Shown: positions 1-64,000 of the stretch, piece by piece | Layout: the number at the start of each line of letters is the position of its first letter | How positions within the stretch are numbered: position 1 is the stretch's first letter | Assembly (NCBI GenBank): GCA_015233405.1 | Contig: JADFXT010000001.1 | Coordinates: forward strand, 18,238 to 82,237 | Direction: 5' to 3' | Source of the DNA: Candidatus Omnitrophota bacterium | GTDB lineage: Bacteria > Omnitrophota > Gorgyraeia > Zapsychrales > Zapsychraceae | Length of the DNA stretch: 64,000 bases | Made by a program: the position numbers and the translations under genes | The notes under the pieces: generated by a model | The model's database searches: none | Seen by the model: only the letters and a program-made list of their open reading frames with translations | Told to the model about the DNA's origin: nothing

Positions 1-2535
1 AAGAAAAAGAAGGTTCCTGTTCCGGAAGGGTTCCTAAAGTCTTTGACCAAAGGAAGCCTTTTGGCGAGCCATGCGAATGAGCAAAGTTCTGTGTCAGGTA
101 TTATTTTAACGACGGACGGTCCGCTTTTAGTGGCTTCCAAGCCGATCTTAACCAGCGAGAGCAAAGGCCCTGTCAAAGGAGCTCTTATCTTTGCTGCGGA
201 CCTTGATTCAGATGAGATTGCGCGTTTAGGGAATATCCTTCGTCTTGATATGGATGTCAAAGGATTTAAAGCGGCTGGCTTGCCTGAGGATTTTGTTGTC
301 GCGCGTAGATCGTTTCTTGACGGTAGGCAGAAAGTTCTCGCTGAATTTGGTAAAGACAAAGTTGCCGGATATAGTGTCTTAAAAGATATTTATGGCAAAT
401 CCGCTTTGATATTAAAAATATCCGAACCCAGAGAGATCTATCAATTTGGCAGCCGCACATTAAATTATTTCGTTTTAGTTCTTCTTCTGGTCGGGCTTCT
501 TTTTGGGGCAGCTGTCTTTTTCCCATTGGAACAGGAGATTATTGCAAGAAAGTGGACAGAGAAGTTGTTGCGCGAGATTGGGGAAAAATATCAGACTTTG
601 ATTGAAACAACCAACACAGGTTATTTGATCCTTGATTCTCAAGGGAAAGTCGTTGATGCCAATAAAGAATATTTAAGATTAATCGGCCGAAAGTCACTTA
701 GCGATGTGTTAGGCAAGAGCGTGACCGATTGGACCGCTCCCTATGATCTGAAACGAAACGCCGACGCTATCAAAGAATGCATGGCAAAGGGATTTATTCG
801 GAATTTGACGATCGATTATTTGGCTCCGGATGGGAAGATCACACCTGTTGAAATTCAGGCGACGGTGGTCAAGACAGAAGGGGATTTTCAAATCGTGTCT
901 TTGTGCCGGGATATTACCATCCGTAAAATGGCCCAGGAAGCCATCCATAAGGCTAAAGAAGAGGCCGAGGCGTCCGCAAAAGCCAAAAGCAGTTTTTTGT
1001 CCAACATGTCTCATGAAATCCGTACTCCGATGAATGCCATTCTGGGATTTGGCGAGCTTCTAAAATCGACACCTGGACTTACGGATAAACAAAAAGGGTA
1101 TGTGGAGATGATCAATTCAAGCGGCCAAGGATTGGTCAAGATCATCGACGACATTCTCGATATTTCCAAAATGGAAGCCGGCCGGATCGTTTTTGAAACG
1201 GTGGAATTTGATTTGCATTATTTATCGGTCAATGTGTTTAAGATGATCGCGGTGCGGCTGAAAGGCAGCAACGTCCATCCTTATGTGGAGATCGCCCAAG
1301 ACGTTCCGATCCTGGTCAAAGGAGACCCGACGAGATTAAGGCAAATCTTGGTCAATCTTTTGGGGAATGCCGCGAAGTTCACGAAGAAAGGCGGAGTTGG
1401 CCTGATCGTAGAATTGGGAGAGAATTCTAAGACGCCGGCCGATGAAATCGCGATCCGCTTTATCGTTAAAGACACCGGCATCGGAATCCCTAAGGATAAA
1501 ATAGAAGAAATATTTCTTCCTTTTACGCAAGCGGACAGTTCGACGACGAGAAAATTTGGCGGCACGGGATTGGGTCTGACCATCGTCAAATCTTTTATCC
1601 AGGCGATGGGCGGACAAATTAATGTCCGTTCCGAGGAGGGGCAAGGAACCGAGTTTATCGTCGATCTTACCTTTAAGAAGGTGGTGAGCCAGGATTCCGC
1701 TAAGGAGAAATTATTAAAGCGAGAAGAATTCATAGGAAAGAAAGTTCTTATCCTTGATGACAACGAGATTGCTCGACGAGTTCTGAATAAAAATTGTCAG
1801 CTCGTAGGCTTAGAGACGCTTGCGATAGAAAGTACGGCCGAAGGCGCTCAAGAAACGCTTGATCGTTTAGCCCGGGAAGGGAAAATCCCGGATGTCCTTT
1901 TATTTGATGTCCTTTTGGAACATGGGGACTCGTTGGGGCTTTTAAAAAACGTCAAGGCCGACGGACGATTCAACCAATGCAAAATCATCGCTGTGACGGC
2001 AGAAGCAAAAATTGGTGACAGAGAAACTGCCAGAAATCTTGGATTTGACGGCTATTTGCCCAAACCGTTCGTGGCCGCGGACTTGGTTCAGGTCTTGAGC
2101 GCTGTTTTGGCAGAACGGAAGGTTGCCGAAGCGGCACTTATTCCGGACGCAGACACTGCTCGAGTGAAAATCCTTCTCGTCGAAGACAGCATCGAAAATG
2201 TGGAACTGATGCTCGAGAATTTTAAGATATTGGGCTGTGATTGTACCTGCGCGTATAACGGGATACAAGCTATCCAGGAACTTCAGACCAATCCTTATGA
2301 TATTTGTTTCATGGATATCCATATGCCTGAAATGAATGGGTTGGAAGCGACGACGATTATTAAACATCAAACTAATATCAAAATCCCGATCATTGCTTTA
2401 ACCGCGGCCGTCTTACCAGAAGAGAAAGACGGAGCATTACAGGCGGGCATGGATGCGTTTCTGACCAAACCGGTTCAATTAGAAACTCTACGGGAAATCA
2501 TCAAAAAATATGCTTTGAAATTTAAGCAATCTTAA
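1..2535 (+). CDS. Hybrid sensor histidine kinase/response regulator (5' partial; periplasmic sensor, TM, PAS, HisKA, HATPase_c, two REC domains)
   Basis: Frame is open to window start (listed TTG at 43 is probably not the true start). H-box [14 protein letters not shown]; G-box GGTGLGL; two receiver domains with D in LLFDV and FMDIHMP; TM segment [18 protein letters not shown]. Confidence 0.85.
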
Positions 2536-2647
2536 TTTTTGGTTTATAGATTTTAACGCTTTAAAAGGGAACGTTTTCCTGTTTCTACTAATACTAAGTG
2601 GCATTTTTGATAAAGATATTTTATACTTAATATAGAAGTAAAAAGTA

Positions 2648-2797
2648 GTGAACCGAAACGGCAAACCCATCGTAAGGTGGGGACGCAAAGTTAAAGGGTC
2701 CAAAAGGAATAGGACAGCCTGACTACCGAAGTCGCTGAATGAGTAAGAAATTTTAAGCCTATTCCTAATGATGTACGGGAATAGGCATTTTTTTTGG
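2648..2797 (+). promoter_or_regulatory. c-di-GMP-I (GEMM) riboswitch aptamer plus intrinsic-terminator expression platform
   Basis: Aptamer has GGCAAACC, P2 hairpin CCCAUC-GUAA-GGUGGG (GNRA loop), conserved GGGACGCAAAG, and 3' ACAGCCUGACUACCGAAG (compare Vc2 GGCAAACC...GGGACGCAAAGCC...UACCGAUGG). Terminator GCCTATTCC(2757-2765)/GGAATAGGC(2778-2786) plus T8; its 5' arm can alternatively pair with GGAATAGG (2706-2713) inside the aptamer. Confidence 0.75.
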
Positions 2798-2834
2798 AAG
2801 CTTATGAAGTAAAAGCGATATAAAGAATGTTTTT

Positions 2835-2931
2835 GTCATCCCCGCAATTTTTAGGCGGGGATCCACAAGGGTTGAAGACATGGTTTCCCGACCTGTCTGC
2901 CGACAGGCAGGCAGAAGATTTCGGGAATGAC
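2835..2931 (+). repeat. MITE/REP-like two-hairpin repeat, copy A
   Basis: GTCATCCCCGCAATTTTTAGGCGGGGATCC hairpin ... GGTTTCCCG..CGGGAATGAC hairpin; near-identical to copy at 7436-7531. Confidence 0.85.
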
Positions 2932-2985
2932 AGCAGTGAAAAAGGAATTATCAGTAGTTTTAGGACGAAAAAGAGGGGGCAATAA

Positions 2986-5900
2986 ATGTTTAGAGGGCAA
3001 GGCACAACAAGAAGTAACATACTAAAGACTATGAGTCTTATAGTCCTCTTTATTTTTATCCCTCAGACTTTATTCGCTCAAATCACTCTTCCAACGCCCG
3101 GGACCATGGTCACGACCAGCGCGTCGTTTGTCCCGCCGATGCTCAAAGGGATGAAGGTTGATTTAAAACAGCCGTTTCAATTTGATTTTATTCTCGATAC
3201 CGGAAATTCTAATTTACAGGACGATGATCTAAAAGATGAATCCAATAAGCTCATCCGCTATTTTCTTTCGTCCTTGACCATCCCGGAAAAAGATTTGTGG
3301 GTCAACTTGTCTCCGTATGAGAAAAACCGTATTATTCCCGACGAGTTCGGCACAACGGAAATGGGCCGCGACTTATTGGCGCAGGATTATATCCTTAAAC
3401 AGATAACAGCTTCGCTCATGTATCCGGAAAACGCAACCGGCAAGGCGTTTTGGCAGAAGGTTTATAAAAAAGCCTATGACCTTTACGGCACGACCGATAT
3501 CCCGACGGACACGTTTAATAAGGTGTGGATCGTTCCGGATAAGGCTGTTGTGTATGAGAATCCGACTCCCAAATCCGGAGAGGCAACGGTATTTGTGGTC
3601 GAGGCGAAGTTGAAGGTGATGCTCGAGGAGGATTATTTTGCGACATCGAATACTGTAGGGGCGGGGTTTCCCCGCCATGAGGATAAAGGGCGCGGGAACC
3701 GCGCCCCTACGGCAATAATCAAAGAGGTCATTATTCCTATTTTGGAAAAAGAAGTCAATGAGGGCGCGAATTTCGCGCAACTGCGTCAGGTGTATTATTC
3801 GCTCATTCTTGCTAAGTGGTATAAGGATAGCCTCAAAGAAAGTATCTTAAATCGCAAATATTCCGACCAGAAAAAGGTTGATGGCGTTGACCTGGCCGGT
3901 AAAAAGGATAAACAAGAAATTTATGAGCAGTATCTTAAGGCGTTTAAGAAGGGCGCGTTTAATTACATCAAAGAGGAATACGATCCAACGACGCAGGCGC
4001 TCATACCCCGCAAATATTTCTCGGGCGGGGCGAATTTTAAAATGGAGAAGCCGATTGAAAAGACAAAATTTTTCCCGAGAGTCATGGGTAATGTGGTCGG
4101 AAAGTTAAAAGAAATCGCAGGTGGTTTTAAAAAATGGATTTTATCGCCGAGGCTCAAAGATGCAGCGATGGTGGTAGCAACCGTTGCAACATTAGTCGTG
4201 CATAATGGAGAAAAAAATGAAGAATTCGATCCTGGTGAGGCTGTAAGACCCGTCGCTGCGGTTGTCGATCAAGCAATGGCTGTAGCGGAAGGAGTTAAGG
4301 CAGCTAAGCCGAATGAAACAGCTTTAAGAGAGGGTTTCAAGTTTCCTTATCTAGGCAAAGCCCCACGGGGTTTTATTATGGGAGGCACCACTAGCAATAC
4401 TCCAAGCGAAAATACTAAAGTCAACAATGCCATGATGAATGTTAAAACAGCAGGAAGCCAAGTTCTAAATGTTTTAGGAAACTTTATTAATCCTGACTAT
4501 GTTCGGCAATTTATTTTCGTAGTGACGGGAAGTTTGTCACTTTTAAGTCCCCTGCCATATGATCCTGGTCCTGAGAAGGACTCAAAGAATTGGAACATGA
4601 AACCTGCTATTACAAGTGACCATGCCATGATGAGCGTTAAGTCGGCCATCGGTGTGCTGGCGATGATGTATATGCTTGCTGGATTGGCTATGCCATCATT
4701 CGCTAATACGCCGGGAAATTTGATTAACCCATCGAGTCTGACTGCGCAAGCGCCCCAAACACGTCAGGCCGCGCCGGTTTCTATTTCCATCGACCAGCTT
4801 AAGAATAAAAATGGCATGATATCGGTCAGGGTCATTCCTCATTCTGAGGTTTATCAAGAATATGAAAAAACACTTTTTGCCTTACAAAGCTGGGCTAGAG
4901 ATAATAATTATCAGGAAGTCCGTGATTTAGGGAATTATATTTTGTTCGTCAATAAAGAGGCCGGGATTTCCATCACATTTGAAACCCGCGAGGGCAATAG
5001 CGATAATCAGAATGCGAACCAACAATTGATCAGGCAGGAAGTCAGAGAATTTCAAACAAAAAATAATCAAGCAACGATTGTTTTAAGTGCCGATGGAACA
5101 ACTTCGGAAATATCAACTGCTGATAATCTTTATTTTGCTTCCGGAATGACGGAAAGCCCGGTTATTGTCATCCCTAATAATGTCGATAGCAAGGTCCTTG
5201 ATAAAATTCGAGCCGCGCATCCGAAGGCGACGATTCTTCAGGCGGATGGTGGCGTCCTGATGGATTTTCTTAAACTTCTTCCGTATATTTCTCAGAATGG
5301 CGCGTTAAGTACGAAAAACACTTCATTCTCCGTCGCTGATACATCCAAATCAGCAAATCCTATGAATGCCGGTACAACCGCAATCCTTTTGGCATTACTG
5401 GGCGGCGGTATTGGCGGAGGAATAAGATTTGTGGGAAGGTCCAAGACGCGGTCAAATAATTCGCAGAGTTTTAATGTCAATTTGAGCGGGAGCCCTTCAA
5501 CCAGTAATCCGGGCATAGCAAAGAAAGCACCGAGATATAATGAGAAAGGCGAAGAGATCATTGGTGACTTCGCCATGATGACGAATAATCAGACAACAAA
5601 AATCCCAGCCGCTACCAGCGCAGGAAGGCTCACGCACCTTCAGAAAAAAATGATTGATGCCCTGGCTAAACAAAGACCGGACAAAGGCCAAGAGGAACCC
5701 ATTTATATCGCCGATATCGGATTCGGAGGAATGTCGACCGTGTTTGATTTAGCAAAAGAACTTAGCAGCCAAGGTTTTAAGAATGTTATTTTCTACGGAA
5801 TGGATTACCGTGCTGAAGTTGTTAAAGGCGCGCAAGATTTTGTATCCAAGCAAGGAAACATCGACGGAATAAGCCGTTTTCAATTTGTTAACGGCAGTTT

Positions 5901-6684
5901 TGAAGCTCTTCAGGACAAGGGGCAGTTTGATCTTATCGTAACGTCGAATACCCTGATGTGGTATGACAATGGGACGGATGCGGTCCAGAAATATCGTAAA
6001 AACATGCAACAAGCCCTTAAAGAAAACGGTATGGCGATCGAAGCAACAGGCGGAGGGGAAAAATTTTCTATTGGATATGTTCAGTGGAATAAAAATAATG
6101 TTACTGAAAGAGGGATCATTGACCCCCAGGGGACAGTATCCAGGAGTAATGCTATGATTCAAGAAGAGAGTGTTGAATCAATACAAAAATCCATTGGGGA
6201 AATTTTTCCTATTTTAAAAGATAGCAATAATTTGTCGGCTATTGCTGCTGTTGTCAAAGAACTTCGCGGAAATAATGTCGAAACTCGTCCAGATAAGCTT
6301 GTTAAGTGGATGAAAACAGCCCTATCTTTAGATTTAAACTGTTTAGAAAGCGAACTAGAGTCTAAGTTAGGGATCCAGATGAATGACGTTAACCTTTTTA
6401 AACTTCTCTATGCCGGGCATACAACAGAAGAACGCCTCAACAAAGACAACGCTCCTTTAGCCAATCCTGGTGGTATTGATTTTAATCCGAACCGTCTAGA
6501 GCTTGATAAACAAGGCGCGCATAATGATTTTGAAATGCCGACCAATCCCGCGGACATGGAAAACATCCAGATCAATGGCCTTGTGCCGGTTATTATGAAA
6601 ATCTCGCCGGTCACGAACCTGCCGCTTCTTCTTGGAGCGAATCAAAATAGCGAAACAACCAGTCCGTTACAAGCAGGTTCTTAG
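2986..6684 (+). CDS. Large secreted protein, paralog 1 (signal peptide; N-domain shared with 14975-19825; internal signal-peptide-like segment; putative class I SAM-methyltransferase-like module; conserved C-terminal GGIDxNP domain)
   Basis: RBS AGAGGGGG before ATG. N-region (from ~aa 60 to ~aa 400) aligns with 14975-19825 (DLWVNL..GRDLLAQDY..KVWIVP.KAVVYENP); the first ~60 aa are not shared. MTase-like IADIGFGGMS...FDLIVTSNTLMW. C-term PGGIDFNPNRLELDKQG. Confidence 0.7.
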   Translation: MFRGQGTTRSNILKTMSLIVLFIFIPQTLFAQITLPTPGTMVTTSASFVPPMLKGMKVDLKQPFQFDFILDTGNSNLQDDDLKDESNKLIRYFLSSLTIPEKDLWVNLSPYEKNRIIPDEFGTTEMGRDLLAQDYILKQITASLMYPENATGKAFWQKVYKKAYDLYGTTDIPTDTFNKVWIVPDKAVVYENPTPKSGEATVFVVEAKLKVMLEEDYFATSNTVGAGFPRHEDKGRGNRAPTAIIKEVIIPILEKEVNEGANFAQLRQVYYSLILAKWYKDSLKESILNRKYSDQKKVDGVDLAGKKDKQEIYEQYLKAFKKGAFNYIKEEYDPTTQALIPRKYFSGGANFKMEKPIEKTKFFPRVMGNVVGKLKEIAGGFKKWILSPRLKDAAMVVATVATLVVHNGEKNEEFDPGEAVRPVAAVVDQAMAVAEGVKAAKPNETALREGFKFPYLGKAPRGFIMGGTTSNTPSENTKVNNAMMNVKTAGSQVLNVLGNFINPDYVRQFIFVVTGSLSLLSPLPYDPGPEKDSKNWNMKPAITSDHAMMSVKSAIGVLAMMYMLAGLAMPSFANTPGNLINPSSLTAQAPQTRQAAPVSISIDQLKNKNGMISVRVIPHSEVYQEYEKTLFALQSWARDNNYQEVRDLGNYILFVNKEAGISITFETREGNSDNQNANQQLIRQEVREFQTKNNQATIVLSADGTTSEISTADNLYFASGMTESPVIVIPNNVDSKVLDKIRAAHPKATILQADGGVLMDFLKLLPYISQNGALSTKNTSFSVADTSKSANPMNAGTTAILLALLGGGIGGGIRFVGRSKTRSNNSQSFNVNLSGSPSTSNPGIAKKAPRYNEKGEEIIGDFAMMTNNQTTKIPAATSAGRLTHLQKKMIDALAKQRPDKGQEEPIYIADIGFGGMSTVFDLAKELSSQGFKNVIFYGMDYRAEVVKGAQDFVSKQGNIDGISRFQFVNGSFEALQDKGQFDLIVTSNTLMWYDNGTDAVQKYRKNMQQALKENGMAIEATGGGEKFSIGYVQWNKNNVTERGIIDPQGTVSRSNAMIQEESVESIQKSIGEIFPILKDSNNLSAIAAVVKELRGNNVETRPDKLVKWMKTALSLDLNCLESELESKLGIQMNDVNLFKLLYAGHTTEERLNKDNAPLANPGGIDFNPNRLELDKQGAHNDFEMPTNPADMENIQINGLVPVIMKISPVTNLPLLLGANQNSETTSPLQAGS
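3655..3710 (+). repeat. GC-rich nested palindromic element inserted in frame within CDS
   Basis: GTAGGGGC[GCGGGGTTTCCCCGC]CATGAGGATAAA[GGGCGCGGGAACCGCGCCC]CTAC; sits at the site homologous to the MITE insertion in the paralog. Confidence 0.6.
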
Positions 6685-6735
6685 CTTTTCTTTCCTATTT
6701 GACGCAAAAATTATTTTATGATACTTTAGTGGGTC

Positions 6736-7425
6736 ATGATTAAAGATAATGTAAATAATATTAATAATAAAATTGCCTCTATCTGTGCGCACCTTAGACG
6801 AGACCCCAAAGAGATTGTCCTTGTTGGGGTTACGAAATACGCGGACGTTCCATCAATTAAAGAAGCGGTAGACGCCGGCATTATGCATATCGGCGAAAAT
6901 TACGTCCAAGATGCTGTCAAAAAACTTGAAGAACTTGATACTCTGGGCGTTAAAGTTACAAAGCATTTTATCGGACATTTGCAGACCAACAAAGTTAAGC
7001 TGGTCCTTCCCGTCTTTGATTTGATCCAATCCGTGGACAGCTTCAAGCTCGCCCAAGAAATTGAGAAACAAGCCTTGAAAATCGGCAAAAGGGTTGATAT
7101 TCTGGTTCAAGTCAATATTTCAGGAGAGAAACAAAAATTCGGCGCGGATAAATTGTCCGGCCATCAGTTGGTTAAGGATATTTCAGCGTTAAAAAATATT
7201 CGCATTCTTGGACTTATGACCATGGCGCCCGAGATCGAGGATAAAGATATCATCCGCGAATGTTTTAAGGGCTTACGGTTATTGCGTGATCAGATCGTCG
7301 AGGAAATGGGCCGGCGGGATCATATGGACATGAAATATTTATCCATGGGCATGAGCGCGGATTATGAAATCGCCCTTGAAGAAGGTTCGAATATGGTAAG
7401 AATCGGAAGGGCGATTTTTAAATAA
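6736..7425 (+). CDS. yggS: YggS-family pyridoxal-phosphate homeostasis protein
   Basis: HFIGHLQTNKVK hallmark; ~229 aa alanine-racemase-N-like fold. Confidence 0.85.
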   Translation: MIKDNVNNINNKIASICAHLRRDPKEIVLVGVTKYADVPSIKEAVDAGIMHIGENYVQDAVKKLEELDTLGVKVTKHFIGHLQTNKVKLVLPVFDLIQSVDSFKLAQEIEKQALKIGKRVDILVQVNISGEKQKFGADKLSGHQLVKDISALKNIRILGLMTMAPEIEDKDIIRECFKGLRLLRDQIVEEMGRRDHMDMKYLSMGMSADYEIALEEGSNMVRIGRAIFK

Positions 7426-7435
7426 GTTTTTTGTT

Positions 7436-7531
7436 GTCATCCCCGCAATTTTTAGGCGGGGATCCACAAGATTTGAAAACATGGATTCCCGACCTGTCTG
7501 CCGACAGGCAGGCAAAAGATTTCGGCAATGA
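7436..7531 (+). repeat. MITE/REP-like repeat, copy B
   Basis: GTCATCCCCGCAATTTTTAGGCGGGGATCCACAAG...GGATTCCCGACCTGTCTGCCGACAGGCAGGCAAAAGATTTCGGCAATGAC. Confidence 0.85.
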
Positions 7532-7548
7532 CCTGAAGTGGGGTTGGG

Positions 7549-8370
7549 ATGAAAAGAATGGAAGCATTGACCACTTTTAATATTATGAAAACTAAAATCG
7601 GTTTTATCGGTTGTGGAAATATGGGGCAGGCGATCCTTAAAGGAGTCGTGAAGGATTCCTCTATTCTCGTCGCTGAGAAGGACGCGTCCCGCGTCGCACT
7701 TCTTAAGAAAAAATATAAAGTGGCTTGTGCGGATGTGCCGACCGTGGTTAAGAAATCTAATATTATTATTCTTGCGGTCAAGCCGCAGGATTTTGGCCAA
7801 ATCCTCGACGAGATAAAGGGATCTTTAACAAAGAATCATCTGGTGATTTCTATCGCCGCAGGCATTACGTGTTCGTATATCGAAGAAAGATTAGGGGATG
7901 TCAGAGTTGTCCGCACTATGCCGAACTTGCCGGCGCAGGTTGGTGTGGGCATGACCGCTCTTTGTAAGGGGAAGTTTGCCAAAGATAATGATGTGAAACA
8001 ATCCCAGCGGATCTTTGATGCGATTGGGAAAACCGTTATTGTCGACGAAAAATGGATGAACGCTGTGACGGCCGTCTCCGGCAGCGGGCCGGCGTATGTG
8101 TTTTTATTCGTCGAATGTATGATGAATGCGGCAAAAGCCTTAGGATTCCCGGACGATGTTTCTAAGGATTTGGTCTATCAGACGCTTAAAGGAAGCGTCA
8201 AACTTTTGGAAGAGTCCAGCGACGGGGCAGAAACATTGCGTTTAAAGGTGACGTCCAAAGGCGGAACAACGGAAGCAGCCATCAAAGAATTTTTTGGCGC
8301 AAAGTTAGATGAGATTTTTAAGACGGCCTTGAAAGCAGCGGAAACAAGGGCGAGAGAATTGGCAAAATAA
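7549..8370 (+). CDS. proC: Pyrroline-5-carboxylate reductase
   Basis: GFIGCGNMGQAIL NADP-binding N-term; KGGTTEAAI C-term motif. Confidence 0.85.
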   Translation: MKRMEALTTFNIMKTKIGFIGCGNMGQAILKGVVKDSSILVAEKDASRVALLKKKYKVACADVPTVVKKSNIIILAVKPQDFGQILDEIKGSLTKNHLVISIAAGITCSYIEERLGDVRVVRTMPNLPAQVGVGMTALCKGKFAKDNDVKQSQRIFDAIGKTVIVDEKWMNAVTAVSGSGPAYVFLFVECMMNAAKALGFPDDVSKDLVYQTLKGSVKLLEESSDGAETLRLKVTSKGGTTEAAIKEFFGAKLDEIFKTALKAAETRARELAK

Positions 8371-8382
8371 AAGGAGGCAGGC

Positions 8383-9243
8383 ATGTCCAAAGTCGGGATC
8401 ATCGGCGGGAGCGGGCTTTATGAAATGGAAGGATTTGAAAATAAGGAAGAAGTGGTCATCATCGATACGCCGTTCGGCCAGCCTTCAGGGAATCTGATCA
8501 CCGGGACATTTCAGGGGATTGATGTGGTCTTTATTGCGCGCCACGGCAAAGGCCATCGTTTGTCGCCGAGCCAAATCAACTATCGCGCGAACATTTTTGA
8601 GATGAAACGCATGGGCGTCAGCGCAATTCTATCTGTGTCCGCGGTCGGAAGCCTCAAAGAACATTTAAAGCCGATGGATTTTGTCGTGCCGGACCAATTT
8701 CTAGACCGCACGACCCTTCGGCAAGCGAGTTTTTTTGTGGACGGAATTGTCGGGCACGTAAGTTTTGCCGACCCTGTGGATAAACAACTTGCGAAAATTC
8801 TTGTCGAAGCTGCGAAACAGGCCGGGTCAACGGTCCATGAAGGCGGGACGTATGTCAATATGGAGGGCCCGCAATTCTCGACGAAAGCCGAATCGAATTT
8901 GTATCGCAGCTGGGGAATGGATATTATCGGTATGACCAATATGACAGAAGCCAAATTGGCGCGTGAGGCGGAGATCGCTTACGCTACGCTTGCCGCGGTG
9001 ACGGATTATGACTGCTGGCATCCGGACCATGATTCTGTTACGGTCGAGATGATTCTTAACAACTTGAATAAAAATGTTGCAAAAGCCAAAGAAATCCTTA
9101 GAATTGCTATACCAAAAGTCGGGAAGATTGAAAAGTTTGAGGCGAACGATGCTTTAAAATATGCGCTTGTGACAAGCGGTTCTGTTATTCCCGAGGACAT
9201 TAAAAAGCGATACCAGGTGTTGATTGGAAAATATATAAAATAG
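8383..9243 (+). CDS. mtnP: S-methyl-5'-thioadenosine phosphorylase
   Basis: KVGIIGGSGL; PSxINYRANI; TDYDCW, collinear with MTAP family. Confidence 0.85.
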   Translation: MSKVGIIGGSGLYEMEGFENKEEVVIIDTPFGQPSGNLITGTFQGIDVVFIARHGKGHRLSPSQINYRANIFEMKRMGVSAILSVSAVGSLKEHLKPMDFVVPDQFLDRTTLRQASFFVDGIVGHVSFADPVDKQLAKILVEAAKQAGSTVHEGGTYVNMEGPQFSTKAESNLYRSWGMDIIGMTNMTEAKLAREAEIAYATLAAVTDYDCWHPDHDSVTVEMILNNLNKNVAKAKEILRIAIPKVGKIEKFEANDALKYALVTSGSVIPEDIKKRYQVLIGKYIK

Positions 9244-9257
9244 ACTACTCCGTCACT

Positions 9258-9350
9258 GTCATTCCCGCGAAAGCGGGAATCCAGGATATGTTGTAAATTC
9301 CAGCGCAAAACCGAAAGGAGACACTGGATCCCCGCATGCGCGGGGATGAC
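9258..9350 (-). repeat. MITE/REP-like repeat, copy C (inverted orientation)
   Basis: GTCATTCCCGCGAAAGCGGGAATCC ... GGATCCCCGCATGCGCGGGGATGAC. Confidence 0.8.
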
Positions 9351-9361
9351 ATAATTTCTTT

Positions 9362-12190
9362 ATGGATTATCAAAAAACATTAAATCTGCCTCAAACCGAT
9401 TTTTCGATGAAGGCCGGGCTCGTCGTCAAAGAGCCGTCCTATCTGAAAAAATGGGAGGACGAGGGGCTTTATGCCAAGATCCGCGCGAAATCGCAGGGGA
9501 AAAAAACATTTTTCCTCCACGACGGGCCGCCGTACGCTAACGGCAATATTCACATCGGCCACGCGTTAAATAAAATATTAAAAGATATTATCGTCAAGTC
9601 CCGCACCATGCAGGGCTTTGACGCGCTTTATATTCCCGGCTGGGATTGCCATGGGCTTCCTATCGAGCATCAGCTGTTTAAGGAAATGGGCAAGGACAAA
9701 GCCGAAGTCGATTGCGCGCAATTCCGCAAACAAGCTCATGACTACGCGATGAAATATGTCGGGATTCAGCGTGAGCAGTTTAAACGCTTGGGCGTTTTTG
9801 GCGAATGGGATAAACCATATCTGACGCTCGACACGGAATATGAATATTGGATCCTAAAATCTTTAAGTGAGCTCACTCAAAAAGGGTATGTCTATCGGGG
9901 TGTAAAACCGGTCAATTGGTGTTTTGATTGTGAAACGGCCTTGGCTGAGGCGGAGGTGGAATATGAAGACCACACTTCTCCGTCGGTGTATGTCAAATTT
10001 GAAGTGAACAATTCTGCAATTTTAGGCCTGCCCAAAAATAAAAAAGTTTTTCTTTTGGTCTGGACGACGACGCCGTGGACGCTGTTGGCCAACGTCGCGG
10101 TCGCGGCACACCCGGATTTTCATTATGTGGCGGTCGAAAAAAATGACGAGATTTTTATCCTCGAGGAAAATATTGCAATTAAACTTTTGTCGCAGACGTA
10201 CGAAGAGCATCTTCATAGTCTTATCAGCCCCGTCACAGGCAGTTATTTAACGTCGTTACGTTATACGCACCCTTTTGGGAAATTAAAGGATTGTCCCGTC
10301 GTGACGGCGGATTATGTAACCAAAGACGAAGGAACGGGCTTGGTCCATACCGCACCCGGCCACGGCCAGGAAGATTATCAGACAGGTGTGCGTTGTAAAC
10401 TTCCTGTTTTGATGCCCGTCAATGACCGCGGCGTTTTTACCGTTGAAGGAGCGCCTTTTGAAGGCAAACATGTCCTTAAGGCTAACGCAGAAATAATTCA
10501 GAATTTGAAAGACCGCGGGCTTTTGTTTGATACCAAAGAAATTGTCCATTCCTATCCGCATTGCTGGCGCTGTAAGAAACCCGTCATTTTCCGCGCGACC
10601 CAGCAATGGTTCTTAAAGGTCGATCATAAAAATTTACGCGGGCGCCTCGTCGACATTGTGAAAAGCAGCATTCAGTGGATTCCCGCTGCCGGCCAGGAAC
10701 GCATGCTGGGGATGATCAAAACCCGGCCGGATTGGTGCTTGTCCCGTCAACGATATTGGGGCGTGCCGATTCCTGCGCTTGAATGCAAAGGCTGCAATAA
10801 TAATCATAAACTTTTTATCGAAGTGATCGACCATTTTGCGGAAACCGTCCGTAAAAATGGGACCAATGTTTGGTTTGAGAAAGACCTTAAAGATCTTCTG
10901 CCGAAAGGGTTTAAGTGTCCTGACTGCGGTGGAAACCAATTTGAAAAGACCAAAGATATTCTCGACGTGTGGTTCGATTCCGGTGTGAGCCATCAGGCGG
11001 TTGTTAAAGGCCGGCTTAAGATGTCTCTGCCGGTCGACCTTTATCTGGAAGGCTCCGACCAGCATCGCGGCTGGTTCCAATCTTCGTTGATCCCCGGCGT
11101 TTGCATCGAAAATAAGGCGCCGTTTAAAGCGGTCTTAACGCACGGGTTTGTCGTGGACGGACAGGGACGTAAAATGTCGAAATCGTTGGGTAATGTCATT
11201 TCGCCTTTGGATATTATGAAAAATAGCGGCGCGGACATTCTGCGTTTGTGGGTCGCGTCCAGCTCCTATCATGATGACATCCGGATGTCTCCTGAAAATC
11301 TGGAACGTTTAAGCGATGCCTACCGCAAAATTCGTAATACGTTTCGGTTTATTTTAGGGAATTTAAACGGATTTAATCCTGATACGGATGTGGTTGATTA
11401 TCAAGACCTTTTGGCCCTGGACAAATGGGCGCTATGCCGTTTGTCGACGGTCATGAGCGAAATTTATAAGGACTATGCCGAGTATGAGTTCGCGAAACTC
11501 TATAAGGAGCTCTATACTTTTTGTAACGAAGACCTCTCCAGTTTTTATCTTGACATTTTAAAAGACAGGTTATATACTTCATCACCAATTTCCAGAGAGC
11601 GGAAATCTGCGCAAACAGTTCTTTTTCATATCCTCAATTATTTGGTCAGAGTTTTAGCGCCTTTGGTCACGTTCACGGCTGAAGAGCTTTTCTTTAATAT
11701 GCCGAAGAACAAAGAGTTGGCGCAGTGTTCCAGTGTTCATCTGCTGGAATGGCTTAAAGTTCCGGATGCCTGGAAAGAGGAAGCGGTCCTCGCGCAATTT
11801 GAACGGTTGGTTCATTTAAGGCCGCACATCTTAAAAGCGTTGGAAGATAAAAGACGCGATGGACAGATCGGCAGTTCTCTGGAGGCGAAAGTCATTCTGG
11901 AAAGTGCAAGTCAAAAAGATTTGGAGTATTTAAAAGGATTTGAACGCGCGCTAGCGTCAATATTTATTGTTTCTCAAGTCGAGCTTAAAAGCGTTGCTGA
12001 AGTTACCCAAGGGTTAAGCGAGGAATTTGCGAAAACCCAGGTGAAAATAGAGAAAGCTGACGGACAAAAGTGCCCGCGCTGTTGGAATTATAAAACAGAT
12101 ATCGGGCAGGATTTAGAACATCAAACCCTATGTGCCCGTTGTGTGGCCGCCGTAAAGGAGAGTTTTAATGCCTCAAAAGACAATGGATAA
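9362..12190 (+). CDS. ileS: Isoleucine--tRNA ligase
   Basis: HIGH ([12 protein letters not shown]) and KMSKS (KMSKSLGN) motifs; C-terminal Zn finger CPRCW..CARC; 942 aa. Confidence 0.95.
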
Positions 12191-12554
12191 GAAAAAATTA
12201 GAACATTATAAGAAACTTCTTTTGAAACTCAAAGAAAGTCTTATGCATGATGTTAAGAACATGGCTCATAATACAGATAATCAGGGAAATGAGTCTAGCG
12301 ATGTCTCCGGCCATGTAATGCATATGGCGGATGTGGCGACGGACATGTATGACAAGGAATTTAATTTAGGATTAGCTTCTCACGACAGGCAGCTTTTGCA
12401 AAAGATTGACGATGCGCTCTTGCGTATCGAAAGAGGCACGTATGGTTTTTGCTTAGGCAGCGGCAAACCCATTTCTCAAGCCCGTCTTGAAGCGATTCCT
12501 TATGTAGAATATTGCTTAGAATACCAGGAAGAACTTGAAAGAAAAAAGAAATAA
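12168..12554 (+). CDS. DksA/TraR-family C4 zinc-finger protein
   Basis: C-terminal C-x2-C...C-x2-C-like [21 protein letters not shown]; position between ileS and lspA. Confidence 0.6.
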
Positions 12555-13030
12555 TGAGGGATCTCAAGCGATCTCAATTTGATATTGTTTTAGCTTTTCT
12601 TGTCACAGGCACAGTCGTTTTTCTGGATCAACTCACAAAAAGCCTGTTTTCCAAAATCCTTATCTTAGGGGAATCCCTTCCCGTTATTCAAAACATTTTT
12701 CATGTCACGCTCGTTCATAATACAGGCATTGCCTTTGGTTTTTTAAAAGAGCAGGGTTCTGTTTTTATTGTGATCCCAGCCATCGCCATTATCCTTTTGG
12801 TTTTTAATATTTTCTATTATAAACAAAATGATGAGGCTCTGAGTCGTCCTTATATTATCGGGTTTTCTCTGATCCTGGGTGGTGCGATCGGAAATTTGAT
12901 CGACCGTATCAGCGTCGGATATGTGATTGATTTTATTGATTTTCGCTTCTGGCCGGTGTTTAATGTCGCCGACAGCGCGATCACCATAGGGGCAGTTCTT
13001 ATCGCGGTGAAGTGCTTTAAAACTAAATAA
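12554..13030 (+). CDS. lspA: Lipoprotein signal peptidase (signal peptidase II)
   Basis: FNVADSAI motif, four TM segments, 158 aa, classic ileS-lspA linkage. Confidence 0.9.
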   Translation: MRDLKRSQFDIVLAFLVTGTVVFLDQLTKSLFSKILILGESLPVIQNIFHVTLVHNTGIAFGFLKEQGSVFIVIPAIAIILLVFNIFYYKQNDEALSRPYIIGFSLILGGAIGNLIDRISVGYVIDFIDFRFWPVFNVADSAITIGAVLIAVKCFKTK

Positions 13031-13050
13031 CAGAGTAACACTTCATTATT

Positions 13051-13161
13051 GTCATCCCCGAAATTTTTTGTCGGGGATCCACGATTTTAAAAAGCTGGAT
13101 TCCCGCTTTGGTTCGCCCTTCGCTTACCATCCCGCTTTTGGGCGGGATCGCCGGGAATGAC
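13051..13161 (+). repeat. MITE/REP-like repeat, copy D (extended second hairpin)
   Basis: GTCATCCCCGAAATTTTTTGTCGGGGATCC ... GGATTCCCGC...GGGCGGGATCGCCGGGAATGAC. Confidence 0.8.
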
Positions 13162-13186
13162 AGCAAAAAAGGCGAAAGATTAAACG

Positions 13187-13924
13187 ATGTTTCCCACTAT
13201 TTGTAAAATCGGACCTTTAACTATTTATTCTTACGGACTGATGATCGCCGTAGCGGCCATTGTCTGCACGTGGCTTTTAAGCCGTGATGCGCGGCATCTC
13301 GGCATCTCATCGGACACCATTTCGGATTTGATGTTCTGGATCGTCGTCTTTGGCCTCATCGGGGCGCGGATGCTTTATGTTTTGCTTAATTTGGATTATT
13401 TTATGCCGAACCCGCTAGAGATGGTGATGATCCAAAATGGCGGACTTGCGTGGCAGGGCGGACTTATCATCGGAACAATCGCCGGGCTTTTATTCGTTAA
13501 GAAAAGAAAATTGAATTTGAAGACCATGCTTGATTTATGCGCGCCGTATGTGGCCTTAGGGGAATCCATTGGCCGTGTCGGCTGCCTTTTAAACGGTTGC
13601 TGTTATGGTAAAGAAGTCGGCTGGGGATTGTATTTTCCCATTCATCATGCCAGGCTTCATCCGACGCAGATTTACACGTCTTTAGGGTTATTGAGTATCT
13701 TTGTGATTCTTCGATGGTACCAAAAACAGTCTGAAAGCTCGACCACCGGCAGCGTTTTTGTTTTGTATCTTGTCCTGGCTTCAGCCTTACGTTATTTTGT
13801 CGAATTCTTCCGCGCCGACCATGTTGAGATCCTTTGGGGATTAAGTATCTTTCAACTTGTTTGTCTGCTTTTGCTCTTGACGGCGTGTTACATCTTACTG
13901 CGGTTCGTCAAACCGAAGAAATAG
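13187..13924 (+). CDS. lgt: Phosphatidylglycerol--prolipoprotein diacylglyceryl transferase
   Basis: GGLAWQGG and GRVGCLLNGCCYG signature motifs. Confidence 0.9.
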   Translation: MFPTICKIGPLTIYSYGLMIAVAAIVCTWLLSRDARHLGISSDTISDLMFWIVVFGLIGARMLYVLLNLDYFMPNPLEMVMIQNGGLAWQGGLIIGTIAGLLFVKKRKLNLKTMLDLCAPYVALGESIGRVGCLLNGCCYGKEVGWGLYFPIHHARLHPTQIYTSLGLLSIFVILRWYQKQSESSTTGSVFVLYLVLASALRYFVEFFRADHVEILWGLSIFQLVCLLLLLTACYILLRFVKPKK

Positions 13925-13954
13925 AGCAACCAACTCTACTGGGGAGAGATTTCT

Positions 13955-14857
13955 GTGGCTCTTTATTCTTTTAAAATTAGTTCAGAAAATCAACACCAGC
14001 GACTTGACGTTTTCCTGACCCAGCATTTAACCGACATTCCTTCGCGCGCATTTGTCCAGAAGCTCATTGAGCATGGCCATGTCCGCGTCAACGAAACAAA
14101 AGTCAAGTCACATTACAAACTTCAAATAGGGGAAGACGTCCTCGTCGAAATCCCTCAGGATTTTATCACGCCGCAATATATCGCGCCGGAAGATATTGCG
14201 TTGGATATTTTTTATGAAGACGAATTTCTGTTGGTCATCAACAAGCCCATTGGCATGACGGTTCATCCGGCCCAGGGCTGTTATACGGGAACATTGGTCA
14301 ACGCGCTACTTCATTATTCCAATCAACTTTCGGACGTGAATGATAAAATGCGCCCCGGCATTGTGCATCGGTTAGACAAGGAAACCTCCGGTCTAATGCT
14401 CGTCGCGAAAGATAATATTACGCACACCAAGCTCGCCAAGCAATTCGCACGTCATGAAGTCAAGAAGCGTTACGTTGCTTTAGTCGAGGGGGAAATGCCT
14501 TTTGACGAGGGGAAAGTGGATGTTCCTATCGGCAAGCATCCGTTTCATCACGAGAAGAAAGCTGTATCATTCGCAGATTCTTCCAAAGAAGCCGTGACAT
14601 TTTATCACGTCCTTAAGCGTTTTAACGGCAAGACCTTGGTCGCTTTATATCCTAAGACCGGTCGCACGCATCAATTGCGTGTCCATATGAAACATCTCGG
14701 CCATCCTATTCTCGGCGATGACAAGTATGGAAATAAAAGTTCGTTCCCGCGCTTGGCCCTTCACGCCCAGTCCATCAGTTTTATCCATCCTCAAACGAAA
14801 AAGTATATCGAATTCAGTTTGATGATCCCTCCAGAATTTTCTGATAGTTCTAAATAA
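13955..14857 (+). CDS. rluD: RluA-family 23S rRNA pseudouridine synthase (RluD-like)
   Basis: N-terminal S4 domain; catalytic HRLDKETSGLMLVAK. Confidence 0.85.
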   Translation: MALYSFKISSENQHQRLDVFLTQHLTDIPSRAFVQKLIEHGHVRVNETKVKSHYKLQIGEDVLVEIPQDFITPQYIAPEDIALDIFYEDEFLLVINKPIGMTVHPAQGCYTGTLVNALLHYSNQLSDVNDKMRPGIVHRLDKETSGLMLVAKDNITHTKLAKQFARHEVKKRYVALVEGEMPFDEGKVDVPIGKHPFHHEKKAVSFADSSKEAVTFYHVLKRFNGKTLVALYPKTGRTHQLRVHMKHLGHPILGDDKYGNKSSFPRLALHAQSISFIHPQTKKYIEFSLMIPPEFSDSSK

Positions 14858-14974
14858 TCCCACGCCAGAATATTTTAAAGAAAGCGGTTTCTCCTTAGAT
14901 GCTACCTGGCCTACTCTTTTCTATATAATGTTTTATACTTATATTAGAGTTATAAAAAGAGGGGGAGAACAAAA

Positions 14975-17900
14975 GTGTTGCAATTGTATAGAAATAAAAG
15001 AGTTATAAGATATCAAAAACCTTTCATTTGGGGATTGATTTTCTTTTTTTCGCTTTCCAATATTCCTTTTCCTCAAAAATCTTTCGCTCAAAATATTCCA
15101 GCGGCAGTTAATGTTTTGCCTGCAGCCGCGCAAGCGTTCCAGCCGGTTTTAATCAAGGGAATCAAAGCTTATAAAAATAATCCGCTAAAGTTCGATTTCA
15201 TTTTAGACAAAGGCGAAGCCTTGGGACAAAATGACCCCGCTCGTCCGACGGGAGAGCAAGGGTTACAATTAAAACAAGAAGCCAGCCGACTGATCAAATA
15301 TTTTTTGGCATCTTTGACCGTACCCGAGGAGGATTTGTGGGTGAACTTAAATCCTAAAGAACCGAATAGAATTGTTCCCGGAAAATTTGGCGAGACACAA
15401 ATGGGCCGTGATCTATTGGCGCAGGATTATTTGCTTAAGCAGATTACAAGCGCTTTAATGAATCCGGACGGCGAAACAGGGAAGAAGTTTTGGGAAAGAA
15501 TCTACAGGGAGGTTTATGCAAAGTACGGCTCGACGGACATCCCCGTCGATACGCTCAACAAGGTTTGGATCGTACCAGCAAAGGCCGTTGTGTATGAGAA
15601 TCCGGCGAAAGATGCGGCACAAGCGTCAGCCTTCGTCGTAGAGGCGCGGCTTAAGGTGATGCTGGAGGAAGAATACGAAGCGCTCAAACCGAGCGCGGAG
15701 TCCCGAGCTTCTGCCCCGTTGTCATCCCCGCAATCTTTAAGCGGGGATCCAGGGGTACATAACAAAGCAACTGCTATGGATTCCCGCCTTCGCGGGAATG
15801 ACAAAAAAGGAGATGGGAATGACATGAAGAATGGGCGTGACATGAAGAATGGGAGTGATATAAGTTCTTCAATCATTAAAGAAATCATCATCCCCGAGAT
15901 AGAGAAGGAAGTCAATACCAGCAAAAGTTTTTCGCCGCTGCGCCAGGTTTACAACAGTCTTATCCTTGCCACATGGTATAAGCGGAAACTCAAAGAGAGT
16001 ATTCTGGGGAAGGTTTATTTAAACAAGAACAAAACCATGGGCGTTGATATCGTCGACAAACAAGAAAAACTAAAGATCTATGAGAATTATTTGGCAGCGT
16101 TTAAGAAAGGCACGTGCAATCTCATCAAGGAAGAATATGACCCGGCGACAAAAGAGATTATTCCAAGAAAATATTTCACCGGCGGTGCGCGGATGGCTGT
16201 GGACAAGGCTATGGTGGTAACAAACAAACTGCCTAAGGGATTCATGAAAGCCTTGGGTGTATTATTTCTTTGTTCAAGTGGATTATTTGTTGAGGAAACT
16301 TTTGCGCAAGCGCCGGTAGATTCCCAGCAGGTATCCTTGGCCTCGCAAAAAGAGCATTGGATGAGCCTCGCGAAGACAAATTATGCCGAGGTTTTTCAGC
16401 ATTCTGGGGAATTTATTAATGAACCTTGGGCCATGGACGTTCTTAAGGCCGCAATTTTAGCCACGCCGAACGGCCCATTTTATACGGGTTCCACAGCTGC
16501 TATGGAAAACTTCGATTATTATTTAAAATATGAAAAAGGATGGGAATTCTTTAGATGGATGATGCAAAGATATCCTGAATACGGTTATAGTTATATGGGT
16601 CTGTTTAGAGATAAACCTTATGCTTTAAGAGTGTATGAGCTATTGGCAGAATTGGATCCCGTGGGTATGGTTGATAGGTTGACTTTAAGTGAATATTATG
16701 GCAGGCCTGTTGAAATTGAATCCCCTTACGAAATACCGGAAAACGTTTTGAAACAGATTTTAGCTGGAAGCTCTTCAGATCGGGTCAAGTTGGTCCTTGC
16801 GATCCTACGGCTTTCTATACCACGCGACGAAAAAAAATGGTTGGCACGATTGGCGCCGGATATTTCCAGTGGGAAGTTGACCTTAGAAGAGGCCCAAATC
16901 ATAGTCAAGGATGCGAAAAAATATTTTGAGCGGGCCGTTTCAGTTTATCAATCTCAACCGCCGGAAATAAAAGCGGCCACCTCATGGAGTTTTTTCTATG
17001 AGATAAAGGATTTTTATCTTGGAGAACATTTATCTCCTCTTTATAAGTCTGACAAGAAAAAATTTATGGAAGAAATTCAGGGTCTTGATGCGTACCGGAT
17101 TTATCTTATTTTGGAAAGCTTCAGAGGTAAAGCTTCTTCTAAATTGGAGTCTTTTGATGCGATATTCCCCGTCTTTCTGCAAAAAGTTAAGGCGGAAAAA
17201 TTCAGTATTTCTCAAGCCTCAAGCAGTGCGTATTCTTTGATGGAATTCTTTTCTGATATCAATAGGAACCATCAGGGAAGGAATTTGATGGAGAGTCTTT
17301 CTAAAGAAGAACGGTTGGCCGTTATTCAAAAGATGTCCGAAGCGTTGAATTCCAGGGAGCTTTTCTTTTATTCAATTGATAGAATGAAATACACAATAAC
17401 CATCATGAGTTTTATAGATGATAATTTAGACCTTTTTGACAAGAACGCTCAGGATTATTTAAAACAGGTCAGGGCCAAGCTTCATATTGTTATGGTCGAC
17501 TTGATCAAGAAAGACATCGATGCGCTTGCGGTAGTTGATCAAATAAGGGATCCCGAGTTGATTAATTTGGTCAGAGACATGGCTTTCCAGAAGGTGAAGG
17601 AGCCCCGTTTTAACTCGTCGTTTTTGCTAACCTTTGACCACTATATCAGTCAACCCTGGGGGCAACAGATTCTATTAGAAATCTTGACGAGCGATCCAGC
17701 GAGAGCTCTTAACAATATGGACTTATTAAAGAAAAAATACCCTATTGATTACAATAACCCGCTCATAATGACTTTTAATCAAATCGCGAGTTTGAAAATA
17801 AAACAGTCTGAAAAAGAAAGATTGGCATTGCTTCTTGATGAGCTGGTTAATAAGCGCTTGTCATTAGAAGAAGCGCAGGAATTAATCAAAGATGATTTCT

Positions 17901-19825
17901 TATTGATGCGCCATTTAATCGGAATTTTATCCCGTGATTCTTTAATCGGGCGTGAAGCCATAAAAAGCTTTCTTTCTGATTTTTATCTTAAGTTTGTCCG
18001 GGAAATCAACAAATTACATGAACAGCCGGATTCCGTGCGTTTTAAATCCGTGGAAAAAGCCACGCCGGAGGATTTGTATAAGATCATCGTCTTTGGCGAG
18101 GATGAAGTTTACACGTCGACGTTTAACGGGCTTTTTACCCGGATGATAGAACGTATGAAAGCCCAGGGCATTTCCGGCGAGTCCGGCGAGGAGCTTTTAA
18201 ATTCTGCTGGCCGTTATAAAGTCCGGCCTTTCTTTAGATTGATGGCGAGTTTTAATCGGCTCAATGAATTTCTGGCGACCATGAGCCCTAAGGAGCAGGA
18301 CAATCTTATCGCATATGTTGTGCAGAGTATTGAGAAAGAAAAATATTTCTTAAAAGAAGCTGCTGTTGTGGCGGATATTTTTAGTGTGGTCAAAGACCCG
18401 AAGGTCCTTAAAAAAATTCAGATATTGATCAAGCAGGAATTCCTGCGCGTTCAAAAAGACAAGAATGAGCAAGGCATGGTTCTCTACGGATTGTTAAACG
18501 GCTTGTTTGGTGCTCGGGCTGTTATTGATGGACAATGGTTTAAAGATATGGCGAATCAATTTGGGCTTCCGGATATTTCTGTCTTGTCCCAAAAAACACT
18601 TTTTAATCAGCGGTATCAGAATATTCAACGGCATTTCTTTTATGATGATGAGGACGGTAAGTTATCTTTTGCGGATTTTCTGCAGACTTATCAGAACGAT
18701 TCCAGGAATTGGGAAATCAAAACCTTTCCGACCTATGTCCAGGTTACGTCCAAACACGGGTTTCCGATCGTTATGTATGCCAACCTTCCTGACAGCGTCG
18801 AGAATGGAAATGCCGCTATTGAGGGTGAGTTGTTAATGAAAGGAAACAAACCCCAGGTGATCGTTCATCATGGGCATAGTTATCACGTCGATAAAACCAT
18901 AGAGAAGATCGATTCCGCGGTGACGTTCGTTTATCTGGGCAGTTGTGGTGGATTCGGCCATGTGAGTGAGATTCTTAATTTGTCTCCCAATGCACAAATT
19001 TTTTCCACGAAAGGGACGGGAACGGCCGTTGTCAACGGGCCTTTATTTAAAATAATTAATGACGAGATCCGGCAAAAAGGGATGGTAGATTGGCGAAGTT
19101 TGTGGGTCAAGGCTGAACACAAATTGGGTAATGTTTCGGAATTGCGCAACTACATGTCGCCGGACCGGAACTTAAGCGTCCTATTTTTAAAAGCCTACAA
19201 CAAGAAATTGGAAGAGTTGAAGAATAAATCTTCCATGCCAGCGGATACGCTGCAGCATTCGTCTGTGAACAATCCGGATAGACAGTGGTTTGAAAGAATA
19301 CAACAAAGACGTAATGAATTGAACGCGTCTCTGCAAAATGTTTTGGCAACTAATGGTGATGTCCTGGTCGGACAAGCACGGGAACGTATTTTAAGCAAAG
19401 AGGACGCTCAGCGCCTTAAGAAGGCCCAGCGTCAAGTGGATTACATTCTGGCGGAGCAAGTTGAGCTTAACAGGCTTTTGACTGAGGCACGAAATAATAT
19501 CATTCAACAAAGACAAGCGCCACAGCAGGAAGAAAATCAATTTATGTATGCTTTGGCCCGTCGGGTTTCTCAAGAAGCCGGGAATAATGTTTTTGCTTTA
19601 GAGCACACAGATGCCGCTATGATTACACAAAAAACTCCGGGTGGGATTGATCTTAATCCGCAAAAGATGAATCTTGATATTCAAGGCAAAGGCGAGGATT
19701 TTACAATCCCAGACGGATTTGAGTATCTTTTAAAGGAAGATATCGCAGGTTTTAGCCCTGTCATTTTTGATATTACTCCGATATCTCCTGATAAAATCAC
19801 AGGAATTTTACAGAATTTTCACTAA
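14975..19825 (+). CDS. Large secreted protein, paralog 2 (signal peptide; shared N-domain; in-frame MITE insertion; internal signal-peptide-like segment; C-terminal GGIDxNP domain)
   Basis: RBS AGAGGGGGAG; N-terminal ~400 aa collinear with 2986-6684; C-term PGGIDLNPQKMNLDIQGKGEDF. Confidence 0.7.
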   Translation: MLQLYRNKRVIRYQKPFIWGLIFFFSLSNIPFPQKSFAQNIPAAVNVLPAAAQAFQPVLIKGIKAYKNNPLKFDFILDKGEALGQNDPARPTGEQGLQLKQEASRLIKYFLASLTVPEEDLWVNLNPKEPNRIVPGKFGETQMGRDLLAQDYLLKQITSALMNPDGETGKKFWERIYREVYAKYGSTDIPVDTLNKVWIVPAKAVVYENPAKDAAQASAFVVEARLKVMLEEEYEALKPSAESRASAPLSSPQSLSGDPGVHNKATAMDSRLRGNDKKGDGNDMKNGRDMKNGSDISSSIIKEIIIPEIEKEVNTSKSFSPLRQVYNSLILATWYKRKLKESILGKVYLNKNKTMGVDIVDKQEKLKIYENYLAAFKKGTCNLIKEEYDPATKEIIPRKYFTGGARMAVDKAMVVTNKLPKGFMKALGVLFLCSSGLFVEETFAQAPVDSQQVSLASQKEHWMSLAKTNYAEVFQHSGEFINEPWAMDVLKAAILATPNGPFYTGSTAAMENFDYYLKYEKGWEFFRWMMQRYPEYGYSYMGLFRDKPYALRVYELLAELDPVGMVDRLTLSEYYGRPVEIESPYEIPENVLKQILAGSSSDRVKLVLAILRLSIPRDEKKWLARLAPDISSGKLTLEEAQIIVKDAKKYFERAVSVYQSQPPEIKAATSWSFFYEIKDFYLGEHLSPLYKSDKKKFMEEIQGLDAYRIYLILESFRGKASSKLESFDAIFPVFLQKVKAEKFSISQASSSAYSLMEFFSDINRNHQGRNLMESLSKEERLAVIQKMSEALNSRELFFYSIDRMKYTITIMSFIDDNLDLFDKNAQDYLKQVRAKLHIVMVDLIKKDIDALAVVDQIRDPELINLVRDMAFQKVKEPRFNSSFLLTFDHYISQPWGQQILLEILTSDPARALNNMDLLKKKYPIDYNNPLIMTFNQIASLKIKQSEKERLALLLDELVNKRLSLEEAQELIKDDFLLMRHLIGILSRDSLIGREAIKSFLSDFYLKFVREINKLHEQPDSVRFKSVEKATPEDLYKIIVFGEDEVYTSTFNGLFTRMIERMKAQGISGESGEELLNSAGRYKVRPFFRLMASFNRLNEFLATMSPKEQDNLIAYVVQSIEKEKYFLKEAAVVADIFSVVKDPKVLKKIQILIKQEFLRVQKDKNEQGMVLYGLLNGLFGARAVIDGQWFKDMANQFGLPDISVLSQKTLFNQRYQNIQRHFFYDDEDGKLSFADFLQTYQNDSRNWEIKTFPTYVQVTSKHGFPIVMYANLPDSVENGNAAIEGELLMKGNKPQVIVHHGHSYHVDKTIEKIDSAVTFVYLGSCGGFGHVSEILNLSPNAQIFSTKGTGTAVVNGPLFKIINDEIRQKGMVDWRSLWVKAEHKLGNVSELRNYMSPDRNLSVLFLKAYNKKLEELKNKSSMPADTLQHSSVNNPDRQWFERIQQRRNELNASLQNVLATNGDVLVGQARERILSKEDAQRLKKAQRQVDYILAEQVELNRLLTEARNNIIQQRQAPQQEENQFMYALARRVSQEAGNNVFALEHTDAAMITQKTPGGIDLNPQKMNLDIQGKGEDFTIPDGFEYLLKEDIAGFSPVIFDITPISPDKITGILQNFH
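15721..15868 (+). repeat. MITE copy E inserted in frame in CDS, plus 18-bp tandem repeats derived from its 3' end
   Basis: GTCATCCCCGCAATCTTTAAGCGGGGATCC...GGATTCCCGCCTTCGCGGGAATGAC, then GGGAATGACATGAAGAAT / GGGCGTGACATGAAGAAT / GGGAGTGATATAAGT (translated GNDMKN-GRDMKN-GSDIS). Confidence 0.8.
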
Positions 19826-19858
19826 AAATTCATTCTCATCCTCAGCTCGGAATTCGAT

Positions 19859-19887
19859 TTGACTTTCCCTTAAAAACATGTTAAATT
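19859..19887 (+). promoter_or_regulatory. Candidate sigma70 promoter for the pilB1 cluster
   Basis: TTGACT-N17-TAAATT. Confidence 0.4.
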
Positions 19888-20029
19888 TTCTTACTTGTTA
19901 AACTCACCTATTGCATATCAGCTAAAGTTGAAATTCTGTTAGGTAGAAAAAAGTCAGAAAAAAGTGGAATCTGCCAATAGCTGATTCCTAAAGTTCTTTT
20001 AATATAAATAAAAATATGAGGGGTTCTGC

Positions 20030-21712
20030 ATGCAAATAGGACTATCGTTAGTTAAAAACGGGTTAATTTCCCTAGAGCAATTGGATTTGATTTTAGCAGA
20101 GCAGCAAAAAACCCAGGAGCGCATTGGCGATATCGCCATCAGGCTCGGTTTCGTTAACCCTCATCAACTCGCTCCTTTCATCGCCGAGCATTTCAGCCTT
20201 CCTTTCGTAGAACTCAAAAAAAATTATAAAGCCATCAAGCCCGAGATCATTAGCCTGATCCCGGAAGATTTGGCTTATCGTTTTGTCGTCATTCCTCTGG
20301 AGATGGAAAATAATGCCTTGGTCCTCGCCGTCGCGGATCCTTTAAATATTGTCGCCGATGACACGCTCAAATTAAAGACGGGATTGAAGATCAAGCACAA
20401 GGTGGCCTCCGCCGAGGATATTATTGAAGCCATTGATTATTGTTACCATCAACTTCCACGGCTTAAAGAGCATATCAATCATTTTATTGAACTTGAGCCG
20501 CAATCGGCGGTGGAGAAAGATTTTGAGAAATTGCGCATTGAAGCCAATGACCCGCCGGTCGTCAAATATGTCCATCATCTGATCGTCCAGGCCGTTAACA
20601 GCGATGCGAGCGACATCCATATTCAGCCTAAACAAGATAAGGTCCGGTTGTGTTTCCGCGTCGACGGGATTTTGTATGATTTCGATCCGCCGCCGAAGAG
20701 CATGCTCGCGGGCATCATCACGCGTATTAAGATTTTGGCGGGGCTCGATATCGCCGAACGGCGCTTGCCGCAGGATGGACGTTTTAAGATGGTCGTCGGA
20801 GCGGTGGAAATCGATGTGCGAACCTCGTGTTTTCCGACGATTTACGGCGAGAATATTGTTATGAGAATTTTAAATACCTCCAGCCCTTTATTGGGATTGG
20901 AACAGCTAGGATTTTCTCAAGAGGACGTTGTGAAATTCCGGGAATTGATTCACAGACCGTATGGTTTGATCCTCGTCACCGGTCCGACGGGAAGTGGAAA
21001 GACAACAACCCTTTATACCGCTTTAAATGAAATTAAATCCTCGGATAAAAATATGATCACACTTGAGGACCCCGTCGAGTATAGGTTGCCGTTCATTCAG
21101 CAATCCCAGATGAATTCTGTCATAGGATTTGATTTTGCCCGAGGATTACGGTCGGTCTTACGCCAGGACCCGGATGTCATCATGGTCGGAGAAATCCGTG
21201 ACAAAGAAACGGCCGAGATCGCTATTCATGCGTCGTTGACGGGACACTTGGTTTTCTCTACACTGCACACCAATGATGCCACGGGGGCGACGGTGCGCCT
21301 GATCAATATGGGCGTGGAGCCGTTTTTGATCACCTCGTCATTGATCGGCGTTTTGGCCCAGAGGTTGATCCGTTCCATCTGCCATAATTGCCGTAAAGAA
21401 TATTTGGTCAACGAGGAATCGCTGGAGAGATTATCTTTGGATGAAAAGCTGCATAAGTTTTTCAAGGGCCAAGGATGCTCGAATTGTTTAAACAGCGGAT
21501 ATCGAGGACGGTCGGCCATTTTTGAATTGCTTACGGTCAACGATGCGGTCCGTAGCCTGATCCTCAAACGTTCGTCGAGTGAAGAGATCAAGCGTCAGGC
21601 CCAGGCCGACGGAATGAAGACGCTGCGCGAAAGTGGTATTGAGAAAATCAAGATGGGGATAACCACGGTCAGCGAAGTTTTACGTGTCACCCAGGAAGCG
21701 GAGAGCATTTAG
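20030..21712 (+). CDS. pilB: Type IV pilus/T2SS assembly ATPase (PilB/GspE family) with N-terminal MshEN-type domain
   Basis: Walker A GPTGSGKTTT; Asp box; His box; tetracysteine CHNC..CSNC; N-term QIGLSLVKNGLISLEQLDLILAEQ matches MshEN c-di-GMP motif. Confidence 0.9.
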   Translation: MQIGLSLVKNGLISLEQLDLILAEQQKTQERIGDIAIRLGFVNPHQLAPFIAEHFSLPFVELKKNYKAIKPEIISLIPEDLAYRFVVIPLEMENNALVLAVADPLNIVADDTLKLKTGLKIKHKVASAEDIIEAIDYCYHQLPRLKEHINHFIELEPQSAVEKDFEKLRIEANDPPVVKYVHHLIVQAVNSDASDIHIQPKQDKVRLCFRVDGILYDFDPPPKSMLAGIITRIKILAGLDIAERRLPQDGRFKMVVGAVEIDVRTSCFPTIYGENIVMRILNTSSPLLGLEQLGFSQEDVVKFRELIHRPYGLILVTGPTGSGKTTTLYTALNEIKSSDKNMITLEDPVEYRLPFIQQSQMNSVIGFDFARGLRSVLRQDPDVIMVGEIRDKETAEIAIHASLTGHLVFSTLHTNDATGATVRLINMGVEPFLITSSLIGVLAQRLIRSICHNCRKEYLVNEESLERLSLDEKLHKFFKGQGCSNCLNSGYRGRSAIFELLTVNDAVRSLILKRSSSEEIKRQAQADGMKTLRESGIEKIKMGITTVSEVLRVTQEAESI

Positions 21713-21744
21713 TTTTTTGTCATCCACGAATGCTTTTTTGATTT

Positions 21745-21872
21745 TGTCATCCCCGCAATTTTTAGGCGGGGATCCAGGGTAAAAGTTATTTCAGCAAGCA
21801 TCAAAAATTTGAAAAGCATTTATTGGATTCCCAATCATTTCTGGATAAAAAATCAAGGAAGTTGGGAATGAC
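21745..21872 (+). repeat. MITE/REP-like repeat, copy F (degenerate partial copy just upstream at ~21719)
   Basis: GTCATCCCCGCAATTTTTAGGCGGGGATCCAGGG...GGATTCCCAATCATTTCTGG...GTTGGGAATGAC. Confidence 0.8.
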
Positions 21873-21957
21873 ATAATGTTTGTGCAAGTGAAACATGGGG
21901 TTTCCCCTCCAACTTGTGGGGAGGGAAAATCGATGTCGAATATAGAGAGGAATTTTT

Positions 21958-23172
21958 TTGATGGAATTTCAATACGTCGCCCTTGATAAAAACGGCCAAC
22001 ACGTCAGTGCCACCGCAACCGCGGATTCCGTCGCGGCCCTCATTAGCCGTTTAAAAAACAAAGGATTCATTCCTTTGCGCGTTTCCGAAACAAGGCAAGC
22101 AAGCGCGCAGATTTCTAAAATAAAAAAGATTTTTATCCCGCAGATCACATCCAAAGAGCTGGTCGTCTTTACCCGTCAGCTGGCCACGATCCTTAATTCC
22201 GGTGTTCTGTTGACCGACGCTATCATGACGATCGCCGAGGATATGGACAATCAATATTTTTGCGATATCCTCAAAGACGTTTGGACGGATATTAACGGCG
22301 GCAAAACTCTTTCACTAGCTTTATCTAAGTATCCCATTTTTCCGACGACATATACCGCTGTTGTCAAATCCGGTGAAGAGGTCGGGAATCTCGGCAACAC
22401 GCTGATGGGCCTGGCAAAATATCTTGAGGATTCTGAACGCACGAAAGAAAAAATTGTCAACGCCATGCGTTATCCGACATTTCTTTTTCTATTCATGCTT
22501 CTTATTGTGTCGGCCATGGTCATATTTCTTATTCCTAAATTTAGCCGCCTGTTTTCAAATGCGGGAGTCGAACTGCCTTTATTGACGAGGATCGTGGTCG
22601 GTTTTAGCGATTTTTGTCTCAAGAATGCCGCACTCGAGATCCTTGGCATCACAGGTTTAGGGTTTCTGGTCTGGCATCTTTTAAAGAATCCGGAGATCCG
22701 ATATAAATTTGATTACTATATTTTGAAGCTTCCTATCATCGGGAATTTGGCGCTTAAGGCGCTCATTTCCCAATTTTGCCGGACCTTCGGCATTTTGATT
22801 TCCGGCGGCGTCAGCATGGTCGCGGCCTTAGCGGTCTCAAGCGACGTCATGAAAAATTTGTATTTAAATAATATTATCGACCAGGTCAGAGCAAAAGTCA
22901 TTTCCGGAGAGGCTTTAAGCGATGCCATGAAAGCGCATAAAATGATGCCGCGGATCATGGTCAAAATGATCGCTGTCGGCGAGAAATCCGGGAAACTCGA
23001 TGAAATGTTGACCAAGACCTCGGATTATTATGACCGGGACCTGGAATCCGCGCTAGATGGTTTTACGTCTTTGCTCGAGCCGGTCTTTGTGGTCTTGATC
23101 GGCGGGATCGTTCTGATTGTCGCCTTAGCACTTTATTTACCGATCTTTAAATTGTCGGCGACAGCGCACTAA
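21958..23172 (+). CDS. pilC: Type IV pilus/T2SS inner-membrane platform protein (PilC/GspF family)
   Basis: Two T2SSF repeats, three TM, 404 aa, collinear with 40592-41800. Confidence 0.9.
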   Translation: MMEFQYVALDKNGQHVSATATADSVAALISRLKNKGFIPLRVSETRQASAQISKIKKIFIPQITSKELVVFTRQLATILNSGVLLTDAIMTIAEDMDNQYFCDILKDVWTDINGGKTLSLALSKYPIFPTTYTAVVKSGEEVGNLGNTLMGLAKYLEDSERTKEKIVNAMRYPTFLFLFMLLIVSAMVIFLIPKFSRLFSNAGVELPLLTRIVVGFSDFCLKNAALEILGITGLGFLVWHLLKNPEIRYKFDYYILKLPIIGNLALKALISQFCRTFGILISGGVSMVAALAVSSDVMKNLYLNNIIDQVRAKVISGEALSDAMKAHKMMPRIMVKMIAVGEKSGKLDEMLTKTSDYYDRDLESALDGFTSLLEPVFVVLIGGIVLIVALALYLPIFKLSATAH

Positions 23173-23206
23173 GAAAGTTCACTGTCATGAACGCTGCTTT
23201 GTACTT

Positions 23207-23390
23207 GTCATCCCCGCGAAGGCGGGGATCCAGGATACAGGGTGAACTCCGGCGTGGATAAGGAACAAGCAGATAAAAAAATGACGTCGGGAATGGAATA
23301 TAGCATTGGTTGAGAACGGTAATCTAAAATAGATAGATTTATTTGATAATCTGATTTAATTCTTTGGATCCCCGCCTTCGCGGGGATCAC
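23207..23390 (+). repeat. Composite MITE-like element with perfect ~24-bp terminal inverted repeats, copy G
   Basis: GTCATCCCCGCGAAGGCGGGGATCC (23207-23231) ... GGATCCCCGCCTTCGCGGGGATCAC (23366-23390); internal GGGAATGG fragment. Confidence 0.75.
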
Positions 23391-23484
23391 AAGAATGGAA
23401 ATTAAAGGAGGTGATTTTTAAAACAGAATCCCCAATCGTTTTTTTAAGCAAACCAACTGCTCACAAACAAAAAAGGAGAGAGCA

Positions 23485-24000
23485 ATGATGAATAAAAAAG
23501 GTTTTACAATGGTCGAATTACTGGTGGTCTTGTTGATCATCGGTATTTTGGCTGCAGTCGCGGCTCCGCTGTATCTTTCAAACACGGACAAAGCCAAGGT
23601 TTCCGAGGCTGTTGGGGCTATGAGCCTTATTCGCCAAGCGGAAAGAGATTATTATTTATCACATAATTCAACTTATCTTGATGTTGCTTTGGGAAAATTA
23701 TCTGGTTCTCCGGATGATTCGACTGCAGGCAATAGAGGTTTGGGGATTAATGTTGGTGCCGTCCAATATTTTGCAACCGGAGCTTATAGCGTAAGCACTT
23801 CTGGGACGTTTCCTTCAACTGCAGGGCTTACGGCTGTAAATTTTGTGATTACAGCAAATCCTAATGGCATTGCGGATGTGACTGCTGGAGATGGAGCTCG
23901 TAGCTCGTCGCAGGTTCAGAATTATCGTGTCATAATGGACAATAGCGGGAAAGTCTTTTATAGCACAGACAGTGGGACAAATTGGAAAGCTTATAATTAA
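23485..24000 (+). CDS. pilA: Type IV pilin (prepilin-type N-terminal cleavage/methylation domain); probable major pilin
   Basis: KKGFTMVELLVVLLIIGILAAVAAP class III signal with Glu5; RBS AAGGAGAGAG. Confidence 0.85.
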   Translation: MMNKKGFTMVELLVVLLIIGILAAVAAPLYLSNTDKAKVSEAVGAMSLIRQAERDYYLSHNSTYLDVALGKLSGSPDDSTAGNRGLGINVGAVQYFATGAYSVSTSGTFPSTAGLTAVNFVITANPNGIADVTAGDGARSSSQVQNYRVIMDNSGKVFYSTDSGTNWKAYN

Positions 24001-24032
24001 GGATTTTTTATCATTGAAAATCCGAAGCACGA

Positions 24033-24194
24033 ATATCGAAATCCGAAACAAATCTTAAATCCCAAGCATCAAACATTTTAGATTTAGAATTTAAGTGGTT
24101 TTGTTTCGGATTTCGATATTCGGATTTCGAGCTTTTTTACTCCTGGATTTCGATATTCGGATTTCGAGTTTTTTTACTCCTGGATTTCGACATT
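24033..24194 (+). terminator. Complex repeat/terminator-like region downstream of the pilin gene
   Basis: 20-bp perfect inverted repeat ATATCGAAATCCGAAACAAA (24033-24052) / TTTGTTTCGGATTTCGATAT (24100-24119); two tandem 37-bp units CGGATTTCGAGCTTTTTTACTCCTGGATTTCGATATT (24121-24157, 24158-24194), each with a T-run. Confidence 0.5.
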
Positions 24195-24219
24195 CGAGTT
24201 TCGGATTTCTTATAAGAAT

Positions 24220-24615
24220 ATGTTAAATCGGTTAAATCATAAAGGTCTTACCTTAATTGAGTGCATGATGTCACTTCTTTTGATAGGCATCGTCGTGGCA
24301 GGAAGCACGTCTTTTTATTTGTATGCCAATAATTATCTAAAATCCGCGACCAATAAAAGAATCGCCATGGAAATGGCAAGCGCCAAAATGGAACAGATCA
24401 AGAATGTCGCTTATGCCAATCTGGCGAATGAAACTGCCACATCGGTGATCATTAACGGAGCCATTACCGGCAGCCAAACTGTGACAGTCTCCGACGTAGA
24501 TGATGACGCTAACGGAACGAATGATTATAAGAAAGTAGAAGTGGCCATTGCCTGGAACCAGCCCGGCGTCACAGGATCTCAGCAAGTTGTTTTGGATACT
24601 TTAATCGCGCCATGA
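24220..24615 (+). CDS. Minor pilin/pseudopilin (prepilin N-terminal domain)
   Basis: HKGLTLIECMMSLLLIGIVVAG. Confidence 0.7.
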   Translation: MLNRLNHKGLTLIECMMSLLLIGIVVAGSTSFYLYANNYLKSATNKRIAMEMASAKMEQIKNVAYANLANETATSVIINGAITGSQTVTVSDVDDDANGTNDYKKVEVAIAWNQPGVTGSQQVVLDTLIAP

Positions 24616-25097
24616 TGAATAAAAAAGGTTTTACGTTAACGGAATTGATCGTCGCGTTGATCGTCAGTATCGTCTTGATGATGACCGTCGGGGCCATTGC
24701 GTCCATCGGAAATGATTCTTACAGCAATTTGATGAAGGAAGCCAACATTTACAACGATGTTTATTTTGGATTGGATTTGATCCAGAGCCTTAGTCATAAA
24801 GCCACGACTATCAGCGTCGATACGGTCAACAAGACGCTCACCATAGACAAACTTGTTTTTAGTGTTTCCAAGAAAAAGATCACCGATACTGTTTCGGATT
24901 TTATTTATACGAACACTTTGACGAATGCTCAGACGATTCTTTTTTCCGGTGTTGGCAATCTTTCGTTTGTTCCGTCTTTAAGCGCGGACGGAAAAATTGT
25001 CACGGCAAGTTTAAGCGGAACGAAAAGTTTTGGAGGAATCAATACGAGTAAGGCTGTGACTTTTAATGTTTCGACGAGTGCTATGAGGAGAAACTAA
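24612..25097 (+). CDS. Minor pilin/pseudopilin
   Basis: KKGFTLTELIVALIVSIVLMM. Confidence 0.75.
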   Translation: MMNKKGFTLTELIVALIVSIVLMMTVGAIASIGNDSYSNLMKEANIYNDVYFGLDLIQSLSHKATTISVDTVNKTLTIDKLVFSVSKKKITDTVSDFIYTNTLTNAQTILFSGVGNLSFVPSLSADGKIVTASLSGTKSFGGINTSKAVTFNVSTSAMRRN

Positions 25098-25098
25098 C

Positions 25099-26790
25099 GT
25101 GCGTAGTGAAAGAGGAGCTATTTTAGGTCTGGTCATGGTGTGCATCATGGCGTTTACCATGCTGGGGTTAGGTGCGGTCTATTTTTCCGGCGCGCAGTCC
25201 CAGGCAGCGCAAATGAGAATAGCGTCCATTCAAGCCTTTTGGGCGGCCGAGGGTGGAGCCCAGGCGGGTGTTTATAAATTAAATGATTTGATCAATGTTC
25301 ATTTGAGAAATTATATTAATAATTCAACGGCTGATAATGTCAAAAATTTTGCCAGTTCCAAGGTCACATCCAAAGATGGCATTGGCTGGCTTATCGGTAG
25401 TGTGGTGGATGGAGGGACGCAACTTTTGACGAAAACTGGAAGTACCGCCACCTATGCGATCAATTCAACATCCATCGGCAACGGCCCCACCTATCAAGGA
25501 ACGATTGTTATTTCTCAAACCGTTAATCCGCAAACGATCGTCACCAATGCTAGCTGGAGATTTTTTTATAATTATGCGCTTCAATTAACCGGAACAGCGT
25601 CTGGGGTCAAGAAAAAGATCCAATTAAGCGGGGTTTTCACTGTTAATGTGCAGTATGACAATTTTGCCCGATATGCGCTTTTTGTGAATAACAATACGCT
25701 TCCGGATGGTACCCTCGTCTGGTTTGCGAATTCAACAACGTTCTCCGGGCCGCTTCAGACCAATGGGCAATATAATTTTTGGGGTAAGCCTGTTTTCTAT
25801 GGGGAAGTCACGCAGCACAATAGTTCTGCTAATTTTTATAATAACGGTCATCAGGTGTCTCTCAATTCGGACCATAATGGGACAATCGATGTGCCGACGT
25901 TCTCTCAAGGTTTTGTTCGCGGCGCCGCGACCGTTGACCCTTCGCAAAGCCCTATTAAGGAACAAGATATTATCGATCAATCGACGGGAAAAACTAAACT
26001 CAATGGCAATGGGACTTTTGTGCCTAATGATGGAACAAAATTAATCGGCGGTATTTATGTCAATGGCAATGCGGACAATGTCCTTTTAGGCGTTGATGCT
26101 CAGGGGCAGGCAACCTATCAAATTACCCAAGGGAAAACAACAAGCACGATTACCGTTAACACAGCGAATAAAACGACGACATTTAATGACGGCAAAACAT
26201 CAAAGACATATAACGGAATACCGGATGGGATCAGTCATTCTGGAACAATTCTTTATGTCAATGGGCAGATTACCGCCTTATCAGGGACCGTGCAGAAAGA
26301 TTCTGCGGTCACGATTTCCACCAAAAACGATATTCTGATCAATAATAATATCCAGTACCAGCAACGGACAGCGGCGAAGGGAACTCCGGGAACGACAGGT
26401 TACGTGGCGGCGACGGCAGATGGTTTTAATAATATGTTGGGGATTTTGTCCTGGGAAGGAAATGTGCGTATTCCGACATCAGCGCCGAATAATTTGAACA
26501 TCGACGGAATTGTCATGGCGCCCATCGGTGTTTTTTCCGTTGATAATTATAATTCCGGTAGCCCTCGAGGAACCGTCAATATCTTGGGGGGCGTTATTAG
26601 CAATTATTACGGAGCGTTCGGGACTTCGGATGATGGCAAAACAATGAAGACGGGTTATGGGCGTAATTTTAGTTATGATGATAGAACTCTTTTAGGCAAC
26701 ATCCCGCCATATTTTCCGGGCTTAAACACCTTTGCAGCATTTACGACAGATATCCGCGACCAGGTGGCTTGGCAAGAAGGCGGTTTCTAA
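25099..26790 (+). CDS. Large GspK/PilX-like minor pseudopilin (563 aa)
   Basis: N-term RGAILGLVMVCIMAFTMLGLGAVYF (GspK-like, no Glu5); C-terminal block GYGRNFSYDDRTLLGNIPPYFPGLNTF..WQEGGF shared with 45344-47128. Confidence 0.6.
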   Translation: MRSERGAILGLVMVCIMAFTMLGLGAVYFSGAQSQAAQMRIASIQAFWAAEGGAQAGVYKLNDLINVHLRNYINNSTADNVKNFASSKVTSKDGIGWLIGSVVDGGTQLLTKTGSTATYAINSTSIGNGPTYQGTIVISQTVNPQTIVTNASWRFFYNYALQLTGTASGVKKKIQLSGVFTVNVQYDNFARYALFVNNNTLPDGTLVWFANSTTFSGPLQTNGQYNFWGKPVFYGEVTQHNSSANFYNNGHQVSLNSDHNGTIDVPTFSQGFVRGAATVDPSQSPIKEQDIIDQSTGKTKLNGNGTFVPNDGTKLIGGIYVNGNADNVLLGVDAQGQATYQITQGKTTSTITVNTANKTTTFNDGKTSKTYNGIPDGISHSGTILYVNGQITALSGTVQKDSAVTISTKNDILINNNIQYQQRTAAKGTPGTTGYVAATADGFNNMLGILSWEGNVRIPTSAPNNLNIDGIVMAPIGVFSVDNYNSGSPRGTVNILGGVISNYYGAFGTSDDGKTMKTGYGRNFSYDDRTLLGNIPPYFPGLNTFAAFTTDIRDQVAWQEGGF

Positions 26791-26818
26791 ACATAACGTG
26801 TTTCTAGTGACATATTAA

Positions 26819-27778
26819 TTGAGAGGGATTATGAAAGAAAGATTATTTAAGATTGAAGTTTGTTCTCCCGAAGGGTTGTGCGAAGATTTAAGGTCTTTGC
26901 CTGAGGCGACGGAAAAAGAAGCGCGCCAAGCGCAGGTCAGCGTTTATGGTTCGAAGGTTCTCGTACGCCAATTTGAATTGCCGACGATGGCGGCAGGTGA
27001 GGTGAAAGGGGCTTTAAAGCTCGAAGCGGCTGAGATTTTATCTTTATCGCCGGAAGAGATTGATTTGGAATTTCATATTTCTCATGCCGGCCAGGATAAG
27101 ACCAAAGGATATTTTCTAGCCATGCCGGTCAAGGTCTTACAGCAATATCTGTCTTGTTTTGAGAAGACTGACGTGGCCTTGGTTAAGTTGACCGCACGAA
27201 TGCTAACGGCGGCCGGTGATTTTCTTGCCAAAGAAAAACAGGTCGCAAAGGATTTTTGTTTGCTCGATTTCTTTAATGGCAATATGCTCAATCTGGCTGT
27301 TTTTATCGACGGGCATTCAGAGCTTTTAAGAGAAATTCGTTATGATTCCCCGGAAGAGGCGGAGAAAGAAGTGATGAATTCACTAAGATATGTTTGCGGC
27401 CGCAGTTCCTGCAAGTCTTTGAATAAAATTTATTTTACCGGCGATGTTTCTGATAAGGGTGAACTGACTTCTCATTTGCAAAAGAAGATCGAGGACGGCA
27501 GTATTTTAAAACATTCTGAATTGCTTTCTTCCGGACGTTTAACTGCAGAAGATTTCTGGAAAATGAATTTATTGAGGGCCCACAGGTCGATTCGTCAAAG
27601 GCTTTTGTGGATAGAAAGTGTCGCACTTGCCGTTTGTCTTGTGATGTGTGTGATTCTCGGCGGGAAAATCGTCAAAGGACAAGCGACCATCAAAAACTTG
27701 CGAGCTTCTTTAGGAGGCTTTGTAGATAATGCTCAAACTCAAGGATTAGAAAAAAAGGCGGAGAAATTTAATCTATGA
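26819..27778 (+). CDS. Putative GspL/PilM-like assembly-platform protein (degenerate actin-like cytoplasmic domain + C-terminal TM)
   Basis: Position after the K-like gene; CLLDFFNGNMLNLAVFIDGHSELL resembles the PilM LLDMGESVSTLTILVD block; TM LLWIESVALAVCLVMCVILGG. Confidence 0.35.
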   Translation: MRGIMKERLFKIEVCSPEGLCEDLRSLPEATEKEARQAQVSVYGSKVLVRQFELPTMAAGEVKGALKLEAAEILSLSPEEIDLEFHISHAGQDKTKGYFLAMPVKVLQQYLSCFEKTDVALVKLTARMLTAAGDFLAKEKQVAKDFCLLDFFNGNMLNLAVFIDGHSELLREIRYDSPEEAEKEVMNSLRYVCGRSSCKSLNKIYFTGDVSDKGELTSHLQKKIEDGSILKHSELLSSGRLTAEDFWKMNLLRAHRSIRQRLLWIESVALAVCLVMCVILGGKIVKGQATIKNLRASLGGFVDNAQTQGLEKKAEKFNL

Positions 27779-28197
27779 TCAATAGACAAAATGAGTTCTT
27801 AATGTTCTTAAAAAAAGATAAAAAGTTGCAAGCCAGCACCTTGATCCTTATTGTTGCTTTTTGTGCGCAGATGGTTTTGCTGGGGATTGATAAGAAACAG
27901 TCTTTGGAAATACAGAAATTACAACAGTCGCTGGAGAAAAAGAAGGCAGCTTTGCGTCTTATGCAGGTAAGGCCCAATTCCCCAGGAGTTTCTAAGACCT
28001 CGGCTCTGGCCGTGGAAGATCCTGGTCTGCCATCTTTGTCGGGAATCGTTTTTTCCAAGGAAATGCCCCGGGCGATCATTGATAATAAAATAGTCGTGGT
28101 CGGTGATAAAGTGAAGTCCAACAAAGTTGTTAAGATCACTGAAAATACGGTTGTCTTAAATGACGGGACGAAAGACTTTACCCTATTCTTGAAATAA
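27775..28197 (+). CDS. Putative PilP/GspC-like protein (N-terminal TM, C-terminal HR-type beta domain)
   Basis: C-term AIIDNKIVVVGDKVKSNKVVKITENTVVLNDGTKDFTL resembles 52302-52673 AIINDKVVKEKDIIGQFTVLKIEKNRVVLEK. Confidence 0.35.
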   Translation: MINRQNEFLMFLKKDKKLQASTLILIVAFCAQMVLLGIDKKQSLEIQKLQQSLEKKKAALRLMQVRPNSPGVSKTSALAVEDPGLPSLSGIVFSKEMPRAIIDNKIVVVGDKVKSNKVVKITENTVVLNDGTKDFTLFLK

Positions 28198-28319
28198 ACC
28201 AACCCCTTGAAGAAGTATTTTTTTAAAACGAATCTTTACTTATATTTTTTTTATGTATAATATAGATGTATCTTGAAATCCAACCTTTAGTTCCCTAATT
28301 TATAAGTGGGAGGAGAGAA

Positions 28320-29180
28320 ATGAAAATGAATTCCTCTGGAAAAGTTGTTACAATCTTTATTGCTATTTTTGTGGTCTTGTTGATTTCTTTAACGGCCATT
28401 TCGATGTTTTATCTCCAGCAGGAATCAAAAATCCGTCGAGAAGCTGAATCCCAATTAGAAAAAGCCAAAACGCAAATAACGTCTTTGGAAGGCGAGCGCG
28501 ACGGGTTAAAGAAAGATAAATTTGTCCTGGAGGCAAAGAATAAAGAAGCGGATGACCGTATCAATGATTTATCGTCGGAGTTGGATTTGGAAAAAGGCCT
28601 GCGCGAACAGATGAAAACGGAAAACACTTCTTTGAAATCACAGTTGGACCAGGAAAAGCAAGCTAACGCGGTTCTTCAGGGACAATTCGATAAGCAATCG
28701 GCGGAATTACAAAAGACAACTTCTGACCTACAGACAAGCCTTAAAGAAAATCAAGATAACGAAGCCCGCGCGAAAACAGCCGAACAGGCCGCTGCAGAGT
28801 TAAAAGAAAAAATGGCGAAGATGGAAGAAGGATTTGCTCCGACTAATAATAATTTAGCGATGAATGACCCCGTGAGCCAAGCTAAACAGACTGTGGCTAA
28901 AGACCAGGTCCAGTTGGATAAAATTGTGGTTTCTCCTAAACAAGTCCCCGAAGGAAGGGTTTTAAGTGTTGATACGGAAACAGAATTTGTGATCATTAAC
29001 CTCGGCGAGAAAGATGGCGTCCGGCAAGGCGACCTCTTGGCTGTTTACCGAGGCAAGGATTATTTAGGCGATATCAAAGTGACCCGTCTTCAGGCGGAAA
29101 TGGCCGCTGCGGACCTGCTTCCGCCATTCTCCAGCAAGCTTGTGCGCAAGAATGACCAAGTCGTCAGCAAAACACAATGA
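28320..29180 (+). CDS. Membrane-anchored coiled-coil protein with C-terminal beta-rich domain (GspM/PilO position)
   Basis: N-terminal TM; ~150 aa heptad-rich Q/E/K region; C-term RVLSVDTETEFVIINLGEKDGVRQGDLLAVYRG. Confidence 0.3.
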   Translation: MKMNSSGKVVTIFIAIFVVLLISLTAISMFYLQQESKIRREAESQLEKAKTQITSLEGERDGLKKDKFVLEAKNKEADDRINDLSSELDLEKGLREQMKTENTSLKSQLDQEKQANAVLQGQFDKQSAELQKTTSDLQTSLKENQDNEARAKTAEQAAAELKEKMAKMEEGFAPTNNNLAMNDPVSQAKQTVAKDQVQLDKIVVSPKQVPEGRVLSVDTETEFVIINLGEKDGVRQGDLLAVYRGKDYLGDIKVTRLQAEMAAADLLPPFSSKLVRKNDQVVSKTQ

Positions 29181-30463
29181 ACCTTTCGGTTAAACCCGCC
29201 ACACAGTTAAAGGGCAAGGTTTTCCTTCCTGCTTCAAAATCATATTCTATTCGTGCATGTATCATTGCAGCCTGCGGCGGAATGTCGACGATAAATTCCA
29301 TTTCTGATTGTGATGATGCTAAAGTCGCTCTAAAGATCGCTCGTGCTTTGGGTGCAGATATCAAGCCTTTAAAGAATAATTCTTACCGAATCAAGGCCTT
29401 TCATCACCCTTTTAAACTTTCCAGCGTCAACGTCCAGGAATCCGGTACGGTTTTGCGGTTTCTTTTACCTTTGGTATCCTTATATGCGGCACAATCCATT
29501 ATCGACGGGGAAGGGACCTTAAAGGGCCGGCCGAATTTATTTTTGACGCAAACGTTGCGCGAGATGGGCGTTGATATTAAAGGTACTGGCCCGAAGGAAA
29601 GTGTTCCGATTCATTTTCATGGCGGGAATCTTCATGCCGGTGATATAGCTATTGACGGAAGTTTAAGTAGCCAGTTTATCTCCGCACTTTTGATTGCCTG
29701 CCCGCAGCTTAAAGGCGATAGTACGCTAACACTTAAAGGCAAAAAATTAGTCTCGTCGGATTACATTACTATGACGATCCAGATCTTAAAAAAGTCCGGT
29801 ATCGTCGTCCAGCAAAGGGGCCAACGTTATTTTGCCATCAAAGGCCTTCAGAAATTTAAAGGATTGAAGAATTTTACTGTTCCGTCGGATTATGGCTTGG
29901 CCGCGTTCCTTTTAGCTGCGGCGTGTCTGGTAAATTCCGATGTGACCTTAACAGGATTTTTATCCGATGATTTTATTCAGGCCGACGGGCAGATATTAAA
30001 TTTCTTAAAGAAAATGGGCGCGCGGTTTACGAAAACCTCCAAATTCCTCCGCGTCCAAGGCCCGTGTTCATTAAAAGGCGGTGATTTTTCCTTAAAGAGT
30101 TGTCCGGATTTAGTTCCCATCATGGCGGTCTTGGCGTTATTTGCCGATGGCAGAACGCGGCTTTATGATATCGCTCATGCCCGGGCCAAAGAATCTGACC
30201 GTATCAGCGATTTAAGAACGGAACTTCTCAAACTTGGTGCGAAGGTTTCGGAAACAGCCAATGAACTTATTATTGAGCCGCAAGCTTCTTATAAAGAAAA
30301 TTGTGTGCTTGATCCTCATCATGACCACCGCCTCGCCATGGCGTTTTCTGTGTTCGGGTTAAGGCATCCGGTCGTCGTCAAAGATGTCGAATGCACCCAT
30401 AAATCTTATCCTGGTTTCTTCAAGGATTTTAAAGCCCTGGGGGCTAAGGTTTTTAAGCAATAG
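29177..30463 (+). CDS. aroA: 3-phosphoshikimate 1-carboxyvinyltransferase (EPSP synthase)
   Basis: LPASKSYSIRA; ARAKESDRI; DHRLAMAFSVFGL; 428 aa. Confidence 0.8.
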   Translation: MNLSVKPATQLKGKVFLPASKSYSIRACIIAACGGMSTINSISDCDDAKVALKIARALGADIKPLKNNSYRIKAFHHPFKLSSVNVQESGTVLRFLLPLVSLYAAQSIIDGEGTLKGRPNLFLTQTLREMGVDIKGTGPKESVPIHFHGGNLHAGDIAIDGSLSSQFISALLIACPQLKGDSTLTLKGKKLVSSDYITMTIQILKKSGIVVQQRGQRYFAIKGLQKFKGLKNFTVPSDYGLAAFLLAAACLVNSDVTLTGFLSDDFIQADGQILNFLKKMGARFTKTSKFLRVQGPCSLKGGDFSLKSCPDLVPIMAVLALFADGRTRLYDIAHARAKESDRISDLRTELLKLGAKVSETANELIIEPQASYKENCVLDPHHDHRLAMAFSVFGLRHPVVVKDVECTHKSYPGFFKDFKALGAKVFKQ

Positions 30464-30488
30464 TTAAAAACAGCCTCCAACAAACCAT

Positions 30489-30517
30489 TTGACAGCCAAA
30501 ATCTTTTCATATATTAT
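30489..30517 (+). promoter_or_regulatory. Candidate sigma70 promoter for mreB
   Basis: TTGACA-N17-TATTAT. Confidence 0.5.
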
Positions 30518-30578
30518 TACTTAATCTTCGTACTAAAAATAATCTTTCCATTAAACACTTATCTTAAAGGGAGAGTTC

Positions 30579-31652
30579 ATGTTGCAGAAATTCATGAGAA
30601 TTATTCGGAAAATTTATAACTACATTTTGGGGCTTTTTTCCAACGATATGGGCATTGATCTGGGAACGGCTACAACCCTTGTTTTTGTCCGTGGGGAAGG
30701 CGTTGTCCTTTGTGAGCCATCGGTCGTCGCCATTGAAAAAGACACAAATCGGGTCTTGGCCGTCGGGGAAGAAGCTAAAAAAATGTTAGGGAAAACCCCT
30801 GGTAACATTATGGCGATCCGTCCGATGAAAGACGGCGTTATCTCGGATTTTGAAATTACCGAGGCGATGTTAAAGTATTTTATTAAGAAGGTCCATCACC
30901 GAAGGACGTTCGTAAGCCCGGCCATGGTCATTGGTATTCCTTCAGGCATTACGGCTGTTGAAAAAAGAGCGGTCCGCGATTCTGCGATGCGTGCGGGTGC
31001 CCGTTCGGTCGAATTTATCGAAGAGCCTAAGGCTGCGGCCATCGGCGTGGGACTTCCTGTTGAAGAACCCGGCGGAAACATGATCATTGATATCGGCGGC
31101 GGGACCACGGAATTTGCCGTTATTTCTTTAGGTGGGATTGTCTATGCTAAGTCGGTCCGTATCGCTGGAGATAAAATGGACGAGGCGATCGTGGAATATC
31201 TTCGTAAGACATATAATTTGATGATCGGAGAGAGGACCGCGGAAGAAATTAAAATCCGTATCGGTTCTGCGTATCCTTTGGAAGAAGAACTGAATATGGA
31301 TGTGCGCGGCCGCGATTTGATTTCAGGGTTGCCTAAAACCGTTTCTATTTCTTCTGTTGAAGTCCGTGAAGCGTTGCATGATCCTATCCAGGCTATTGTG
31401 GATGCGTCTAAAACAACTCTGGAACAAACGCCGCCCGAACTTTCCGCGGATTTGATCGACCGCGGCATCGTTATGGCTGGAGGCGGATCTCTCATTAGAG
31501 GACTGGACAAGCGCATCGCCGAAGAAACCGGCTTAGCCGTGCATATTGCCGATGATCCTCTGACGGCTGTCGTTTTAGGGACGGGACATATGTTAAGCAT
31601 GCCGGCACGTTTGCGCAGAAGAATCGGCGTTCCCATAAGATTAGATTTTTAG
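30579..31652 (+). CDS. mreB: Rod shape-determining protein MreB
   Basis: [11 protein letters not shown]; [18 protein letters not shown]; the true start may be the downstream ATG (MRIIRK...) of this ORF. Confidence 0.95.
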
Positions 31653-31783
31653 TTAAAGGCCATAGGCTAAAAAGATATTTTCCAATAACCCTTTAGTCTA
31701 TGGTCTGTTTTCTTTCTACCCTGCTTAACCTTTCCACACCGGGTGTGGAAACGGTTATTAGGGTGTGAGGGCGTTAACCTGTC

Positions 31784-32569
31784 ATGATTTCCAGAAGAAT
31801 CATAAAAAACATTGCCTATGTGATCATCCTCCTCGTTCCTTTCTTTTTATTTTTCTCCCGCAATAAAGTTTTTCAAGATTTAAAATTAAAAATGGTCGGG
31901 TTGTCCGCCGGACCTGTTCGGCTGATCTCGGTTCCGTTTAAGGAAGCGAAAAAGATTTTATATTATCACCGGACCTTTGAAGAATATAAACGGCTAAACC
32001 GGGAAGTGAATACGTTAAAAAACCGGTTGGTGGGCTTGGAAGAAGCCTTGAAAGAAAATACCCGTTTAGAAAGGTTGTTAAAATTCCAGAGAAACCAGGT
32101 CTATTCGTCCGTCGTGGCGAATGTGATCGGACGAAATCCTTCTTATTGGAATTCCGCGATGATCATTGATAAGGGCTCGCTCGACGGTATTCGTCAGGGA
32201 TTTCCTGTGGTGGATTCTGCCGGGGTCGTGGGAAAAGTCGCTGAGGTTGGCCCTAAGACCAGCAAGGTGATCCTTTTGACCGACCCGGAATTTAGCGCGG
32301 CAGCGCTTGTTCAGGAATCCCGGGAAAGCGGTTTGGTGTCCGGGACGCTGCGCGGGCTTTGCCGAATGAAGTATATGAACCCCGGGGCCGATATCCAGGT
32401 GGGAAACAAGATCATCACGTCAAAGCTCAGTTCTTCTTTCCCCGAGGGATTATTGATAGGCCAAGTGGTAGAAATTTCCTCAACGTCTAAAGACCTTGCC
32501 GCGGAATGTGTCATCGAACCTGCGGTCTCCTTATCTCAGCTTGAAGAGGTCTTGGTTATCGTAAAATAA
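31784..32569 (+). CDS. mreC: Rod shape-determining protein MreC
   Basis: TM, coiled coil, beta-barrel GVVGKVAEVGPKTSKVILLTD; downstream of mreB. Confidence 0.85.
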   Translation: MISRRIIKNIAYVIILLVPFFLFFSRNKVFQDLKLKMVGLSAGPVRLISVPFKEAKKILYYHRTFEEYKRLNREVNTLKNRLVGLEEALKENTRLERLLKFQRNQVYSSVVANVIGRNPSYWNSAMIIDKGSLDGIRQGFPVVDSAGVVGKVAEVGPKTSKVILLTDPEFSAAALVQESRESGLVSGTLRGLCRMKYMNPGADIQVGNKIITSKLSSSFPEGLLIGQVVEISSTSKDLAAECVIEPAVSLSQLEEVLVIVK

Positions 32570-32591
32570 CGCTAAAAGGTTTTAAAAGAAT

Positions 32592-33080
32592 ATGATGCGA
32601 AAAATTTTATTTATCGTGGCCGTGATTTTTATCGCATTTCTCGTCGAGTTCTTGTTGTTTAATTTTGTCGGCCGATGGATCATGCCCAATCTTTTGCTAT
32701 TGGTCGTGATCTTTTTTAATTTGTTGTGGGGAATCCGGTTCAGCCTTTTTACGGCCGTTATAGCCGGCCTCTTACAGGACAGCTTCAGCACCAATCCTTT
32801 TGGCGTCCATTTGTTCTCATTTGTCGTGTGCGCTTTTGCGGCGACATTGATTAAGAAAATTATTTATCCCGGAGGGTCTAGGTCGATTCGGCTGCTTTTA
32901 GTTTCCCTCATCGTAATCGTCAATTTTTTGGTCCAGTTTTTCCTGCACATGGTCTTTGGTGTCGTTGATGTTCGGGAAACGATGCGATTTATCTTTATCC
33001 CCGAGATGTTGACGACATTGATCGTGACCAACTATTGTTTTAATCAACTTAAAATATGCGTATTAAAGTTTTTCGTATAA
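32592..33080 (+). CDS. mreD: Rod shape-determining protein MreD
   Basis: Small polytopic membrane protein following mreC. Confidence 0.75.
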   Translation: MMRKILFIVAVIFIAFLVEFLLFNFVGRWIMPNLLLLVVIFFNLLWGIRFSLFTAVIAGLLQDSFSTNPFGVHLFSFVVCAFAATLIKKIIYPGGSRSIRLLLVSLIVIVNFLVQFFLHMVFGVVDVRETMRFIFIPEMLTTLIVTNYCFNQLKICVLKFFV

Positions 33081-34768
33081 TTGTTGTCATTTTATTTATC
33101 ATCACGGTCCTGAATTTGATCTACATTCAAGCGATCCGGGGCGGGTATTATTATGATCTGAGCATGAACAACCGCATCCGCGTTGTTCCGACGGAAGGAT
33201 GGCGGGGCCGTATCTTTGACCGTAACGGCGTTCTCTTGGCGGATAATCATAGGACGTATAATGTGATGGTGACCCCGCAGGATGTCAAAGATGGGGAGGA
33301 ATTATTTTCTTTCTTAAGCTCGGCGTTGGGGATCAATGAACGGGTCCTTCTTCGGACATATCGTTTAAGGGAAGTTGCTCCGTTTGAGCCGGTGGTTGTC
33401 GCCGAGAATATCAGCCGGGAACAAGCAATTGTCCTGGAAGAAAATACCTATCGTTTTCCCAGCTTGATGGTCCAGGAAAGTTTTAGGCGTATTTATCCTT
33501 TACGCGAAAATAGCGCCCATGTTTTAGGGTATGTGGGCAAGATGAATGAATCGGACATTAATCTCTTGGAAGAATACGGATATTCCCCTCAAAGCCTCGT
33601 CGGATATTTGGGTGTTGAAGAATACTATAACGAGATTTTGCGGGGAGACACAGGAGGCTTGCAACTTGAGGTTAATAGCCGCGGGCAGCAAGTGCGGCTA
33701 CTGAGTTTTAAAGAACCCGTCAAGGGAACCGATATTACGTTAACGATCGACTCCAAAATCCAGGGGGCGGCGCTTAATCTGTTACAGAGTAAAATAGGCA
33801 GTATTATTGTGATGGATGCGGACAACGGAGAAATCCTGGCGTTGACAAATTTCCCGGCGTTCGATCCGAATCTGTTTAGTGATCCTAAATCGTCGTCGGG
33901 GGTTCAGGGATTATTGTCTAATTCCCAATCTCCTTTGCTCAACCGTGCGATTAAAGGGCTTTATCCGCCGGGGTCGGTATTTAAGATCCCTGTGGCTATG
34001 GCGGCCTTGGATTTAAACAAGATTATTCCCGCCACGACATTTTATTGCCCTGGCTTTTACGAACTCGGCGGCAGGAAATTTGGATGTTCCCACGTTCATG
34101 GGCCTCAAAATTTGATTGAAGCCATTGCCCATTCCTGTAATGTGTATTTTTTCCATGTGGGCTTGACCGTCGGGGCTGACGCCATTTATCGTTATGCGGA
34201 TCTGCTGGGATTGGGGAATTTAACGCGTGTGGACATCCCTTATGAAAAAAAAGGCAGCATCCCTCATCGGGCGCAGAATATCTTGTCGGGAAAAAGATGG
34301 TATACCGGAAACACATTGAATTTTTCCATCGGGCAAGGAGATACTTTGATCACCCCGCTTCAATTGACGCGGATGATGGCAACGGTTTTTAACGACGGGC
34401 TTCAGGTCCAGCCGCATATTATTCGTTTGATCGGAGATAAGGCGGTGCTGAGATACAATGCCAAACAACAGTTAAAAATTGACCCTGAGATTTTTCGGAT
34501 TATTAAGCAGGGGCTTAAAGGGGCGGTGCAATCCGAAAGCGGAACCGCGCATGTTTTGGATATTGCAGGGTTTGACATCGAGGGGAAAACAGGAACAGCG
34601 CAATCATTTGGCGAGAAGGGAACGCATGCCTGGTTTGTGGGTTATGTAGCAGGAGCGAAGCGTCGTCTAACTTTTTGTGTTTTCTTAGAGCATGGAGGCG
34701 GTAGTGAGAACGCTTGTTGGGTGGCCCGGAGTTTATTGGAAGCCATGATCAAGGACGGAGCGATATAA
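33056..34768 (+). CDS. mrdA: Penicillin-binding protein 2 (elongasome transpeptidase)
   Basis: SxxK (GSVFK), SxN (HSCN), KTGT motifs; N-terminal TM. Confidence 0.9.
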   Translation: MRIKVFRIIVVILFIITVLNLIYIQAIRGGYYYDLSMNNRIRVVPTEGWRGRIFDRNGVLLADNHRTYNVMVTPQDVKDGEELFSFLSSALGINERVLLRTYRLREVAPFEPVVVAENISREQAIVLEENTYRFPSLMVQESFRRIYPLRENSAHVLGYVGKMNESDINLLEEYGYSPQSLVGYLGVEEYYNEILRGDTGGLQLEVNSRGQQVRLLSFKEPVKGTDITLTIDSKIQGAALNLLQSKIGSIIVMDADNGEILALTNFPAFDPNLFSDPKSSSGVQGLLSNSQSPLLNRAIKGLYPPGSVFKIPVAMAALDLNKIIPATTFYCPGFYELGGRKFGCSHVHGPQNLIEAIAHSCNVYFFHVGLTVGADAIYRYADLLGLGNLTRVDIPYEKKGSIPHRAQNILSGKRWYTGNTLNFSIGQGDTLITPLQLTRMMATVFNDGLQVQPHIIRLIGDKAVLRYNAKQQLKIDPEIFRIIKQGLKGAVQSESGTAHVLDIAGFDIEGKTGTAQSFGEKGTHAWFVGYVAGAKRRLTFCVFLEHGGGSENACWVARSLLEAMIKDGAI

Positions 34769-34771
34769 CAT

Positions 34772-35881
34772 TTGAGGGGACTTTTTATGGGACGCGATTT
34801 AGAAAAGAAAATCTGGCTGTATAGTTTGATTATTATGTTTATCGGGTTGGTTGTTTTATACAGCGCATCGTATAACAACGTACGCGTCGGGCAGAAAGTG
34901 TTTTTTGATCAATTGGGCTTTGCGGGGATCGGGATTGTGATCATGTATGTCCTCGGGAGAATCGATTACCGTAAATTTTATGATTCAGCCTATTTTCTTT
35001 ATGCCCTGAATGTTTTTGTGCTATTTCTGGTATTGGTCACAGGCCGCCAGGCTTTGGGCGCAAGCCGTTGGATTGATATCGCAGGGATATCTTTTCAGCC
35101 GTCGGAATTCATGAAATTGACGCTTATTTTAATGTTGGGACGGTATTTTTCCCGGCGGCGGGTGAATTTATCGTTTAGCTTTTTAAGTAAGACCCAGCTC
35201 ATCATTCGTGATTTTATTTTTCCGTTTACTTTGACGCTGATCCCCATGTTCTTGATTTTTAAACAGCCGGATTTGGGGACGGCGCTTTTGCTCTTCGGCA
35301 TATTTTTCATTATGCTGTTTGTCGGCGGGATCGGGTATCGATATATTTTAAGTTTCTTTATTTTTTGTTTATGTTTCTCTCCCTTGGCATGGCATATTTT
35401 AAAGCCTTATCAAAGAGACCGGTTGCTGGTTTTCTTAAACCCGGATAAAGACCCTTTAGGCGCCGGCTATACCATCATCCAGTCTAAGATCGCTATTGGT
35501 TCTGGCCAATTATTCGGCAAAGGCTGGCTCGCCGGCACGCAAAGCCAATTGAATTTCTTACCGGAGCGCCATACGGATTTTATTTTTTCCGTCGTCGGGG
35601 AGGAATGGGGGCTTATGGGGACGCTGTTGGTTTTAGCCATGTATTTTCTTCTGATCCATACGGCCATTAATATCGCTGAACAAATCAAAGACCGGTTTGG
35701 CGTTTACGTTTGTATTGGCATTGCAGCGATCTTGGCGCTTCAGGCGATCATCAACATCGGGATGGTCATGGGATTATTTCCGATCGTCGGTATCACGCTG
35801 CCCTTTATTAGTTATGGACGGTCATCATTTTTTGTCTGCGTTTTTATGATGGGATTTTTACTGAGCCTCAGTAAGCGATAG
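34772..35881 (+). CDS. mrdB: Peptidoglycan glycosyltransferase RodA (SEDS family)
   Basis: FtsW/RodA/SpoVE topology; follows mrdA. Confidence 0.85.
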   Translation: MRGLFMGRDLEKKIWLYSLIIMFIGLVVLYSASYNNVRVGQKVFFDQLGFAGIGIVIMYVLGRIDYRKFYDSAYFLYALNVFVLFLVLVTGRQALGASRWIDIAGISFQPSEFMKLTLILMLGRYFSRRRVNLSFSFLSKTQLIIRDFIFPFTLTLIPMFLIFKQPDLGTALLLFGIFFIMLFVGGIGYRYILSFFIFCLCFSPLAWHILKPYQRDRLLVFLNPDKDPLGAGYTIIQSKIAIGSGQLFGKGWLAGTQSQLNFLPERHTDFIFSVVGEEWGLMGTLLVLAMYFLLIHTAINIAEQIKDRFGVYVCIGIAAILALQAIINIGMVMGLFPIVGITLPFISYGRSSFFVCVFMMGFLLSLSKR

Positions 35882-36007
35882 CTATTTTCTTGATAAGCTC
35901 GAAGAACAATTCCATTTTGCATTTGTTTCCTTTTAAGAAGTATAGTAGAATTAAAGAAATTTTTCGGGCGAAAAAACATCTTCGATAAAACAACAAAGGT
36001 TTGCCAT

Positions 36008-36466
36008 ATGAAACAATTCAAAAGGACTTCTAATAAACAATTAGGGGAGCTCTTGATTGAACGTGGCGTGATTACGCAGGAACAACTGCAGACCGCCATT
36101 GCGAAACAAAAAGAGAAAAAACGATTGATTGGCGAGATTCTCGTCGAGCTTGATTTTGCGACAGAAAAAGACATCGCTCAGGCTTTAACATGCCAGTATG
36201 GGATTCCCTATCTTCCGTTGGGGAATTATGAGATTGATAAAGAAATTCTGAGCATGGCCCCAGAAGATGTCTGCCGGAAATATTGTTTAATCCCCGTTGA
36301 TAAGATCGGCAAGAGCCTGACCATAGCCATGGCCAATCCTTTGAATACTCCGGCGATTGAAGCGGTTGAACTTCTCACGGGCTGCATTGTCCAAGTGTTT
36401 GTCAGCACGACAACAGAGGTTCTTCAGGCGATTAACAAAAATTATCCTAAAGCCGAGACCCTATAG
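36008..36466 (+). CDS. Stand-alone T2SSE_N / MshEN-domain protein (putative c-di-GMP receptor)
   Basis: QLGELLIERGVITQEQLQTAIAKQ and LIGEILVELDFATEKDIAQALTCQ match the tandem 24-residue MshEN motif RLGxxLLxxGLIxxxxLxxALxxQ; no ATPase domain. Confidence 0.7.
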   Translation: MKQFKRTSNKQLGELLIERGVITQEQLQTAIAKQKEKKRLIGEILVELDFATEKDIAQALTCQYGIPYLPLGNYEIDKEILSMAPEDVCRKYCLIPVDKIGKSLTIAMANPLNTPAIEAVELLTGCIVQVFVSTTTEVLQAINKNYPKAETL

Positions 36467-36519
36467 AATTTTAGCGGCACGATGCATATCGAAATCTTTC
36501 CTCGCGGATCTTTTAGGCC

Positions 36520-38304
36520 GTGGGGAAATTCATAAAAATCATAGATGAAAAGACTTTCCATCCCATGGCTTCCTTAAAAGACCGTCTACAACAGATACTC
36601 CTTCAGCATAAACTTGTTTCGCCGGAAAATTTGGACAAGGCGTTAAAACAGCAGGAACAGGAAGGCGGCGAACTTAGTAAGATCCTTATTAAGTTGAACC
36701 TTATCGACGAAGAAACTTTGATCCCGGTCCTTTCCGAGGCCATGGAAGTCCCGCTGATTCACATCTCACGGCTTCATATTGACCCAGAAGTCGTCAAGAT
36801 TGTTCCTCAAGATGTTGCGCAGAAATATCAGGTGATCCCTGTTTCCCTTTTAGGCGATCATTTGACCGTGGCGATGGCAGATCCTTTAAATATTTTTGCC
36901 GTGGATAATCTTAAAGCGTTAACAGGTTATACGATCATTCCGGTGATTGGCAGGGAAGAGGAGATCCGTTTGGCCATTAGCCGGCATTATGGTATTGAGG
37001 ATACAGGAACAGCGACGGGGAAATTCAAGGAAATCATCAAAGATATTCAGGACACAGGAGATATTGAACTCGTCAAGGAAGCCGGCCATCATGACCCTAA
37101 GGCCGTCGAGGAACTTGCAGACGATGCCCCAATTATCAAATTAACGGATACCATTATTCAACAAGCCGCATTTGCCAAGGCCAGCGATGTGTTTATTGAG
37201 CCGATGGAAAAGACCCTGCGGATCCGTTACAGAATCGACGGGATGATCCGAGAGATCGACCGGATGGCCAAATTCCTGCACGCGCCGATCATTTCCCGCA
37301 TCAAGGTCATTTCCAATTTAGATATTTCAGAACACCGCCTTCCTCAAGATGGACGGTTTAAAACGATCATCTCCGGGAAAATCGAGGTGGATTTTCGTGT
37401 TTCTGTTTTGCCGACGCCGTTTGGGGAAAAAATTGTTTTACGCGTCTTAGACCAGCAGGGCACGGTGCTGGATGTGGATAACTTGGGGTTTGACCCGGAA
37501 TCCTTACGCCGGCTCAAGGAGTGTTCTTTTCGGCCGCATGGGATGATTCTTACCTGTGGCCCGACGGGAAGCGGGAAGACGACGACGCTGTATTCTATCC
37601 TTAAATATATTGATTCACCCGAGAAAAATATCGTGACCGTCGAAGACCCGGTGGAATATCAATTGAAAGGGGCCAATCAGGTCAATGTCCGTCCGGCGAT
37701 CGGGTTGACCTTTCCGGCGTGTTTGAGGTCCATTTTACGTCAGGATCCCAATGTCATTTTGATCGGAGAAATCCGGGATACGGAAACATTGGATATTGCC
37801 GTTAAGGCTGCGCTAACCGGGCATCTGGTTTTAAGTTCGCTGCATACGACCACGGCCGCAGGGTCTGTGGTGCGTATGATGAACATGGGCATTGAACCTT
37901 TTTTGATATGCTCGTCGGTGTTGGCGGTTGTGGCTCAGCGGCTTTTACGCCGGCTTTGTCCGCATTGCAAAGAATACTACACGCTTTCTAAGGAGATTGT
38001 CGCCAAAGTGGGGTTGGCAAAAATTGTTTCGCAGGATACGGTGGTGTTATTTAGAGCTAAAGGATGCCCGCAATGTTTTAATACCGGATATCGAGGGCGC
38101 GTTGGGATCACAGAGATCATGGTCTTGTCTATTCGTCTTAAAGAATTAATTCTTCAGAAAGTTGGAGAAGGCAAGATCAAACACGTCGCCCGTCAGGAAG
38201 GAATGAAAACCATGCGGGAGGACGGTTTAAAAAAGGCGATGGAAGGGTTGACGTCGTTAGAGGAAGTTCTCCGTGTCACCGCTCCCGACGAAGAGGAATC
38301 ATGA
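36520..38304 (+). CDS. PilB/GspE-family ATPase 2 with MshEN-type N-domain
   Basis: GPTGSGKTTT; CPHC..CPQC; N-term RLQQILLQHKLVSPENLDKALKQQ. Confidence 0.9.
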   Translation: MGKFIKIIDEKTFHPMASLKDRLQQILLQHKLVSPENLDKALKQQEQEGGELSKILIKLNLIDEETLIPVLSEAMEVPLIHISRLHIDPEVVKIVPQDVAQKYQVIPVSLLGDHLTVAMADPLNIFAVDNLKALTGYTIIPVIGREEEIRLAISRHYGIEDTGTATGKFKEIIKDIQDTGDIELVKEAGHHDPKAVEELADDAPIIKLTDTIIQQAAFAKASDVFIEPMEKTLRIRYRIDGMIREIDRMAKFLHAPIISRIKVISNLDISEHRLPQDGRFKTIISGKIEVDFRVSVLPTPFGEKIVLRVLDQQGTVLDVDNLGFDPESLRRLKECSFRPHGMILTCGPTGSGKTTTLYSILKYIDSPEKNIVTVEDPVEYQLKGANQVNVRPAIGLTFPACLRSILRQDPNVILIGEIRDTETLDIAVKAALTGHLVLSSLHTTTAAGSVVRMMNMGIEPFLICSSVLAVVAQRLLRRLCPHCKEYYTLSKEIVAKVGLAKIVSQDTVVLFRAKGCPQCFNTGYRGRVGITEIMVLSIRLKELILQKVGEGKIKHVARQEGMKTMREDGLKKAMEGLTSLEEVLRVTAPDEEES

Positions 38305-38307
38305 TTT

Positions 38308-40029
38308 ATGGCTAAAACCATTAAAGAAAAAGTTTTAGAAGACCTGATCATTTCCCGAAAGATCAGCAAAAGCGAACTTGAATTCGCCAAAGAGATACAG
38401 TACAACAAGGGAATTAGTTTGGACAAGGCCTTGATAGATCAGGGGCTGATTCAAGAGGAAGAACTGTTGTCTTTGCTTGTTCAGGAATTGAATGTTCCTT
38501 TTGTGAACCTTAGTAAATATAAAATCGACCCTGCCTTAAAAGAAATTATCCCGCAGAAAGTCGCTTATCAATATAGAATTGTTCCTCTTTCCGTCCTGGG
38601 AAACGTGATGACGATCGCGGTTTCCGATCCGCTTAATGTTTTTGTCGTCGATGATTTGAAGAATATTACGGGAAAACAAATTGATATTGTGATGAGCCTG
38701 GAAAAAGAGATTGTAAAGGCCATGGAGAATTATTATGGCCTGCAGTCAACCGCGACGGTCACAGAGGTCAGCCAAGATATCCAAAAAGACATCGCCAGTG
38801 ACGCTTTTGAGATCGTCATGGAGGGAGAAGTTCCGGAACATATGGCGAGCGTCATCGATGAAAGCGAGAAGGCGCCAATTATCCGGATGGTCAATCTCGT
38901 TATTGAAGAAGCAATTCGTCAAAGGGCATCGGACATTCATATTGAGCCGGCGATGGATGTCGTGCGAGTCCGTTATCGCATTGACGGGGCTCTGCGGGAA
39001 ATCTTGGAGATCCCGAAAGAAAATCAGAACGCCGTGATCGTGCGTATCAAAATCATGTCGCGGCTTGATATTACGGCCAATCAAGTGCCTCAAGACGGGC
39101 GGTTTAAGTTAAAGATCTCACATAAAGAAATTGATTTTCGGGTTTCTCTTCTTCCGACGACATTTGGCCAGAAAGTCGTTATGCGCGTCTTAGACAAACG
39201 GAATCTTTCGTCCGGATTAAGCGGCCTTGGGTTAAATGAACGGTCTTTGGCGATCCTGCGCGAAGGGATCCATAAGCCGTTTGGCATGATTCTGGTCACT
39301 GGTCCGACGGGAAGCGGAAAATCGACAACATTATATTCCATTATTAATGAACTGAATACGGTTGACCGGAACATTATTACTATTGAAGATCCGGTGGAAT
39401 ATTTGATCGAAGGCTTGACGCAGATTCAGACCCGTTCAGAGATCGGCTTGACCTTTGCGGAAGGATTGCGGGCGGTTTTACGGCAAAGTCCGGATGTGGT
39501 GATGGTCGGAGAAATCCGGGACAATGAGACCGCCGATATCGCGATCAAAGCCTCTTTAACGGGGCAGATTGTTTTATCCACGCTTCACACTAATGATGCG
39601 GCCGGCGCGTTGACCCGTTTGGTCGATATGGGCGTAGAGCCTTTCCTCGTCGGGTCAAGTTTGATTCTGGTGACCGCTCAACGGCTTTGCCGAAAAGTTT
39701 GCCCTCAGTGCAAAGAGCCTGTTGCCATTGACGAAAACACATTAAAACGTCTTAAATACGATCTTGCTCCTAAGGTTGTTTTTTATCATGGCAAAGGTTG
39801 CGATTTATGCCATCAAACCGGTTATTTTGGTAGGACGAGTATTACGGAAATTTTAGAAATTGACGACAATATCCGTTATATGCTTTTGTCCGGAGACTCT
39901 TCCGATAAGATCAAGGAATATGCGCTTAAGAAAAAAGGCATGACAACCCTTTGGGCTGATGCTATGGATAAATGTGTTTCAGGGATCATTTCTTTAGAAG
40001 AAGTCTTACGCGTGACAACAAGCGATTAA
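38308..40029 (+). CDS. PilB/GspE-family ATPase 3 with T2SSE_N-type N-domain
   Basis: GPTGSGKSTT; CPQC..CDLC; starts 4 bp after the previous gene. Confidence 0.9.
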   Translation: MAKTIKEKVLEDLIISRKISKSELEFAKEIQYNKGISLDKALIDQGLIQEEELLSLLVQELNVPFVNLSKYKIDPALKEIIPQKVAYQYRIVPLSVLGNVMTIAVSDPLNVFVVDDLKNITGKQIDIVMSLEKEIVKAMENYYGLQSTATVTEVSQDIQKDIASDAFEIVMEGEVPEHMASVIDESEKAPIIRMVNLVIEEAIRQRASDIHIEPAMDVVRVRYRIDGALREILEIPKENQNAVIVRIKIMSRLDITANQVPQDGRFKLKISHKEIDFRVSLLPTTFGQKVVMRVLDKRNLSSGLSGLGLNERSLAILREGIHKPFGMILVTGPTGSGKSTTLYSIINELNTVDRNIITIEDPVEYLIEGLTQIQTRSEIGLTFAEGLRAVLRQSPDVVMVGEIRDNETADIAIKASLTGQIVLSTLHTNDAAGALTRLVDMGVEPFLVGSSLILVTAQRLCRKVCPQCKEPVAIDENTLKRLKYDLAPKVVFYHGKGCDLCHQTGYFGRTSITEILEIDDNIRYMLLSGDSSDKIKEYALKKKGMTTLWADAMDKCVSGIISLEEVLRVTTSD

Positions 40030-40123
40030 TGGTAAAAATTCTTTTTCGTATTTATTTATTTCCAAGAAAGGTTTTAGTGTTAAAATAAAAATAATACTAT
40101 TAACTTTTTAAGAGATATAGCCT

Positions 40124-40585
40124 ATGTTAGCTCAAAAAGAGTATTGTGTTGCCAAAAAAGAACTTTTAGGCCAGATTCTCATTAACCGGGATTTGATCAC
40201 CTCTGAACAGCTTAGGTATGCGTTAAAGCTGCAAAAGAAAGAACGGGGCTATTTGGGCGACGTCCTCGTTAAATATGGATTTGTCGACGAGAAAGATGTG
40301 ATGGTTGCGCTTGTGGTCCAATGTAATTTTGCCTATATTGCGATTGACCGGTATGATATTGACCCGAAATTGACAGAGCTTGTTCCCCGAGAAATGGCTT
40401 GCCGGGCACATGTCGTGCCTTTGGAGCAGGTCGGAGATGTGTTAAGTATCGTCATGGCCAATCCGCTCGATTTTTCTATTAAAGAAGAATTGCAGAAATT
40501 AACCAAATGCCACATCGCGTCTTTTATCGCCACGCGGGTTGAGATCGATAACGCGATCAATCGATGTTATCCTAAAAGGATTTAA
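40124..40585 (+). CDS. Stand-alone T2SSE_N / MshEN-domain protein 2
   Basis: LLGQILINRDLITSEQLRYALKLQ and YLGDVLVKYGFVDEKDVMVALVVQ; paralog of 36008-36466. Confidence 0.7.
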   Translation: MLAQKEYCVAKKELLGQILINRDLITSEQLRYALKLQKKERGYLGDVLVKYGFVDEKDVMVALVVQCNFAYIAIDRYDIDPKLTELVPREMACRAHVVPLEQVGDVLSIVMANPLDFSIKEELQKLTKCHIASFIATRVEIDNAINRCYPKRI

Positions 40586-40591
40586 ATTCCT

Positions 40592-41800
40592 ATGGCAACG
40601 TTCAAATATACTGTTAAAGATGAAAATTCTAAAACGATTTCCGGAAAGTTTTCTGCGGACAACCGGGAAGCTGTCATTGAGGAACTTAGAAAAAGGAAAT
40701 ACATCATTATTTCCCTTGCGGAAACCAAAGAGGAAGGGCCGAAGAGGGCGCCTTTTCAAAAAGATAAAGTCAACCCCGATGAGATTGTTCTATTTGCTCG
40801 CCAATTAGCAACGATGATTGACGCCGGAATTCCTATCCTGCAGGCTTTGGATGCGTTAGAGCAGCAGACAACCAATGCCTTTTTTAAGGCGGTCTTAGGG
40901 ACGATGAAAACAGATATTGAACACGGTAGCAGCCTCTCGGCGGCATTTGCCAAACATCCGAAGGTCTTTAACGTTTTGTTTATTAATATGGTCAAAGTCG
41001 GAGAAACAGGGGGCGTTTTAAGCCAGGTATTGGACCGCGTTTCCAGTTATATGGAAAAGACCTTGAAGCTCCAGCGAAAAGTTAAAGCGGCGTTAACTTA
41101 TCCGATCGTAGTTGTCTCGATGGCCATCATCATTACCGTTGGTTTACTGGTGAAGGTTGTCCCGACCTTTGCCAAAATTTATGATTCGTTAAATCAAAAA
41201 CTGCCGGCCATGACCCTTTTGTTGATTACGATCAGTAATTTATTAAAACAGCAACTTCCTTTAATCCTTGTAATTTTAATTGTCACCGCTGTTTTTCTTT
41301 CTCGATGGCACAAATCAGAAAAAGGGGCGCGGGTGATTGACGGTGCGATATTAAAGATGCCGATCTTTGGGGACCTTTTACGCAAGGTGGCCATCAGCCG
41401 TTTTAGCCGCACCTTGGCAACTCTGATTCAAAGTGGCGTGCCTATTTTGGAAGCGCTGAATGTCGTCCAAAAAACGATCGGAAATAAAATTTTGGAAGAT
41501 GTCATTGAAGATGTTAAAGTGAATGTCAAAGAAGGGGAAAGTATCGCGGCCCCACTGGAACGCAGTAAGGTCTTTCCCGCGATGGTCACGCGCATGATTA
41601 GCGTCGGAGAAAAATCCGGAAAAATGGAGACGATGCTTCTGAAGGTTTCCGAATTTTATGATGACCAGGTCGATGCTGCTGTGGACGGATTGACCAGCAT
41701 CATCGAGCCTTTGATCATCGGAGTTTTAGGTATTATTATTGGTTTTATTGTCATTGCGTTATTTATGCCAATCTTGGCAATCACACAATTAATCAAATAG
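40592..41800 (+). CDS. PilC/GspF-family platform protein 2
   Basis: Collinear with 21958-23172. Confidence 0.9.
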   Translation: MATFKYTVKDENSKTISGKFSADNREAVIEELRKRKYIIISLAETKEEGPKRAPFQKDKVNPDEIVLFARQLATMIDAGIPILQALDALEQQTTNAFFKAVLGTMKTDIEHGSSLSAAFAKHPKVFNVLFINMVKVGETGGVLSQVLDRVSSYMEKTLKLQRKVKAALTYPIVVVSMAIIITVGLLVKVVPTFAKIYDSLNQKLPAMTLLLITISNLLKQQLPLILVILIVTAVFLSRWHKSEKGARVIDGAILKMPIFGDLLRKVAISRFSRTLATLIQSGVPILEALNVVQKTIGNKILEDVIEDVKVNVKEGESIAAPLERSKVFPAMVTRMISVGEKSGKMETMLLKVSEFYDDQVDAAVDGLTSIIEPLIIGVLGIIIGFIVIALFMPILAITQLIK

Positions 41801-41808
41801 GATCTTCT

Positions 41809-42816
41809 ATGAACGGGCAAAAAAATAAATTTTCTAGACTTGGGAAGTTTTTGGCAGTGGCAGCAGCATGTTTTATTTCGAATGTTTGTCTGGCCCAAAC
41901 AGTATCCGTCAGGGTTTATGATCAAAATAACCCGGATAACCCAACAGGGCCAACCACACAAAATATTAACGCTCTTGAGCAAAAGAATGATTATCTCGTC
42001 AGACAGATCCATGAATTAGAAAAAAGCACAACTGATATGGACAGGCAGATTAAGGCCTTGGACCAGGATTTAAAAGATGTTCGGGAAGCTGTGATCGATC
42101 AAAAAGCCAGGAATCAGGCGATGGCACAGCAAAAAATAACGGAAGAAGCTTTGTTGAAAGAAAAACGGGTCCGGGTCCAATTGGAAGGCGTGCAGGTCAG
42201 CAAAGAAATCATGCTCTTGGAAAAAGAACTGTTGTCCCGAGAGAAACAGGAGCTGTCGCTGACAAATAATATTAAGATCCTCACGCAGGAAATAGGCGTC
42301 TTAAAGAATCAGATGATTGCAATGGAACACCAGAATAAAAATGCGGAAAAGAAGGTGTTACGAGAAAGCATCCTCGTCAGCGAGAAGAAAATAACTCAAT
42401 TGAATCGTGAACTCGAGCAGGTTAAGAAAAAGTATCGAGCCCCGACAGAAACCTTGGAGAAATTAAAAGCGGACAATTTTTTGCTAAAGCAGCAAGCGGA
42501 AATTATCACGAAAGATTTAAAAGATTCTCTTAAAAATAAAGATGTTCGGCAAAAAGAATATGAACAAAAAGAACAAGAGAACCAAAAACAAGTTTTAAAG
42601 CTTACGGAAGACATTGAGCAATTGAAAACAAAAAAGAAAAATTTGGAAGAAGTCCTTGCGCAGGCGGAGCTTAAGTTAAAAGAAAAGAAAAAGGATTTGA
42701 TAAATCCGGAAGAAGGCCAAAAAGAGATTGAAAGACTGCAGAAGACCTTAGACGCTATTAACGACGAGAATTTGAAATTGGAAGAACAGAAAAATGTTTA
42801 CTCTTCCCAGAATTAA
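41809..42816 (+). CDS. Secreted long coiled-coil protein
   Basis: Signal peptide FLAVAAACFISNVCLAQ; ~300 aa K/E/Q-rich heptad sequence. Confidence 0.45.
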   Translation: MNGQKNKFSRLGKFLAVAAACFISNVCLAQTVSVRVYDQNNPDNPTGPTTQNINALEQKNDYLVRQIHELEKSTTDMDRQIKALDQDLKDVREAVIDQKARNQAMAQQKITEEALLKEKRVRVQLEGVQVSKEIMLLEKELLSREKQELSLTNNIKILTQEIGVLKNQMIAMEHQNKNAEKKVLRESILVSEKKITQLNRELEQVKKKYRAPTETLEKLKADNFLLKQQAEIITKDLKDSLKNKDVRQKEYEQKEQENQKQVLKLTEDIEQLKTKKKNLEEVLAQAELKLKEKKKDLINPEEGQKEIERLQKTLDAINDENLKLEEQKNVYSSQN

Positions 42817-42944
42817 ACTGGGCGAGTTGTTTTAAAGCTGCCTTTAGTAAAAAATCCTCAGATGATTCCCGTTGATGCTTGCCCGGTTTGCAAATTATTT
42901 TTTAATGTGCTACACTTAAATTGAAAGCTGAAATTTGCTTTTGT

Positions 42945-43035
42945 GAAAAAAGGTAAACCATTCGAAAGGATGGGACACAAAACTAAAGGGCCCTCAAGCC
43001 GTTAAAAGCTCGGGCAGCCAGTTGCCACATAAGGA
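42945..43035 (+). promoter_or_regulatory. GEMM-like (c-di-GMP-I/cyclic-dinucleotide riboswitch-like) element with variant core
   Basis: GGUAAACC + P2 CCAUUC-GAAA-GGAUGG (identical to Vc2 P2) + GGGACACAAAAC in place of GGGACGCAAAGC; 3' GGGCAGCCAGUUGCC. Confidence 0.45.
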
Positions 43036-43088
43036 ACAAGAGCCGTGGAAAGAATTCGGAGCTTTTCTCTTTCCTGGAGTTATTGATC

Positions 43089-43117
43089 CCGTTCCCGTTT
43101 GTGGAATGGGTTTTTTA
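43089..43117 (+). terminator. Intrinsic terminator (candidate expression platform of the GEMM-like element)
   Basis: CCCGTTCC-CGTTTGT-GGAATGGG + TTTTTT. Confidence 0.5.
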
Positions 43118-43163
43118 TTTTATGGGAAAAGGTTAAGCGTATTTTGAAAAAACAATATATAAA

Positions 43164-43193
43164 TTGACAAAGAAAGGAGGTGGGTGTTACAAT
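43164..43193 (+). promoter_or_regulatory. Strong candidate sigma70 promoter for the pilin gene at 43409
   Basis: TTGACA-N17/18-TACAAT. Confidence 0.55.
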
Positions 43194-43408
43194 CAGTTAA
43201 GATTTAAAGGTTTCTTAAAACCTTGAGCCATAAGAATTTAGGTCAAATTGGAAAAGGGTTGAAAAGGGAAAAAAAGAAATAAAACGTCATTATATTATTT
43301 ATTATTTTATTCCTCTTGATTTTCCTGATCTCTCCTTCCTCCTGAAATGACTCGTAAATTCCTTCTGGCTCGAAAAACCCCTTATTAAAGGGAAGAGGAG
43401 GAATTACT

Positions 43409-43828
43409 ATGAGAATCAGAAATCAGAAAGGTTTTACGCTCGTCGAAATTATGATCGTCGTTGCGATCATAGCCCTGTTGGCCGCTATTGCAATCCCGAA
43501 CTTGTTAAGAGCCAAGATGTCCGCTAATGAAGCATTAGCACAGAGCACGCTTCGCGCTATGTCAACGGCAGCAGAAACTTTTGCCTCCGCACATAACGGT
43601 ACTTATCCTACAGCTGGTCAGTTAACAACCGGCGGGCCAAAGTATATTGAAGTCGATTATTGCGATGCTGGTGGAAATCCTCGTTCTGGATATAATTATA
43701 CTTGTCCGACCCAGACGACTACCGGGTATAGTTTTGTTGCTACGCCGGCGTCTGCATCGACGGGTTCAAAGACATTCACCATTGTTACAGGTGGCGTATT
43801 GTCAAACGTGGATTTTGTAGCTCAATAA
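43409..43828 (+). CDS. Type IV pilin / GspG-like pseudopilin
   Basis: QKGFTLVEIMIVVAIIALLAAIAIPNLLRAKMSANEA; RBS GAGGAGG. Confidence 0.85.
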   Translation: MRIRNQKGFTLVEIMIVVAIIALLAAIAIPNLLRAKMSANEALAQSTLRAMSTAAETFASAHNGTYPTAGQLTTGGPKYIEVDYCDAGGNPRSGYNYTCPTQTTTGYSFVATPASASTGSKTFTIVTGGVLSNVDFVAQ

Positions 43829-43869
43829 TAAGGACCGTTATTGGTTTTGATGTGGCAGTTGTATTTTTA

Positions 43870-43902
43870 AAAAGGGGGGCTTTTAAAAAGCCCCCCTTTT
43901 TT
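43870..43902 (+). terminator. Rho-independent terminator after the pilin gene
   Basis: AAAAGGGGGGC-TTTTAAAAA-GCCCCCCTTTTTT perfect hairpin, A-run/T-run flanks. Confidence 0.85.
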
Positions 43903-43938
43903 ATGGTAAAACGACACATTTATTATATGATAAATGAG

Positions 43939-44400
43939 ATGAAAAATATGAAAAACAAGAAGCAATATATTCAAGGATTCACGCTGATGGAGCTGATGGT
44001 TGTGACGGTGATTCTGATCGTGGCCATCGGAGGGATTCTGGCGACATATATTCAGTGCTTGGCAATAAGCGAGATATCACGAAATTCCACGACAGCGATG
44101 ATTGCCGCTAAAAGCAGGTTGGAAGATATCAAGAATGCGTCTTTTGATCAATTGGTGACAAAATTTAATAAAGTCAGTTTTTCTATTGGAGATCTAAACG
44201 GTATCGGCGTCAGTTATGTTGATAACACGAATTTGGATCTATATAAAATTACGATTTCTGTTTGTTGGCAACAAAGAAACGGTCAGATTATAGGAGAAGA
44301 CACAAATTTAAACGGGCAGTTGGATGCAGGGGAAGATGTCAATCATAACAATATTATTGATTCGCCCTTACAAATTGTAACGTATATTTATAATAGGTAG
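43939..44400 (+). CDS. Minor pilin/pseudopilin
   Basis: QGFTLMELMVVTVILIVAIGG; start placed after the terminator (listed ORF start at 43852 overlaps the terminator). Confidence 0.7.
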   Translation: MKNMKNKKQYIQGFTLMELMVVTVILIVAIGGILATYIQCLAISEISRNSTTAMIAAKSRLEDIKNASFDQLVTKFNKVSFSIGDLNGIGVSYVDNTNLDLYKITISVCWQQRNGQIIGEDTNLNGQLDAGEDVNHNNIIDSPLQIVTYIYNR

Positions 44401-44402
44401 GT

Positions 44403-45320
44403 ATGGCTATGAATATTAAACAAAAAAATGGATACAGTTTGGTCGAAATGCTCGTTGTCGTCATCATTGTGGCGGTCGTTATGAATGCAATGATGGTATC
44501 GTTCATGGCCGGTCAAAACAGCTGGACAAAGACAAATAACTCTATTCAATTAAAGGAAAATTTAAGACGGACTATCCAGCGAATTGCCAAAGAGCTTCGA
44601 GAATCAGGGTCAGATCAAAACAATGCTTTAAAGGTCGCGATTTCTTACGGTCAAGGCGTCAGCAATCCGGCAGGTTTATATGCCGGCGGCACTTTTAACA
44701 CGGATATTTTGGATTTCGCTATGCCAATTACTTGTCAAAGCGATACGGTTCTTTTGGATTCAAGCGGTAATGTTAAAAATTGGGGTGCACCATTAACATG
44801 GGGATGCACGGACAGTTCTTGTATGGACCCCGGGAATAGCTGCGCAGTTAGCAATCAAAGGAAAGTGGAATATAAGATTGATGCGAACCATAATCTTTTA
44901 AGACGTGTTATTGAAGGCAATGGAGCACAGGTCAATCAAACGACTATCGCTGAACAGCTCGTGGATTTTCAGGTCGGATGCCCGGAAATTGACCAGGTAA
45001 CATTCTCGGACTTGGCCATGGTTAATGGAAGCACAACATTGACTTCTGCGACCGGAGGATTCACGGCTGCTATGGGAACGAATCATTGCATTATTAATAT
45101 TACATCCGGGACAAATTTTATCCCAGGTTGTTATGAAATTAAAACTTATTCGAATGCGAACACCGTTACTTTTTATAAGACGGCCACCAAAAGCGGTAAT
45201 GCTTCTGCTGGGAAAGCCACTGTCGGTGGAAAAGCATTAGTCACGTTACATGTCACGGCACAGGATGACGATGTGATTGTTGAAGAATGTATGGACATTA
45301 ATCTTCGAAATCACCAGTAA
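44403..45320 (+). CDS. Minor pilin/pseudopilin (305 aa)
   Basis: NGYSLVEMLVVVIIVAVVMNA. Confidence 0.7.
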   Translation: MAMNIKQKNGYSLVEMLVVVIIVAVVMNAMMVSFMAGQNSWTKTNNSIQLKENLRRTIQRIAKELRESGSDQNNALKVAISYGQGVSNPAGLYAGGTFNTDILDFAMPITCQSDTVLLDSSGNVKNWGAPLTWGCTDSSCMDPGNSCAVSNQRKVEYKIDANHNLLRRVIEGNGAQVNQTTIAEQLVDFQVGCPEIDQVTFSDLAMVNGSTTLTSATGGFTAAMGTNHCIINITSGTNFIPGCYEIKTYSNANTVTFYKTATKSGNASAGKATVGGKALVTLHVTAQDDDVIVEECMDINLRNHQ

Positions 45321-45343
45321 GGGGCAGATAAGGAGATGTTGCG

Positions 45344-47128
45344 ATGATTCTAAAAAATAAAAAGGGAATGGCTCTTATTTTGGGGTTGTTTCTTTTGACC
45401 CTGCTGATGGGCTTTGCTACCTTGCTTGTTTTGCGGACCGTCAACGAGAATAAGATCGCCACTTTGGAACGCAATATGAACAAGGCTCTTTATCTCGCCG
45501 AAGCCGGAACGCAAAAAGGCCTTTATGAACTGAGTGGCCTTATTAATACTCATGTCAGGAAAACGGCTATGGACGCTACTCCGAATACTTTTGTCAATAC
45601 GACGGAAACCAAAGTCACGCAAAAGGACAATATCGGGTGGCTTTTTACCTATAGTTTCGACGGGCAGACGCAGTTATTGACCAAAAGCGGCTCAAATTTG
45701 ATTTATCCTCTGGGCAGCACAAATTTTGGTGACGGAACGTATCAGATCAATATCGTTATTTCCAAGAAGCCTGTGGGAGGAGATCCTATTACGGTCAAGG
45801 CCCACGAAAAATGGAAATTTCCTTACGCTTTTACGATCCAATCAACAGGGACTGTTGCGGGTGTCACGAGGAAAGTCAAGATTAGCGGAGATTTTACCGT
45901 TAATCCTCAGAAAGATAATTTTGCCAAGTATGCGTTATTTACCGACCACCAATATCTTCCCGGATCTCAGGATCCCAACCAAGTTGCTAACAGGGTTTGG
46001 TTTAACAAAAATACCTTTTTTACCGGACCGATGCACTCTAATGACCAATTTAATTTTGCCGGCAATCCCGGTCCTGTTTTTTATAATGATTTAACTCACC
46101 CGGAAATAGAAGTCGACATGACCCAGCATTTAAGTAAGGCATGGTTTTATAATAATAACAACAAGGCTTTTCAAGCCGATGCGTCTAGCAATCTTCAGAT
46201 CGACACCCCGGTATTTTATTCGACGTATACGCGAGGCGAGGATCTTATTAATTTGGAATCTTCTATTCAGAAGGCGGACCTGTCCACGCAAGCTACTTAC
46301 GGGGGCGGGAATGTTAATAATAACGGTATTTATATTCCCAATGATGGGACGAAAGTCACCGGAGGAATTTATATCAACCGGAAGACTGGAAACAATTTTG
46401 TGAGTATCCAAATGGCTGCGGATAATAATGGCAAGGCGACGTATACTGTCGTAGAAAATGGAACAACAAAGAACATCATTGTTGATACGGTTAATAAAAC
46501 AACAAAAATTACGCAGTCTGGGAAGTCGGATATAAACTTAACCGGTATGCCCAACGGCAAGGATGGAGTTGGCGTGATTATTTATGCCCAAGGACAAATA
46601 GACAGTTTGTCAGGAACGGTTCAAAAAAATTCCCAAGTTACTATTTCCGGAGATTCGGATATCATTATTACAAATCATATTCAATATCAGGTTTGTACGG
46701 CTTCTTCCGGGACTTTAGGACAGGCAGGATATATCCCACCGCATGTGGATATGGATGAAGCCAGTAATCTTTTAGGAATATTGTCTTGGGGCGGCAATAT
46801 TCGTATAGGCACGACAGCTCCGGATAATCTTAATGTTCAGGCCATCCTTATGGCTAGAAATGGCATTGTTGCCGTCGATAATTATGATGATCAAAATGTT
46901 GGCCCGCGAGGAACTGTGAATTTATTAGGAGGGGTTATTTCGGATTTTTATGGCGCATTTAATACGTTTAATAATAGTGGGCTTGTATCCGGTTACGGGC
47001 GGAATTTTAATTACGATGACCGCACATTGCTCGGCCAGTCGCCGCCCTATTTTCCATCGCTAAATACTTTTATAGCTTATACGACCGATATTGCGGATAA
47101 GCTGGTTTGGCAAGAAGGAGGATTCTAA
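45344..47128 (+). CDS. Large GspK/PilX-like minor pseudopilin 2 (594 aa)
   Basis: KGMALILGLFLLTLLMGFATLLV; C-term GYGRNFNYDDRTLLGQSPPYFPSLNTF..WQEGGF; paralog of 25099-26790. Confidence 0.6.
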   Translation: MILKNKKGMALILGLFLLTLLMGFATLLVLRTVNENKIATLERNMNKALYLAEAGTQKGLYELSGLINTHVRKTAMDATPNTFVNTTETKVTQKDNIGWLFTYSFDGQTQLLTKSGSNLIYPLGSTNFGDGTYQINIVISKKPVGGDPITVKAHEKWKFPYAFTIQSTGTVAGVTRKVKISGDFTVNPQKDNFAKYALFTDHQYLPGSQDPNQVANRVWFNKNTFFTGPMHSNDQFNFAGNPGPVFYNDLTHPEIEVDMTQHLSKAWFYNNNNKAFQADASSNLQIDTPVFYSTYTRGEDLINLESSIQKADLSTQATYGGGNVNNNGIYIPNDGTKVTGGIYINRKTGNNFVSIQMAADNNGKATYTVVENGTTKNIIVDTVNKTTKITQSGKSDINLTGMPNGKDGVGVIIYAQGQIDSLSGTVQKNSQVTISGDSDIIITNHIQYQVCTASSGTLGQAGYIPPHVDMDEASNLLGILSWGGNIRIGTTAPDNLNVQAILMARNGIVAVDNYDDQNVGPRGTVNLLGGVISDFYGAFNTFNNSGLVSGYGRNFNYDDRTLLGQSPPYFPSLNTFIAYTTDIADKLVWQEGGF

Positions 47129-47460
47129 TGGATGGCCAAAAGAAAATGTTTATTGTTTTTGGCATTGTGATCCTTATCTTTGTCGGTATTATATTGATCA
47201 ATCAAAATATCGAGAAGGAATTGAATCAATCTTCGGAGAAAAAATCCGGACCAGCGCAGAATGTGTTGTCTGAGAAAGTTATTGTGCCCAATTCGGCGCA
47301 ATCGCAAAAGAGTCGTCTAGATCAAGATTCAACAGCGCCTTCTTCAGAGAACGCTATTTCGGGTTCTTCGGAAGAAAACCGCCCAAATCAGGATAATAAA
47401 AAAATCAGTTATGGAATGCCACTTCCTGGTATGGTTTTGTTTTGCTATAATAAGTATTGA
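47128..47460 (+). CDS. Small single-TM protein with S/Q-rich tail
   Basis: RBS AAGGAGG 8 bp upstream; ATG overlaps the upstream stop (TAATG); TM MFIVFGIVILIFVGIILI. Confidence 0.4.
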   Translation: MDGQKKMFIVFGIVILIFVGIILINQNIEKELNQSSEKKSGPAQNVLSEKVIVPNSAQSQKSRLDQDSTAPSSENAISGSSEENRPNQDNKKISYGMPLPGMVLFCYNKY

Positions 47461-47513
47461 TAGAGAAAAGGGAAAGTAAGACGAGTTAGCTTTTTAACTA
47501 TAGGACGGCAAAT

Positions 47514-47936
47514 ATGATAAATTTTAGGAATAAAAAAGGATTTACCCTGATAGAGTTGCTTGCGGCAGCTGCGATCTTCGTGTTCGCGATGTCTGCGATA
47601 ATACTTTTTTTTATAAGCTGTGCGTTCCTTAATCAAGCCAATCGCAATAAAAGCATGGCCACGATTCATGCGGAGTTTGTCGCCGAAGACATCATGCAAT
47701 ACATGAGGAACAATTCCCTCGCTTCTTTTGAACAGGGGATTGCGGCGTGGAATTGGAATAATTCGACAATAGCTTCTAAATGTTCAACTGTTATCAATGA
47801 TAGTGAATATATCGTAACTTCTTACAAGACACCCGTCACAGATCCGTTAGATATCACTGTTACGGTTAAATGGAAAGATAGCGCACAACTTAATGAAAGG
47901 AACATATCATTAAAAACTTTAATTTCAAAACGATGA
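47514..47936 (+). CDS. Minor pilin/pseudopilin
   Basis: KKGFTLIELLAAAAIFVFAMSAIILF. Confidence 0.75.
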   Translation: MINFRNKKGFTLIELLAAAAIFVFAMSAIILFFISCAFLNQANRNKSMATIHAEFVAEDIMQYMRNNSLASFEQGIAAWNWNNSTIASKCSTVINDSEYIVTSYKTPVTDPLDITVTVKWKDSAQLNERNISLKTLISKR

Positions 47937-48391
47937 AAGGTTTTACTTTATTTGAGGTGTTGATTACAACGGTGATTTTTGCCTTTGTCGCCGGAGGTAT
48001 ATATGGCATCCTGGTCATTGCCACAAGCAATTATGATGCTGAAGAGGCTTCGCTGAATCTTCAGCGGCAGGCAAGGCAAGGGATGAATTGGCTGGTCAGG
48101 GACGTAAGGCAAGCGTATTTATCGACAATACCCAATAAGACGCAAAGCAGGAGTAGCATTGCTTTTGATATTCCCGGTGAGACGGGTATTACATATTCTA
48201 TCGTGGCGGGTCAGCTGGTGCGTAAAGGTGTGGTCGTGGCGAATAATATCACAAGTTTGACTTTTGCTCCGATTGTTGGGAATAATATTCAAAAGATCAC
48301 ATTGGAGGCGAGTAAAGATTTACGTTTGCTTGGAAAGATTCAGACACCTAAATTTTCCTTAACTGAACAAGTACAGATAAGGAACCAATAA
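47933..48391 (+). CDS. Minor pilin/pseudopilin
   Basis: MKGFTLFEVLITTVIFAFVAGG. Confidence 0.75.
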   Translation: MKGFTLFEVLITTVIFAFVAGGIYGILVIATSNYDAEEASLNLQRQARQGMNWLVRDVRQAYLSTIPNKTQSRSSIAFDIPGETGITYSIVAGQLVRKGVVVANNITSLTFAPIVGNNIQKITLEASKDLRLLGKIQTPKFSLTEQVQIRNQ

Positions 48392-48394
48392 CCT

Positions 48395-49426
48395 ATGAAT
48401 AAACGTGGAGCAGCTCTCATCATTTGTCTTTTGGTCATTGTAACTTTGGTTATTTTAGTTGCGGCATCTCTTCAGCGCAGCATCTCTGAGCGAAGTGTTG
48501 CCGCTAAATATCTTGATTCAGCTCAGGCGCTTTGGTTGGCTGAATCCGGTCTGAACAAAGCCATTGTCCAATTAAGGAGTAACTATACTAATTTAGCAGC
48601 TATACCTCTTGCGTCTTTAGCCATGGACGATGCTTCCGTGGTAGGAGAATATTCTGCGACAATAACCTCTAGCGATACAAGCCGAACAGTGACGGCCCAT
48701 GGTTTTGTCCCTTCGAGTGCCGCGACGGTTAAGTCAGAACGTGTTGTACAAGCGATCATAAACAGAAAAATTCCGGCAGGATTTTATGATTATGCGATCT
48801 ATGCTGCAGGAAACTTAGAGGAAAAAGGTAATGTCGTCGGCGGGGTTATTTATGGAGGGACAGCGAGTGGTGGCTTTAAAGATCCTCAGCCAACGGTAGT
48901 GACGCCGGACCCTTCTATCAATCCTTTGGCTTTACTTGATTTTGACCAGATAAAGACTTTAAGTAAGAACCAGGGGAATTATCATAGCGTAGCAAAAAAT
49001 TGTACTAACAATAAAGGTCAAGCAGCAGCATGTGCTCCTGCTTATCCTACATCCTTTTGGTATGATGCGGTTAATAAGATCCCCAATGTTGTCTTTTTAG
49101 AGGATGAGGATTTTACCGTTTCAGGAAACGCCACCTATGGCGGTTTTATTGTGGTGGGCGGAGGAGGAGTGACTTACGATGCCACGATAAATGGAACTGT
49201 AAGTATAGACGGTTGTATCTATACGCGGGGTGATTTTACCATTAATGGCGGTGGGCATGGAGACAAAAACGCGCAGGGACTTAATTTGAATAACATTTGG
49301 GTCGGTGGAACCACGACCTTAGGCGGGAGTTCCGTGTTTATTTATAGAAAAGATTATGCGGATGCCATAAAAGCTTTAAATATAAATCCGGATGTTCAGA
49401 TTACATCTTGGAAGGAGGTATTATAA
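48395..49426 (+). CDS. GspK/PilX-like minor pseudopilin 3 (343 aa)
   Basis: KRGAALIICLLVIVTLVILVAASL. Confidence 0.55.
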   Translation: MNKRGAALIICLLVIVTLVILVAASLQRSISERSVAAKYLDSAQALWLAESGLNKAIVQLRSNYTNLAAIPLASLAMDDASVVGEYSATITSSDTSRTVTAHGFVPSSAATVKSERVVQAIINRKIPAGFYDYAIYAAGNLEEKGNVVGGVIYGGTASGGFKDPQPTVVTPDPSINPLALLDFDQIKTLSKNQGNYHSVAKNCTNNKGQAAACAPAYPTSFWYDAVNKIPNVVFLEDEDFTVSGNATYGGFIVVGGGGVTYDATINGTVSIDGCIYTRGDFTINGGGHGDKNAQGLNLNNIWVGGTTTLGGSSVFIYRKDYADAIKALNINPDVQITSWKEVL

Positions 49427-49427
49427 A

Positions 49428-49877
49428 ATGGAAAAGAAAGGTTTTACTCTTGTTGAAGTGATGATCGTTATTGCCCTTATCGCGATATTGACATGTATTG
49501 CTATTCCTAATTTATTGCGTTCTCGTTTAAACGCAAATGAACGTTATGCGACTTCTAATGTTCAAACAATTTCAGTCGCTGCTCAAACATATTGGTCTGT
49601 TAAGAATGTTTTACCTTCCACTTTACTGCAGCTGAACGCTGAAGGTTTACTTGATGGTTCCTTAGGCTGTGCCTCGCAGCCCTGCATTAAGAACGGGTAT
49701 AAATATTACATGGGAGGGTCTGGTCTGAGGACTGACTTTTTTATTTATACCATTCCCCAGACGTCCAACGATGGCGTGCAATCTTTTTGTGCTGGCTCGG
49801 ATGGCGTGACAAGGGTAAGCGCTACGGGTGAAACTCCAGCCAATCAGGCAGCGTGTAACGCGTGGGGTTCTCTCTAA
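49428..49877 (+). CDS. Type IV pilin / GspG-like pseudopilin (paralog of 43409-43828)
   Basis: RBS GGAGG; MEKKGFTLVEVMIVIALIAILTCIAIPNLLRSRLNANER. Confidence 0.85.
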   Translation: MEKKGFTLVEVMIVIALIAILTCIAIPNLLRSRLNANERYATSNVQTISVAAQTYWSVKNVLPSTLLQLNAEGLLDGSLGCASQPCIKNGYKYYMGGSGLRTDFFIYTIPQTSNDGVQSFCAGSDGVTRVSATGETPANQAACNAWGSL

Positions 49878-50065
49878 AAACAGCACATAACGTTTTTTAT
49901 TATCGAAATCTTCTTTGAAAAAACGTTTCTATGATTTTCTTCAAAAAAGCTGCCAAAACAGGATAATAAAAAAATCATTTACGGATTCCTATTAAAAGGT
50001 ATAATTCTGGTACAATAATAATATTATTTAAATATATTAAATAGTAATAAGGAAAACTGAGAGAA

Positions 50066-51130
50066 GTGCATATTCTTCTGGAGAATTATTTTAAATTTAT
50101 TAAACGGTTGATTCCACATAAAACCGGCGGGATTTCTGTGGGATTAGATATCGGCCCGGCTGAGTGTAAGCTGGTGGCGATCAGCAAGAATAATAATTCT
50201 TTCGAGCTCAAAGATCTGATGGTCGAGCCTGTTTCTGGTGGGAATATTAATCAGACCATTGGAAAAATTTTAAAAAGAATAAAATATCCTTATCAGACCC
50301 TGTATACCGCCGTCTCCGGACGAGGGACGTTAATTCGTTATATTGATATGCCGAGAATGTCTTTTGACGAGCTTTTAATGTCTTTTGATATTGAGGCAGA
50401 TAAATATTTTCCATTTCCGCGAGACCAGATCTATTCAGATTGTTATATTTTAGATCCCCAGGGCAAAGGGAAACAAATGTCTGTCATGATCGCTGCTTCC
50501 CGTCGGGAAATGATCGACCAGAGAATGAAACTTTTATCCGAGCTGGGCATTCAGGCGGATTTTATCGGAATCAATCCCGTGGCCTTAACGAATGCTTTTA
50601 ATGTTTTGGGTTTTAACGAAGAAAAAGAGGTTAAATCGGCGACCGCCGTAGCTTTATTGGATATGGGAGAGTCGGTTAGCACGCTCACGATTTTAGTGGA
50701 TAAGTTGCCGCGATTTACCAGAGATATCTTTATCGGCGGGCAAGATTTTACGAAGAAAATCAGTAATGCGTTGGGCGTGAGTTTTGACGAAGCAGAAAAG
50801 TTGAAAAGCAATCCTAATAAGGAAAATGAGGAAAAAATTCTTGCCGCTTGCGAAGATGCCCTTATGAATATGGGCTTAGAAATCAAACTTTCCTTTGATT
50901 ATTTCTCCACGGAAAAAAATACGGATATTTCTTACTTGCTTTTAACCGGCGGGGCTTCTTTGCTAAAAGGGATCCCGGAATTCTTTCAGAAAAAGCTCGA
51001 TGTTAAAGTGAGCTTGTGGGATCCGCTCAGTCGCATAGTTCTTTCAAAGGACCTGCCCATTAAGGAAGCTCAGGAAAAATCTCTCACATTAGGAGTGGCG
51101 TTAGGATTAGCCTTTTACGATTATGATTGA
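50066..51130 (+). CDS. pilM: Type IV pilus assembly protein PilM (actin-like)
   Basis: GLDIGPAECKLVAI; LLDMGESVSTLTILVD; 354 aa. Confidence 0.8.
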   Translation: MHILLENYFKFIKRLIPHKTGGISVGLDIGPAECKLVAISKNNNSFELKDLMVEPVSGGNINQTIGKILKRIKYPYQTLYTAVSGRGTLIRYIDMPRMSFDELLMSFDIEADKYFPFPRDQIYSDCYILDPQGKGKQMSVMIAASRREMIDQRMKLLSELGIQADFIGINPVALTNAFNVLGFNEEKEVKSATAVALLDMGESVSTLTILVDKLPRFTRDIFIGGQDFTKKISNALGVSFDEAEKLKSNPNKENEEKILAACEDALMNMGLEIKLSFDYFSTEKNTDISYLLLTGGASLLKGIPEFFQKKLDVKVSLWDPLSRIVLSKDLPIKEAQEKSLTLGVALGLAFYDYD

Positions 51131-51725
51131 GATTAATTTAGTTCCTAAAGATTTAAGAAAAAAAAGAAAAGCTCCCCTTTGGGGCGGGAATGATGTCCCC
51201 ATGGAGGTTGTTTTCGGGTCTTTGGGCGCAGGATTATTTCTTCTGATTGTGATACATCTGGTGTTTATTGGGGTCAATATGGGGAGACTTACCTATTACA
51301 AAGCTCTTCAGAAAGATTGGGAAAAGATCCAGCCTGAGCAAAAAGAAATCGACGATATCTTCAATGAAAAAAGTGTTTTAGACACCCAGTATCAGAAGAT
51401 CCAGGGTCTTATCGGCGGTAAAAAAAGAATATTCTGGTTTCAGAAATTAAATATTTTAAGCGATGCGCTGCCCAAGGGGGTGTGGTTGACAGAGCTCGAA
51501 ATGAATATAAATCAGTTTATGATTAAAGGGAGCGCCATTGCTCGTCAGGATACGGAAATGACCAATGTGCACAGTCTGTTCTCAAGCCTGAAGAACGACG
51601 CTGTTTTTACAGACCAGTTAGGCCAGTTGGATTTAAGTTCCATTAAGAAACGGATGATCGGCAGCACGGAAGTCGCGGATTTTCTGATTGATGTGGAGTT
51701 CAAAAAAAATGACAGACCTAAATAA
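51123..51725 (+). CDS. pilN: Type IV pilus assembly protein PilN
   Basis: MIEINLVPKDLRKKRK, single TM, follows pilM. Confidence 0.7.
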   Translation: MIEINLVPKDLRKKRKAPLWGGNDVPMEVVFGSLGAGLFLLIVIHLVFIGVNMGRLTYYKALQKDWEKIQPEQKEIDDIFNEKSVLDTQYQKIQGLIGGKKRIFWFQKLNILSDALPKGVWLTELEMNINQFMIKGSAIARQDTEMTNVHSLFSSLKNDAVFTDQLGQLDLSSIKKRMIGSTEVADFLIDVEFKKNDRPK

Positions 51726-52305
51726 ATATATCGAACAATTTCAAGATCTGGATATTAAAAAAAGATACATTATCTTTTTTGTTGTCTTACTGATTCTTCT
51801 TTTTCTGGATATCTTTGTTTTGATGCGTCCGCAGATTGTGTATTTAGGAAAAATTAATAAGAACATCAAGATGCAGATGAGGAAGAATGCAGAATCGCGG
51901 TCTAATATCAGCAAAAAAGCGGACATCAAAAAACAAGAGGAAGATTTTAAGCTAAAAGTTCAGCAAGCTCAATTACAAGTGATCCCGAAAGATGAAGTTC
52001 CATTTCTGCTGGAGATCATTTCCAAAATAGCTGAAAAAAGCGCGTTAAACGTCGACCAGATTGTGCCACACCCGGAAGATTTAAAGCTTTTATTGGATGA
52101 TAAAACGAAAAAATATTATACCCTGGCTATTTCAGTTAAAGCGACGGGCGGTTATCATAATTTTGGAAAGTTTCTCAATGGGCTCGAGAATCACGAACGG
52201 TATTTTGATATCGCTGAATTTTCTTTAAAACCCGCTTTAGATTCCCGGATTTTGAGTCTTCAATTAACTTTAAATATCATTGTTTATGAAGAGGTCAAGA
52301 AATGA
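51709..52305 (+). CDS. pilO: Type IV pilus assembly protein PilO
   Basis: TM + coiled coil; gene order M-N-O-P-Q; an earlier in-frame start at 51688 is possible. Confidence 0.6.
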   Translation: MTDLNKYIEQFQDLDIKKRYIIFFVVLLILLFLDIFVLMRPQIVYLGKINKNIKMQMRKNAESRSNISKKADIKKQEEDFKLKVQQAQLQVIPKDEVPFLLEIISKIAEKSALNVDQIVPHPEDLKLLLDDKTKKYYTLAISVKATGGYHNFGKFLNGLENHERYFDIAEFSLKPALDSRILSLQLTLNIIVYEEVKK

Positions 52306-52673
52306 AATCCGTCTTAAGATATTTAATGATAATGTTGCTTATAGGGGCGATGGCGGGAGCTGTTTATGCTCAACAACAAAATGGGGAAGCCAAATTTGTT
52401 TACGATGACCATAGCAAACGAGATCCCTTTTGGACCCTCGTTAAGAATGACGGGTCTATCATCAATTATGATAATGATTTCTTGATCACGGATTTGGTTC
52501 TCGAAGGTGTTACCTTAGGGGCTTCTGGGAAAAATTTTGCAATCATTAATGATAAGGTTGTTAAAGAGAAAGATATTATCGGGCAATTTACGGTCTTAAA
52601 AATCGAAAAGAACCGCGTTGTCCTTGAAAAAGAAAACCAAGAGTTCTCTCTTTATTTAAAAAAGGAGGAGTAA
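52302..52673 (+). CDS. pilP: PilP-like pilot/periplasmic protein
   Basis: Signal peptide; C-terminal beta domain; precedes the secretin. Confidence 0.55.
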   Translation: MKSVLRYLMIMLLIGAMAGAVYAQQQNGEAKFVYDDHSKRDPFWTLVKNDGSIINYDNDFLITDLVLEGVTLGASGKNFAIINDKVVKEKDIIGQFTVLKIEKNRVVLEKENQEFSLYLKKEE

Positions 52674-52674
52674 T

Positions 52675-54060
52675 ATGGTTCGCAGGATCATGGTCGCTGT
52701 TTTAGTGTTAACTTTTATATCCGGACAAGTTTTTGCGCAGCAGGCAGCTGCTCCGCAGGCCTCGGCCCAACAGGCCTCTGAGCCCCAGGAAGTGAAGACA
52801 GATGTCACTTCGACCAAGGAAGGCTATGTGAGCCTGGATTTTCAGGATGCGAATATTAGAAATGTTTTGGAAATCCTTGCTTTAAAAAGCGGCGTTAATA
52901 TTGTCGCAAGCCCTGAAGTCAAAGGGACCATTACGCTTCGGCTTAATGATGTTCCTTGGCAGGATGCGCTGGATGTGATCTTGCAGACCTATGGCTATGC
53001 CTTTGAGAAAAAAGGCAATGTCATTGTTGTGTCGACGGTGACAGAATTAAAGAAGCGCCGTGAAGATACACAAACTTTATCCGAGCAGGAAGCCGTGGTT
53101 ACAAAAACATTTACGTTAAATTTTGCCAAAGCAGCTAAGGTCGTTGAATCGATAGGGAAAATGAAATCTACCCACGGCAATATTGATTTTGATGAGAGAA
53201 CCAATACGGTGATTATTACGGATGCGGTCAGTAAAGTTGATTTGATGGGCTCTGTAATTAGAAAGTTGGATTCGACAACGCCTCAAGTGAGCATTGAAGC
53301 GAAGATCGTTGAAACAACTTTTACGGATGCAGAAAATTTTGGTATCGATTGGGCAGCGCAGATCACGGCGGGCGGCGCTAAACGGCCGATTGTTTTCCCG
53401 TTTGGAAAACGTGGCGATGCTGATTTGAGCCTTACGGCCCCTAATGCTTTTCCGGGGACGGATACCACCACAACAGCCGCCAATACGCAGTTTTCTTACG
53501 GAACGTTGGATTTTACAAAGTTACAAGCGGTCTTTCAGATGCTCAAAACAAAATCAGATACAAACATTCTTTCTAACCCAAGGATCGTGACTTTGGATAA
53601 TCAAACGGCCACGATCAAAGTCGGGGAGCAGTATCCGATTCCGCAGTATACCTATAATGAACAGCAGGCAACTTTACAGATTTCCGGGTGGGAATATAAA
53701 GATGTTGGAATTATTTTTGATGTGACCCCGCATGTCAATGATGCCGGGTTTGTGACCTTGGACGTTGAGCCCAAGATCACAGCAATCACGACATTTGTAA
53801 CCGTCGAGAATACGTCGGTCCCGCGGTTAAGTAATGAGTCCGCAAAAACAAGCGTTGTGATCAAAGAAGGAGAGACCTTGGTCATTGGAGGATTGCTAAA
53901 GAATCAGACGACAGATACCAAGAAAAAAGTGCCTCTTTTGGGGGACATCCCCATTGTCGGTCTTGCTTTCCAGAAAAAGGAGAAGTCGGTTACAAAGACA
54001 GATCTGTTGATCTTTATTACCCCACATATTGTAACTCCTCAAATTCCGACGGGTTCTTAA
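52675..54060 (+). CDS. pilQ: Secretin (PilQ/GspD family)
   Basis: Signal peptide; secretin C-domain GETLVIGGLL...VPLLGDIPIVGLAF...DLLIFITPHIV. Confidence 0.85.
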   Translation: MVRRIMVAVLVLTFISGQVFAQQAAAPQASAQQASEPQEVKTDVTSTKEGYVSLDFQDANIRNVLEILALKSGVNIVASPEVKGTITLRLNDVPWQDALDVILQTYGYAFEKKGNVIVVSTVTELKKRREDTQTLSEQEAVVTKTFTLNFAKAAKVVESIGKMKSTHGNIDFDERTNTVIITDAVSKVDLMGSVIRKLDSTTPQVSIEAKIVETTFTDAENFGIDWAAQITAGGAKRPIVFPFGKRGDADLSLTAPNAFPGTDTTTTAANTQFSYGTLDFTKLQAVFQMLKTKSDTNILSNPRIVTLDNQTATIKVGEQYPIPQYTYNEQQATLQISGWEYKDVGIIFDVTPHVNDAGFVTLDVEPKITAITTFVTVENTSVPRLSNESAKTSVVIKEGETLVIGGLLKNQTTDTKKKVPLLGDIPIVGLAFQKKEKSVTKTDLLIFITPHIVTPQIPTGS

Positions 54061-54123
54061 AGTCTAGATCATCGTAAGGATGGAAGGGTCTTAAGCATTA
54101 TAAAAAAATTTTAAGGAGGGATT

Positions 54124-55437
54124 GTGTCACGAGAAATTCTAATTCAAACGCAAAAAGGTGAACGGCAGGTCGCCATTATCGAAAATGGCAAGATTGAAGA
54201 TTTTTATATTGAGCTGGACCGTTATCAGTCTTTATTAGGGAATATTTATAAGGGAAGAGTCGAGTCTATTTTACCGTCGATCAATGCAGCCTTTGTGAAT
54301 ATCGGCCAACCTAAGAATGGGTTTTTATATTTAACGGATATTGTTAATCCTCTGGTCGAAGAAGAGGTGTCCGGCCCACGGAACATTATCGAGAAAATTC
54401 TTGGGAAAGCATCTCCTAAGCCCAACAGGGCTCCGAAGGGAAGAAAGCCGGAAGACAAAATAAATTTACGTGTCGGTCAGGAGATCCTCGTTCAGGTGGT
54501 TAAAGATCCATTTGGCGATAAAGGGGCGCGTTTGACAACGCATTTGAGCCTTCCCGGGCGGTTTGTCGTCTATATGCCTTTTGACAAACAGACTGGGGTT
54601 TCTAAGAAAATCGACAGTAAGGAAGAGCGCCAACGGCTTCGAGAAGTGATCGATTTGTTTGGGTTCGTTAAGACGGGCGGTTTTATTGTCCGCACAGCGT
54701 CGCACAAGCAAGGCAAACGGGAGCTTATCCGTGATGCGCATTTTTTGTATGATATTTGGGTGAAAATTTATAAGAAAGCAGAACAGCAAAAAGCCCCCGC
54801 ACTTCTTTATGAAGAAGGCGAATTGACGTGGAAGATCGTCCGAGATTATTTAACGGAAAAAGTTGAACGGCTTATTATTGATACCGAAGAGGAATATATA
54901 CAAATCAAAAAATTTGTTAATACGCTTATCGGCAAGCACATGGTCGATAAGATTGAATATTATCAGGGCAAAGAGCCTTTGTTTGAGGCGAAACATGTCG
55001 CTAGTGAGCTCAAGAAAATTTATGACACGCATGTTTATTGCAAATCCGGGGCGTATGTCGTTATTGAGCGGACGGAAGGTTTAACGGTTGTGGATGTCAA
55101 CAGCGGTAAATTTAAGACTCATGCTTCGCCGGGAGAAGCGGCGTATATGGTCAATATGGAAGTGATCCCGGAAATTGCCCGACAGTTACGACTCAGAGAC
55201 TTAGGGGGAATTATTGTCATTGACTTTATTGATATGACGCATGAGTTTAACAAGCGCCGGGTTGTCGAACATTTACAGAGGGAATTATCGAAAGACCGGG
55301 CGAAAACAGAGGTTTATAAGATTTCTGCTTTAGGCCTGGTGGAAATGACCAGGGCTAGGACCGGAAAAGCCTTGGAATCGATTTCCTTTGGAAAATGTCC
55401 TTTTTGTTCAGGCCGCGGCCGCGTGCGGATTCCGTAA
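54124..55437 (+). CDS. rng: Ribonuclease E/G family (RNase G-like)
   Basis: N-terminal S1 domain GNIYKGRVESILPSINAAFVNIG; CPFCSGRGRV Zn-link; upstream of rplU. Confidence 0.8.
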   Translation: MSREILIQTQKGERQVAIIENGKIEDFYIELDRYQSLLGNIYKGRVESILPSINAAFVNIGQPKNGFLYLTDIVNPLVEEEVSGPRNIIEKILGKASPKPNRAPKGRKPEDKINLRVGQEILVQVVKDPFGDKGARLTTHLSLPGRFVVYMPFDKQTGVSKKIDSKEERQRLREVIDLFGFVKTGGFIVRTASHKQGKRELIRDAHFLYDIWVKIYKKAEQQKAPALLYEEGELTWKIVRDYLTEKVERLIIDTEEEYIQIKKFVNTLIGKHMVDKIEYYQGKEPLFEAKHVASELKKIYDTHVYCKSGAYVVIERTEGLTVVDVNSGKFKTHASPGEAAYMVNMEVIPEIARQLRLRDLGGIIVIDFIDMTHEFNKRRVVEHLQRELSKDRAKTEVYKISALGLVEMTRARTGKALESISFGKCPFCSGRGRVRIP

Positions 55438-55451
55438 GACAAATTTTCTTG

Positions 55452-55479
55452 TTGCAATATTTCATTTTGTGCATACAAT
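55452..55479 (+). promoter_or_regulatory. Candidate sigma70 promoter for rplU
   Basis: TTGCAA-N16-TACAAT. Confidence 0.4.
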
Positions 55480-55549
55480 GTTAACATTAGATTTTTGAGA
55501 GAATTAATATTATTTATTATTAAGAGTATTTCTTCAAGGAGGTTAAAAT

Positions 55550-55864
55550 ATGTACGCAGTCGTTCAAGTAGGAGTCCATCAGGTTAAAGTTTCTGAAGGC
55601 GAAACGGTCGAAATCAACCGCGTCGACGGTGAAGATGGCAAGAGCATTAAATTGGACAAAGTCCTTATGTATGTTAATGAGGGCGATATCCGTATTGGCC
55701 AGCCGTATTTAAGTAATGTTACGGTCGAGGCCAAGGTTATCAAGCAAACTGTTTTAGGGCCTAAGACGGTTGCTTTTAAATTCCGCAGACGAAAGAATTC
55801 CGCTTCTAAAAAAGGGCATCGCCAGAAGCTCACAGCTATTCATATCGCGAAGATCACGGCATAA
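55550..55864 (+). CDS. rplU: 50S ribosomal protein L21
   Basis: MYAVVQVGVHQVKVSEGETVEI; RBS AAGGAGG. Confidence 0.95.
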   Translation: MYAVVQVGVHQVKVSEGETVEINRVDGEDGKSIKLDKVLMYVNEGDIRIGQPYLSNVTVEAKVIKQTVLGPKTVAFKFRRRKNSASKKGHRQKLTAIHIAKITA

Positions 55865-56034
55865 GCTGGAAAAGATTTATAAAGTCATCAAGACAAGGTC
55901 ATGCGTCAGGAAAATCCCTTCGTAGAAAAATTTTCTGCGCCAAGGGCATCCAAAGGATCCCCTTCCTTTGAATTTGGTTCTGAGCCTAACTTAAAATTCT
56001 GATGCTGTTAATGGGGATAACAGTATAGTCCACT

Positions 56035-56772
56035 ATGACAAAAGATTTCTCTCTCGTCATCCCTGCTTATAACGAAGGCGACCGTCTAGAAGTTTTTTTA
56101 AAAGAACTTGTTTTACAGATGAAGGGTTCTCATCTTTCCGGAGAGATCATTGTCGTCGATGACGGAAGCCTTGAAAAAGACCGTAATGCTTATCAGCGGA
56201 TGATTCAGGATATCAACTCTTCCGATGTCCGGTTAGTTTCTTTAGATAAAAATTCTGGAAAAGGTTATGCCATTCGTCACGGGTTTCATCTGGCAGACGC
56301 AAGGTGGGTGGGTTTTGCCGATGCGGATGGGGCCATCTGTGCAGAGGAAGTTTTTCGTTTGCTGTCTTTTGCGCTTCATTCCTCGGGGTTCAGCGGGGTC
56401 TTCGGGGCCCGTATCCTGATGCTAGGGTATCAAATCCAGCGTTCGCTTTTAAGGCATTTGTTCGGGCGTGTTTTTGTCACCTGTGTGACGTGCATTCTAG
56501 GGATCCCTGTTTATGACCCGCAATGTGGATGCAAATTTTTCTTAAAAAAGGATATCGTCGACTTTTTGCCATTTTGCCAGGAAAAGGGATACCTTCTGGA
56601 TCTTGAGCTCATTGCTTTTGGACTTGGGAAAAAGTTGAAATTTCTCGAGATCCCTATTAATTGGAATGATGTTAAAGGCAGCAAAGTCCGTCTTTTTTCC
56701 GACGGGATAGGGATGTTAAAAGATTTATGGCGCATTAAAAAAAGAGCGGACCGGTTAAAAACCATTCAATGA
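56035..56772 (+). CDS. GT2-family polyprenol-phosphate glycosyltransferase (ArnC/DPM-like)
   Basis: FSLVIPAYNEGDRL ... IIVVDDGS. Confidence 0.75.
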   Translation: MTKDFSLVIPAYNEGDRLEVFLKELVLQMKGSHLSGEIIVVDDGSLEKDRNAYQRMIQDINSSDVRLVSLDKNSGKGYAIRHGFHLADARWVGFADADGAICAEEVFRLLSFALHSSGFSGVFGARILMLGYQIQRSLLRHLFGRVFVTCVTCILGIPVYDPQCGCKFFLKKDIVDFLPFCQEKGYLLDLELIAFGLGKKLKFLEIPINWNDVKGSKVRLFSDGIGMLKDLWRIKKRADRLKTIQ

Positions 56773-58271
56773 CCATGCCTAAATTGCGTTATCATATTTT
56801 ATTTATTTTTTTATGGGTGCTGATCGGGATTGTTAATTGTTTAAGGTTCTATAATCTTGAGGATGTCCCAAAAGGGTTTCACGTTGATGAGTTATCGTCG
56901 GCCACGACGATTCAGTGTCTGGCGACAGAAGGCCGAGACGCCCGGGGGAATAAGCCGGACGTTTTTTTAAATCTGGGATATGGCACGCCTAAGCCTCCGA
57001 CGTATATTTATCCGGGAATTCTTTGGACAAAAATATTCGGGTATTCCATCGCGAGCTTTCATGGGTACACGGCCTTTGCCTATACTTTATTTTTGATCGG
57101 TTTGTTTTTTCTCTCCCGTCGGATTTTTCCTCTGTTTATTGACAACAGGCAGGCAACGGCAAACGATTGTTCGAAGGCGTCTCTTTTTGCGGCATTGACA
57201 ACGCTTGCGGCTTCTCTTTCGCCTTGGTCGTGGCCAGTATCTAGGGTTGCTTTTGAATCTATTTTTACCCTGGCATATTTGATATGGGGATTATATTTCT
57301 TTTTTAAGTCCAACCGTACGTTTTCGATGATGATGGCGGGTTTTTTATTATCTTGTGCCATGTATACTTATCCGCCGACGCGCGCGCAGGTTCCGCTCAT
57401 GCTTATTCCGTTAATTTTTTTACGGCATAAACAGTTTTCACTGACGTTTAAAGGGATGGCGGCTTTTTTTTCTGCATTGATGATCACAAGCGTGCCGCTT
57501 GCGCTAAAGATCATATTTGACAAGAGCCTTTTAAACCGTTTTAGGGAGCTCAGTATTTTTTCGAAAACTTTCTTAGAGTCCCAGGGCAAGACGGGCACAT
57601 TCGCGGATATCGTGGGGATTTTTTTGAACGGGTTTAAGCTTCATTTTTCTCCTTATTTTTTATTTGGGAGCGCTAGTCGGCATAGCACCTTGGACATGCT
57701 GAGATGTTTTGGTATTTTAGGATGGCTCGATGTGTTGGGACTTCTTTGTGGACTGGGATGGATTGTCTATCTTTGTTTCCGTTGGAAAAATAAAGAGCAT
57801 TGGCCGGCAGGGCATATCTTTTTTATCGTTTTTTGTGTAGTGAATATCATGATTGGCTTTGTCCCGTCGGCATTAACGGGCACGGACATCCCGAATGTCC
57901 TACGGATTATTGGCGCATTGCCTTTTATGATGCTCTTGACGGGATTCTTTTTGTATAAAACGATATCTGTTTTTTCTCCGATGATGGAAATTTCTAGTGC
58001 TTTGGCGTTGATTTTTGCTATTGTTTTTTTAAGGTCTTATTTTTTGGCCTATCCTAATGAGACACAAGGATTGTTCAGCATCTGGTCAAAAGGGGAAGCT
58101 TTGGCTGCAAAGTCCGAGGACGATTGGGTTCGTTTTTTATGCCGCCACTCTTCGTGTAATTTTCACGCTATTTATTATTTGATGAATTATAAAAAAGGAG
58201 AGACGTGCCAATCAGCGAGGACAAAGTGGGAATTCTTTTACAATTATGCGTTAAAACATAAAGTACAGTAA
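56769..58271 (+). CDS. GT-C fold (ArnT/PMT-like) integral membrane glycosyltransferase
   Basis: ~12 TM; first-loop DE motif FHVDELSSA; partner of the upstream GT2. Confidence 0.55.
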   Translation: MTMPKLRYHILFIFLWVLIGIVNCLRFYNLEDVPKGFHVDELSSATTIQCLATEGRDARGNKPDVFLNLGYGTPKPPTYIYPGILWTKIFGYSIASFHGYTAFAYTLFLIGLFFLSRRIFPLFIDNRQATANDCSKASLFAALTTLAASLSPWSWPVSRVAFESIFTLAYLIWGLYFFFKSNRTFSMMMAGFLLSCAMYTYPPTRAQVPLMLIPLIFLRHKQFSLTFKGMAAFFSALMITSVPLALKIIFDKSLLNRFRELSIFSKTFLESQGKTGTFADIVGIFLNGFKLHFSPYFLFGSASRHSTLDMLRCFGILGWLDVLGLLCGLGWIVYLCFRWKNKEHWPAGHIFFIVFCVVNIMIGFVPSALTGTDIPNVLRIIGALPFMMLLTGFFLYKTISVFSPMMEISSALALIFAIVFLRSYFLAYPNETQGLFSIWSKGEALAAKSEDDWVRFLCRHSSCNFHAIYYLMNYKKGETCQSARTKWEFFYNYALKHKVQ

Positions 58272-58305
58272 ATTTAATTAGGTCGTATATTTTTTAGGGG
58301 GTGCC

Positions 58306-59331
58306 ATGCTATTCGTTGATGAAGCAAGGATTTTTGTTCAAGGGGGAAAAGGCGGCCAGGGGTGCGAAAGCTTTTACATGGATAAACGGATGCGCAATCC
58401 TCGTCCGGACGGCGGTGACGGCGGCAGAGGCGGTAACGTTATTTTTGTGGCGGACAGGGCTTTACGAACTTTATTAGATTTTAAATATAAACAGCATTAC
58501 AAGGCAAAAAGTGGCGGGCACGCGAGTAGCAAAGGTAAAAAAGGAAGGACCGGCGAGGATTGTGTGGTGCATGTGCCTCAGGGGACGATCATCAAAGATT
58601 ATGAAACTGGCCTTCAAATCAAAGATCTGGTCGACGATGGGGAATCCATTGTAATTGCCAAAGGCGGTCGTGGCGGGATAGGAAACGGGGCGACCCGTCG
58701 AGGAGTTATTCTTCATGAAGAAGGGGAACAAAGGACACTTCTTTTAGAACTTAAAATGATTGCCGACGTTGGGCTTGTCGGTTTTCCTAATGCGGGTAAA
58801 TCCACGATCATCACGAATATTTCTAAGGTCCGTTCGCCGATCGCTAATTATCCGTTTACGACCAAACATCCGATCTTGGGAATCGTATTCATCGAGGAAA
58901 ATGCGCATGAAGATTTTTCTTTTGTGGTCGCGGATTTGCCGGGGATCATCGAAGGCGCGCATTTAGGGAAAGGGTTGGGCCATCAATTCTTGCGCCATGC
59001 CGAACGGACAAAGATTTTGGTCCACGTTCTTGATATGGCGGGTACGGAGGGCCGGGATCCTTTAGACGATTATGAAAAATTAAATATCGAACTTGAAAAA
59101 TACAGTGACAAATTTTTATTTAAGCATAAAATTGTAGTAGCCAATAAAATGGATCTTCCCGAGGCTGAGGAGAACCTCAAGCGTTTTAAGAAAAAGTTTG
59201 GGGGAAAAGTTATTCCTGTCTCGGCGGCAGAAAAACAGGGTTTGGATAAACTTGTGAAAACGATCCAGAAGGTTTTAAAGAAAATACATAAGGAAGAGAA
59301 TAATGCTCAGGAAATTTCCAAGGCCGGTTAA
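58306..59331 (+). CDS. obg: GTPase Obg/CgtA
   Basis: Gly-rich Obg fold QGGKGGQG; G1 GFPNAGKST; DLPGIIEGA. Confidence 0.95.
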   Translation: MLFVDEARIFVQGGKGGQGCESFYMDKRMRNPRPDGGDGGRGGNVIFVADRALRTLLDFKYKQHYKAKSGGHASSKGKKGRTGEDCVVHVPQGTIIKDYETGLQIKDLVDDGESIVIAKGGRGGIGNGATRRGVILHEEGEQRTLLLELKMIADVGLVGFPNAGKSTIITNISKVRSPIANYPFTTKHPILGIVFIEENAHEDFSFVVADLPGIIEGAHLGKGLGHQFLRHAERTKILVHVLDMAGTEGRDPLDDYEKLNIELEKYSDKFLFKHKIVVANKMDLPEAEENLKRFKKKFGGKVIPVSAAEKQGLDKLVKTIQKVLKKIHKEENNAQEISKAG

Positions 59332-60385
59332 AAAAATCGTCGTGAAAGTGGGTTCGAGTTTGATCGCCACGTATCAAATGGAGCCGCGCAAAGCTGAACT
59401 GCGTTCGCTCGTCAATCAGATCTGTGCTTTACGAAAAAGAGGAATCCAGGTTGTTCTGGTCAGTTCTGGCGCGATCGTTTTAGGGATGGGCGAGATGGGT
59501 TTAAAGAAGCGCCCGACGGAATTGTCCGCGCTTCAATCGTTAGCGGCGATCGGGCAGACCCTTTTAATGCGCGTTTATATGGATATTTTCAAGAAATGTC
59601 GGGTGACTTGTTCCCAGGTTCTCCTGACATGGGATGATTTTAGCCACCGCGACCGGTTTAACAATATCCGTAACATTTTTAAAGCCATGCTGGAGTGTGG
59701 GGTGGTGCCGGTCGTTAATGAAAATGATACTATCTCGACGGACGAAATCAAATTTGGTGATAATGACAAGCTTTCCGCTCTTGTGGCTAGTTTGATTGAG
59801 GCTGATCTTTTGGTGATCCTTTCAGACGTTGAAGGACTTTATGAAATCAAAGACGGGGAGAAAAAGGTTTTTAGCGAAATCAAGAAGATCACGGAAGACA
59901 TTGAAAAGCTCGCCGGGGGAACGAACAAAAAAGATATGTCCAAGGGCGGCATGGCGACCAAGCTCGACGCGGTCAAAATAGCGACCAAGGCAAAAATCCC
60001 CTGCGTTATCGCTCACGGAGAGGCCAGGGATGTTTTGCTCCGTGTCCATAAAGGAGAGCGATTGGGTACTTTCTTCGTTGAGGAAGAAGAAAAATTGGTC
60101 TCGCGTAAACACTGGATTTCGTTTGGGTCTAAGCCAAAAGGTGTTGTTGTTGTCGACGATGGGGCCAAAGAAGTGCTCCAAAAAGGCGGAAAAAGTTTGC
60201 TTCTTCCGGGGATCGTTTCGTGGGAAGGGCAATTTAAAAAGAATGATGTGGTCGTGGTGGAAGATAAGAAACATGAGGAAATCGCGCGAGGGATGGTAAA
60301 TTATTCGGCGGAAGAATTAGCTAATATCGTCGATAAAAAAGGAAAACCAGAGGCGATTCACTGCGATAATATGGTGGTTCTATAA
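59303..60385 (+). CDS. proB: Glutamate 5-kinase (with PUA domain)
   Basis: IVVKVGSSLI; C-terminal PUA. Confidence 0.9.
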   Translation: MLRKFPRPVKKIVVKVGSSLIATYQMEPRKAELRSLVNQICALRKRGIQVVLVSSGAIVLGMGEMGLKKRPTELSALQSLAAIGQTLLMRVYMDIFKKCRVTCSQVLLTWDDFSHRDRFNNIRNIFKAMLECGVVPVVNENDTISTDEIKFGDNDKLSALVASLIEADLLVILSDVEGLYEIKDGEKKVFSEIKKITEDIEKLAGGTNKKDMSKGGMATKLDAVKIATKAKIPCVIAHGEARDVLLRVHKGERLGTFFVEEEEKLVSRKHWISFGSKPKGVVVVDDGAKEVLQKGGKSLLLPGIVSWEGQFKKNDVVVVEDKKHEEIARGMVNYSAEELANIVDKKGKPEAIHCDNMVVL

Positions 60386-61647
60386 TGATAAAGACATTGG
60401 AAAAACAAATTATGGGTATGGCGAAAGAAGCGAAGGCGGCTTCCCGTCAATTGGCCCTTATCTCGACGGATGAGAAAAATAAAGCGCTTGTCAAAATGGC
60501 TTCGGCGCTTAAAGCCCATTCTCTATATTTAATCCGGGAAAATGAAAAGGACTTGGCCGCCGGAAAGAGGGCTGGCCTTAGTAATGCCTTATTGGATCGT
60601 CTGACGCTTAATGAAAAACGGATTCAGAGTATGATCGATTGCCTTTTAGATACGTCCAAACTTAAAGATCCCATTGGCGTTGTTCTGGAAACTTATAAGC
60701 GTCCGAACGGACTTATTATTAAAAAGGTCAGAGTCCCGATTGGCGTCATTGGAATTATTTATGAATCCCGTCCGAATGTGACGAGCGATTGTATCGGATT
60801 GTGTTTAAAATCCGGTAATGCGGTTTTTTTAAAAGGCGGCAAAGAAGCGCTTTATTCGAACCGAGCGATTTTCTCTGTTTTAAAAAACGCGTTAAAGTCG
60901 ACGAAGATCCCGAGCGAAAGTGTGCAAATGGTTGATTCGACGGACCGCGAAGCACTTCAAATCCTTTTAAAGCTTAATCAATATGTGGATTTGATCGTTC
61001 CTCGTGGCGGCGAAGGCCTTATCCGTTTTGTCGCCGAGAATTCCAGTATTCCTGTCATCAAACATTATAAAGGTGTGTGCCATACCTACGTCAGCGACAA
61101 GGCAGACCTCGCGATGGCCAAGCGGATTTGTTTTAATGCCAAAGTCCAGCGGCCGGGAGTCTGTAATGCCATGGAGACCATGCTGGTCCATGAGAAGGTC
61201 GCCAAGAAGTTCTTACCGACGATGATCGAAGAATTTAAGAAAGCCGGCGTGGAGATTCGTGGCTGTGATAAGACGCGAAATATCGTTAAAGATATTAAGA
61301 AGGCTACGACGCAAGATTGGTACGAAGAATACCTCGACCTGATCCTAGCTGTCAAGGTGGTTAAGAATACCGATGAAGCGATTGGCCATATCAATACTTT
61401 TGGCTCGCAGCATTCGGAAACCATTGTGACCCAAGATAAAAAAGAAGCTGATAAATTTCTTAAAGCGGTTGATTCTGCCTGCCTTTATGTGAATGCGTCT
61501 ACACGGTTTACCGACGGATACGAGTTTGGCTTTGGCGCGGAGGTTGGCATCAGCACGGATAAAATCCATGTCCGCGGGCCCATGGCACTAGACGGGCTTA
61601 CGACGTATAAATATGAAATCTATGGCCAGGGGCAGATAAGACAATGA
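60385..61647 (+). CDS. proA: Gamma-glutamyl phosphate reductase
   Basis: Aldehyde-dehydrogenase-like; catalytic Cys in GVCNAMET; follows proB. Confidence 0.9.
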   Translation: MIKTLEKQIMGMAKEAKAASRQLALISTDEKNKALVKMASALKAHSLYLIRENEKDLAAGKRAGLSNALLDRLTLNEKRIQSMIDCLLDTSKLKDPIGVVLETYKRPNGLIIKKVRVPIGVIGIIYESRPNVTSDCIGLCLKSGNAVFLKGGKEALYSNRAIFSVLKNALKSTKIPSESVQMVDSTDREALQILLKLNQYVDLIVPRGGEGLIRFVAENSSIPVIKHYKGVCHTYVSDKADLAMAKRICFNAKVQRPGVCNAMETMLVHEKVAKKFLPTMIEEFKKAGVEIRGCDKTRNIVKDIKKATTQDWYEEYLDLILAVKVVKNTDEAIGHINTFGSQHSETIVTQDKKEADKFLKAVDSACLYVNASTRFTDGYEFGFGAEVGISTDKIHVRGPMALDGLTTYKYEIYGQGQIRQ

Positions 61648-62225
61648 AGCGCATTGGCATCTTAGGCGGGACGTTTAATCCTGTTCATATCGGCCACTTG
61701 GCAATCGCAGAGTGGGCGTGCGAACAATTGAAGCTCGATAAAGTGATCTTTGTTCCGTCGCATCTTCCGCCGCATAAGACCAGCCGTGGGGTTCTTGATT
61801 CCAAACATCGCTTTGAAATGGTTTTGCAAGCCGTCAAGGATAACCCTTGTTTTGGCGTATCAGATTTTGAAGTCAACAGGGAAGGAAAGTCATATAGTAT
61901 TGATACCGTCGAACATTTTCGTTCGATTTTCCCCAAGGACACAAAATTTTATTTTATTATCGGGGAAGACGCCTTGACAACCCTTTCGGATTGGAAGGAT
62001 ATTGACCGTTTAACCGAATTGGTGGATTTCGTCGCTGTTAATAGGCCAGGGACTCATCATCTGAAATCAAAAGTCCCCGTGAAATTTATTCCTATGCTTG
62101 GGATTGACGTTTCTTCATCCTATGTGCGAAAATGTTTGACGTCGGGAAAAAGCGCTAAATATTTTCTACCGGAGAATGTTATTAAATATATTAAAAAGCA
62201 TCATTTATATACTTCGCGGCCTTAA
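61644..62225 (+). CDS. nadD: Nicotinate-nucleotide adenylyltransferase
   Basis: GILGGTFNPVHIGHL. Confidence 0.9.
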   Translation: MKRIGILGGTFNPVHIGHLAIAEWACEQLKLDKVIFVPSHLPPHKTSRGVLDSKHRFEMVLQAVKDNPCFGVSDFEVNREGKSYSIDTVEHFRSIFPKDTKFYFIIGEDALTTLSDWKDIDRLTELVDFVAVNRPGTHHLKSKVPVKFIPMLGIDVSSSYVRKCLTSGKSAKYFLPENVIKYIKKHHLYTSRP

Positions 62226-62274
62226 ATCGCAGGCAGATGGTTTGGCCGTTTAAGTATCATCAATCAAAGGAGAA

Positions 62275-63696
62275 TTGACCATGACAGACCAGAACACGAG
62301 TGAAATTAAATTTGGGACCGACGGATGGAGAGCGGTTATCTCAGATACGTTTACCTTTAAAAACGTGGCGATTGTAGCGCAGGCCATTGCCGAATGGTTG
62401 AAAAGCGATTTTCCATCGGAACATAAAAAAGTGTCCGTGGCCTATGACACGCGGTTTTTATCGGATAAATATGCTGAGATCGTTGCCTGTGTCCTGGCCA
62501 AAAATGGCATTGAAGTCCTCTTATCCGACCGAGCTGTTCCGACGCCGGCGTTAAGTTATGGAGTGGTCAATACCAAATCGACTTGCGGCGTGATGATCAC
62601 CGCGAGCCATAATCCGGGCGCGTTTAATGGGATTAAAATTAAAAATGGCCAGGGCGGTGGGGCCTCTAAAGACATCACGAATAAAGTGGAATCGTTTTTT
62701 TATAAAACATCCGTCGAGACTATCGCGTTAAAAGACGCCCTCGCGCTTAAAACCATTCAGATGTATGATTTTAAGGCGGCGTATTTAAAGTTCATGAAAA
62801 GTTATGTGGATTTAAAGAAAATTAAAAAAGCAAAATTTAAAGTTGTTCAGGACGTCATGCATGGCAGCGGCGGGCGTATTTTGGAAGAAATATTAAAGGG
62901 AAGCCAGATCCGGTTGTCCTTGATGCGTTCAGAAGTCAATCCTTCGTTTGAAGGCGGCAAGCCGGAACCGATCGTGGAATTTTTAGGCGGCATCTTAAAG
63001 AAAGTCAAAGACGAAAAGTATGATATCGGGTTAGTCTTAGATGGGGATGCGGACCGTATCGCAGCTGTTGCGCCCGGCGGAGAATTCATCAGCCCTCAGA
63101 AAATTTTAGGGCTTATCATTCTTCATTTGGTCCGCAATCGTGGCCGTAAAGGCGGTATTGTTAAGACTACGTGCGGAACTGTGATGCTGGATAATATCGC
63201 GAAGAAGCTTAATCTCAAGCTTTATGAAACACCCGTCGGGTTTAAATATATTTCCGATTTGATGGTGAGCGAACAAATTATCGCCGGCGGAGAAGAGGCC
63301 GGTGGTATTGGCGTCCAAGATTATATTCCGGAACGCGATGGGACGTTAGCTGGATTATTACTTTTGGAAATGATGGTGTATCAGAAAAAAAATATCAAAA
63401 AACTTTTGGATGAAATGGAAAAAGAATTCGGTCGGTATTATTACGAACGAGCAGATCTTCCTTTAGGCGCTGGGAAATATGACCCTGAAAAAGTCAAAGC
63501 GATCCAGACCCTTTTAGGAAAGAAAGTCGTGGAAGTGAAAGATAAGGACGGCGTGAAACTGATTTGTGAAGATGATAGCTGGCTCATGCTTCGTCCGTCG
63601 GGAACTGAGCCTTTGGTCCGTGCTTATTCGGAGGCGAAATCGTTAAAGAAGGCTAAAGACCTTCTTAAGATCGGCGAGAATCTGCTTAAGGTATAA
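62275..63696 (+). CDS. Alpha-D-phosphohexomutase (phosphomannomutase/phosphoglucomutase family)
   Basis: Active-site TASHNPGAFNGIKI; GLVLDGDADR metal loop. Confidence 0.8.
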   Translation: MTMTDQNTSEIKFGTDGWRAVISDTFTFKNVAIVAQAIAEWLKSDFPSEHKKVSVAYDTRFLSDKYAEIVACVLAKNGIEVLLSDRAVPTPALSYGVVNTKSTCGVMITASHNPGAFNGIKIKNGQGGGASKDITNKVESFFYKTSVETIALKDALALKTIQMYDFKAAYLKFMKSYVDLKKIKKAKFKVVQDVMHGSGGRILEEILKGSQIRLSLMRSEVNPSFEGGKPEPIVEFLGGILKKVKDEKYDIGLVLDGDADRIAAVAPGGEFISPQKILGLIILHLVRNRGRKGGIVKTTCGTVMLDNIAKKLNLKLYETPVGFKYISDLMVSEQIIAGGEEAGGIGVQDYIPERDGTLAGLLLLEMMVYQKKNIKKLLDEMEKEFGRYYYERADLPLGAGKYDPEKVKAIQTLLGKKVVEVKDKDGVKLICEDDSWLMLRPSGTEPLVRAYSEAKSLKKAKDLLKIGENLLKV

Positions 63697-63700
63697 TTTT

Positions 63701-64000
63701 ATGGTTTATTGGATTGTTTGGTCGCTTCTTAAAATGGTAAGGCCTTTTTGTTTTCCGTTAAAAATTTACGGGAAAGAAAATATTCCGCAAAAGGGCGCAT
63801 TTATTCTTGCAAGTAATCACCGAAGTTACCTTGACCCGCCTTTGGTGTCGATCTGCCATACATGGCGCATTAGTTTTGTGGCCCGGGATTCCCTTTTTAA
63901 AGGTTTTGCCGGGTGGCTTTTCCCGAAGCTCGAGGCTTTCCCTATAAAAAGGCAGTCCGCGGACGTCGGGGCCATTAAAGAGGCGTTAAACCGCCTGGAG
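63701..64000 (+). CDS. plsC: 1-acyl-sn-glycerol-3-phosphate acyltransferase (3' partial, runs off window)
   Basis: NHRSYLDP (HxxxxD) acyltransferase motif; ATG at 63701; not in ORF track because no stop lies in the window. Confidence 0.7.
   Translation, partial: MVYWIVWSLLKMVRPFCFPLKIYGKENIPQKGAFILASNHRSYLDPPLVSICHTWRISFVARDSLFKGFAGWLFPKLEAFPIKRQSADVGAIKEALNRLE

Follow-up and report, generated by a model that had tools for sequence, protein, structure and literature searches.

A probable OFF switch of the c-di-GMP-I riboswitch class in the leader of an Omnitrophota secreted-protein gene

In the 64,000-nt stretch of DNA analyzed here (the window), the 450-nt gap between the open reading frames at 43-2535 and 2986-6684 holds an aptamer, a terminator, a repeat, and a Shine-Dalgarno sequence. 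On comparative grounds, the gap carries a genuine but ordinary class I c-di-GMP (GEMM-I) riboswitch, which is predicted to bind c-di-GMP. Its class membership, its pairings and their covariation, and the relative energies of its two folds are shown by the analysis; ligand binding, promoter use, and the direction of control are inferred. The element is probably a transcriptional OFF riboswitch of the c-di-GMP-I class that controls the 1232-aa gene downstream, and high c-di-GMP would most likely stop transcription of this large secreted-protein gene. A sequence-only reading of the window had already placed a c-di-GMP-I aptamer in the 450-nt leader of a 1232-aa secreted-protein gene. We confirmed both the gap and the ORF, and the aptamer is backed by a covariance-model match, by covariation, and by conservation of the cassette in another genome. 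The leader and its flanking genes comprise the following elements:

43-2535, + strand: hybrid histidine kinase with CHASE4-PAS-HisKA-HATPase_c domains and receiver matches in two stretches (Pfam; context only)
2598-2627, + strand: promoter-like site with -35 GTGGCA at 2598-2603, an 18-nt spacer, and -10 TATACT at 2622-2627 (consensus scan)
2648-2735, + strand: c-di-GMP-I class aptamer of a short-P3 subtype, with three helices (RF03167, model R1, covariation)
2757-2795, + strand: intrinsic terminator with a 10-bp stem (2757-2766 with 2777-2786) and a 10-nt loop (folding)
2834-2932, no strand assigned: MITE-like repeat of ~99 nt with inverted termini TGTCATYCCCG, between the terminator and the ribosome-binding site
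2973-2979, + strand: Shine-Dalgarno-like GAGGGGG, 6 nt before the ATG at 2986 (read from the sequence)
2986-6684, + strand: predicted regulated gene of 1232 aa (domain and relative searches)

A scan of the whole window against the 4227 families of Rfam 15 reported RF03167 (c-di-GMP-I-GGC) at 2651-2731 with 62.3 bits and an E-value of 2.7e-12, about 3 bits over the gathering score of 59 for this family. In clan competition, cmscan reports the best CL00126 member alone for each site. When the scan was limited to 2540-2990, one further CL00126 family exceeded its own gathering score at the aptamer site, and two matched the site at E up to 10. The expectation of an RF01051 hit thus held at the level of the clan (E 2.7e-12), but the best family was RF03167. 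Our own covariance model R1 gave 72.8 bits for the window aptamer. As read from the sequence, the core motifs are GGCAAACC (2660-2667), the P2 hairpin CCCAUC-GUAA-GGUGGG (2666-2681; 6 bp with the GNRA loop GUAA), GGGACGCAAAG (2680-2690), and AGCCUGACUACCGAAG (2716-2731). The hallmark GEMM-I nucleotides named by the sequence-only reading, together with the 6-bp P2 and its GUAA loop, were all recovered in their places. Each core nucleotide that is invariant in an alignment of 68 sequences (window and relatives) is present in the window aptamer. Model alignments assign the ligand-contact positions as follows:

2660, + strand: G equivalent to Vc2 G20, ligand contact (position 10 of the RF03167 alignment)
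2687, + strand: A equivalent to Vc2 A47, ligand contact; the GGC consensus has G (model alignment)
2726, + strand: C equivalent to Vc2 C92, ligand contact (position 80 of the RF03167 alignment)

The window hence reads G, A, and C at the three positions that are equivalent to the c-di-GMP-contacting nucleotides G20, A47, and C92 of Vc2 (PMC4744006). The secondary structure consists of the following pairings, all of them standard:

2648-2655 with 2727-2735, + strand: P1
2661 with 2686 and 2662 with 2685, + strand: junction pairs G2661-C2686 and C2662-G2685
2666-2671 with 2676-2681, + strand: P2, loop GUAA
2689-2701 with 2712-2724, + strand: P3, loop 2702-2711

P1 is formed by G2648-C2735, U2649-G2734, G2650-C2733, A2652-U2732, C2653-G2731, C2654-G2728, and G2655-C2727, with a bulged A2651 and one U-G pair as departures. 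P3 is made up of three segments (2689-2692 with 2721-2724, 2695-2697 with 2718-2720, and 2698-2701 with 2712-2715), carries a two-A bulge that is common to L066 and L145, and ends in a 10-nt loop. It is without the UAAG/UAUG receptor motif of the RF01051 consensus, while the GUAA tetraloop of P2 is present. C2684 is present within GACGC, and G2717 within the AG bulge of ACAGCC; the two form a candidate interhelix Watson-Crick pair, which we take to be C44-G83 in Vc2 numbering. Such an interhelix pair is conserved among GEMM riboswitches (PMC4744006).

To evaluate these helices by comparative means, we aligned the window aptamer with 67 diverse metagenome relatives and scored the 68 sequences against P1, P2, and P3. 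Standard pairs occupied 91.6% of the cells (76.7% in shuffled alignments), and cells with both sides changed numbered 249 vs. 70 in the shuffles. The covariation score of 0.411 (0.134 shuffled) was reached by none of 500 shuffles, and most of the covarying columns were not fixed by the search pattern. When the 3′ partners were slid by 1-3 columns, pairing was 30-45%. Changes on both sides were seen in the four inner pairs of P2 and in five pairs each of P1 and P3. The P1/P2/P3 pairings proposed earlier are thereby backed by covariation.

The structural reference for RF01051, Vc2 of Vibrio cholerae, resembles the window aptamer in its three-helix junction, its P2 GNRA loop, and its position in a 5′ leader. 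Both share the cores GGCAAAC, GGGACGCAAAG, and ACAGCC...ACCGAA, the G20/A47/C92 equivalents, and the candidate C2684/G2717 pair. Unlike Vc2, the window aptamer has a short P3 with a 10-nt loop and a two-A bulge, lacks the 11-nt tetraloop receptor, and is assigned to RF03167 in the Rfam competition. The term 'canonical', which had been used for it, applies to the binding site (G2660, A2687, C2726) but not to the type 1 fold, given the short P3 and the missing 11-nt tetraloop receptor.

The family assignment raises the question of whether the aptamer truly belongs to the c-di-GMP-I-GGC variant class with altered binding-site nucleotides, a class for which, to our knowledge, no ligand has been established. 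Membership would be extremely improbable, even though RF03167 is the best Rfam family at the site, with 62.3 bits against the gathering score of 59. The variant was reportedly defined by Weinberg et al. in 2017 (PNAS), and its name is said to denote G, G, and C at positions 20, 47, and 92. Of the ligand-contact positions, only one differs between the RF03167 and RF01051 consensus sequences: the base that follows ACGC, which is G in RF03167 (GACGCGAAG) and A in both RF01051 and the window (GACGCAAAG). We rejected membership on this sole differing contact position, where the window carries A2687 and not the G of the variant consensus. A scan of metagenome contigs, using a pattern that allowed either purine at the A47-equivalent position and required a short P3, yielded 120 aptamers. 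All 120 relatives, preselected by this pattern for a short P3, carry A there, and the A-carrying aptamers tested against Rfam were likewise assigned to RF03167 in eight of eight cases (63-79 bits). RF03167 outscores RF01051 on such aptamers because its model includes P1 and a short P3. By this comparison, its win follows the short-P3/P1 architecture and not the diagnostic base, and the GGC label of the window aptamer is an artefact of model competition, as the diagnostic position is A. The likeness to c-di-GMP-I-GGC lies in the overall architecture, the model length, and the best covariance-model score (62.3 bits); the difference lies in the A47-equivalent. This constitutes an annotation pitfall, as RF03167 captures ordinary A47 aptamers with short P3. 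Where cmscan returns a GGC label, the diagnostic base should be inspected before a new ligand is proposed.

A second variant group was weighed in the same manner. The c-AMP-GMP (GEMM-Ib) riboswitches of Geobacter and relatives are alike in fold and clan, and they carry A at the G20-equivalent position. Unlike them, the window has G2660 at this position, and membership in this group was rejected. The c-AMP-GMP variants differ by a key binding-pocket nucleotide (PMC9481103). Binding of c-di-GMP is the predicted function of the 2648-2735 RNA.

We then considered how the aptamer could be coupled to gene expression. The promoter-like site at 2598-2627 would function as a promoter with a predicted transcription start near 2634-2636. 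Downstream of the aptamer, the terminator stem (G2757-U2766 with G2777-C2786) has five G-C pairs and a folding energy of -13.7 kcal/mol, and is followed by A and U8 (2788-2795); its arms at 2757-2786 are GCCTATTCCT and GGGAATAGGC. A simple terminator scan missed the 2757-2795 hairpin because the 10-nt loop, which is unusually long, exceeds the 8-nt loop limit of that scan. The 8-mer GGAATAGG occurs twice, inside P3 at 2706-2713 and in the terminator 3′ arm at 2778-2785; this duplication, along with the T8 tract, had been noticed in the sequence-only reading and is present as described. The first copy is part of the strand that would form the antiterminator:

2705-2713, + strand: predicted antiterminator 5′ strand AGGAAUAGG, located in the P3 loop and reaching two nucleotides into the P3 3′ strand; duplicates the terminator 3′ arm

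A2705-G2713 can form nine Watson-Crick pairs with C2758-U2766 in the terminator 5′ arm, with a duplex energy of -14.2 kcal/mol. When the aptamer was shuffled 20000 times with its dinucleotides preserved, a 9-nt complement to this arm arose in 0.11% of the shuffles (P about 0.001). We also folded the transcript at successive lengths, using nearest-neighbor energies, which disregard tertiary contacts, ligand energy, and kinetics. The minimum-energy fold of the nascent transcript up to 2756 retains P2 and part of P3. For the transcript 2636-2767, in which the terminator 5′ arm is complete and the 3′ arm is yet to be transcribed, the antiterminator is the minimum-energy fold at -33.1 kcal/mol, compared with -23.1 kcal/mol when the aptamer is forced. 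In the transcript to 2787, the terminator is found in the minimum-energy fold (-39.6 kcal/mol), the aptamer together with the terminator gives -37.7 kcal/mol, and the forced antiterminator gives -34.8 kcal/mol. The proposal that the repeated 8-mer couples the aptamer to the terminator is thus supported by the folding of the nascent transcript and by the shuffles, and to it we add the OFF direction. This direction follows from the layout, since the aptamer includes neither terminator arm but does contain the sole strong competitor for the 5′ arm. A simple ON design was rejected, as a bound aptamer cannot sequester terminator arms that are both external.

According to the proposed mechanism, transcription would begin at ~2635 from the promoter at 2598-2627, and the nascent RNA would fold into the three-helix aptamer (2648-2735) with G2660, A2687, and C2726 as c-di-GMP contacts. 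Without ligand, 2705-2713 would pair with 2758-2766 once the latter is made, and the resulting antiterminator would allow transcription to continue across the MITE-like insert and into the 1232-aa gene. Binding of c-di-GMP would lock P3; 2757-2766 would then pair with 2777-2786, and transcription would end at U8. Termination on ligand binding is established for class I c-di-GMP riboswitches, e.g., for Cd1 of Clostridioides difficile, an OFF switch in which c-di-GMP promotes termination (PMC6366702), and the same logic would apply to the window. Like the window element, Cd1 (Cdi-1-3, before the flgB operon) combines a class I aptamer with an intrinsic terminator downstream of it. Unlike Cd1, which belongs to another phylum and another regulated function, the window element has its antiterminator strand in the P3 loop and precedes the gene of an Omnitrophota-specific secreted protein.

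The opposite direction (an ON switch) or another mechanism, namely control of translation or of RNA stability, also has to be weighed. The platforms of class I riboswitches are diverse and some are ON; Bc2 of B. thuringiensis has been contrasted with C. difficile, in which all class I switches are OFF (review PMC6366702). Moreover, a simple, recognizable terminator within 160 nt was detected in only 14 of 104 metagenome relatives. We nonetheless regard such a reading as quite improbable for the window, where the terminator arms are downstream of the aptamer and the competitor of the 5′ arm is inside it, an arrangement that gives OFF logic. The ribosome-binding site lies ~240 nt from the aptamer with the repeat inserted in between, which makes direct sequestration implausible. 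In several of the 14 terminator-bearing relatives, the 5′ arm pairs with the P1 3′ strand (CCGAAGG), unlike the P3-loop strand used in the window. Since the terminator-bearing relatives mostly pair the 5′ arm in that manner, the P3-loop antiterminator design appears to be specific to this lineage. It is a compact and fully specified design that is suited to in vitro testing.

To examine the conservation of the cassette, we ran a covariance model built from the 68-sequence alignment over the window and over 80 loci of paralogs of the downstream protein. It matched two sites in the window and one aptamer each in the loci L066 and L013. L066 stems from a different Omnitrophota MAG, and its alignment with window positions 2590-2830 showed that the promoter block, the aptamer, and the terminator are all conserved. 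L066 keeps the TGGCA and ATATTTTATACTT blocks, which coincide with the promoter-like site at 2598-2627, and shares with the window the terminator GCCTATTCCT...GGAATAGGC followed by T8. P2 is changed on both sides (CCCAUC/GGUGGG in the window vs. ACCGGU/ACCGGU in L066). The P3 region of L066 can still pair with the terminator 5′ arm at -14.3 kcal/mol, imperfectly and with two bulges. These data bear on the reading that the aptamer is a decaying relic that has lost ligand binding. P1 is weak or interrupted, P3 has an extra bulged A, and the Rfam score is near the gathering score, all of which would fit decay. However, all invariant core nucleotides of the 68 aligned sequences are retained, the extra A of P3 is common to L066 and L145 and hence a lineage trait, and the cassette has been kept in another genome, where P2 differs by compensatory changes. 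A relic thus has very little probability in our estimate.

Across the protein family, the riboswitch is rare. Strict and relaxed aptamer patterns gave no upstream matches in the 80 paralog loci, and with the covariance model a same-strand riboswitch is found in 2 of 81 loci, window included. We therefore rejected the riboswitch as a family-wide feature of the N-domain proteins, as this model detected only L013, with the aptamer on the same strand, and L066, with the aptamer in divergent orientation. In L013, the aptamer has an enlarged P3 and is followed by terminator-like hairpins, ~250 nt, and then a same-strand paralog. In L066, the cassette faces away from the paralog and is followed by the gene of a 77-aa protein whose N-terminus resembles a signal peptide.

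Between the terminator and the ribosome-binding site of the 1232-aa gene lies the MITE-like repeat. Its termini are TGTCATCCCCG and CGGGAATGACA, and a second copy at 7435-7533 is 91% identical to 2834-2932, with an abrupt drop of identity at both ends. We counted 18 occurrences of the terminal motif TGTCATYCCCG in the window, where 2.15 would be expected. The repeat is short, non-coding, and multi-copy, and has terminal inverted repeats and discrete boundaries, as a MITE does; at the two compared copies (2834-2932 and 7435-7533) we found no clear target-site duplication. The MITE copy proposed earlier to lie between the riboswitch and the ribosome-binding site is supported, as a MITE-like element, by the second copy, the inverted termini, and the sharp boundaries, and a REP/BIME-like origin may also apply to the 2834-2932 repeat.

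Such an insert could contain a promoter of its own, so that the switch would be bypassed. The aptamer would then work but be uncoupled from the 1232-aa gene: with or without ligand, most transcripts would stop at the terminator, which would yield a short riboswitch RNA or simply halt read-through from the histidine-kinase gene, and the promoter of the large gene would lie in or after the MITE-like insert. We consider this unlikely. In its favor are the mobile-looking repeat between the terminator and the ribosome-binding site, with its potential promoter, and the L066 cassette, which serves a different gene, that of the 77-aa protein ~30 nt past the terminator. Furthermore, 78 of the 80 paralog loci are without an aptamer, one more (L066) has it on the opposite strand only, and Bc1, a c-di-GMP-I riboswitch, is locked in the terminated state (PMC11218506). 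On the other hand, the stretch from the terminator to the 1232-aa gene is free of ORFs, however short. Neither the aptamer core nor the antiterminator complement nor the terminator shows damage, which argues for continuing selection, and L013 is a second case of aptamer, terminator, and ~250-nt spacer before a same-strand paralog. Small leader ORFs were found mechanically only, none of them with a ribosome-binding site. An OFF switch that controls the 1232-aa gene thus remains our preferred reading of the cassette.

The N-terminus of the 1232-aa protein resembles a signal peptide. The protein further comprises an N-domain of ~350 aa that is specific to Omnitrophota, a SAM-methyltransferase domain at aa 908-1018, and a conserved tail of ~60 aa (GGIDFN...GLVPVI). 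Over 99% of its length, it is 100% identical to an NCBI protein from 'Candidatus Omnitrophica bacterium', and the window belongs to an Omnitrophota MAG. The N-domain is 50-60% identical to more than 4800 proteins, whose middle regions are variable and give hits to methyltransferase, nucleoside-monophosphate kinase, HEAT, Nudix, HATPase_c, M48 peptidase, and PP2C families. Searches with the N-domain retrieved no Pfam or NCBIfam family and no sequence relative in the PDB. Its AlphaFold2 model reached a pLDDT of only 57.7, and Foldseek found no match in the PDB below E 0.4. The protein belongs to a very large, Omnitrophota-specific, and uncharacterised family of secreted proteins.

Upstream of the riboswitch, the ORF described earlier as a hybrid sensor kinase, probably cut by the window start, does show the Pfam domains CHASE4-PAS-HisKA-HATPase_c together with response-regulator receiver matches. 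Downstream, three T2SSE ATPases (at 20030, 36520, and 38308) have a Pfam MshEN domain. According to Wang et al. 2016, MshEN domains are said to carry the 24-residue motif RLGxx(L/V/I)(L/V/I)xxG(L/V/I)(L/V/I)xxxxLxxxLxxQ. The exact motif was not found in the six frames of the 64-kb window, and a near-consensus c-di-GMP-binding motif is present only in the ATPase at 20030 (QIGLSLVKNGLISLEQLDLILAEQ). The claim that MshEN c-di-GMP-receptor domains abound downstream thus holds for the three Pfam matches, but only one of them is near the binding-motif consensus. No GGDEF motif was detected in the six frames of the 64-kb window. The Rfam scan revealed a second riboswitch, RF01051 (c-di-GMP-I; 65 bits), at 42942-43029, upstream of a pilin gene. 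A single c-di-GMP-governed surface program, as suggested by the sequence-only reading, is a conjecture that receives some support from this pilin-gene riboswitch.

As a broader and tentative reading, which we think rather doubtful, a portable promoter-aptamer-terminator cassette may be shared between Omnitrophota genomes and attached to different genes for secreted proteins, with both window riboswitches being OFF switches, one before a member of the hyper-expanded N-domain exoprotein family and the other before a type IV pilin gene. As a rule, high c-di-GMP favors attachment. If the broader reading is true, high c-di-GMP would turn off the genes for pili and exoproteins, contrary to this rule, and the finding would offer a first handle on lifestyle switching in ultra-small, possibly host-dependent bacteria. 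A literature search yielded a single work that names both Omnitrophota and riboswitches (a preprint and its published version), and its subject is a different one. The value of the present results is practical, not conceptual. They give initial indications that c-di-GMP riboswitches operate in the uncultured phylum Omnitrophota. In tying c-di-GMP to a single member of a lineage-specific family of secreted proteins, as well as to a pilin gene, they would provide entry points to the surface biology of these bacteria.

A second riboswitch in the window was found in the leader of a type IV pilin-like gene, and its elements are the following.

42942-43029: c-di-GMP-I riboswitch aptamer (RF01051, 65 bits)
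about 43089-43117: terminator, CCCGTTCC/GGAATGGG, followed by a T6 run
43409-43828: type IV pilin-like gene with an N_methyl motif

The aptamer lies about 380 nt upstream of the pilin-like gene. When the leader transcript was folded up to position 43100, the P2 3′ strand (GGAUGGGA) paired with the 5′ arm of the terminator. From this folding we predict an OFF logic for the pilin leader, as at the 2648 site, where ligand binding is predicted to let the terminator form. Between pilin-like genes we also observed a 37-nt unit (GGATTTCGATATTCGGATTTCGAGCTTTTTTACTCCT) in a perfect-looking tandem duplication (24108-24181, 97% identical).

Three T2SSE/MshEN ATPases are encoded in the window, and one of them stands out.

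20030-21712: T2SSE/MshEN ATPase with two tandem near-consensus MshEN motifs at its start

Its motif copies, QIGLSLVKNGLISLEQLDLILAEQ and then RIGDIAIRLGFVNPHQLAPFIAEH, are near-consensus for a predicted c-di-GMP-binding MshEN. Such a pair is present only in this ATPase; the conserved glycines of the motif are missing from the other two.

The 1232-aa secreted protein downstream of the 2648 riboswitch (2986-6684) belongs to a very large, Omnitrophota-specific family, which also includes the paralogs encoded at loci L001-L080. Its members share a signal peptide, an N-domain of ~350 aa and a ~60-aa tail with the motif GGIDFN...GLVPVI..I.PV, the latter two being conserved. The region between N-domain and tail is variable and enzyme-like (methyltransferase, NMP kinase, HEAT, Nudix, HATPase_c, M48, PP2C and others). 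The N-domain itself is covered by no Pfam family and no known fold. We counted more than 4800 protein matches and, in GTDB representative genomes, 589 confirmed stretches; many copies occur per genome. A further member is encoded in the window.

14975-19825: second N-domain paralog, 47% identity across the N-domain

No riboswitch accompanies this paralog. Its coding sequence contains a copy of the ~99-nt MITE-like repeat (15716-15814), which is translated in frame (SSPQSLSGDPGVHN...) and leaves the ORF open, contributing ~49 residues placed in a variable loop.

Related aptamers were recognized in other loci.

L066, 1040-1290, minus strand: promoter-aptamer-terminator cassette homologous to window 2590-2800
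L145, 1205-1282 and 1576-1652, minus strand: tandem aptamer pair
L087, 1252-1329, minus strand: c-di-GMP-I aptamer on another Omnitrophota metagenome contig (Ga0206863)

The L066 cassette, from another Omnitrophota MAG, serves a gene whose 77-aa product has an N-terminus resembling a signal peptide. The cassette is oriented away from the N-domain paralog of that locus; in its aptamer core GGCGC replaces GACGC and AUAGCC replaces ACAGCC. At L145, the first aptamer is followed by two terminator-like hairpins, while the second has an altered core (GGGGGCGCAAAG and CUGCUGAAAG) and directly adjoins a ribosome-binding site and ATG. Judged from translations alone, the neighboring genes appear exosortase-like and glycosyltransferase-like.

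For every short-P3 aptamer given to Rfam (L081, L084, L087, L096, L127, L136, L145 and L172), the top family was RF03167 (c-di-GMP-I-GGC), even though the diagnostic base, equivalent to Vc2 A47, is A in each of them and G in the RF03167 consensus. The variant label assigned by cmscan is thus unreliable for the short-P3 architecture. At L087, the aptamer's P1 3′ strand overlaps the start codon (AUG) of a gene whose product has a signal-peptide-like N-terminus, and there is no separate terminator; this arrangement suggests that the aptamer may exert translational control.

Follow-up and report, generated by a model that had tools for sequence, protein, structure and literature searches.

The window analysed here is a 64-kb stretch of a Candidatus Omnitrophota MAG, and seven two-hairpin elements, 14 hairpins in all, lie within its 2.8–23.4 kb interval (Table 1). 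Six of the seven stand between co-directional genes and one of the elements is in a riboswitch-controlled leader, element 1 being placed after a c-di-GMP riboswitch (2651–2731) and its terminator and before a start codon at 2986. Some elements adjoin pilus genes. They range from 84 to 188 nt and combine G+C-rich hairpins with G+C-poor spacers of 15–132 nt. The seven copies listed in the original prediction are all present, with bounds slightly refined on their TGTCAT...ATGACA ends, and the flanks it named (the riboswitch, yggS, proC, mtnP, ileS, lspA, lgt, pilB, pilC and the pilin gene) were borne out. It was also right that the minus-strand ORF 9006–9308 is spurious, a translation of one copy that reads ...LDSRFRGNDS... 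across one element 3 hairpin.

The predicted absence of copies from 24–64 kb held as well: pattern and repeat searches gave no convincing hairpin of the family there, and six of the nine intergenic gaps in the first part of the window are occupied, compared with 0 of 14 in the second (Fisher p=8e-4). The motif GTCATYCCCG, at ≤1 mismatch, has 31 matches in the window against 6.8 ± 2.6 in shuffles, and GGATYCCCG has 14 against 1.3; the repeat finder picks up the family independently (families D2, D8, D12, I1, I5, I7 and I8). Confinement of all copies to 21 kb might suggest local duplication, or chance similarity limited to this stretch, but the motif counts far exceed those of shuffles, the flanks of the elements are unrelated, and identical hairpins in unrelated contigs and phyla contradict the idea that copies occur in the window only. 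We give this explanation practically no chance of being correct.

Table 1. Coordinates of the elements, their hairpins and associated features
Feature	Position	Strand	Details
Element 1	2834–2932	both	z −4.6
Element 1 left hairpin	2834–2866	+	TGTC-ATCCCCGC-AATTTTTAG-GCGGGGAT-CCAC
Element 1 spacer			15 nt, separating left and right hairpins
Element 1 right hairpin	2882–2932	−	stem ATTCCCGA/TCGGGAAA, one mismatch; 29-nt loop with nested hairpin
Element 2	7435–7533	both	yggS/proC gap (7425–7549); z −4.2
Element 2 left hairpin	7435–7467	+	
Element 2 right hairpin	7483–7533	−	one stem mismatch; nested loop as in element 1
Element 3	9257–9351	inverted arrangement	mtnP/ileS gap; z −5.4
Element 3 hairpin	9257–9284	+	TGTCATTCCCGCGAAAGCGGGAATCCAG; 27/28 identity to Neisseria NTS, exact dRS3 match
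Element 3 hairpin	9324–9351	−	TGTCATCCCCGCGCATGCGGGGATCCAG
Element 4	13050–13162	both	lspA/lgt gap; z −3.5
Element 4 left hairpin	13050–13082	+	compensated stem variant ATCCCCGA/TCGGGGAT
Element 4 right hairpin	13097–13162	−	stem ATTCCCG/CGGGAAT, 45-nt loop
Element 5	15720–15803	both	inside ORF 14975–19825, in frame, translated SSPQSLSGDPGVHNKATAMDSRLRGND; z −3.9
Element 5 left hairpin	15720–15752	+	loop AATCTTTAA
Element 5 right hairpin	15776–15803	−	exact dRS3 match
Tandem 18-nt repeats	15804–15860	+	in frame; 3' half-sites GGGAATGACA / GGGCGTGACA / GGGAGTGATA; family D17
Half-hairpin	21719–21744	+	GTCATCCACGAATGCTTTTTTGATTTT; 5' arm and loop of hairpin variant, abuts element 6
Element 6	21745–21873	both	pilB/pilC gap; z −2.8
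Element 6 left hairpin	21745–21777	+	followed by 47-nt spacer
Element 6 right hairpin	21825–21873	−	doubly compensated stem ATTCCCAA/TTGGGAAT, 27-nt loop
Element 7	23206–23393	both	pilC/pilin gap; putative decayed hairpin–ssn–hairpin cassette
Element 7 left hairpin	23206–23233	+	TGTCATCCCCGCGAAGGCGGGGATCCAG
ssn 3' remnant	23252–23359	+	AWIRNKQIKK*RREWNIALVENGNLK*IDLFDNLI, then TAA stop
Element 7 right hairpin	23365–23393	−	TGTGATCCCCGCGAAGGCGGGGATCCAA; GTC head mutated to GTG

Hairpin structure and family membership

The Ssn-related motif (SRM; NTS in Neisseria, where it has the dRS3 core) is described as an oriented hairpin site of ~28–33 nt in which a GTC head precedes an 8-bp stem, ATYCCCGC, and a C follows it. 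In the systems characterised so far, those of Neisseria and Wolbachia, it is the substrate of Ssn, a ~95-aa single-domain GIY-YIG nuclease (cd10448) that binds and cuts ssDNA only, on one strand (Chenal et al., Nat Commun 2025, PMC11893778). We took the SRM and NTS definitions from that paper, the NTS limit being ≤1 mismatch. Eight window hairpins match the SRM pattern, against 0.11 ± 0.34 expected from 100 dinucleotide shuffles, although the pattern is permissive, which weighs against the Ssn assignment. The hairpin at 9257–9284 falls within the NTS limit, and exact dRS3 sequences (ATTCCCN8GGGAAT) are found at 9261–9280 and 15780–15799. Judged by sequence, the window hairpins belong to the already described SRM/NTS (dRS3-like) family, whose partner protein is an ssDNA nuclease and neither a DDE transposase nor a REP-associated tyrosine transposase. 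Mutagenesis in Neisseria showed that cutting needs the 3 nt 5' of the palindrome and that binding needs the C that follows it (PMC11893778), and these determinants are retained here, with a GTC head in 13 of the 14 hairpins and a trailing C in every one. The elements cluster in the part of the window that holds the nuclease remnant of element 7, and this clustering also agrees with the non-random clustering reported for NTS (PMC11893778).

Single-strand folding of every element exceeds that of shuffled controls (z = −2.8 to −5.4). In the dominant left hairpin the arms are of the ATCCCCGC type and the loop is 9 nt long. Stem variants GC/GC, GA/TC and AA/TT occur in the window with pairing kept by compensation, and the 303 perfect hairpins collected over all loci include 20 arm variants, every one exactly compensated. 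The hairpins of a pair are inverted, giving one site per strand with the GTC heads facing outward; instead of the 'imperfect terminal inverted repeats' first described, there are two complete oriented hairpin sites. The arms of element 7 are 97% complementary (family I5). One correction to the original description concerns the right-hand hairpins of elements 1, 2, 4 and 6, whose loops of 27–45 nt contain nested hairpins; that of element 4 holds a second SRM-like hairpin, ATCCCGC-TTTTGG-GCGGGAT. The published Ssn cut site lies 5' of the palindrome (PMC11893778), a mismatch with this loop nesting that weighs against Ssn involvement.

Elements 1 and 2 share 94% identity over 98 nt, with the similarity stopping at the TGTCAT/ATGAC ends. 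Full-length homology is limited to these two, the others having hairpins in common but not interiors. Since the spacers are unrelated between elements, copy-and-paste of a fixed element fails to explain most copies. The tandem half-site repeats start directly 3' of element 5, and the variant represented by the half-hairpin beside element 6 is complete elsewhere, as TGTCATCCCCGAATGCTTTTATCGGGGATCC at locus L141. The nested and half-hairpin structures suggest events within hairpins.

A nuclease remnant in element 7

The ssn gene typically lies between inverted hairpins (PMC11893778). Element 7 had been counted as an ordinary copy; its hairpin pair is indeed present, but the spacer sets it apart from the rest by containing a nuclease pseudogene. 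What is left corresponds to the final ~35 codons of a gene for an Ssn-type GIY-YIG nuclease, sitting exactly between the two hairpins in the expected orientation and register, with its stop codon 6 nt before the right hairpin, as in intact cassettes. About 60 N-terminal codons are absent, the catalytic GIY-YIG motifs among them, and both internal stops (TGA and TAG) stand in place of conserved Trp codons.

In tblastn the remnant scores 31.2 bits, whereas shuffles reach 26.6 at most. A protein HMM built from 32 Ssn homologues and run over all six frames of the window has the remnant as its sole match (14.0 bits, shuffle maximum 1.3), aligned to positions 62–96 of 97, and for a DNA profile made from ssn coding sequences only it is the best match, ungapped over 89 nt with E=0.009. 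The HMM and DNA-profile scores are modest in absolute terms and weigh against the Ssn assignment. The repaired peptide had no match in a database search limited by k-mers. An intact ssn gene was found neither in the window nor in Omnitrophota-like and metagenome loci, ~190 kb in total, that bear the same hairpins, which also counts against the assignment. We read element 7 as a decayed hairpin–ssn–hairpin cassette that has lost the 5' two-thirds of its gene and gained stops. The refuting condition named in the original prediction, that the hairpins prove to be one side of larger IS elements, nearly applies to this copy, as the ends of a larger cassette.

Evidence for gain of the elements, and their occurrence elsewhere

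The pilB/pilC gap measures 246 nt in the window, whereas the two nearest relatives have gaps of 3 and 14 nt there, these 'empty site' relatives being distant (54–58% PilC identity); locus L177, from a relative, has no SRM in 17.8 kb. Element 5 occupies the variable linker of an Omnitrophota-specific paralogous protein family. Linker inserts in this family use at least three reading frames, all in the one linker, and ~110 of 120 members have none. Hairpins have been inserted in frame, repeatedly, into this linker.

The original proposal of a dispersed, structured palindromic family in gene-flanking gaps was right: the same hairpins recur in further Omnitrophota MAGs, in one Ignavibacteria MAG, in 13 metagenome contigs and in >120 viral or prophage contigs. 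The elements behave as non-autonomous ones would. Individual hairpins also occur singly in other genomes. In 120 loci fetched without regard to pairing, convergent pairs are the top arrangement (25 pairs, median spacer 53 nt), and among the 19 copies of the left hairpin outside the window that could be assessed, 9 are paired as in the window. The association of hairpin and gene was reproduced independently: loci fetched by the hairpin pattern alone carry small PF01541 genes between inverted hairpins, and SRMs lie within 250 nt of 19 of 32 Ssn-like genes. The commonest ssn layout has a (+) hairpin ~14 nt upstream of the start codon and a (−) hairpin 1–14 nt after the stop; some of these flanking hairpins agree with window hairpins at 28/28 positions. 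The 9-nt-loop left hairpin was found beside an ssn gene in none of 21 external loci and in no viral contig, an absence that weighs against the Ssn assignment.

A classical MITE, that is, an IS deletion derivative moved in trans by a DDE transposase recognising TGTCATYCCCGC TIRs, would fit the small size, terminal inverted repeats, intergenic positions and strong folding, the near-identity of elements 1 and 2 at two loci, and the empty gaps in relatives. Correia-type MITEs are likewise small and strongly folding, with terminal inverted repeats, and lie between genes within or before operons; the window elements differ in having no TA or other target duplication, no uniform interior and no DDE parent. 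Direct repeats in the flanks are ≤3 nt at best and sit at shifted offsets, the window contains no transposase, and the sole gene remnant inside any element is that of a GIY-YIG nuclease. The 'terminal repeats' are complete oriented hairpins in their own right, which stand alone in some other genomes. The MITE identity originally put forward does not stand up to these results, and we consider it very unlikely.

Inverted palindrome doublets that have variable linkers, lack target duplications and cluster between genes are also typical of REP/BIME or REPIN elements, spread by a RAYT (an IS200/IS605-like HUH enzyme), where two repeats likewise enclose the gene of a small enzyme dedicated to ssDNA hairpins; the similarity is pointed out in the Ssn paper (PMC11893778). 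However, the conserved head is GTC(A) rather than the GTAG tetranucleotide of REPs (PMC5896051), and because the hairpins lack it the elements fail as REP/RAYT repeats. No RAYT or other Y1/HUH transposase was found in the window; the sequence is that of SRM/NTS, and the linked gene, whether as the remnant here or at 19 of 32 external loci, has a GIY-YIG and not a HUH/Y1 fold. This alternative is also highly improbable.

Relation to known systems and proposed mechanism

The likeness to NTS/SRM and Ssn extends from the hairpin sequence, GTC head and trailing C to the clustering and the inverted bracketing of a ~95-aa GIY-YIG gene, present in the window as a remnant only (PMC11893778). Differences are the uncultured Omnitrophota host, the dominant ATCCCCGC variant with its 9-nt loop and the lack of an intact nuclease in the window. 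The published survey used RefSeq representative genomes, and its main text mentions neither Omnitrophota nor metagenomes; gene-less pairs, nested loops, half-hairpin arrays and in-frame coding insertions are absent from that text (PMC11893778). The six gene-less pairs with unrelated spacers appear comparable to dRS3-RS-dRS3 units (NIMEs), with which they share the hairpin–spacer–hairpin plan, two exact dRS3 hairpins, the G+C contrast and pilus-gene neighbours (PMC1797815). In contrast to NIMEs, the window has single units and not long arrays, most of its hairpins are an ATCCCC variant outside dRS3, and several right loops reach 27–45 nt; NIMEs were stated not to be seen outside Neisseria (PMC1797815). 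Rickettsia palindromic elements (RPEs) are likewise palindromic, inserted in frame and translated as peptide segments, but they are ~150 bp and enter many unrelated genes as against one linker of one paralogous family (PMC10969869). Rickettsia is among the SRM-rich genera (PMC11893778).

Hairpins of the dRS3 type are documented integration targets for recombinase-carrying mobile elements, and the nested and half-hairpins hint at events inside hairpins. The window, though, has no recombinase, prophage or IS110-type gene and no split hairpin flanking a large insert, and such integration, a secondary use of the sites, would leave their origin unexplained. We regard it as extremely unlikely to account for the repeats.

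It is also conceivable that the hairpins act in RNA, terminating, stabilising or processing transcripts under selection for operon regulation; RNase III cuts Correia elements, an RNA-level parallel. The positions between co-directional genes and in the riboswitch-controlled leader, the stability of the hairpins and the precedent of MITE effects on transcripts (PMC10969869) are consistent with this. Against it, the hairpins have no T-tract on their downstream side with respect to transcription and were not called as terminators; the same hairpins occur on both strands, beside nuclease genes and, in several frames, within coding sequence; and Neisseria SsnA is inactive on RNA (PMC11893778). As a full explanation it is unlikely; it is compatible with the Ssn assignment and may describe a side effect.

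The most probable explanation is that the repeats are SRMs in inverted pairs, element 7 being a decayed ssn cassette and the other six gene-less mosaic pairs. The pairs would have arisen or spread from nuclease cassettes by a process that works on single strands, depends on hairpins and does not duplicate the target. Ssn biochemistry is known for the Neisseria and Wolbachia proteins only (PMC11893778); here, the window sites would be recognised by an active Ssn whose gene lies in another part of the genome or once lay at 23.2 kb. In Neisseria, Ssn cleavage leads to shorter recombination tracts during transformation. In this organism, exposed or incoming ssDNA would be cleaved at the window loci, with hairpins forming in co-directional operon transcripts as a possible side effect.

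Architecture and setting of the paired hairpins

Direct reading of the window sequence shows the same architecture at all seven sites listed in the table. The left hairpin is TGTC-ATCCCCGC-loop-GCGGGGAT-CCA, its loop being 4 or 9 nt long, and a spacer of 15–132 nt separates it from an oppositely oriented right hairpin, GG-ATTCCCGC-loop-GCGGGAAT-GACA; in element 3 the two hairpin types are exchanged relative to the other elements. GTCATYCCCG, at up to one mismatch, matches 31 times in the window against 6.8 ± 2.6 times in shuffles, GGATYCCCG matches 14 times against 1.3, and a repeat finder also picks up the family. A scan of the 64-kb window with a loose hairpin core found 13 hairpins at 2.8–23.4 kb, to which the degenerate right-hand hairpin of element 1 adds a fourteenth, and no convincing hairpin past 23.4 kb. 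Intergenic gaps are occupied in six of nine cases in 1–24 kb and in none of 14 in 24–64 kb (Fisher p = 8e-4). Direct reading, motif counts and gap occupancy thus bear out the original prediction of at least seven copies confined to the first 24 kb. Its gene assignments were right, as was its view of a minus-strand ORF as a spurious translation of a hairpin.

Positions of the paired-hairpin elements and of neighbouring features (nt, counted within the window)
Feature	Position	Remarks
Element 1	2834–2932	Intergenic; between the terminator of the first riboswitch and the start codon
Element 2	7435–7533	Intergenic
Element 3	9257–9351	Intergenic
Element 4	13050–13162	Intergenic
Element 5	15720–15803	Within an ORF
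Element 6	21745–21873	Intergenic
Element 7	23206–23393	Intergenic; copy with ssn remnant
ORF containing element 5	14975–19825	1616 aa
c-di-GMP-I-GGC riboswitch	2651–2731	Upstream of a 1232-aa methyltransferase-domain protein
c-di-GMP-I riboswitch	42942–43029	Upstream of a pilin gene cluster
Type IV pilus/T2SS-like gene sets	20030–28200; 36008–49900; 50066–54060	Three sets in 64 kb
Stand-alone MshEN-domain ORFs	36008–36466; 40124–40585	May bind c-di-GMP
Long hairpin and tandem repeat	24017–24215	After a pilin gene; 30-nt arms, 90% complementary, 47 nt apart, then ~2.5 tandem 37-nt units (GGATTTCGATATTCGGATTTCGAGYTTTTTTACTCCT); sequence unrelated to the SRM hairpins; possibly a terminator region or a further family of repeats

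When folded as single-stranded DNA, all elements are far more stable than shuffles (z −2.8 to −5.4), and isolated hairpins, which have 8-bp stems, reach −9.7 kcal/mol (z −4.7) and −11.3 kcal/mol (z −4.2). The stems vary in a compensated manner (GC/GC, GA/TC, AA/TT). In elements 1, 2, 4 and 6 the outer stem of the right-hand hairpin is retained around a loop of 27–45 nt that has hairpins of its own, and the loop in element 4 contains a second hairpin of the same kind. What had been listed as a partial copy at 21719 is the 5′ arm and loop of a hairpin variant which is complete in other genomes, and directly after element 5 there are 18-nt tandem repeats, in frame, built of 3′ half-sites.

The terminal inverted repeats present at all seven elements (TGTCATYCCCGC ... 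GCGGGRATGACA) speak for a classical MITE, moved by a DDE transposase. That explanation nevertheless fails, and with it the MITE part of the ‘MITE/REP-like’ label first given to the family. None of the seven elements has a flanking target-site duplication, the best direct repeat being 0–3 nt long and at shifted offsets. Full-length likeness is found only between elements 1 and 2 (94% over 98 nt), the remaining spacers being unrelated to one another and to all fetched loci. There is no transposase in the window, where the sole internal gene relic is that of a GIY-YIG nuclease. A uniform-MITE model was rejected because whole elements, blasted against all fetched loci, gave no match of 45 nt or more. 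The sequence bordering the hairpins is CCAC/CCAG or GACAGC/GACAAA. The REP half of the label, with mobilisation by a REP-associated tyrosine transposase (RAYT), fails as well, since the head is (T)GTC(A), not GTAG, and the window contains no Y1/HUH (RAYT) gene, the linked gene being of a different type. A link to Coxiella QMITE1/2 was also dropped; the paper on them classes QMITE2 among GTAG-type REPs and gives no matching sequence in its main text (PMC5896051).

The hairpins may have a role at the RNA level as a side effect: six elements share transcripts with operons, and one lies in a riboswitch leader. Against such a role, the hairpins lack terminator tails and are found on both strands and in coding sequence, and a terminator scan of the + strand from 2500 to 14000 called no hairpin as an intrinsic terminator. 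The pilus/T2SS-like gene sets of the window include three PilB/GspE ATPases, two PilC/GspF proteins, at least seven prepilin-type genes, PilMNO with a secretin, and the two stand-alone MshEN-domain ORFs.

Probable membership of the SRM family and a decayed nuclease cassette

A full-text search with the sequence of the hairpin arms pointed to Chenal et al. 2025 (PMC11893778), in which three nested motifs are defined: the Neisseria Transformation Sequence (NTS), CGTCATTCCCGCGMAVGCGGGAATCYRG; the older dRS3 repeat contained in it, ATTCCCN8GGGAAT; and the wider Ssn-related motif (SRM), with the degenerate pattern HGTCWYN(0-2)YYVSBRHN(0-5)WNVSBRGN(0-2)RNCYNB. SsnA, a GIY-YIG protein of ~94 aa, binds and cuts the hairpin only as single-stranded DNA and on one strand only; binding needs a C after the palindrome, while cutting needs the three nucleotides on its 5′ side (PMC11893778). 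Homologues from other Neisseria and from Wolbachia act like SsnA, ssnA homologues have an SRM nearby in 71% of cases and on both sides in 42%, and in the meningococcus the Ssn system reduces transformation by NTS-containing DNA (PMC11893778). Strand-specific cutting is so far known for Neisseria and Wolbachia proteins only.

In the window, eight of the 14 hairpins match the SRM pattern, compared with 0.11 ± 0.34 in shuffles (maximum 2); the other six depart from it through expanded loops or single substitutions. All 14 have the trailing C and 13 have the GTC head, the exception at 23365–23393, the right hairpin of element 7, bearing the sole GTC-to-GTG change in the window. At up to one mismatch the strict NTS occurs only at 9257–9284 (27/28), the other hairpins being SRM-level relatives. 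The 20-bp dRS3 repeat ATTCCCNNNNNNNNGGGAAT is exact at 9261–9280 and 15780–15799, and the ATCCCC-type and expanded-loop hairpins fall outside the dRS3 definition. Judged by sequence, the window hairpins are very probably members of the SRM family. They are not a new kind of element, since the hairpin family and its nuclease were published in 2025. With conserved hairpins and unrelated spacers, the elements are closer in make-up to NIMEs and BIMEs than to a family of uniform MITEs. NIMEs of Neisseria likewise have diverse, unrelated spacers, but there dRS3 repeats flank 50–150-bp RS spacers in long arrays, whereas here the spacers are 15–132 nt and there is one pair per locus. That the hairpins serve as recombinase targets, as dRS3 does, is very improbable, nothing in the window supporting it.

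Three protein probes all matched 23252–23377, a stretch that coincides exactly with the spacer in element 7. The frame reads AWIRNKQIKK*RREWNIALVENGNLK*IDLFDNLI, then TAA, a C-terminal remnant of ~35 codons between two inverted hairpins, and both internal stops are at Trp positions invariant in the family (TGG to TGA and TGG to TAG). The tblastn score of the remnant is 31.2 bits, whereas the highest score over 100 shuffled windows is 26.6. With an HMM of 32 proteins it is the only six-frame match (14.0 bits, positions 62–96 of 97; shuffle maximum 1.3), and it is the best match to a DNA profile built from the coding parts alone (E = 0.009, 89 nt ungapped). The stop codon lies 6 nt before the right hairpin, a register the same as in intact cassettes. 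From the remnant frame, the profile matches and this register between inverted hairpins, we conclude that element 7 is a hairpin–ssn–hairpin cassette that has lost ~60 N-terminal codons, including the catalytic motifs. No intact Ssn-type gene was found in the window or in related loci. A database search based on k-mers gave no candidates for the repaired remnant peptide, a result that is uninformative, and among the NCBIfam models there is none for such small nucleases. A 5.2-bit match to the Ssn profile in one external locus (L141) was rejected as false, lying inside a ribosome hibernation factor gene.

Among at least 120 viral or prophage loci collected by the hairpin pattern alone, we found small PF01541 genes bracketed by inverted hairpins. 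A wider search brought the Ssn-like genes to 32, with SRMs within 250 nt in 19 of them. The commonest layout has a (+) hairpin ~14 nt before the start and a (−) hairpin 1–14 nt after the stop, and several of the flanking hairpins are identical to window hairpins over 28/28 positions. None of 13 metagenome loci carrying the left hairpin has a GIY-YIG gene, and the 9-nt-loop hairpin is absent from the viral contigs.

Upstream of many ssn genes (L076, L142–L145, L150, L152 and L164) there is also a fixed (−)(+) hairpin pair ~26 nt apart, and a spacing of 20–29 nt predominates among divergent pairs in an unbiased sample of loci; together these suggest that, next to the convergent pair, there is a second conserved module. 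In L141 (7707–7882), the spacer of a composite element upstream of hpf has another GTCAT-headed hairpin type (…GATTCTTCGTCGCAGAAT… / …CTCAGAATGACA), which suggests that SRM-like hairpins of several kinds occur together in these genomes and interleave.

Dispersal, evidence of gain and in-frame insertion

The exact 30-nt left hairpin was found in two other Omnitrophota MAGs, one Ignavibacteria MAG and one unclassified MAG, and on 13 metagenome contigs. An inverted right-end hairpin follows 10–116 nt after it in nine of 19 assessable external copies, and the convergent pair is the commonest arrangement among the 120 loci listed, which were fetched regardless of pairing (25 pairs, median spacer 53 nt). 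Thus the family is dispersed, as had been supposed, and not a local duplication; it crosses phylum boundaries, and the two-hairpin unit is a general feature of it rather than a local accident. Literature searches with hairpin-derived peptide motifs found nothing, and a search for follow-up work on Ssn or SRMs found none.

Comparison with related loci gives evidence of gain. The pilB–pilC gap is 246 nt in the window, compared with 3 and 14 nt in the two relatives whose PilC is nearest (58% and 54% identical), and the pilC–pilin gap is 313 nt compared with 105 nt in one of the two. The external locus L177 has no SRM in 17.8 kb. The PilC protein of the window itself matches MBF0521447.1, encoded by a Candidatus Omnitrophica MAG, at 100% identity.

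Element 5 is in frame within its ORF. Its site is the variable linker that separates two conserved blocks in a large family of Omnitrophota proteins; in about 110 of 120 homologues this linker is short and has no insert. At least three reading frames (SSPQSLSGDP, VIPAKAGI and SFPNAFVGNP) are represented among the hairpin-derived linker peptides, which are present in the window, in the external loci L124/L126 and in the homologous proteins P0002, P0019, P0081 and P0117. Between L124 and the window the flanking protein is 44% identical and the 33-nt hairpin 100% identical. The inserts are independent insertions, kept only where the protein tolerates them. The contigs of three insert-bearing homologues (L174–L176) have few SRMs and no ssn. 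Rickettsia palindromic elements, which are inserted in frame and translated (PMC10969869), are a known parallel, the likeness being one of behaviour only.

The N-terminal ~450 aa of this protein have no Pfam match and belong to a family with more than 1,500 database relatives; all matches with an organism name are from Omnitrophota, most matches being nameless. This family is fused to varied C-terminal domains (kinase, methyltransferase, glycosyltransferase, phosphatase and others). The database returned no 100% match for the ORF, though PilC of the same MAG is present there; in the source record the gene may therefore have been left uncalled or flagged as a pseudogene.

Proposed origin and significance

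What we observed in sequence membership, structure, layout, gene remnant, clustering, dispersal and insertion polymorphism is probably explained by Ssn-type recognition and cutting sites set in inverted pairs and tied to nuclease cassettes. The hairpins would be the sites at which an Ssn-type single-strand nuclease binds and cuts, and inverted pairing would put one site per strand at the 5′ edge of the unit. The pairs may have arisen from nuclease cassettes, or spread together with them; one cassette has decayed where it stands, at 23.2 kb, and the gene-less pairs are all found within 21 kb to one side of it. The explanation presumes an active nuclease elsewhere in the genome and some way in which the sites multiply. 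By analogy with Neisseria, exposed or incoming single strands would be cleaved and recombination tracts shortened, and the nearness to pilus genes (pilB, pilC and pilins) is suggestive.

Nesting and half-hairpins give a hint of events within the loops of hairpins, for which the published cut position does not account. It is conceivable, if rather doubtful, that hairpin–ssn–hairpin cassettes are autonomous mobile elements of an unrecognised class, mobilised by a GIY-YIG single-strand nuclease, and that the gene-less pairs are their non-autonomous derivatives, with spread across phyla, no target duplication and in-frame absorption into proteins. Insertion might then be into the loops of existing hairpins, which would account for the nested and half-hairpin structures.

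The hairpins also matter for annotation: they yield spurious ORFs and odd peptides (SRFRGND, VIPAKAGI, SSPQSLSGDP and the WIPAFAGMT type), and can lengthen real proteins. New here are the host phylum, which extends the Ssn family to the little-studied, uncultured Omnitrophota; the 9-nt-loop variant; a decaying cassette beside gene-less pairs; recurrent in-frame insertion in one linker; and the identity of 30-nt hairpins across phyla. The Ssn paper left two questions, namely the role of Ssn and its hairpins outside Neisseria, and whether hairpin–ssn–hairpin units are mobile (PMC11893778). The window bears on both, and the second becomes more tractable: it offers a natural series, with a nuclease cassette in decay at one end and, clustered beside it, hairpin pairs without a gene at the other, and the presence/absence contrasts and repeated in-frame insertions argue for mobility. 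If the cassettes are indeed mobile elements, the window would show the family between the death of its local nuclease copy, in element 7, and the survival of the offspring within 21 kb.

Follow-up and report, generated by a model that had tools for sequence, protein, structure and literature searches.

A very large, undescribed Omnitrophota family of modular, predicted Sec-exported proteins with conserved head and tail domains around variable cargo

Introduction

What kind of protein is encoded by two large plus-strand ORFs, here called A and B, that resemble each other at both ends in a 64-kb stretch of Omnitrophota DNA (contig JADFXT010000001.1; below, the window)? Omnitrophota are widespread, uncultured, host-dependent nanobacteria. 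A preliminary description, made from the letters alone, took the ORFs for two paralogous secreted proteins with a shared N-domain of no recognized family, internal signal-peptide-like segments, a shared C-terminus and, in A, a methyltransferase-like module. The very long multi-enzyme proteins of this phylum pose a current puzzle, namely whether they are exported, whether they are cut, and what they do (10.1101/2023.11.21.568195; 10.64898/2026.06.07.730766). We find that both belong to one family of modular proteins that are predicted to be exported by Sec. The family is undescribed, very large and confined to Omnitrophota nanobacteria.

Two paralogues with a common head and tail

Both ORFs are present as they had been described (Table 1), and the NCBI gene calls agree with them, with A starting 15 codons downstream, at 3031, to give 1217 aa; with that later start the basic n-region would be lost. 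BLASTP aligns the N-regions of A and B at 46% identity over 434 aa (E 1e-96) and the C-termini at 42% identity over 50 aa (E 1e-8), establishing them as paralogues. Both N-termini have a basic n-region, an apolar core and ...FA↓Q, in keeping with the signal peptides ending in FAQ that had been noticed. The first ~60 aa after the signal peptides, which had been called unshared, are in fact common to both proteins and more weakly conserved: the alignment of A with B and the consensus of the family, LxLPxPGxMV..LKGxK..P..FDFIxDxG, start directly after the cleavage site. The B head has a low-complexity insertion (~aa 235-300) in a variable loop. The internal signal-peptide-like stretches likewise exist, the one in A spanning aa 548-573 in full. 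The resemblance of the C-termini is not due to chance, since a tail profile made from other members matches both proteins (Table 1); they are its sole matches in a six-frame translation of the 64-kb window.

Table 1. Features of ORFs A and B, in window positions (↓, predicted cleavage point)
Feature	Position	Strand	Details
ORF A	2986..6684	+	1232 aa; P0001 in NCBI; member with methyltransferase cargo module
A signal peptide, aa 1-31	2986..3078	+	n-region R, R, K; apolar core; ..LFA↓Q; read from sequence
A head, aa 32-348	3079..4029	+	ends RKYFSGG; head HMM E 3e-171
A junction motif DAAM, aa 392-395	4159..4170	+	
A junction motif DQAM, aa 428-431	4267..4278	+	
A variant motif NNAM	4423-4434	+	
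A junction motif DHAM, aa 545-548	4618..4629	+	directly ahead of internal signal-peptide-like segment
A internal signal-peptide-like hydrophobic core, aa 551-572	4636..4701	+	..AGLAMPSFA↓N; Kyte-Doolittle 1.75 over 19 aa
A glycine-rich hydrophobic segment, aa 795-817, then RSKTRS	5368..5436	+	possible stop-transfer helix
A junction motif DFAM, aa 861-864	5566..5577	+	~20 aa upstream of methyltransferase module start (aa 883)
A class I SAM-dependent methyltransferase module, aa 883-1025	5632..6060	+	Pfam core aa 908-1018
A variant motif SNAM	6145-6156	+	
A tail, aa 1149-1227	6430..6666	+	tail HMM E 2e-31; GGID 6469-6480, PVI 6586-6594
ORF B	14975..19825	+	1616 aa; P0347, HQL24_00145; member with orphan cargo
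B signal peptide, aa 1-38	14975..15088	+	..QKSFA↓Q; read from sequence
B head, aa 39-404	15089..16186	+	ends RKYFTGG; head HMM E 6e-148
B junction motif DKAM, aa 410-413	16202..16213	+	
B internal signal-peptide-like segment, aa 419-446	16229..16312	+	KGFMK + ALGVLFLCSSGLFV + EETFAQA↓P
B cargo, ~1,100 aa	16313..19609	+	no recognizable domain
B junction motif DAAM, aa 1546-1549	19610..19621	+	6 aa ahead of GGID
B tail, aa 1541-1604	19595..19786	+	tail HMM E 2e-19; GGID 19640-19651

A family confined to Omnitrophota

The family has a fixed build: a predicted Sec-type signal peptide (..A↓Q), a head of ~320-370 aa that ends in RKYF(S/T)GG, a variable cargo of one to many unrelated modules, and a tail of ~60-70 aa with the pattern GGIDxNP...PVIxxIxP...LG. 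We counted as members proteins with a predicted signal peptide, a head ending in RKYF(S/T)GG and a C-terminal GG[IV]Dx(N/T)..PVIxxIxP..LG, all of which are found in A and B. Searching 1.84 billion proteins with the head profile gave 7,994 cluster representatives (50% identity), of which 6,242 match at E<=1e-30. Their head consistently starts at ~aa 30-60, and every named one is from Omnitrophota. A word-index search gave more than 4,820 matches, all Omnitrophica where named, and at least 587 genomic loci were found, each in an Omnitrophota MAG, several per MAG. The two ORFs are paralogous, as had been noted, and far from a lone pair, with ~8,000 representatives in one phylum. This is a sizeable block of the "hypothetical" sequence of Omnitrophota, at several copies per small genome, because the family is missing from Pfam and NCBIfam.

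The preliminary description had proposed looking for the C-terminus in other proteins, and there it was found again. Head and tail occur together in almost every complete gene: at the 83 loci examined, 59 complete genes have both; only four head-only ORFs were not truncated by the end of the locus, and a single tail-only ORF was left after setting aside the frameshift-split gene L079. A single GG[IV]D motif lies 53-123 aa from the C-terminus in 113 of 121 proteins. Head subtypes co-segregate with tail subtypes, and the two domains are coupled (MI-APC 0.23 versus 0.13 in a permutation null); since one head position pairs with many tail positions, this coupling is a subfamily signal and no proof of contact.

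Could all of this be artefact, through chance similarity, mis-assembly or ORFs joined by sequencing error? We give this next to no credence: nothing was found in its favor, the E-values are 1e-96 and lower, the identical architecture recurs in thousands of independent metagenomic occurrences, and the NCBI gene calls delimit the same ORFs.

Stand-alone tail ORFs without a signal peptide also occur (P0187 and others), with a start Met ~20-30 aa ahead of GGID. At one locus, L001, a full family gene has an orphan cassette-like tail ORF downstream of it.

Head and tail match no described domain

Neither domain has a Pfam match even at E<=1 or an NCBIfam match even at E<=0.1, and nothing matched when their profiles were compared with PDB sequences. 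Fold comparison likewise returned no known fold for the head, and there is no PDB fold for the tail; the N-domain matched no described family in these searches. An AF2 model of the A head has a confident alpha/beta core and long helices, with moderate confidence overall (pLDDT 65); in a full-length AF2 model of P0104 the GGIDLNP hairpin of the tail is locally confident (pLDDT ~78).

Could both domains be divergent forms of something known, the tail of a sorting or secretion signal (T9SS CTD, T1SS/RTX, autotransporter barrel, PEP-CTERM-like) and the head of a trafficking domain (TPS or similar)? We consider this very unlikely. The analogy is one of position only, that of a conserved C-terminal domain on diverse secreted proteins, and it has to contend with the empty Pfam, NCBIfam and PDB-sequence searches for both domains, with a head that matches no fold, and with an alignment in which the ~60-aa tail shows neither a TM helix at its end nor a basic cluster nor an aromatic beta-signal.

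Hypervariable cargo of cytoplasmic enzyme type

The methyltransferase-like region that had been noticed in A is real: Methyltransf_31 (PF13847, 33 bits, cut-off 27), Methyltransf_25 (PF13649, 29.9, cut-off 27) and Methyltransf_11 (PF08241, 29.2, cut-off 21.2) all score above their curated cut-offs at aa 908-1018. The glycine-rich motif I (IADIGFGGMS) and GMD, with the acidic residue that closes beta-2 in the Rossmann-like domain of class I SAM-dependent enzymes, are visible in the sequence; the BioC-like match of the module is weak. The cargo of B has only one homologue among 5.8 billion proteins, and neither a Pfam nor a PDB match. A His/Cys pair can be seen in it by eye (HHGHS...GSCGG), with no supporting match.

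The suspected fused, modular make-up also proved correct. By Pfam, the cargo is hypervariable and made up of modules typical of cytoplasmic enzymes, including methyltransferases, adenylate kinase, PGK, GDH, NUDIX, GHKL ATPases, PP2C, radical SAM, HEAT and others; it consists mostly of nucleotide- or cofactor-using enzymes.

A D-x-A-M motif at module junctions

Module junctions are marked by a motif overlooked in the preliminary description, D-x-A-M, enriched 10-16 times. In an unbiased gapped-word scan D.AM showed the top enrichment (137 observed versus 8.5 expected), and an independent set gave 72 versus 7.4, with D.AV and D.AL at background level in that set. Within the window, A has four (0.16 expected) and B two (0.15 expected), against five in the other 51 proteins together (1.4 expected). 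The motif lies 1-30 aa past FSGG, 5-25 aa ahead of GGID and ~10-20 aa ahead of Pfam modules, and its Met is followed by T, S, A or V. It is missing from 92 of 252 members. Conservation is that of a protein and not of a DNA sequence, as synonymous codons vary. A literature search for the motif strings found no paper that contains them, and the relevant terms are absent from Seymour 2023.

Two explanations were rejected. One, that translation also starts within the ORF at the motif Met, is contradicted by the varying synonymous positions and by the lack of a Shine-Dalgarno-like sequence upstream, and the varying codons also dispose of a recombination site at the DNA level.

A third is that D-x-A-M is a mere scar of gene fusion, each module being an entire captured ORF that has kept its initiator Met and in some cases its own signal peptide, and that the proteins work uncut. 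The Met does stand where a native start would be expected: in P0008 and P0011 the adenylate-kinase P-loop strand follows it after 9-14 aa, and in A and B the h-region of the internal signal-peptide-like segments follows after 5-12 aa. The residues after it look like genuine N-termini, and the stand-alone tail ORFs open with a Met ~20-30 aa ahead of GGID. A scar, however, would leave unexplained why D (-3) and A (-1) are conserved in the protein while their codons vary, and why the Met has been retained without drift to Val or Leu; neither a DNA-level site nor a ribosome-binding site was found at the motif. We judge this explanation unlikely. The account that we prefer is that a protease would cut D-x-A↓M at the junctions and so free the modules; with a cut between A and M, each released module would begin with Met. 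Candidate proteases would be S41/Ctp-type peptidases, which cut pre-D1 after D-L-A, and C39 peptidases, in view of the invariant GG at the borders of both domains; secretins are candidates for transport. The motif lacking from more than a third of members (above) weighs against so general a role. Together with the head and tail profiles, D-x-A-M provides a third sequence handle on these proteins, one that predicts module boundaries and candidate cleavage sites.

Gene neighborhoods

Which secretion genes co-occur with the family was a further check that had been proposed. B adjoins a T2SS/T4P cluster, but the family as a whole does not share such a position: a GspE is found within 7 kb at only one of the 83 loci, and no neighbor is conserved. 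On these grounds we rejected a conserved partner gene in the operon and a secretion system encoded in cis. The biggest neighbor cluster consists of minus-strand ORFs at 16 loci, which probably run antisense to the head-coding region; the next biggest covers six loci. Family genes stand among housekeeping genes.

Export, delivery or anchoring

By heuristic features, K/R and an apolar run occur in 181 of 187 complete N-termini, and A-Q or A-E at the predicted cleavage site in 160, as in a putative cleavable Sec-type signal peptide that signal peptidase I would read. The proteins may accordingly be secreted, and the tail may have a role in sorting. Internal signal-peptide-like segments are a minority trait. 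In 84 of 105 members the chain contains no internal hydrophobic segment, and all of it would follow the signal peptide outward; ~20% of members do have such a segment, with positive charges on its N-side.

The explanation that we favor, which we consider plausible if short of probable, is that the family is a chassis peculiar to this phylum, by which effector polyproteins of several modules, mid-sized relatives of the giant Omnitrophota proteins, are exported or delivered. Head and tail would be generic handles, by which one machinery encoded elsewhere exports, anchors or delivers any cargo between them, with processing at D-x-A↓M. The cargo enzymes may act as effectors on or in a host or prey cell, as suggested by their being mostly nucleotide- or cofactor-using enzymes in host-dependent bacteria. 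Several observations sit uneasily with this. Export, delivery and cleavage are each read from sequence; no dedicated partner gene stands in the unconserved neighborhoods; cofactor-dependent cargo such as the radical SAM/B12 module of P0096 fits poorly with Sec, which exports chains unfolded; P0187 and other tail-only ORFs have no signal peptide; about one member in five has an internal hydrophobic segment with positive charges on its N-side; the possible stop-transfer helix of A would hold its methyltransferase and tail back in the cytoplasm; and the head model is of only moderate confidence.

An alternative, doubtful in our view yet deserving attention, is that these are self-serving envelope scaffolds, in which head and tail anchor or organize multi-enzyme proteins at the producer's membrane or periplasm for its own metabolism or signalling, the cargo being cytoplasmic where TM helices are present. 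It would suit a cargo chiefly of housekeeping-type and signalling enzymes that require ATP, SAM or NAD, and the housekeeping surroundings of the genes. In A the segment at aa 795-817 has a strongly basic C-flank and, as a stop-transfer helix, would keep the methyltransferase and tail inside the cell; a 2026 preprint, moreover, takes most giant proteins as inner-membrane-anchored (10.64898/2026.06.07.730766). Scaffolding is harder to reconcile with the large majority of members that have no internal hydrophobic segment, and the extreme turnover of cargo (that of B being an orphan) and the several paralogues per genome resemble conflict or effector genes more than core metabolism.

Comparison with known systems

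The MARTX toxins of Vibrio and relatives have conserved N- and C-terminal regions around variable effector modules that are freed at short inter-module sites. The head-tail family resembles them, by analogy, in its conserved ends around variable modules; on the reading that we favor it would also be like MARTX or polymorphic-toxin polyproteins in function. MARTX proteins differ in their glycine-rich RTX repeats at both ends, internal C80 cysteine protease and T1SS export without a Sec signal peptide, in contrast to the predicted N-terminal Sec-type signal here; A, B, P0011 and P0026 have no Pfam or NCBIfam match to MARTX-type features.

T9SS cargo of Bacteroidota combines a Sec signal peptide with a small conserved C-terminal beta-rich domain on very diverse proteins, much like the layout predicted for the head-tail family, and polyprotein processing is known for the T9SS gingipains. 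It belongs to another phylum, however, has a CTD longer than the ~60-aa tail and no conserved head domain, and the tail matches no T9SS CTD or Por secretion-tail model in NCBIfam or Pfam.

By published description there is a close likeness to the giant multi-enzyme "Archaeovorins" of Omnitrophota (West-Roberts et al. 2023 preprint, 10.1101/2023.11.21.568195; 2026 preprint, 10.64898/2026.06.07.730766). They come from the same phylum, begin with a signal peptide and then an N-terminal stretch free of recognized domains, draw on the same cargo vocabulary (methyltransferase, HATPase_c, GNAT, HAD, HD, NUDIX, radical SAM, HEAT, PPDK_N, AAA_5), are likewise suspected of post-translational cleavage and, like B, in some cases adjoin T2SS or pilus loci. 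The giants are predicted to bear signal peptides or TM helices (10.1101/2023.11.21.568195; 10.64898/2026.06.07.730766), whereas most head-tail members are without TM helices; at 1232 and 1616 aa, A and B fall short of the giant catalogue's threshold of >=10,000 aa (10.64898/2026.06.07.730766). The giant-protein papers define no conserved head, tail or junction motif and found no cleavage points (10.1101/2023.11.21.568195; 10.64898/2026.06.07.730766); they invoke C39 or S8 peptidase domains, while A and B have no peptidase Pfam match at E<=1. By this comparison the head-tail proteins look like mid-sized relatives of the giants. A bolder proposal, which we think improbable as it stands, is that head and tail mark a new sorting and delivery route, specific to the phylum, for secreted polyproteins, in which a dedicated D-x-A↓M protease frees Met-starting enzymes at or in the host, with the same code perhaps also present in Archaeovorins. 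If that were true of Archaeovorins, D-x-A-M would be the cleavage map that published work calls missing.

Polymorphic toxins (CdiA/TpsA, Rhs, MAF) differ in that the variable part of the head-tail proteins is central and the C-terminus conserved, and in that head-tail payloads resemble ordinary enzymes and not nucleases or deaminases. Among the 83 loci, no gene of immunity type recurs downstream, and A and B have no Pfam match to TPS, Rhs, YD or the autotransporter beta-barrel. TpsA proteins and autotransporters have a TPS domain or C-terminal barrel, in contrast to the predicted alpha/beta head with long helices and the short tail. What polymorphic toxins do share with the family is that a conserved trafficking region at the N-terminus is paired with hypervariable payloads, along with a short junction motif (VENN or PxxxxDPxGL, here D-x-A-M) and orphan cassette-like ORFs such as that at L001.

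Two paralogous proteins in the window

The two large plus-strand ORFs of the preliminary description, ORF A (1232 aa) and ORF B (1616 aa), were confirmed, as was their kinship at both ends: BLASTP aligns them from the N-terminus at 46% identity over 434 aa (E 1e-96), with a second C-terminal segment at 42% identity over 50 aa (E 1e-8). The roughly 60 aa after the signal peptides, earlier described as not shared, are homologous in A and B and less conserved (LxLPxPGxMV..LKGxK..P..FDFIxDxG). Each N-terminus runs from a basic stretch into an apolar core and then ..FA followed by Q. NCBI starts A at the ATG at 3031 (1217 aa); the ATG at 2986 brings in the R, R and K that a signal peptide should have in its basic n-region, and is probably the true start. 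The methyltransferase-like module of A was recovered by Pfam as a class I SAM methyltransferase (aa 908-1018, three models above curated cut-offs), and a Pfam scan of B found no domain. In the orphan cargo of B, VIVHHGHSYHV ... FVYLGSCGGFG forms a His...Cys arrangement resembling, by eye, that of clan-CD cysteine peptidases; profile and PDB searches returned no match for this likeness.

Features of the window
Feature	Position (nt)	Strand	Remark
ORF A	2986-6684	+
Antisense ORF over A head	3373-3780	-	~135 aa
Palindrome GTAGGGGCGGGGTTTCCCCGCC / GGCGCGGGAACCGCGCCCCTAC	3655-3710		in A head
Palindrome GGATTCCCGCCTTCGCGGGAATGAC	9258-9282, 23207-23231, 23366-23390		intergenic
ORF B	14975-19825	+
Antisense ORF over B head	15514-15924	-	~135 aa
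Palindrome GGATTCCCGCCTTCGCGGGAATGAC	15778-15802		in B head, in frame
His...Cys arrangement in B	18800-19100		aa ~1290-1330
Stretches dense in T2SS/T4P-type genes	20030-28200, 36520-54060
GspE-type ATPases (three)	20030, 36520, 38308
GspF (two)	21958, 40592
DUF4900 proteins (two)	25099, 45344
PilM	50066
Secretin	52675-54060
N-methyl pilins or pseudopilins			at least five in window

A large family confined to Omnitrophota

The family is huge and restricted to Omnitrophota. Queried with A, a word-indexed search gave significant hits to over 4,820 proteins, and all the named ones were Candidatus Omnitrophica/Omnitrophota. These matches align to the first 26-34% of A only (46-62% identity). By precomputed Pfam annotation they differ wildly in content from protein to protein: methyltransferases, adenylate kinase, NUDIX, HEAT, HATPase_c, PP2C, M48 and M3 peptidases, PGK, Glu/Leu dehydrogenase, acyl-CoA dehydrogenase, radical SAM/B12, PRTase, GNAT, HAD and WD40/VWA. 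An exhaustive phmmer search of 1.84 billion cluster representatives with the conserved N-terminal domain (the head; A aa 30-375) found 7,994 proteins, 6,242 of them at E<=1e-30; they are 376-4,003 aa long, with the head always starting at about residue 30-60. Scanning one genome per species gave at least 587 family loci. Every one lies in an Omnitrophota MAG, some of these MAGs being mislabelled 'uncultured Planctomycetales'. Several loci can share a MAG (among the best 80, six in JABDGZ01 and five in CAZFON01). The source MAG here (locus-tag prefix HQL24) holds at least four members, A, B, P0031 and P0035, and A and B are the sole carriers of the head or the C-terminal domain (the tail) in the 64-kb window.

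Head and tail frame a variable cargo

The layout is fixed: signal peptide, head, variable cargo, tail. Most complete N-termini are Sec-type, combining K/R with an apolar run of 9 or more residues (181 of 187), and most have A-Q or A-E just ahead of the head (160 of 187). In 121 aligned members the head closes with [RK][RK]YF[ST]GG in 105, and GG[IV]D[FLMT] occurs in one or two copies in 113, the last copy 53-123 aa from the C-terminus (mode ~70). The tail consensus is GGIDLNP..L.L...G.G......P.D...L....I.G..PVII.I.P..NLP..LG.

Head and tail occur together in 59 complete ORFs from 83 genomic loci. Those loci hold four head-only ORFs not cut by the locus end, one of them a frameshift split (L079), and two tail-only ORFs not starting at the locus edge, namely the other half of L079 and one in L001. 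Subtypes are also paired, head '..WYKKKI' with tail '..IKF..DPA.L.QLQNAPGF' and head '..WYK.(N/T)L' with tail '..I.I.G(L/F)', and head-tail MI-APC reached 0.23 vs a permuted maximum of 0.13. We read this co-segregation as subfamily linkage, which does not prove contact.

The tail-only ORF of L001 (P0187, 6001-6444, 147 aa) lacks a signal peptide and lies 205 bp downstream of a complete family gene (1900-5796) with its own tail; it looks much like an orphan cassette. Further short tail-only ORFs on long contigs (P0145, P0173, P0205, P0220, P0229, P0231, P0240) likewise lack a signal peptide.

The preliminary description did not recognise the head as a described family, and Pfam (E<=1) and NCBIfam (E<=0.1) were indeed empty for it, as for the tail; PDB sequence profiles gave nothing relevant for either. 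An AlphaFold2 model of the head (mean pLDDT 65, pTM 0.66) has a confident alpha/beta core at about residues 10-255, with low confidence in the most conserved stretch (WVNLSPYE..FG.TEMGRD). In a full-length model of P0104 (758 aa) the GGIDLNP hairpin reaches pLDDT ~78 and the linkers bearing D.AM are of low confidence.

The D-x-A-M junction motif

A four-residue motif, D.AM, that had escaped the first sequence reading marks the junctions. In an unbiased gapped 4-mer count over the inter-domain regions of 99 proteins it ranked top (137 observed vs 8.5 expected from shuffles), and an independent set of 59 genes from genomic DNA gave 72 vs 7.4. In the latter, N.AM (20 vs 5.7) and SSP[VIL] (13 vs 2) were also enriched; D.AV and D.AL did not rise above background, which makes the Met specific. 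The logo is D-[ARKQ]-A-M-[TLV]-[STAV], from 413 copies in 252 proteins, 160 of which carry at least one D.AM. A has four (0.16 expected) plus two N/S-x-A-M variants, B two (0.15 expected), and the other 51 window proteins (16,810 aa) five (1.4 expected).

The motif lies 1-30 aa past FSGG, 5-25 aa ahead of GGID, and about 10-20 aa upstream of recognisable modules (adenylate kinase in P0008 and P0011, PGK in P0075), typically at spacings of 200-500 aa. The internal signal-peptide-like segments proposed earlier are present (A aa 548-573, B aa 419-446), each with D.AM directly ahead, so that the motif Met takes the position expected of the initiator Met in a precursor. Internal hydrophobic segments are a minority trait, absent from 84 of 105 members; in the others their usual place is 20-35 aa past FSGG, with positive charge on the N-side. 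The D and A codons vary synonymously and the ATG has no Shine-Dalgarno-like sequence ahead of it; the constraint thus falls on the protein.

Possible function

Head and tail may be generic handles by which machinery encoded elsewhere exports, anchors or delivers the protein, the cargo modules would be effectors serving a host-dependent lifestyle, and D-x-A-M would be a candidate processing site, cut between A and M. We hold this model tentatively, at somewhat less than an even chance, because five facts sit awkwardly with it: cargo that depends on cofactors, tail-only ORFs lacking a signal peptide, the polarity of internal hydrophobic segments, a helix in A that may act as a stop-transfer signal, and the roughly one third of members without D.AM. 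The main rival makes the proteins enzyme scaffolds that stay at the envelope of the producing cell itself; the second is that D-x-A-M is a scar left by fusion, without processing.

As a general kind, long modular multi-enzyme proteins, secreted or in the envelope, are already reported from Omnitrophota. The Archaeovorins, giant multi-enzyme proteins described in two preprints, have the same cargo vocabulary, signal peptides and cleavage idea; neither preprint describes conserved bookend domains or cleavage points. The motif strings were not found in the literature searched, and we could not find an earlier description of a family of mid-sized proteins that combines conserved head and tail domains with a defined junction motif. 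That the family uses a phylum-specific sorting and processing code is plausible but unproven.

Gene neighbourhoods

Housekeeping genes fill the interval between A and B (YggS, ProC, purine/MTA phosphorylase, IleRS, DksA, LspA, Lgt, RluD), and a hybrid histidine kinase lies upstream of A. A T2SS/T4P-like cluster (GspE-type ATPase, GspF, three pseudopilins, DUF4900 protein, PilM-like protein) begins 205 bp past B. Genes of this type are unusually dense in the 64 kb. Co-occurrence of secretion genes, raised in the preliminary description, did not hold: only 1 of 83 loci has a GspE homologue no more than 7 kb from a family gene, and the adjacency at B is not a family trait. All-against-all clustering of neighbours in these loci found no conserved partner gene, and the surroundings of family members P0063, P0095 and P0187 are unrelated.

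Antisense ORFs overlie the head coding regions of A and B. The largest neighbour-ORF cluster in related loci is on the minus strand (16 of 83 loci) and is probably the same kind of ORF; these are most likely by-products of conserved sense sequence, not genes.

Palindromes in the head

A REP-like 25-nt palindrome occurs four times in the window vs 0 expected; the copy within B falls in the variable loop of the head, where it reads MDSRLRGND, and recalls the Rickettsia palindromic elements inside genes. In A, the corresponding variable loop of the head holds a second in-frame palindrome (22-nt arms, 86% complementary), which reads VGAGFPR..GRGNRAPT. A similar peptide occupies the same head position in the homologues P0008 and P0011.
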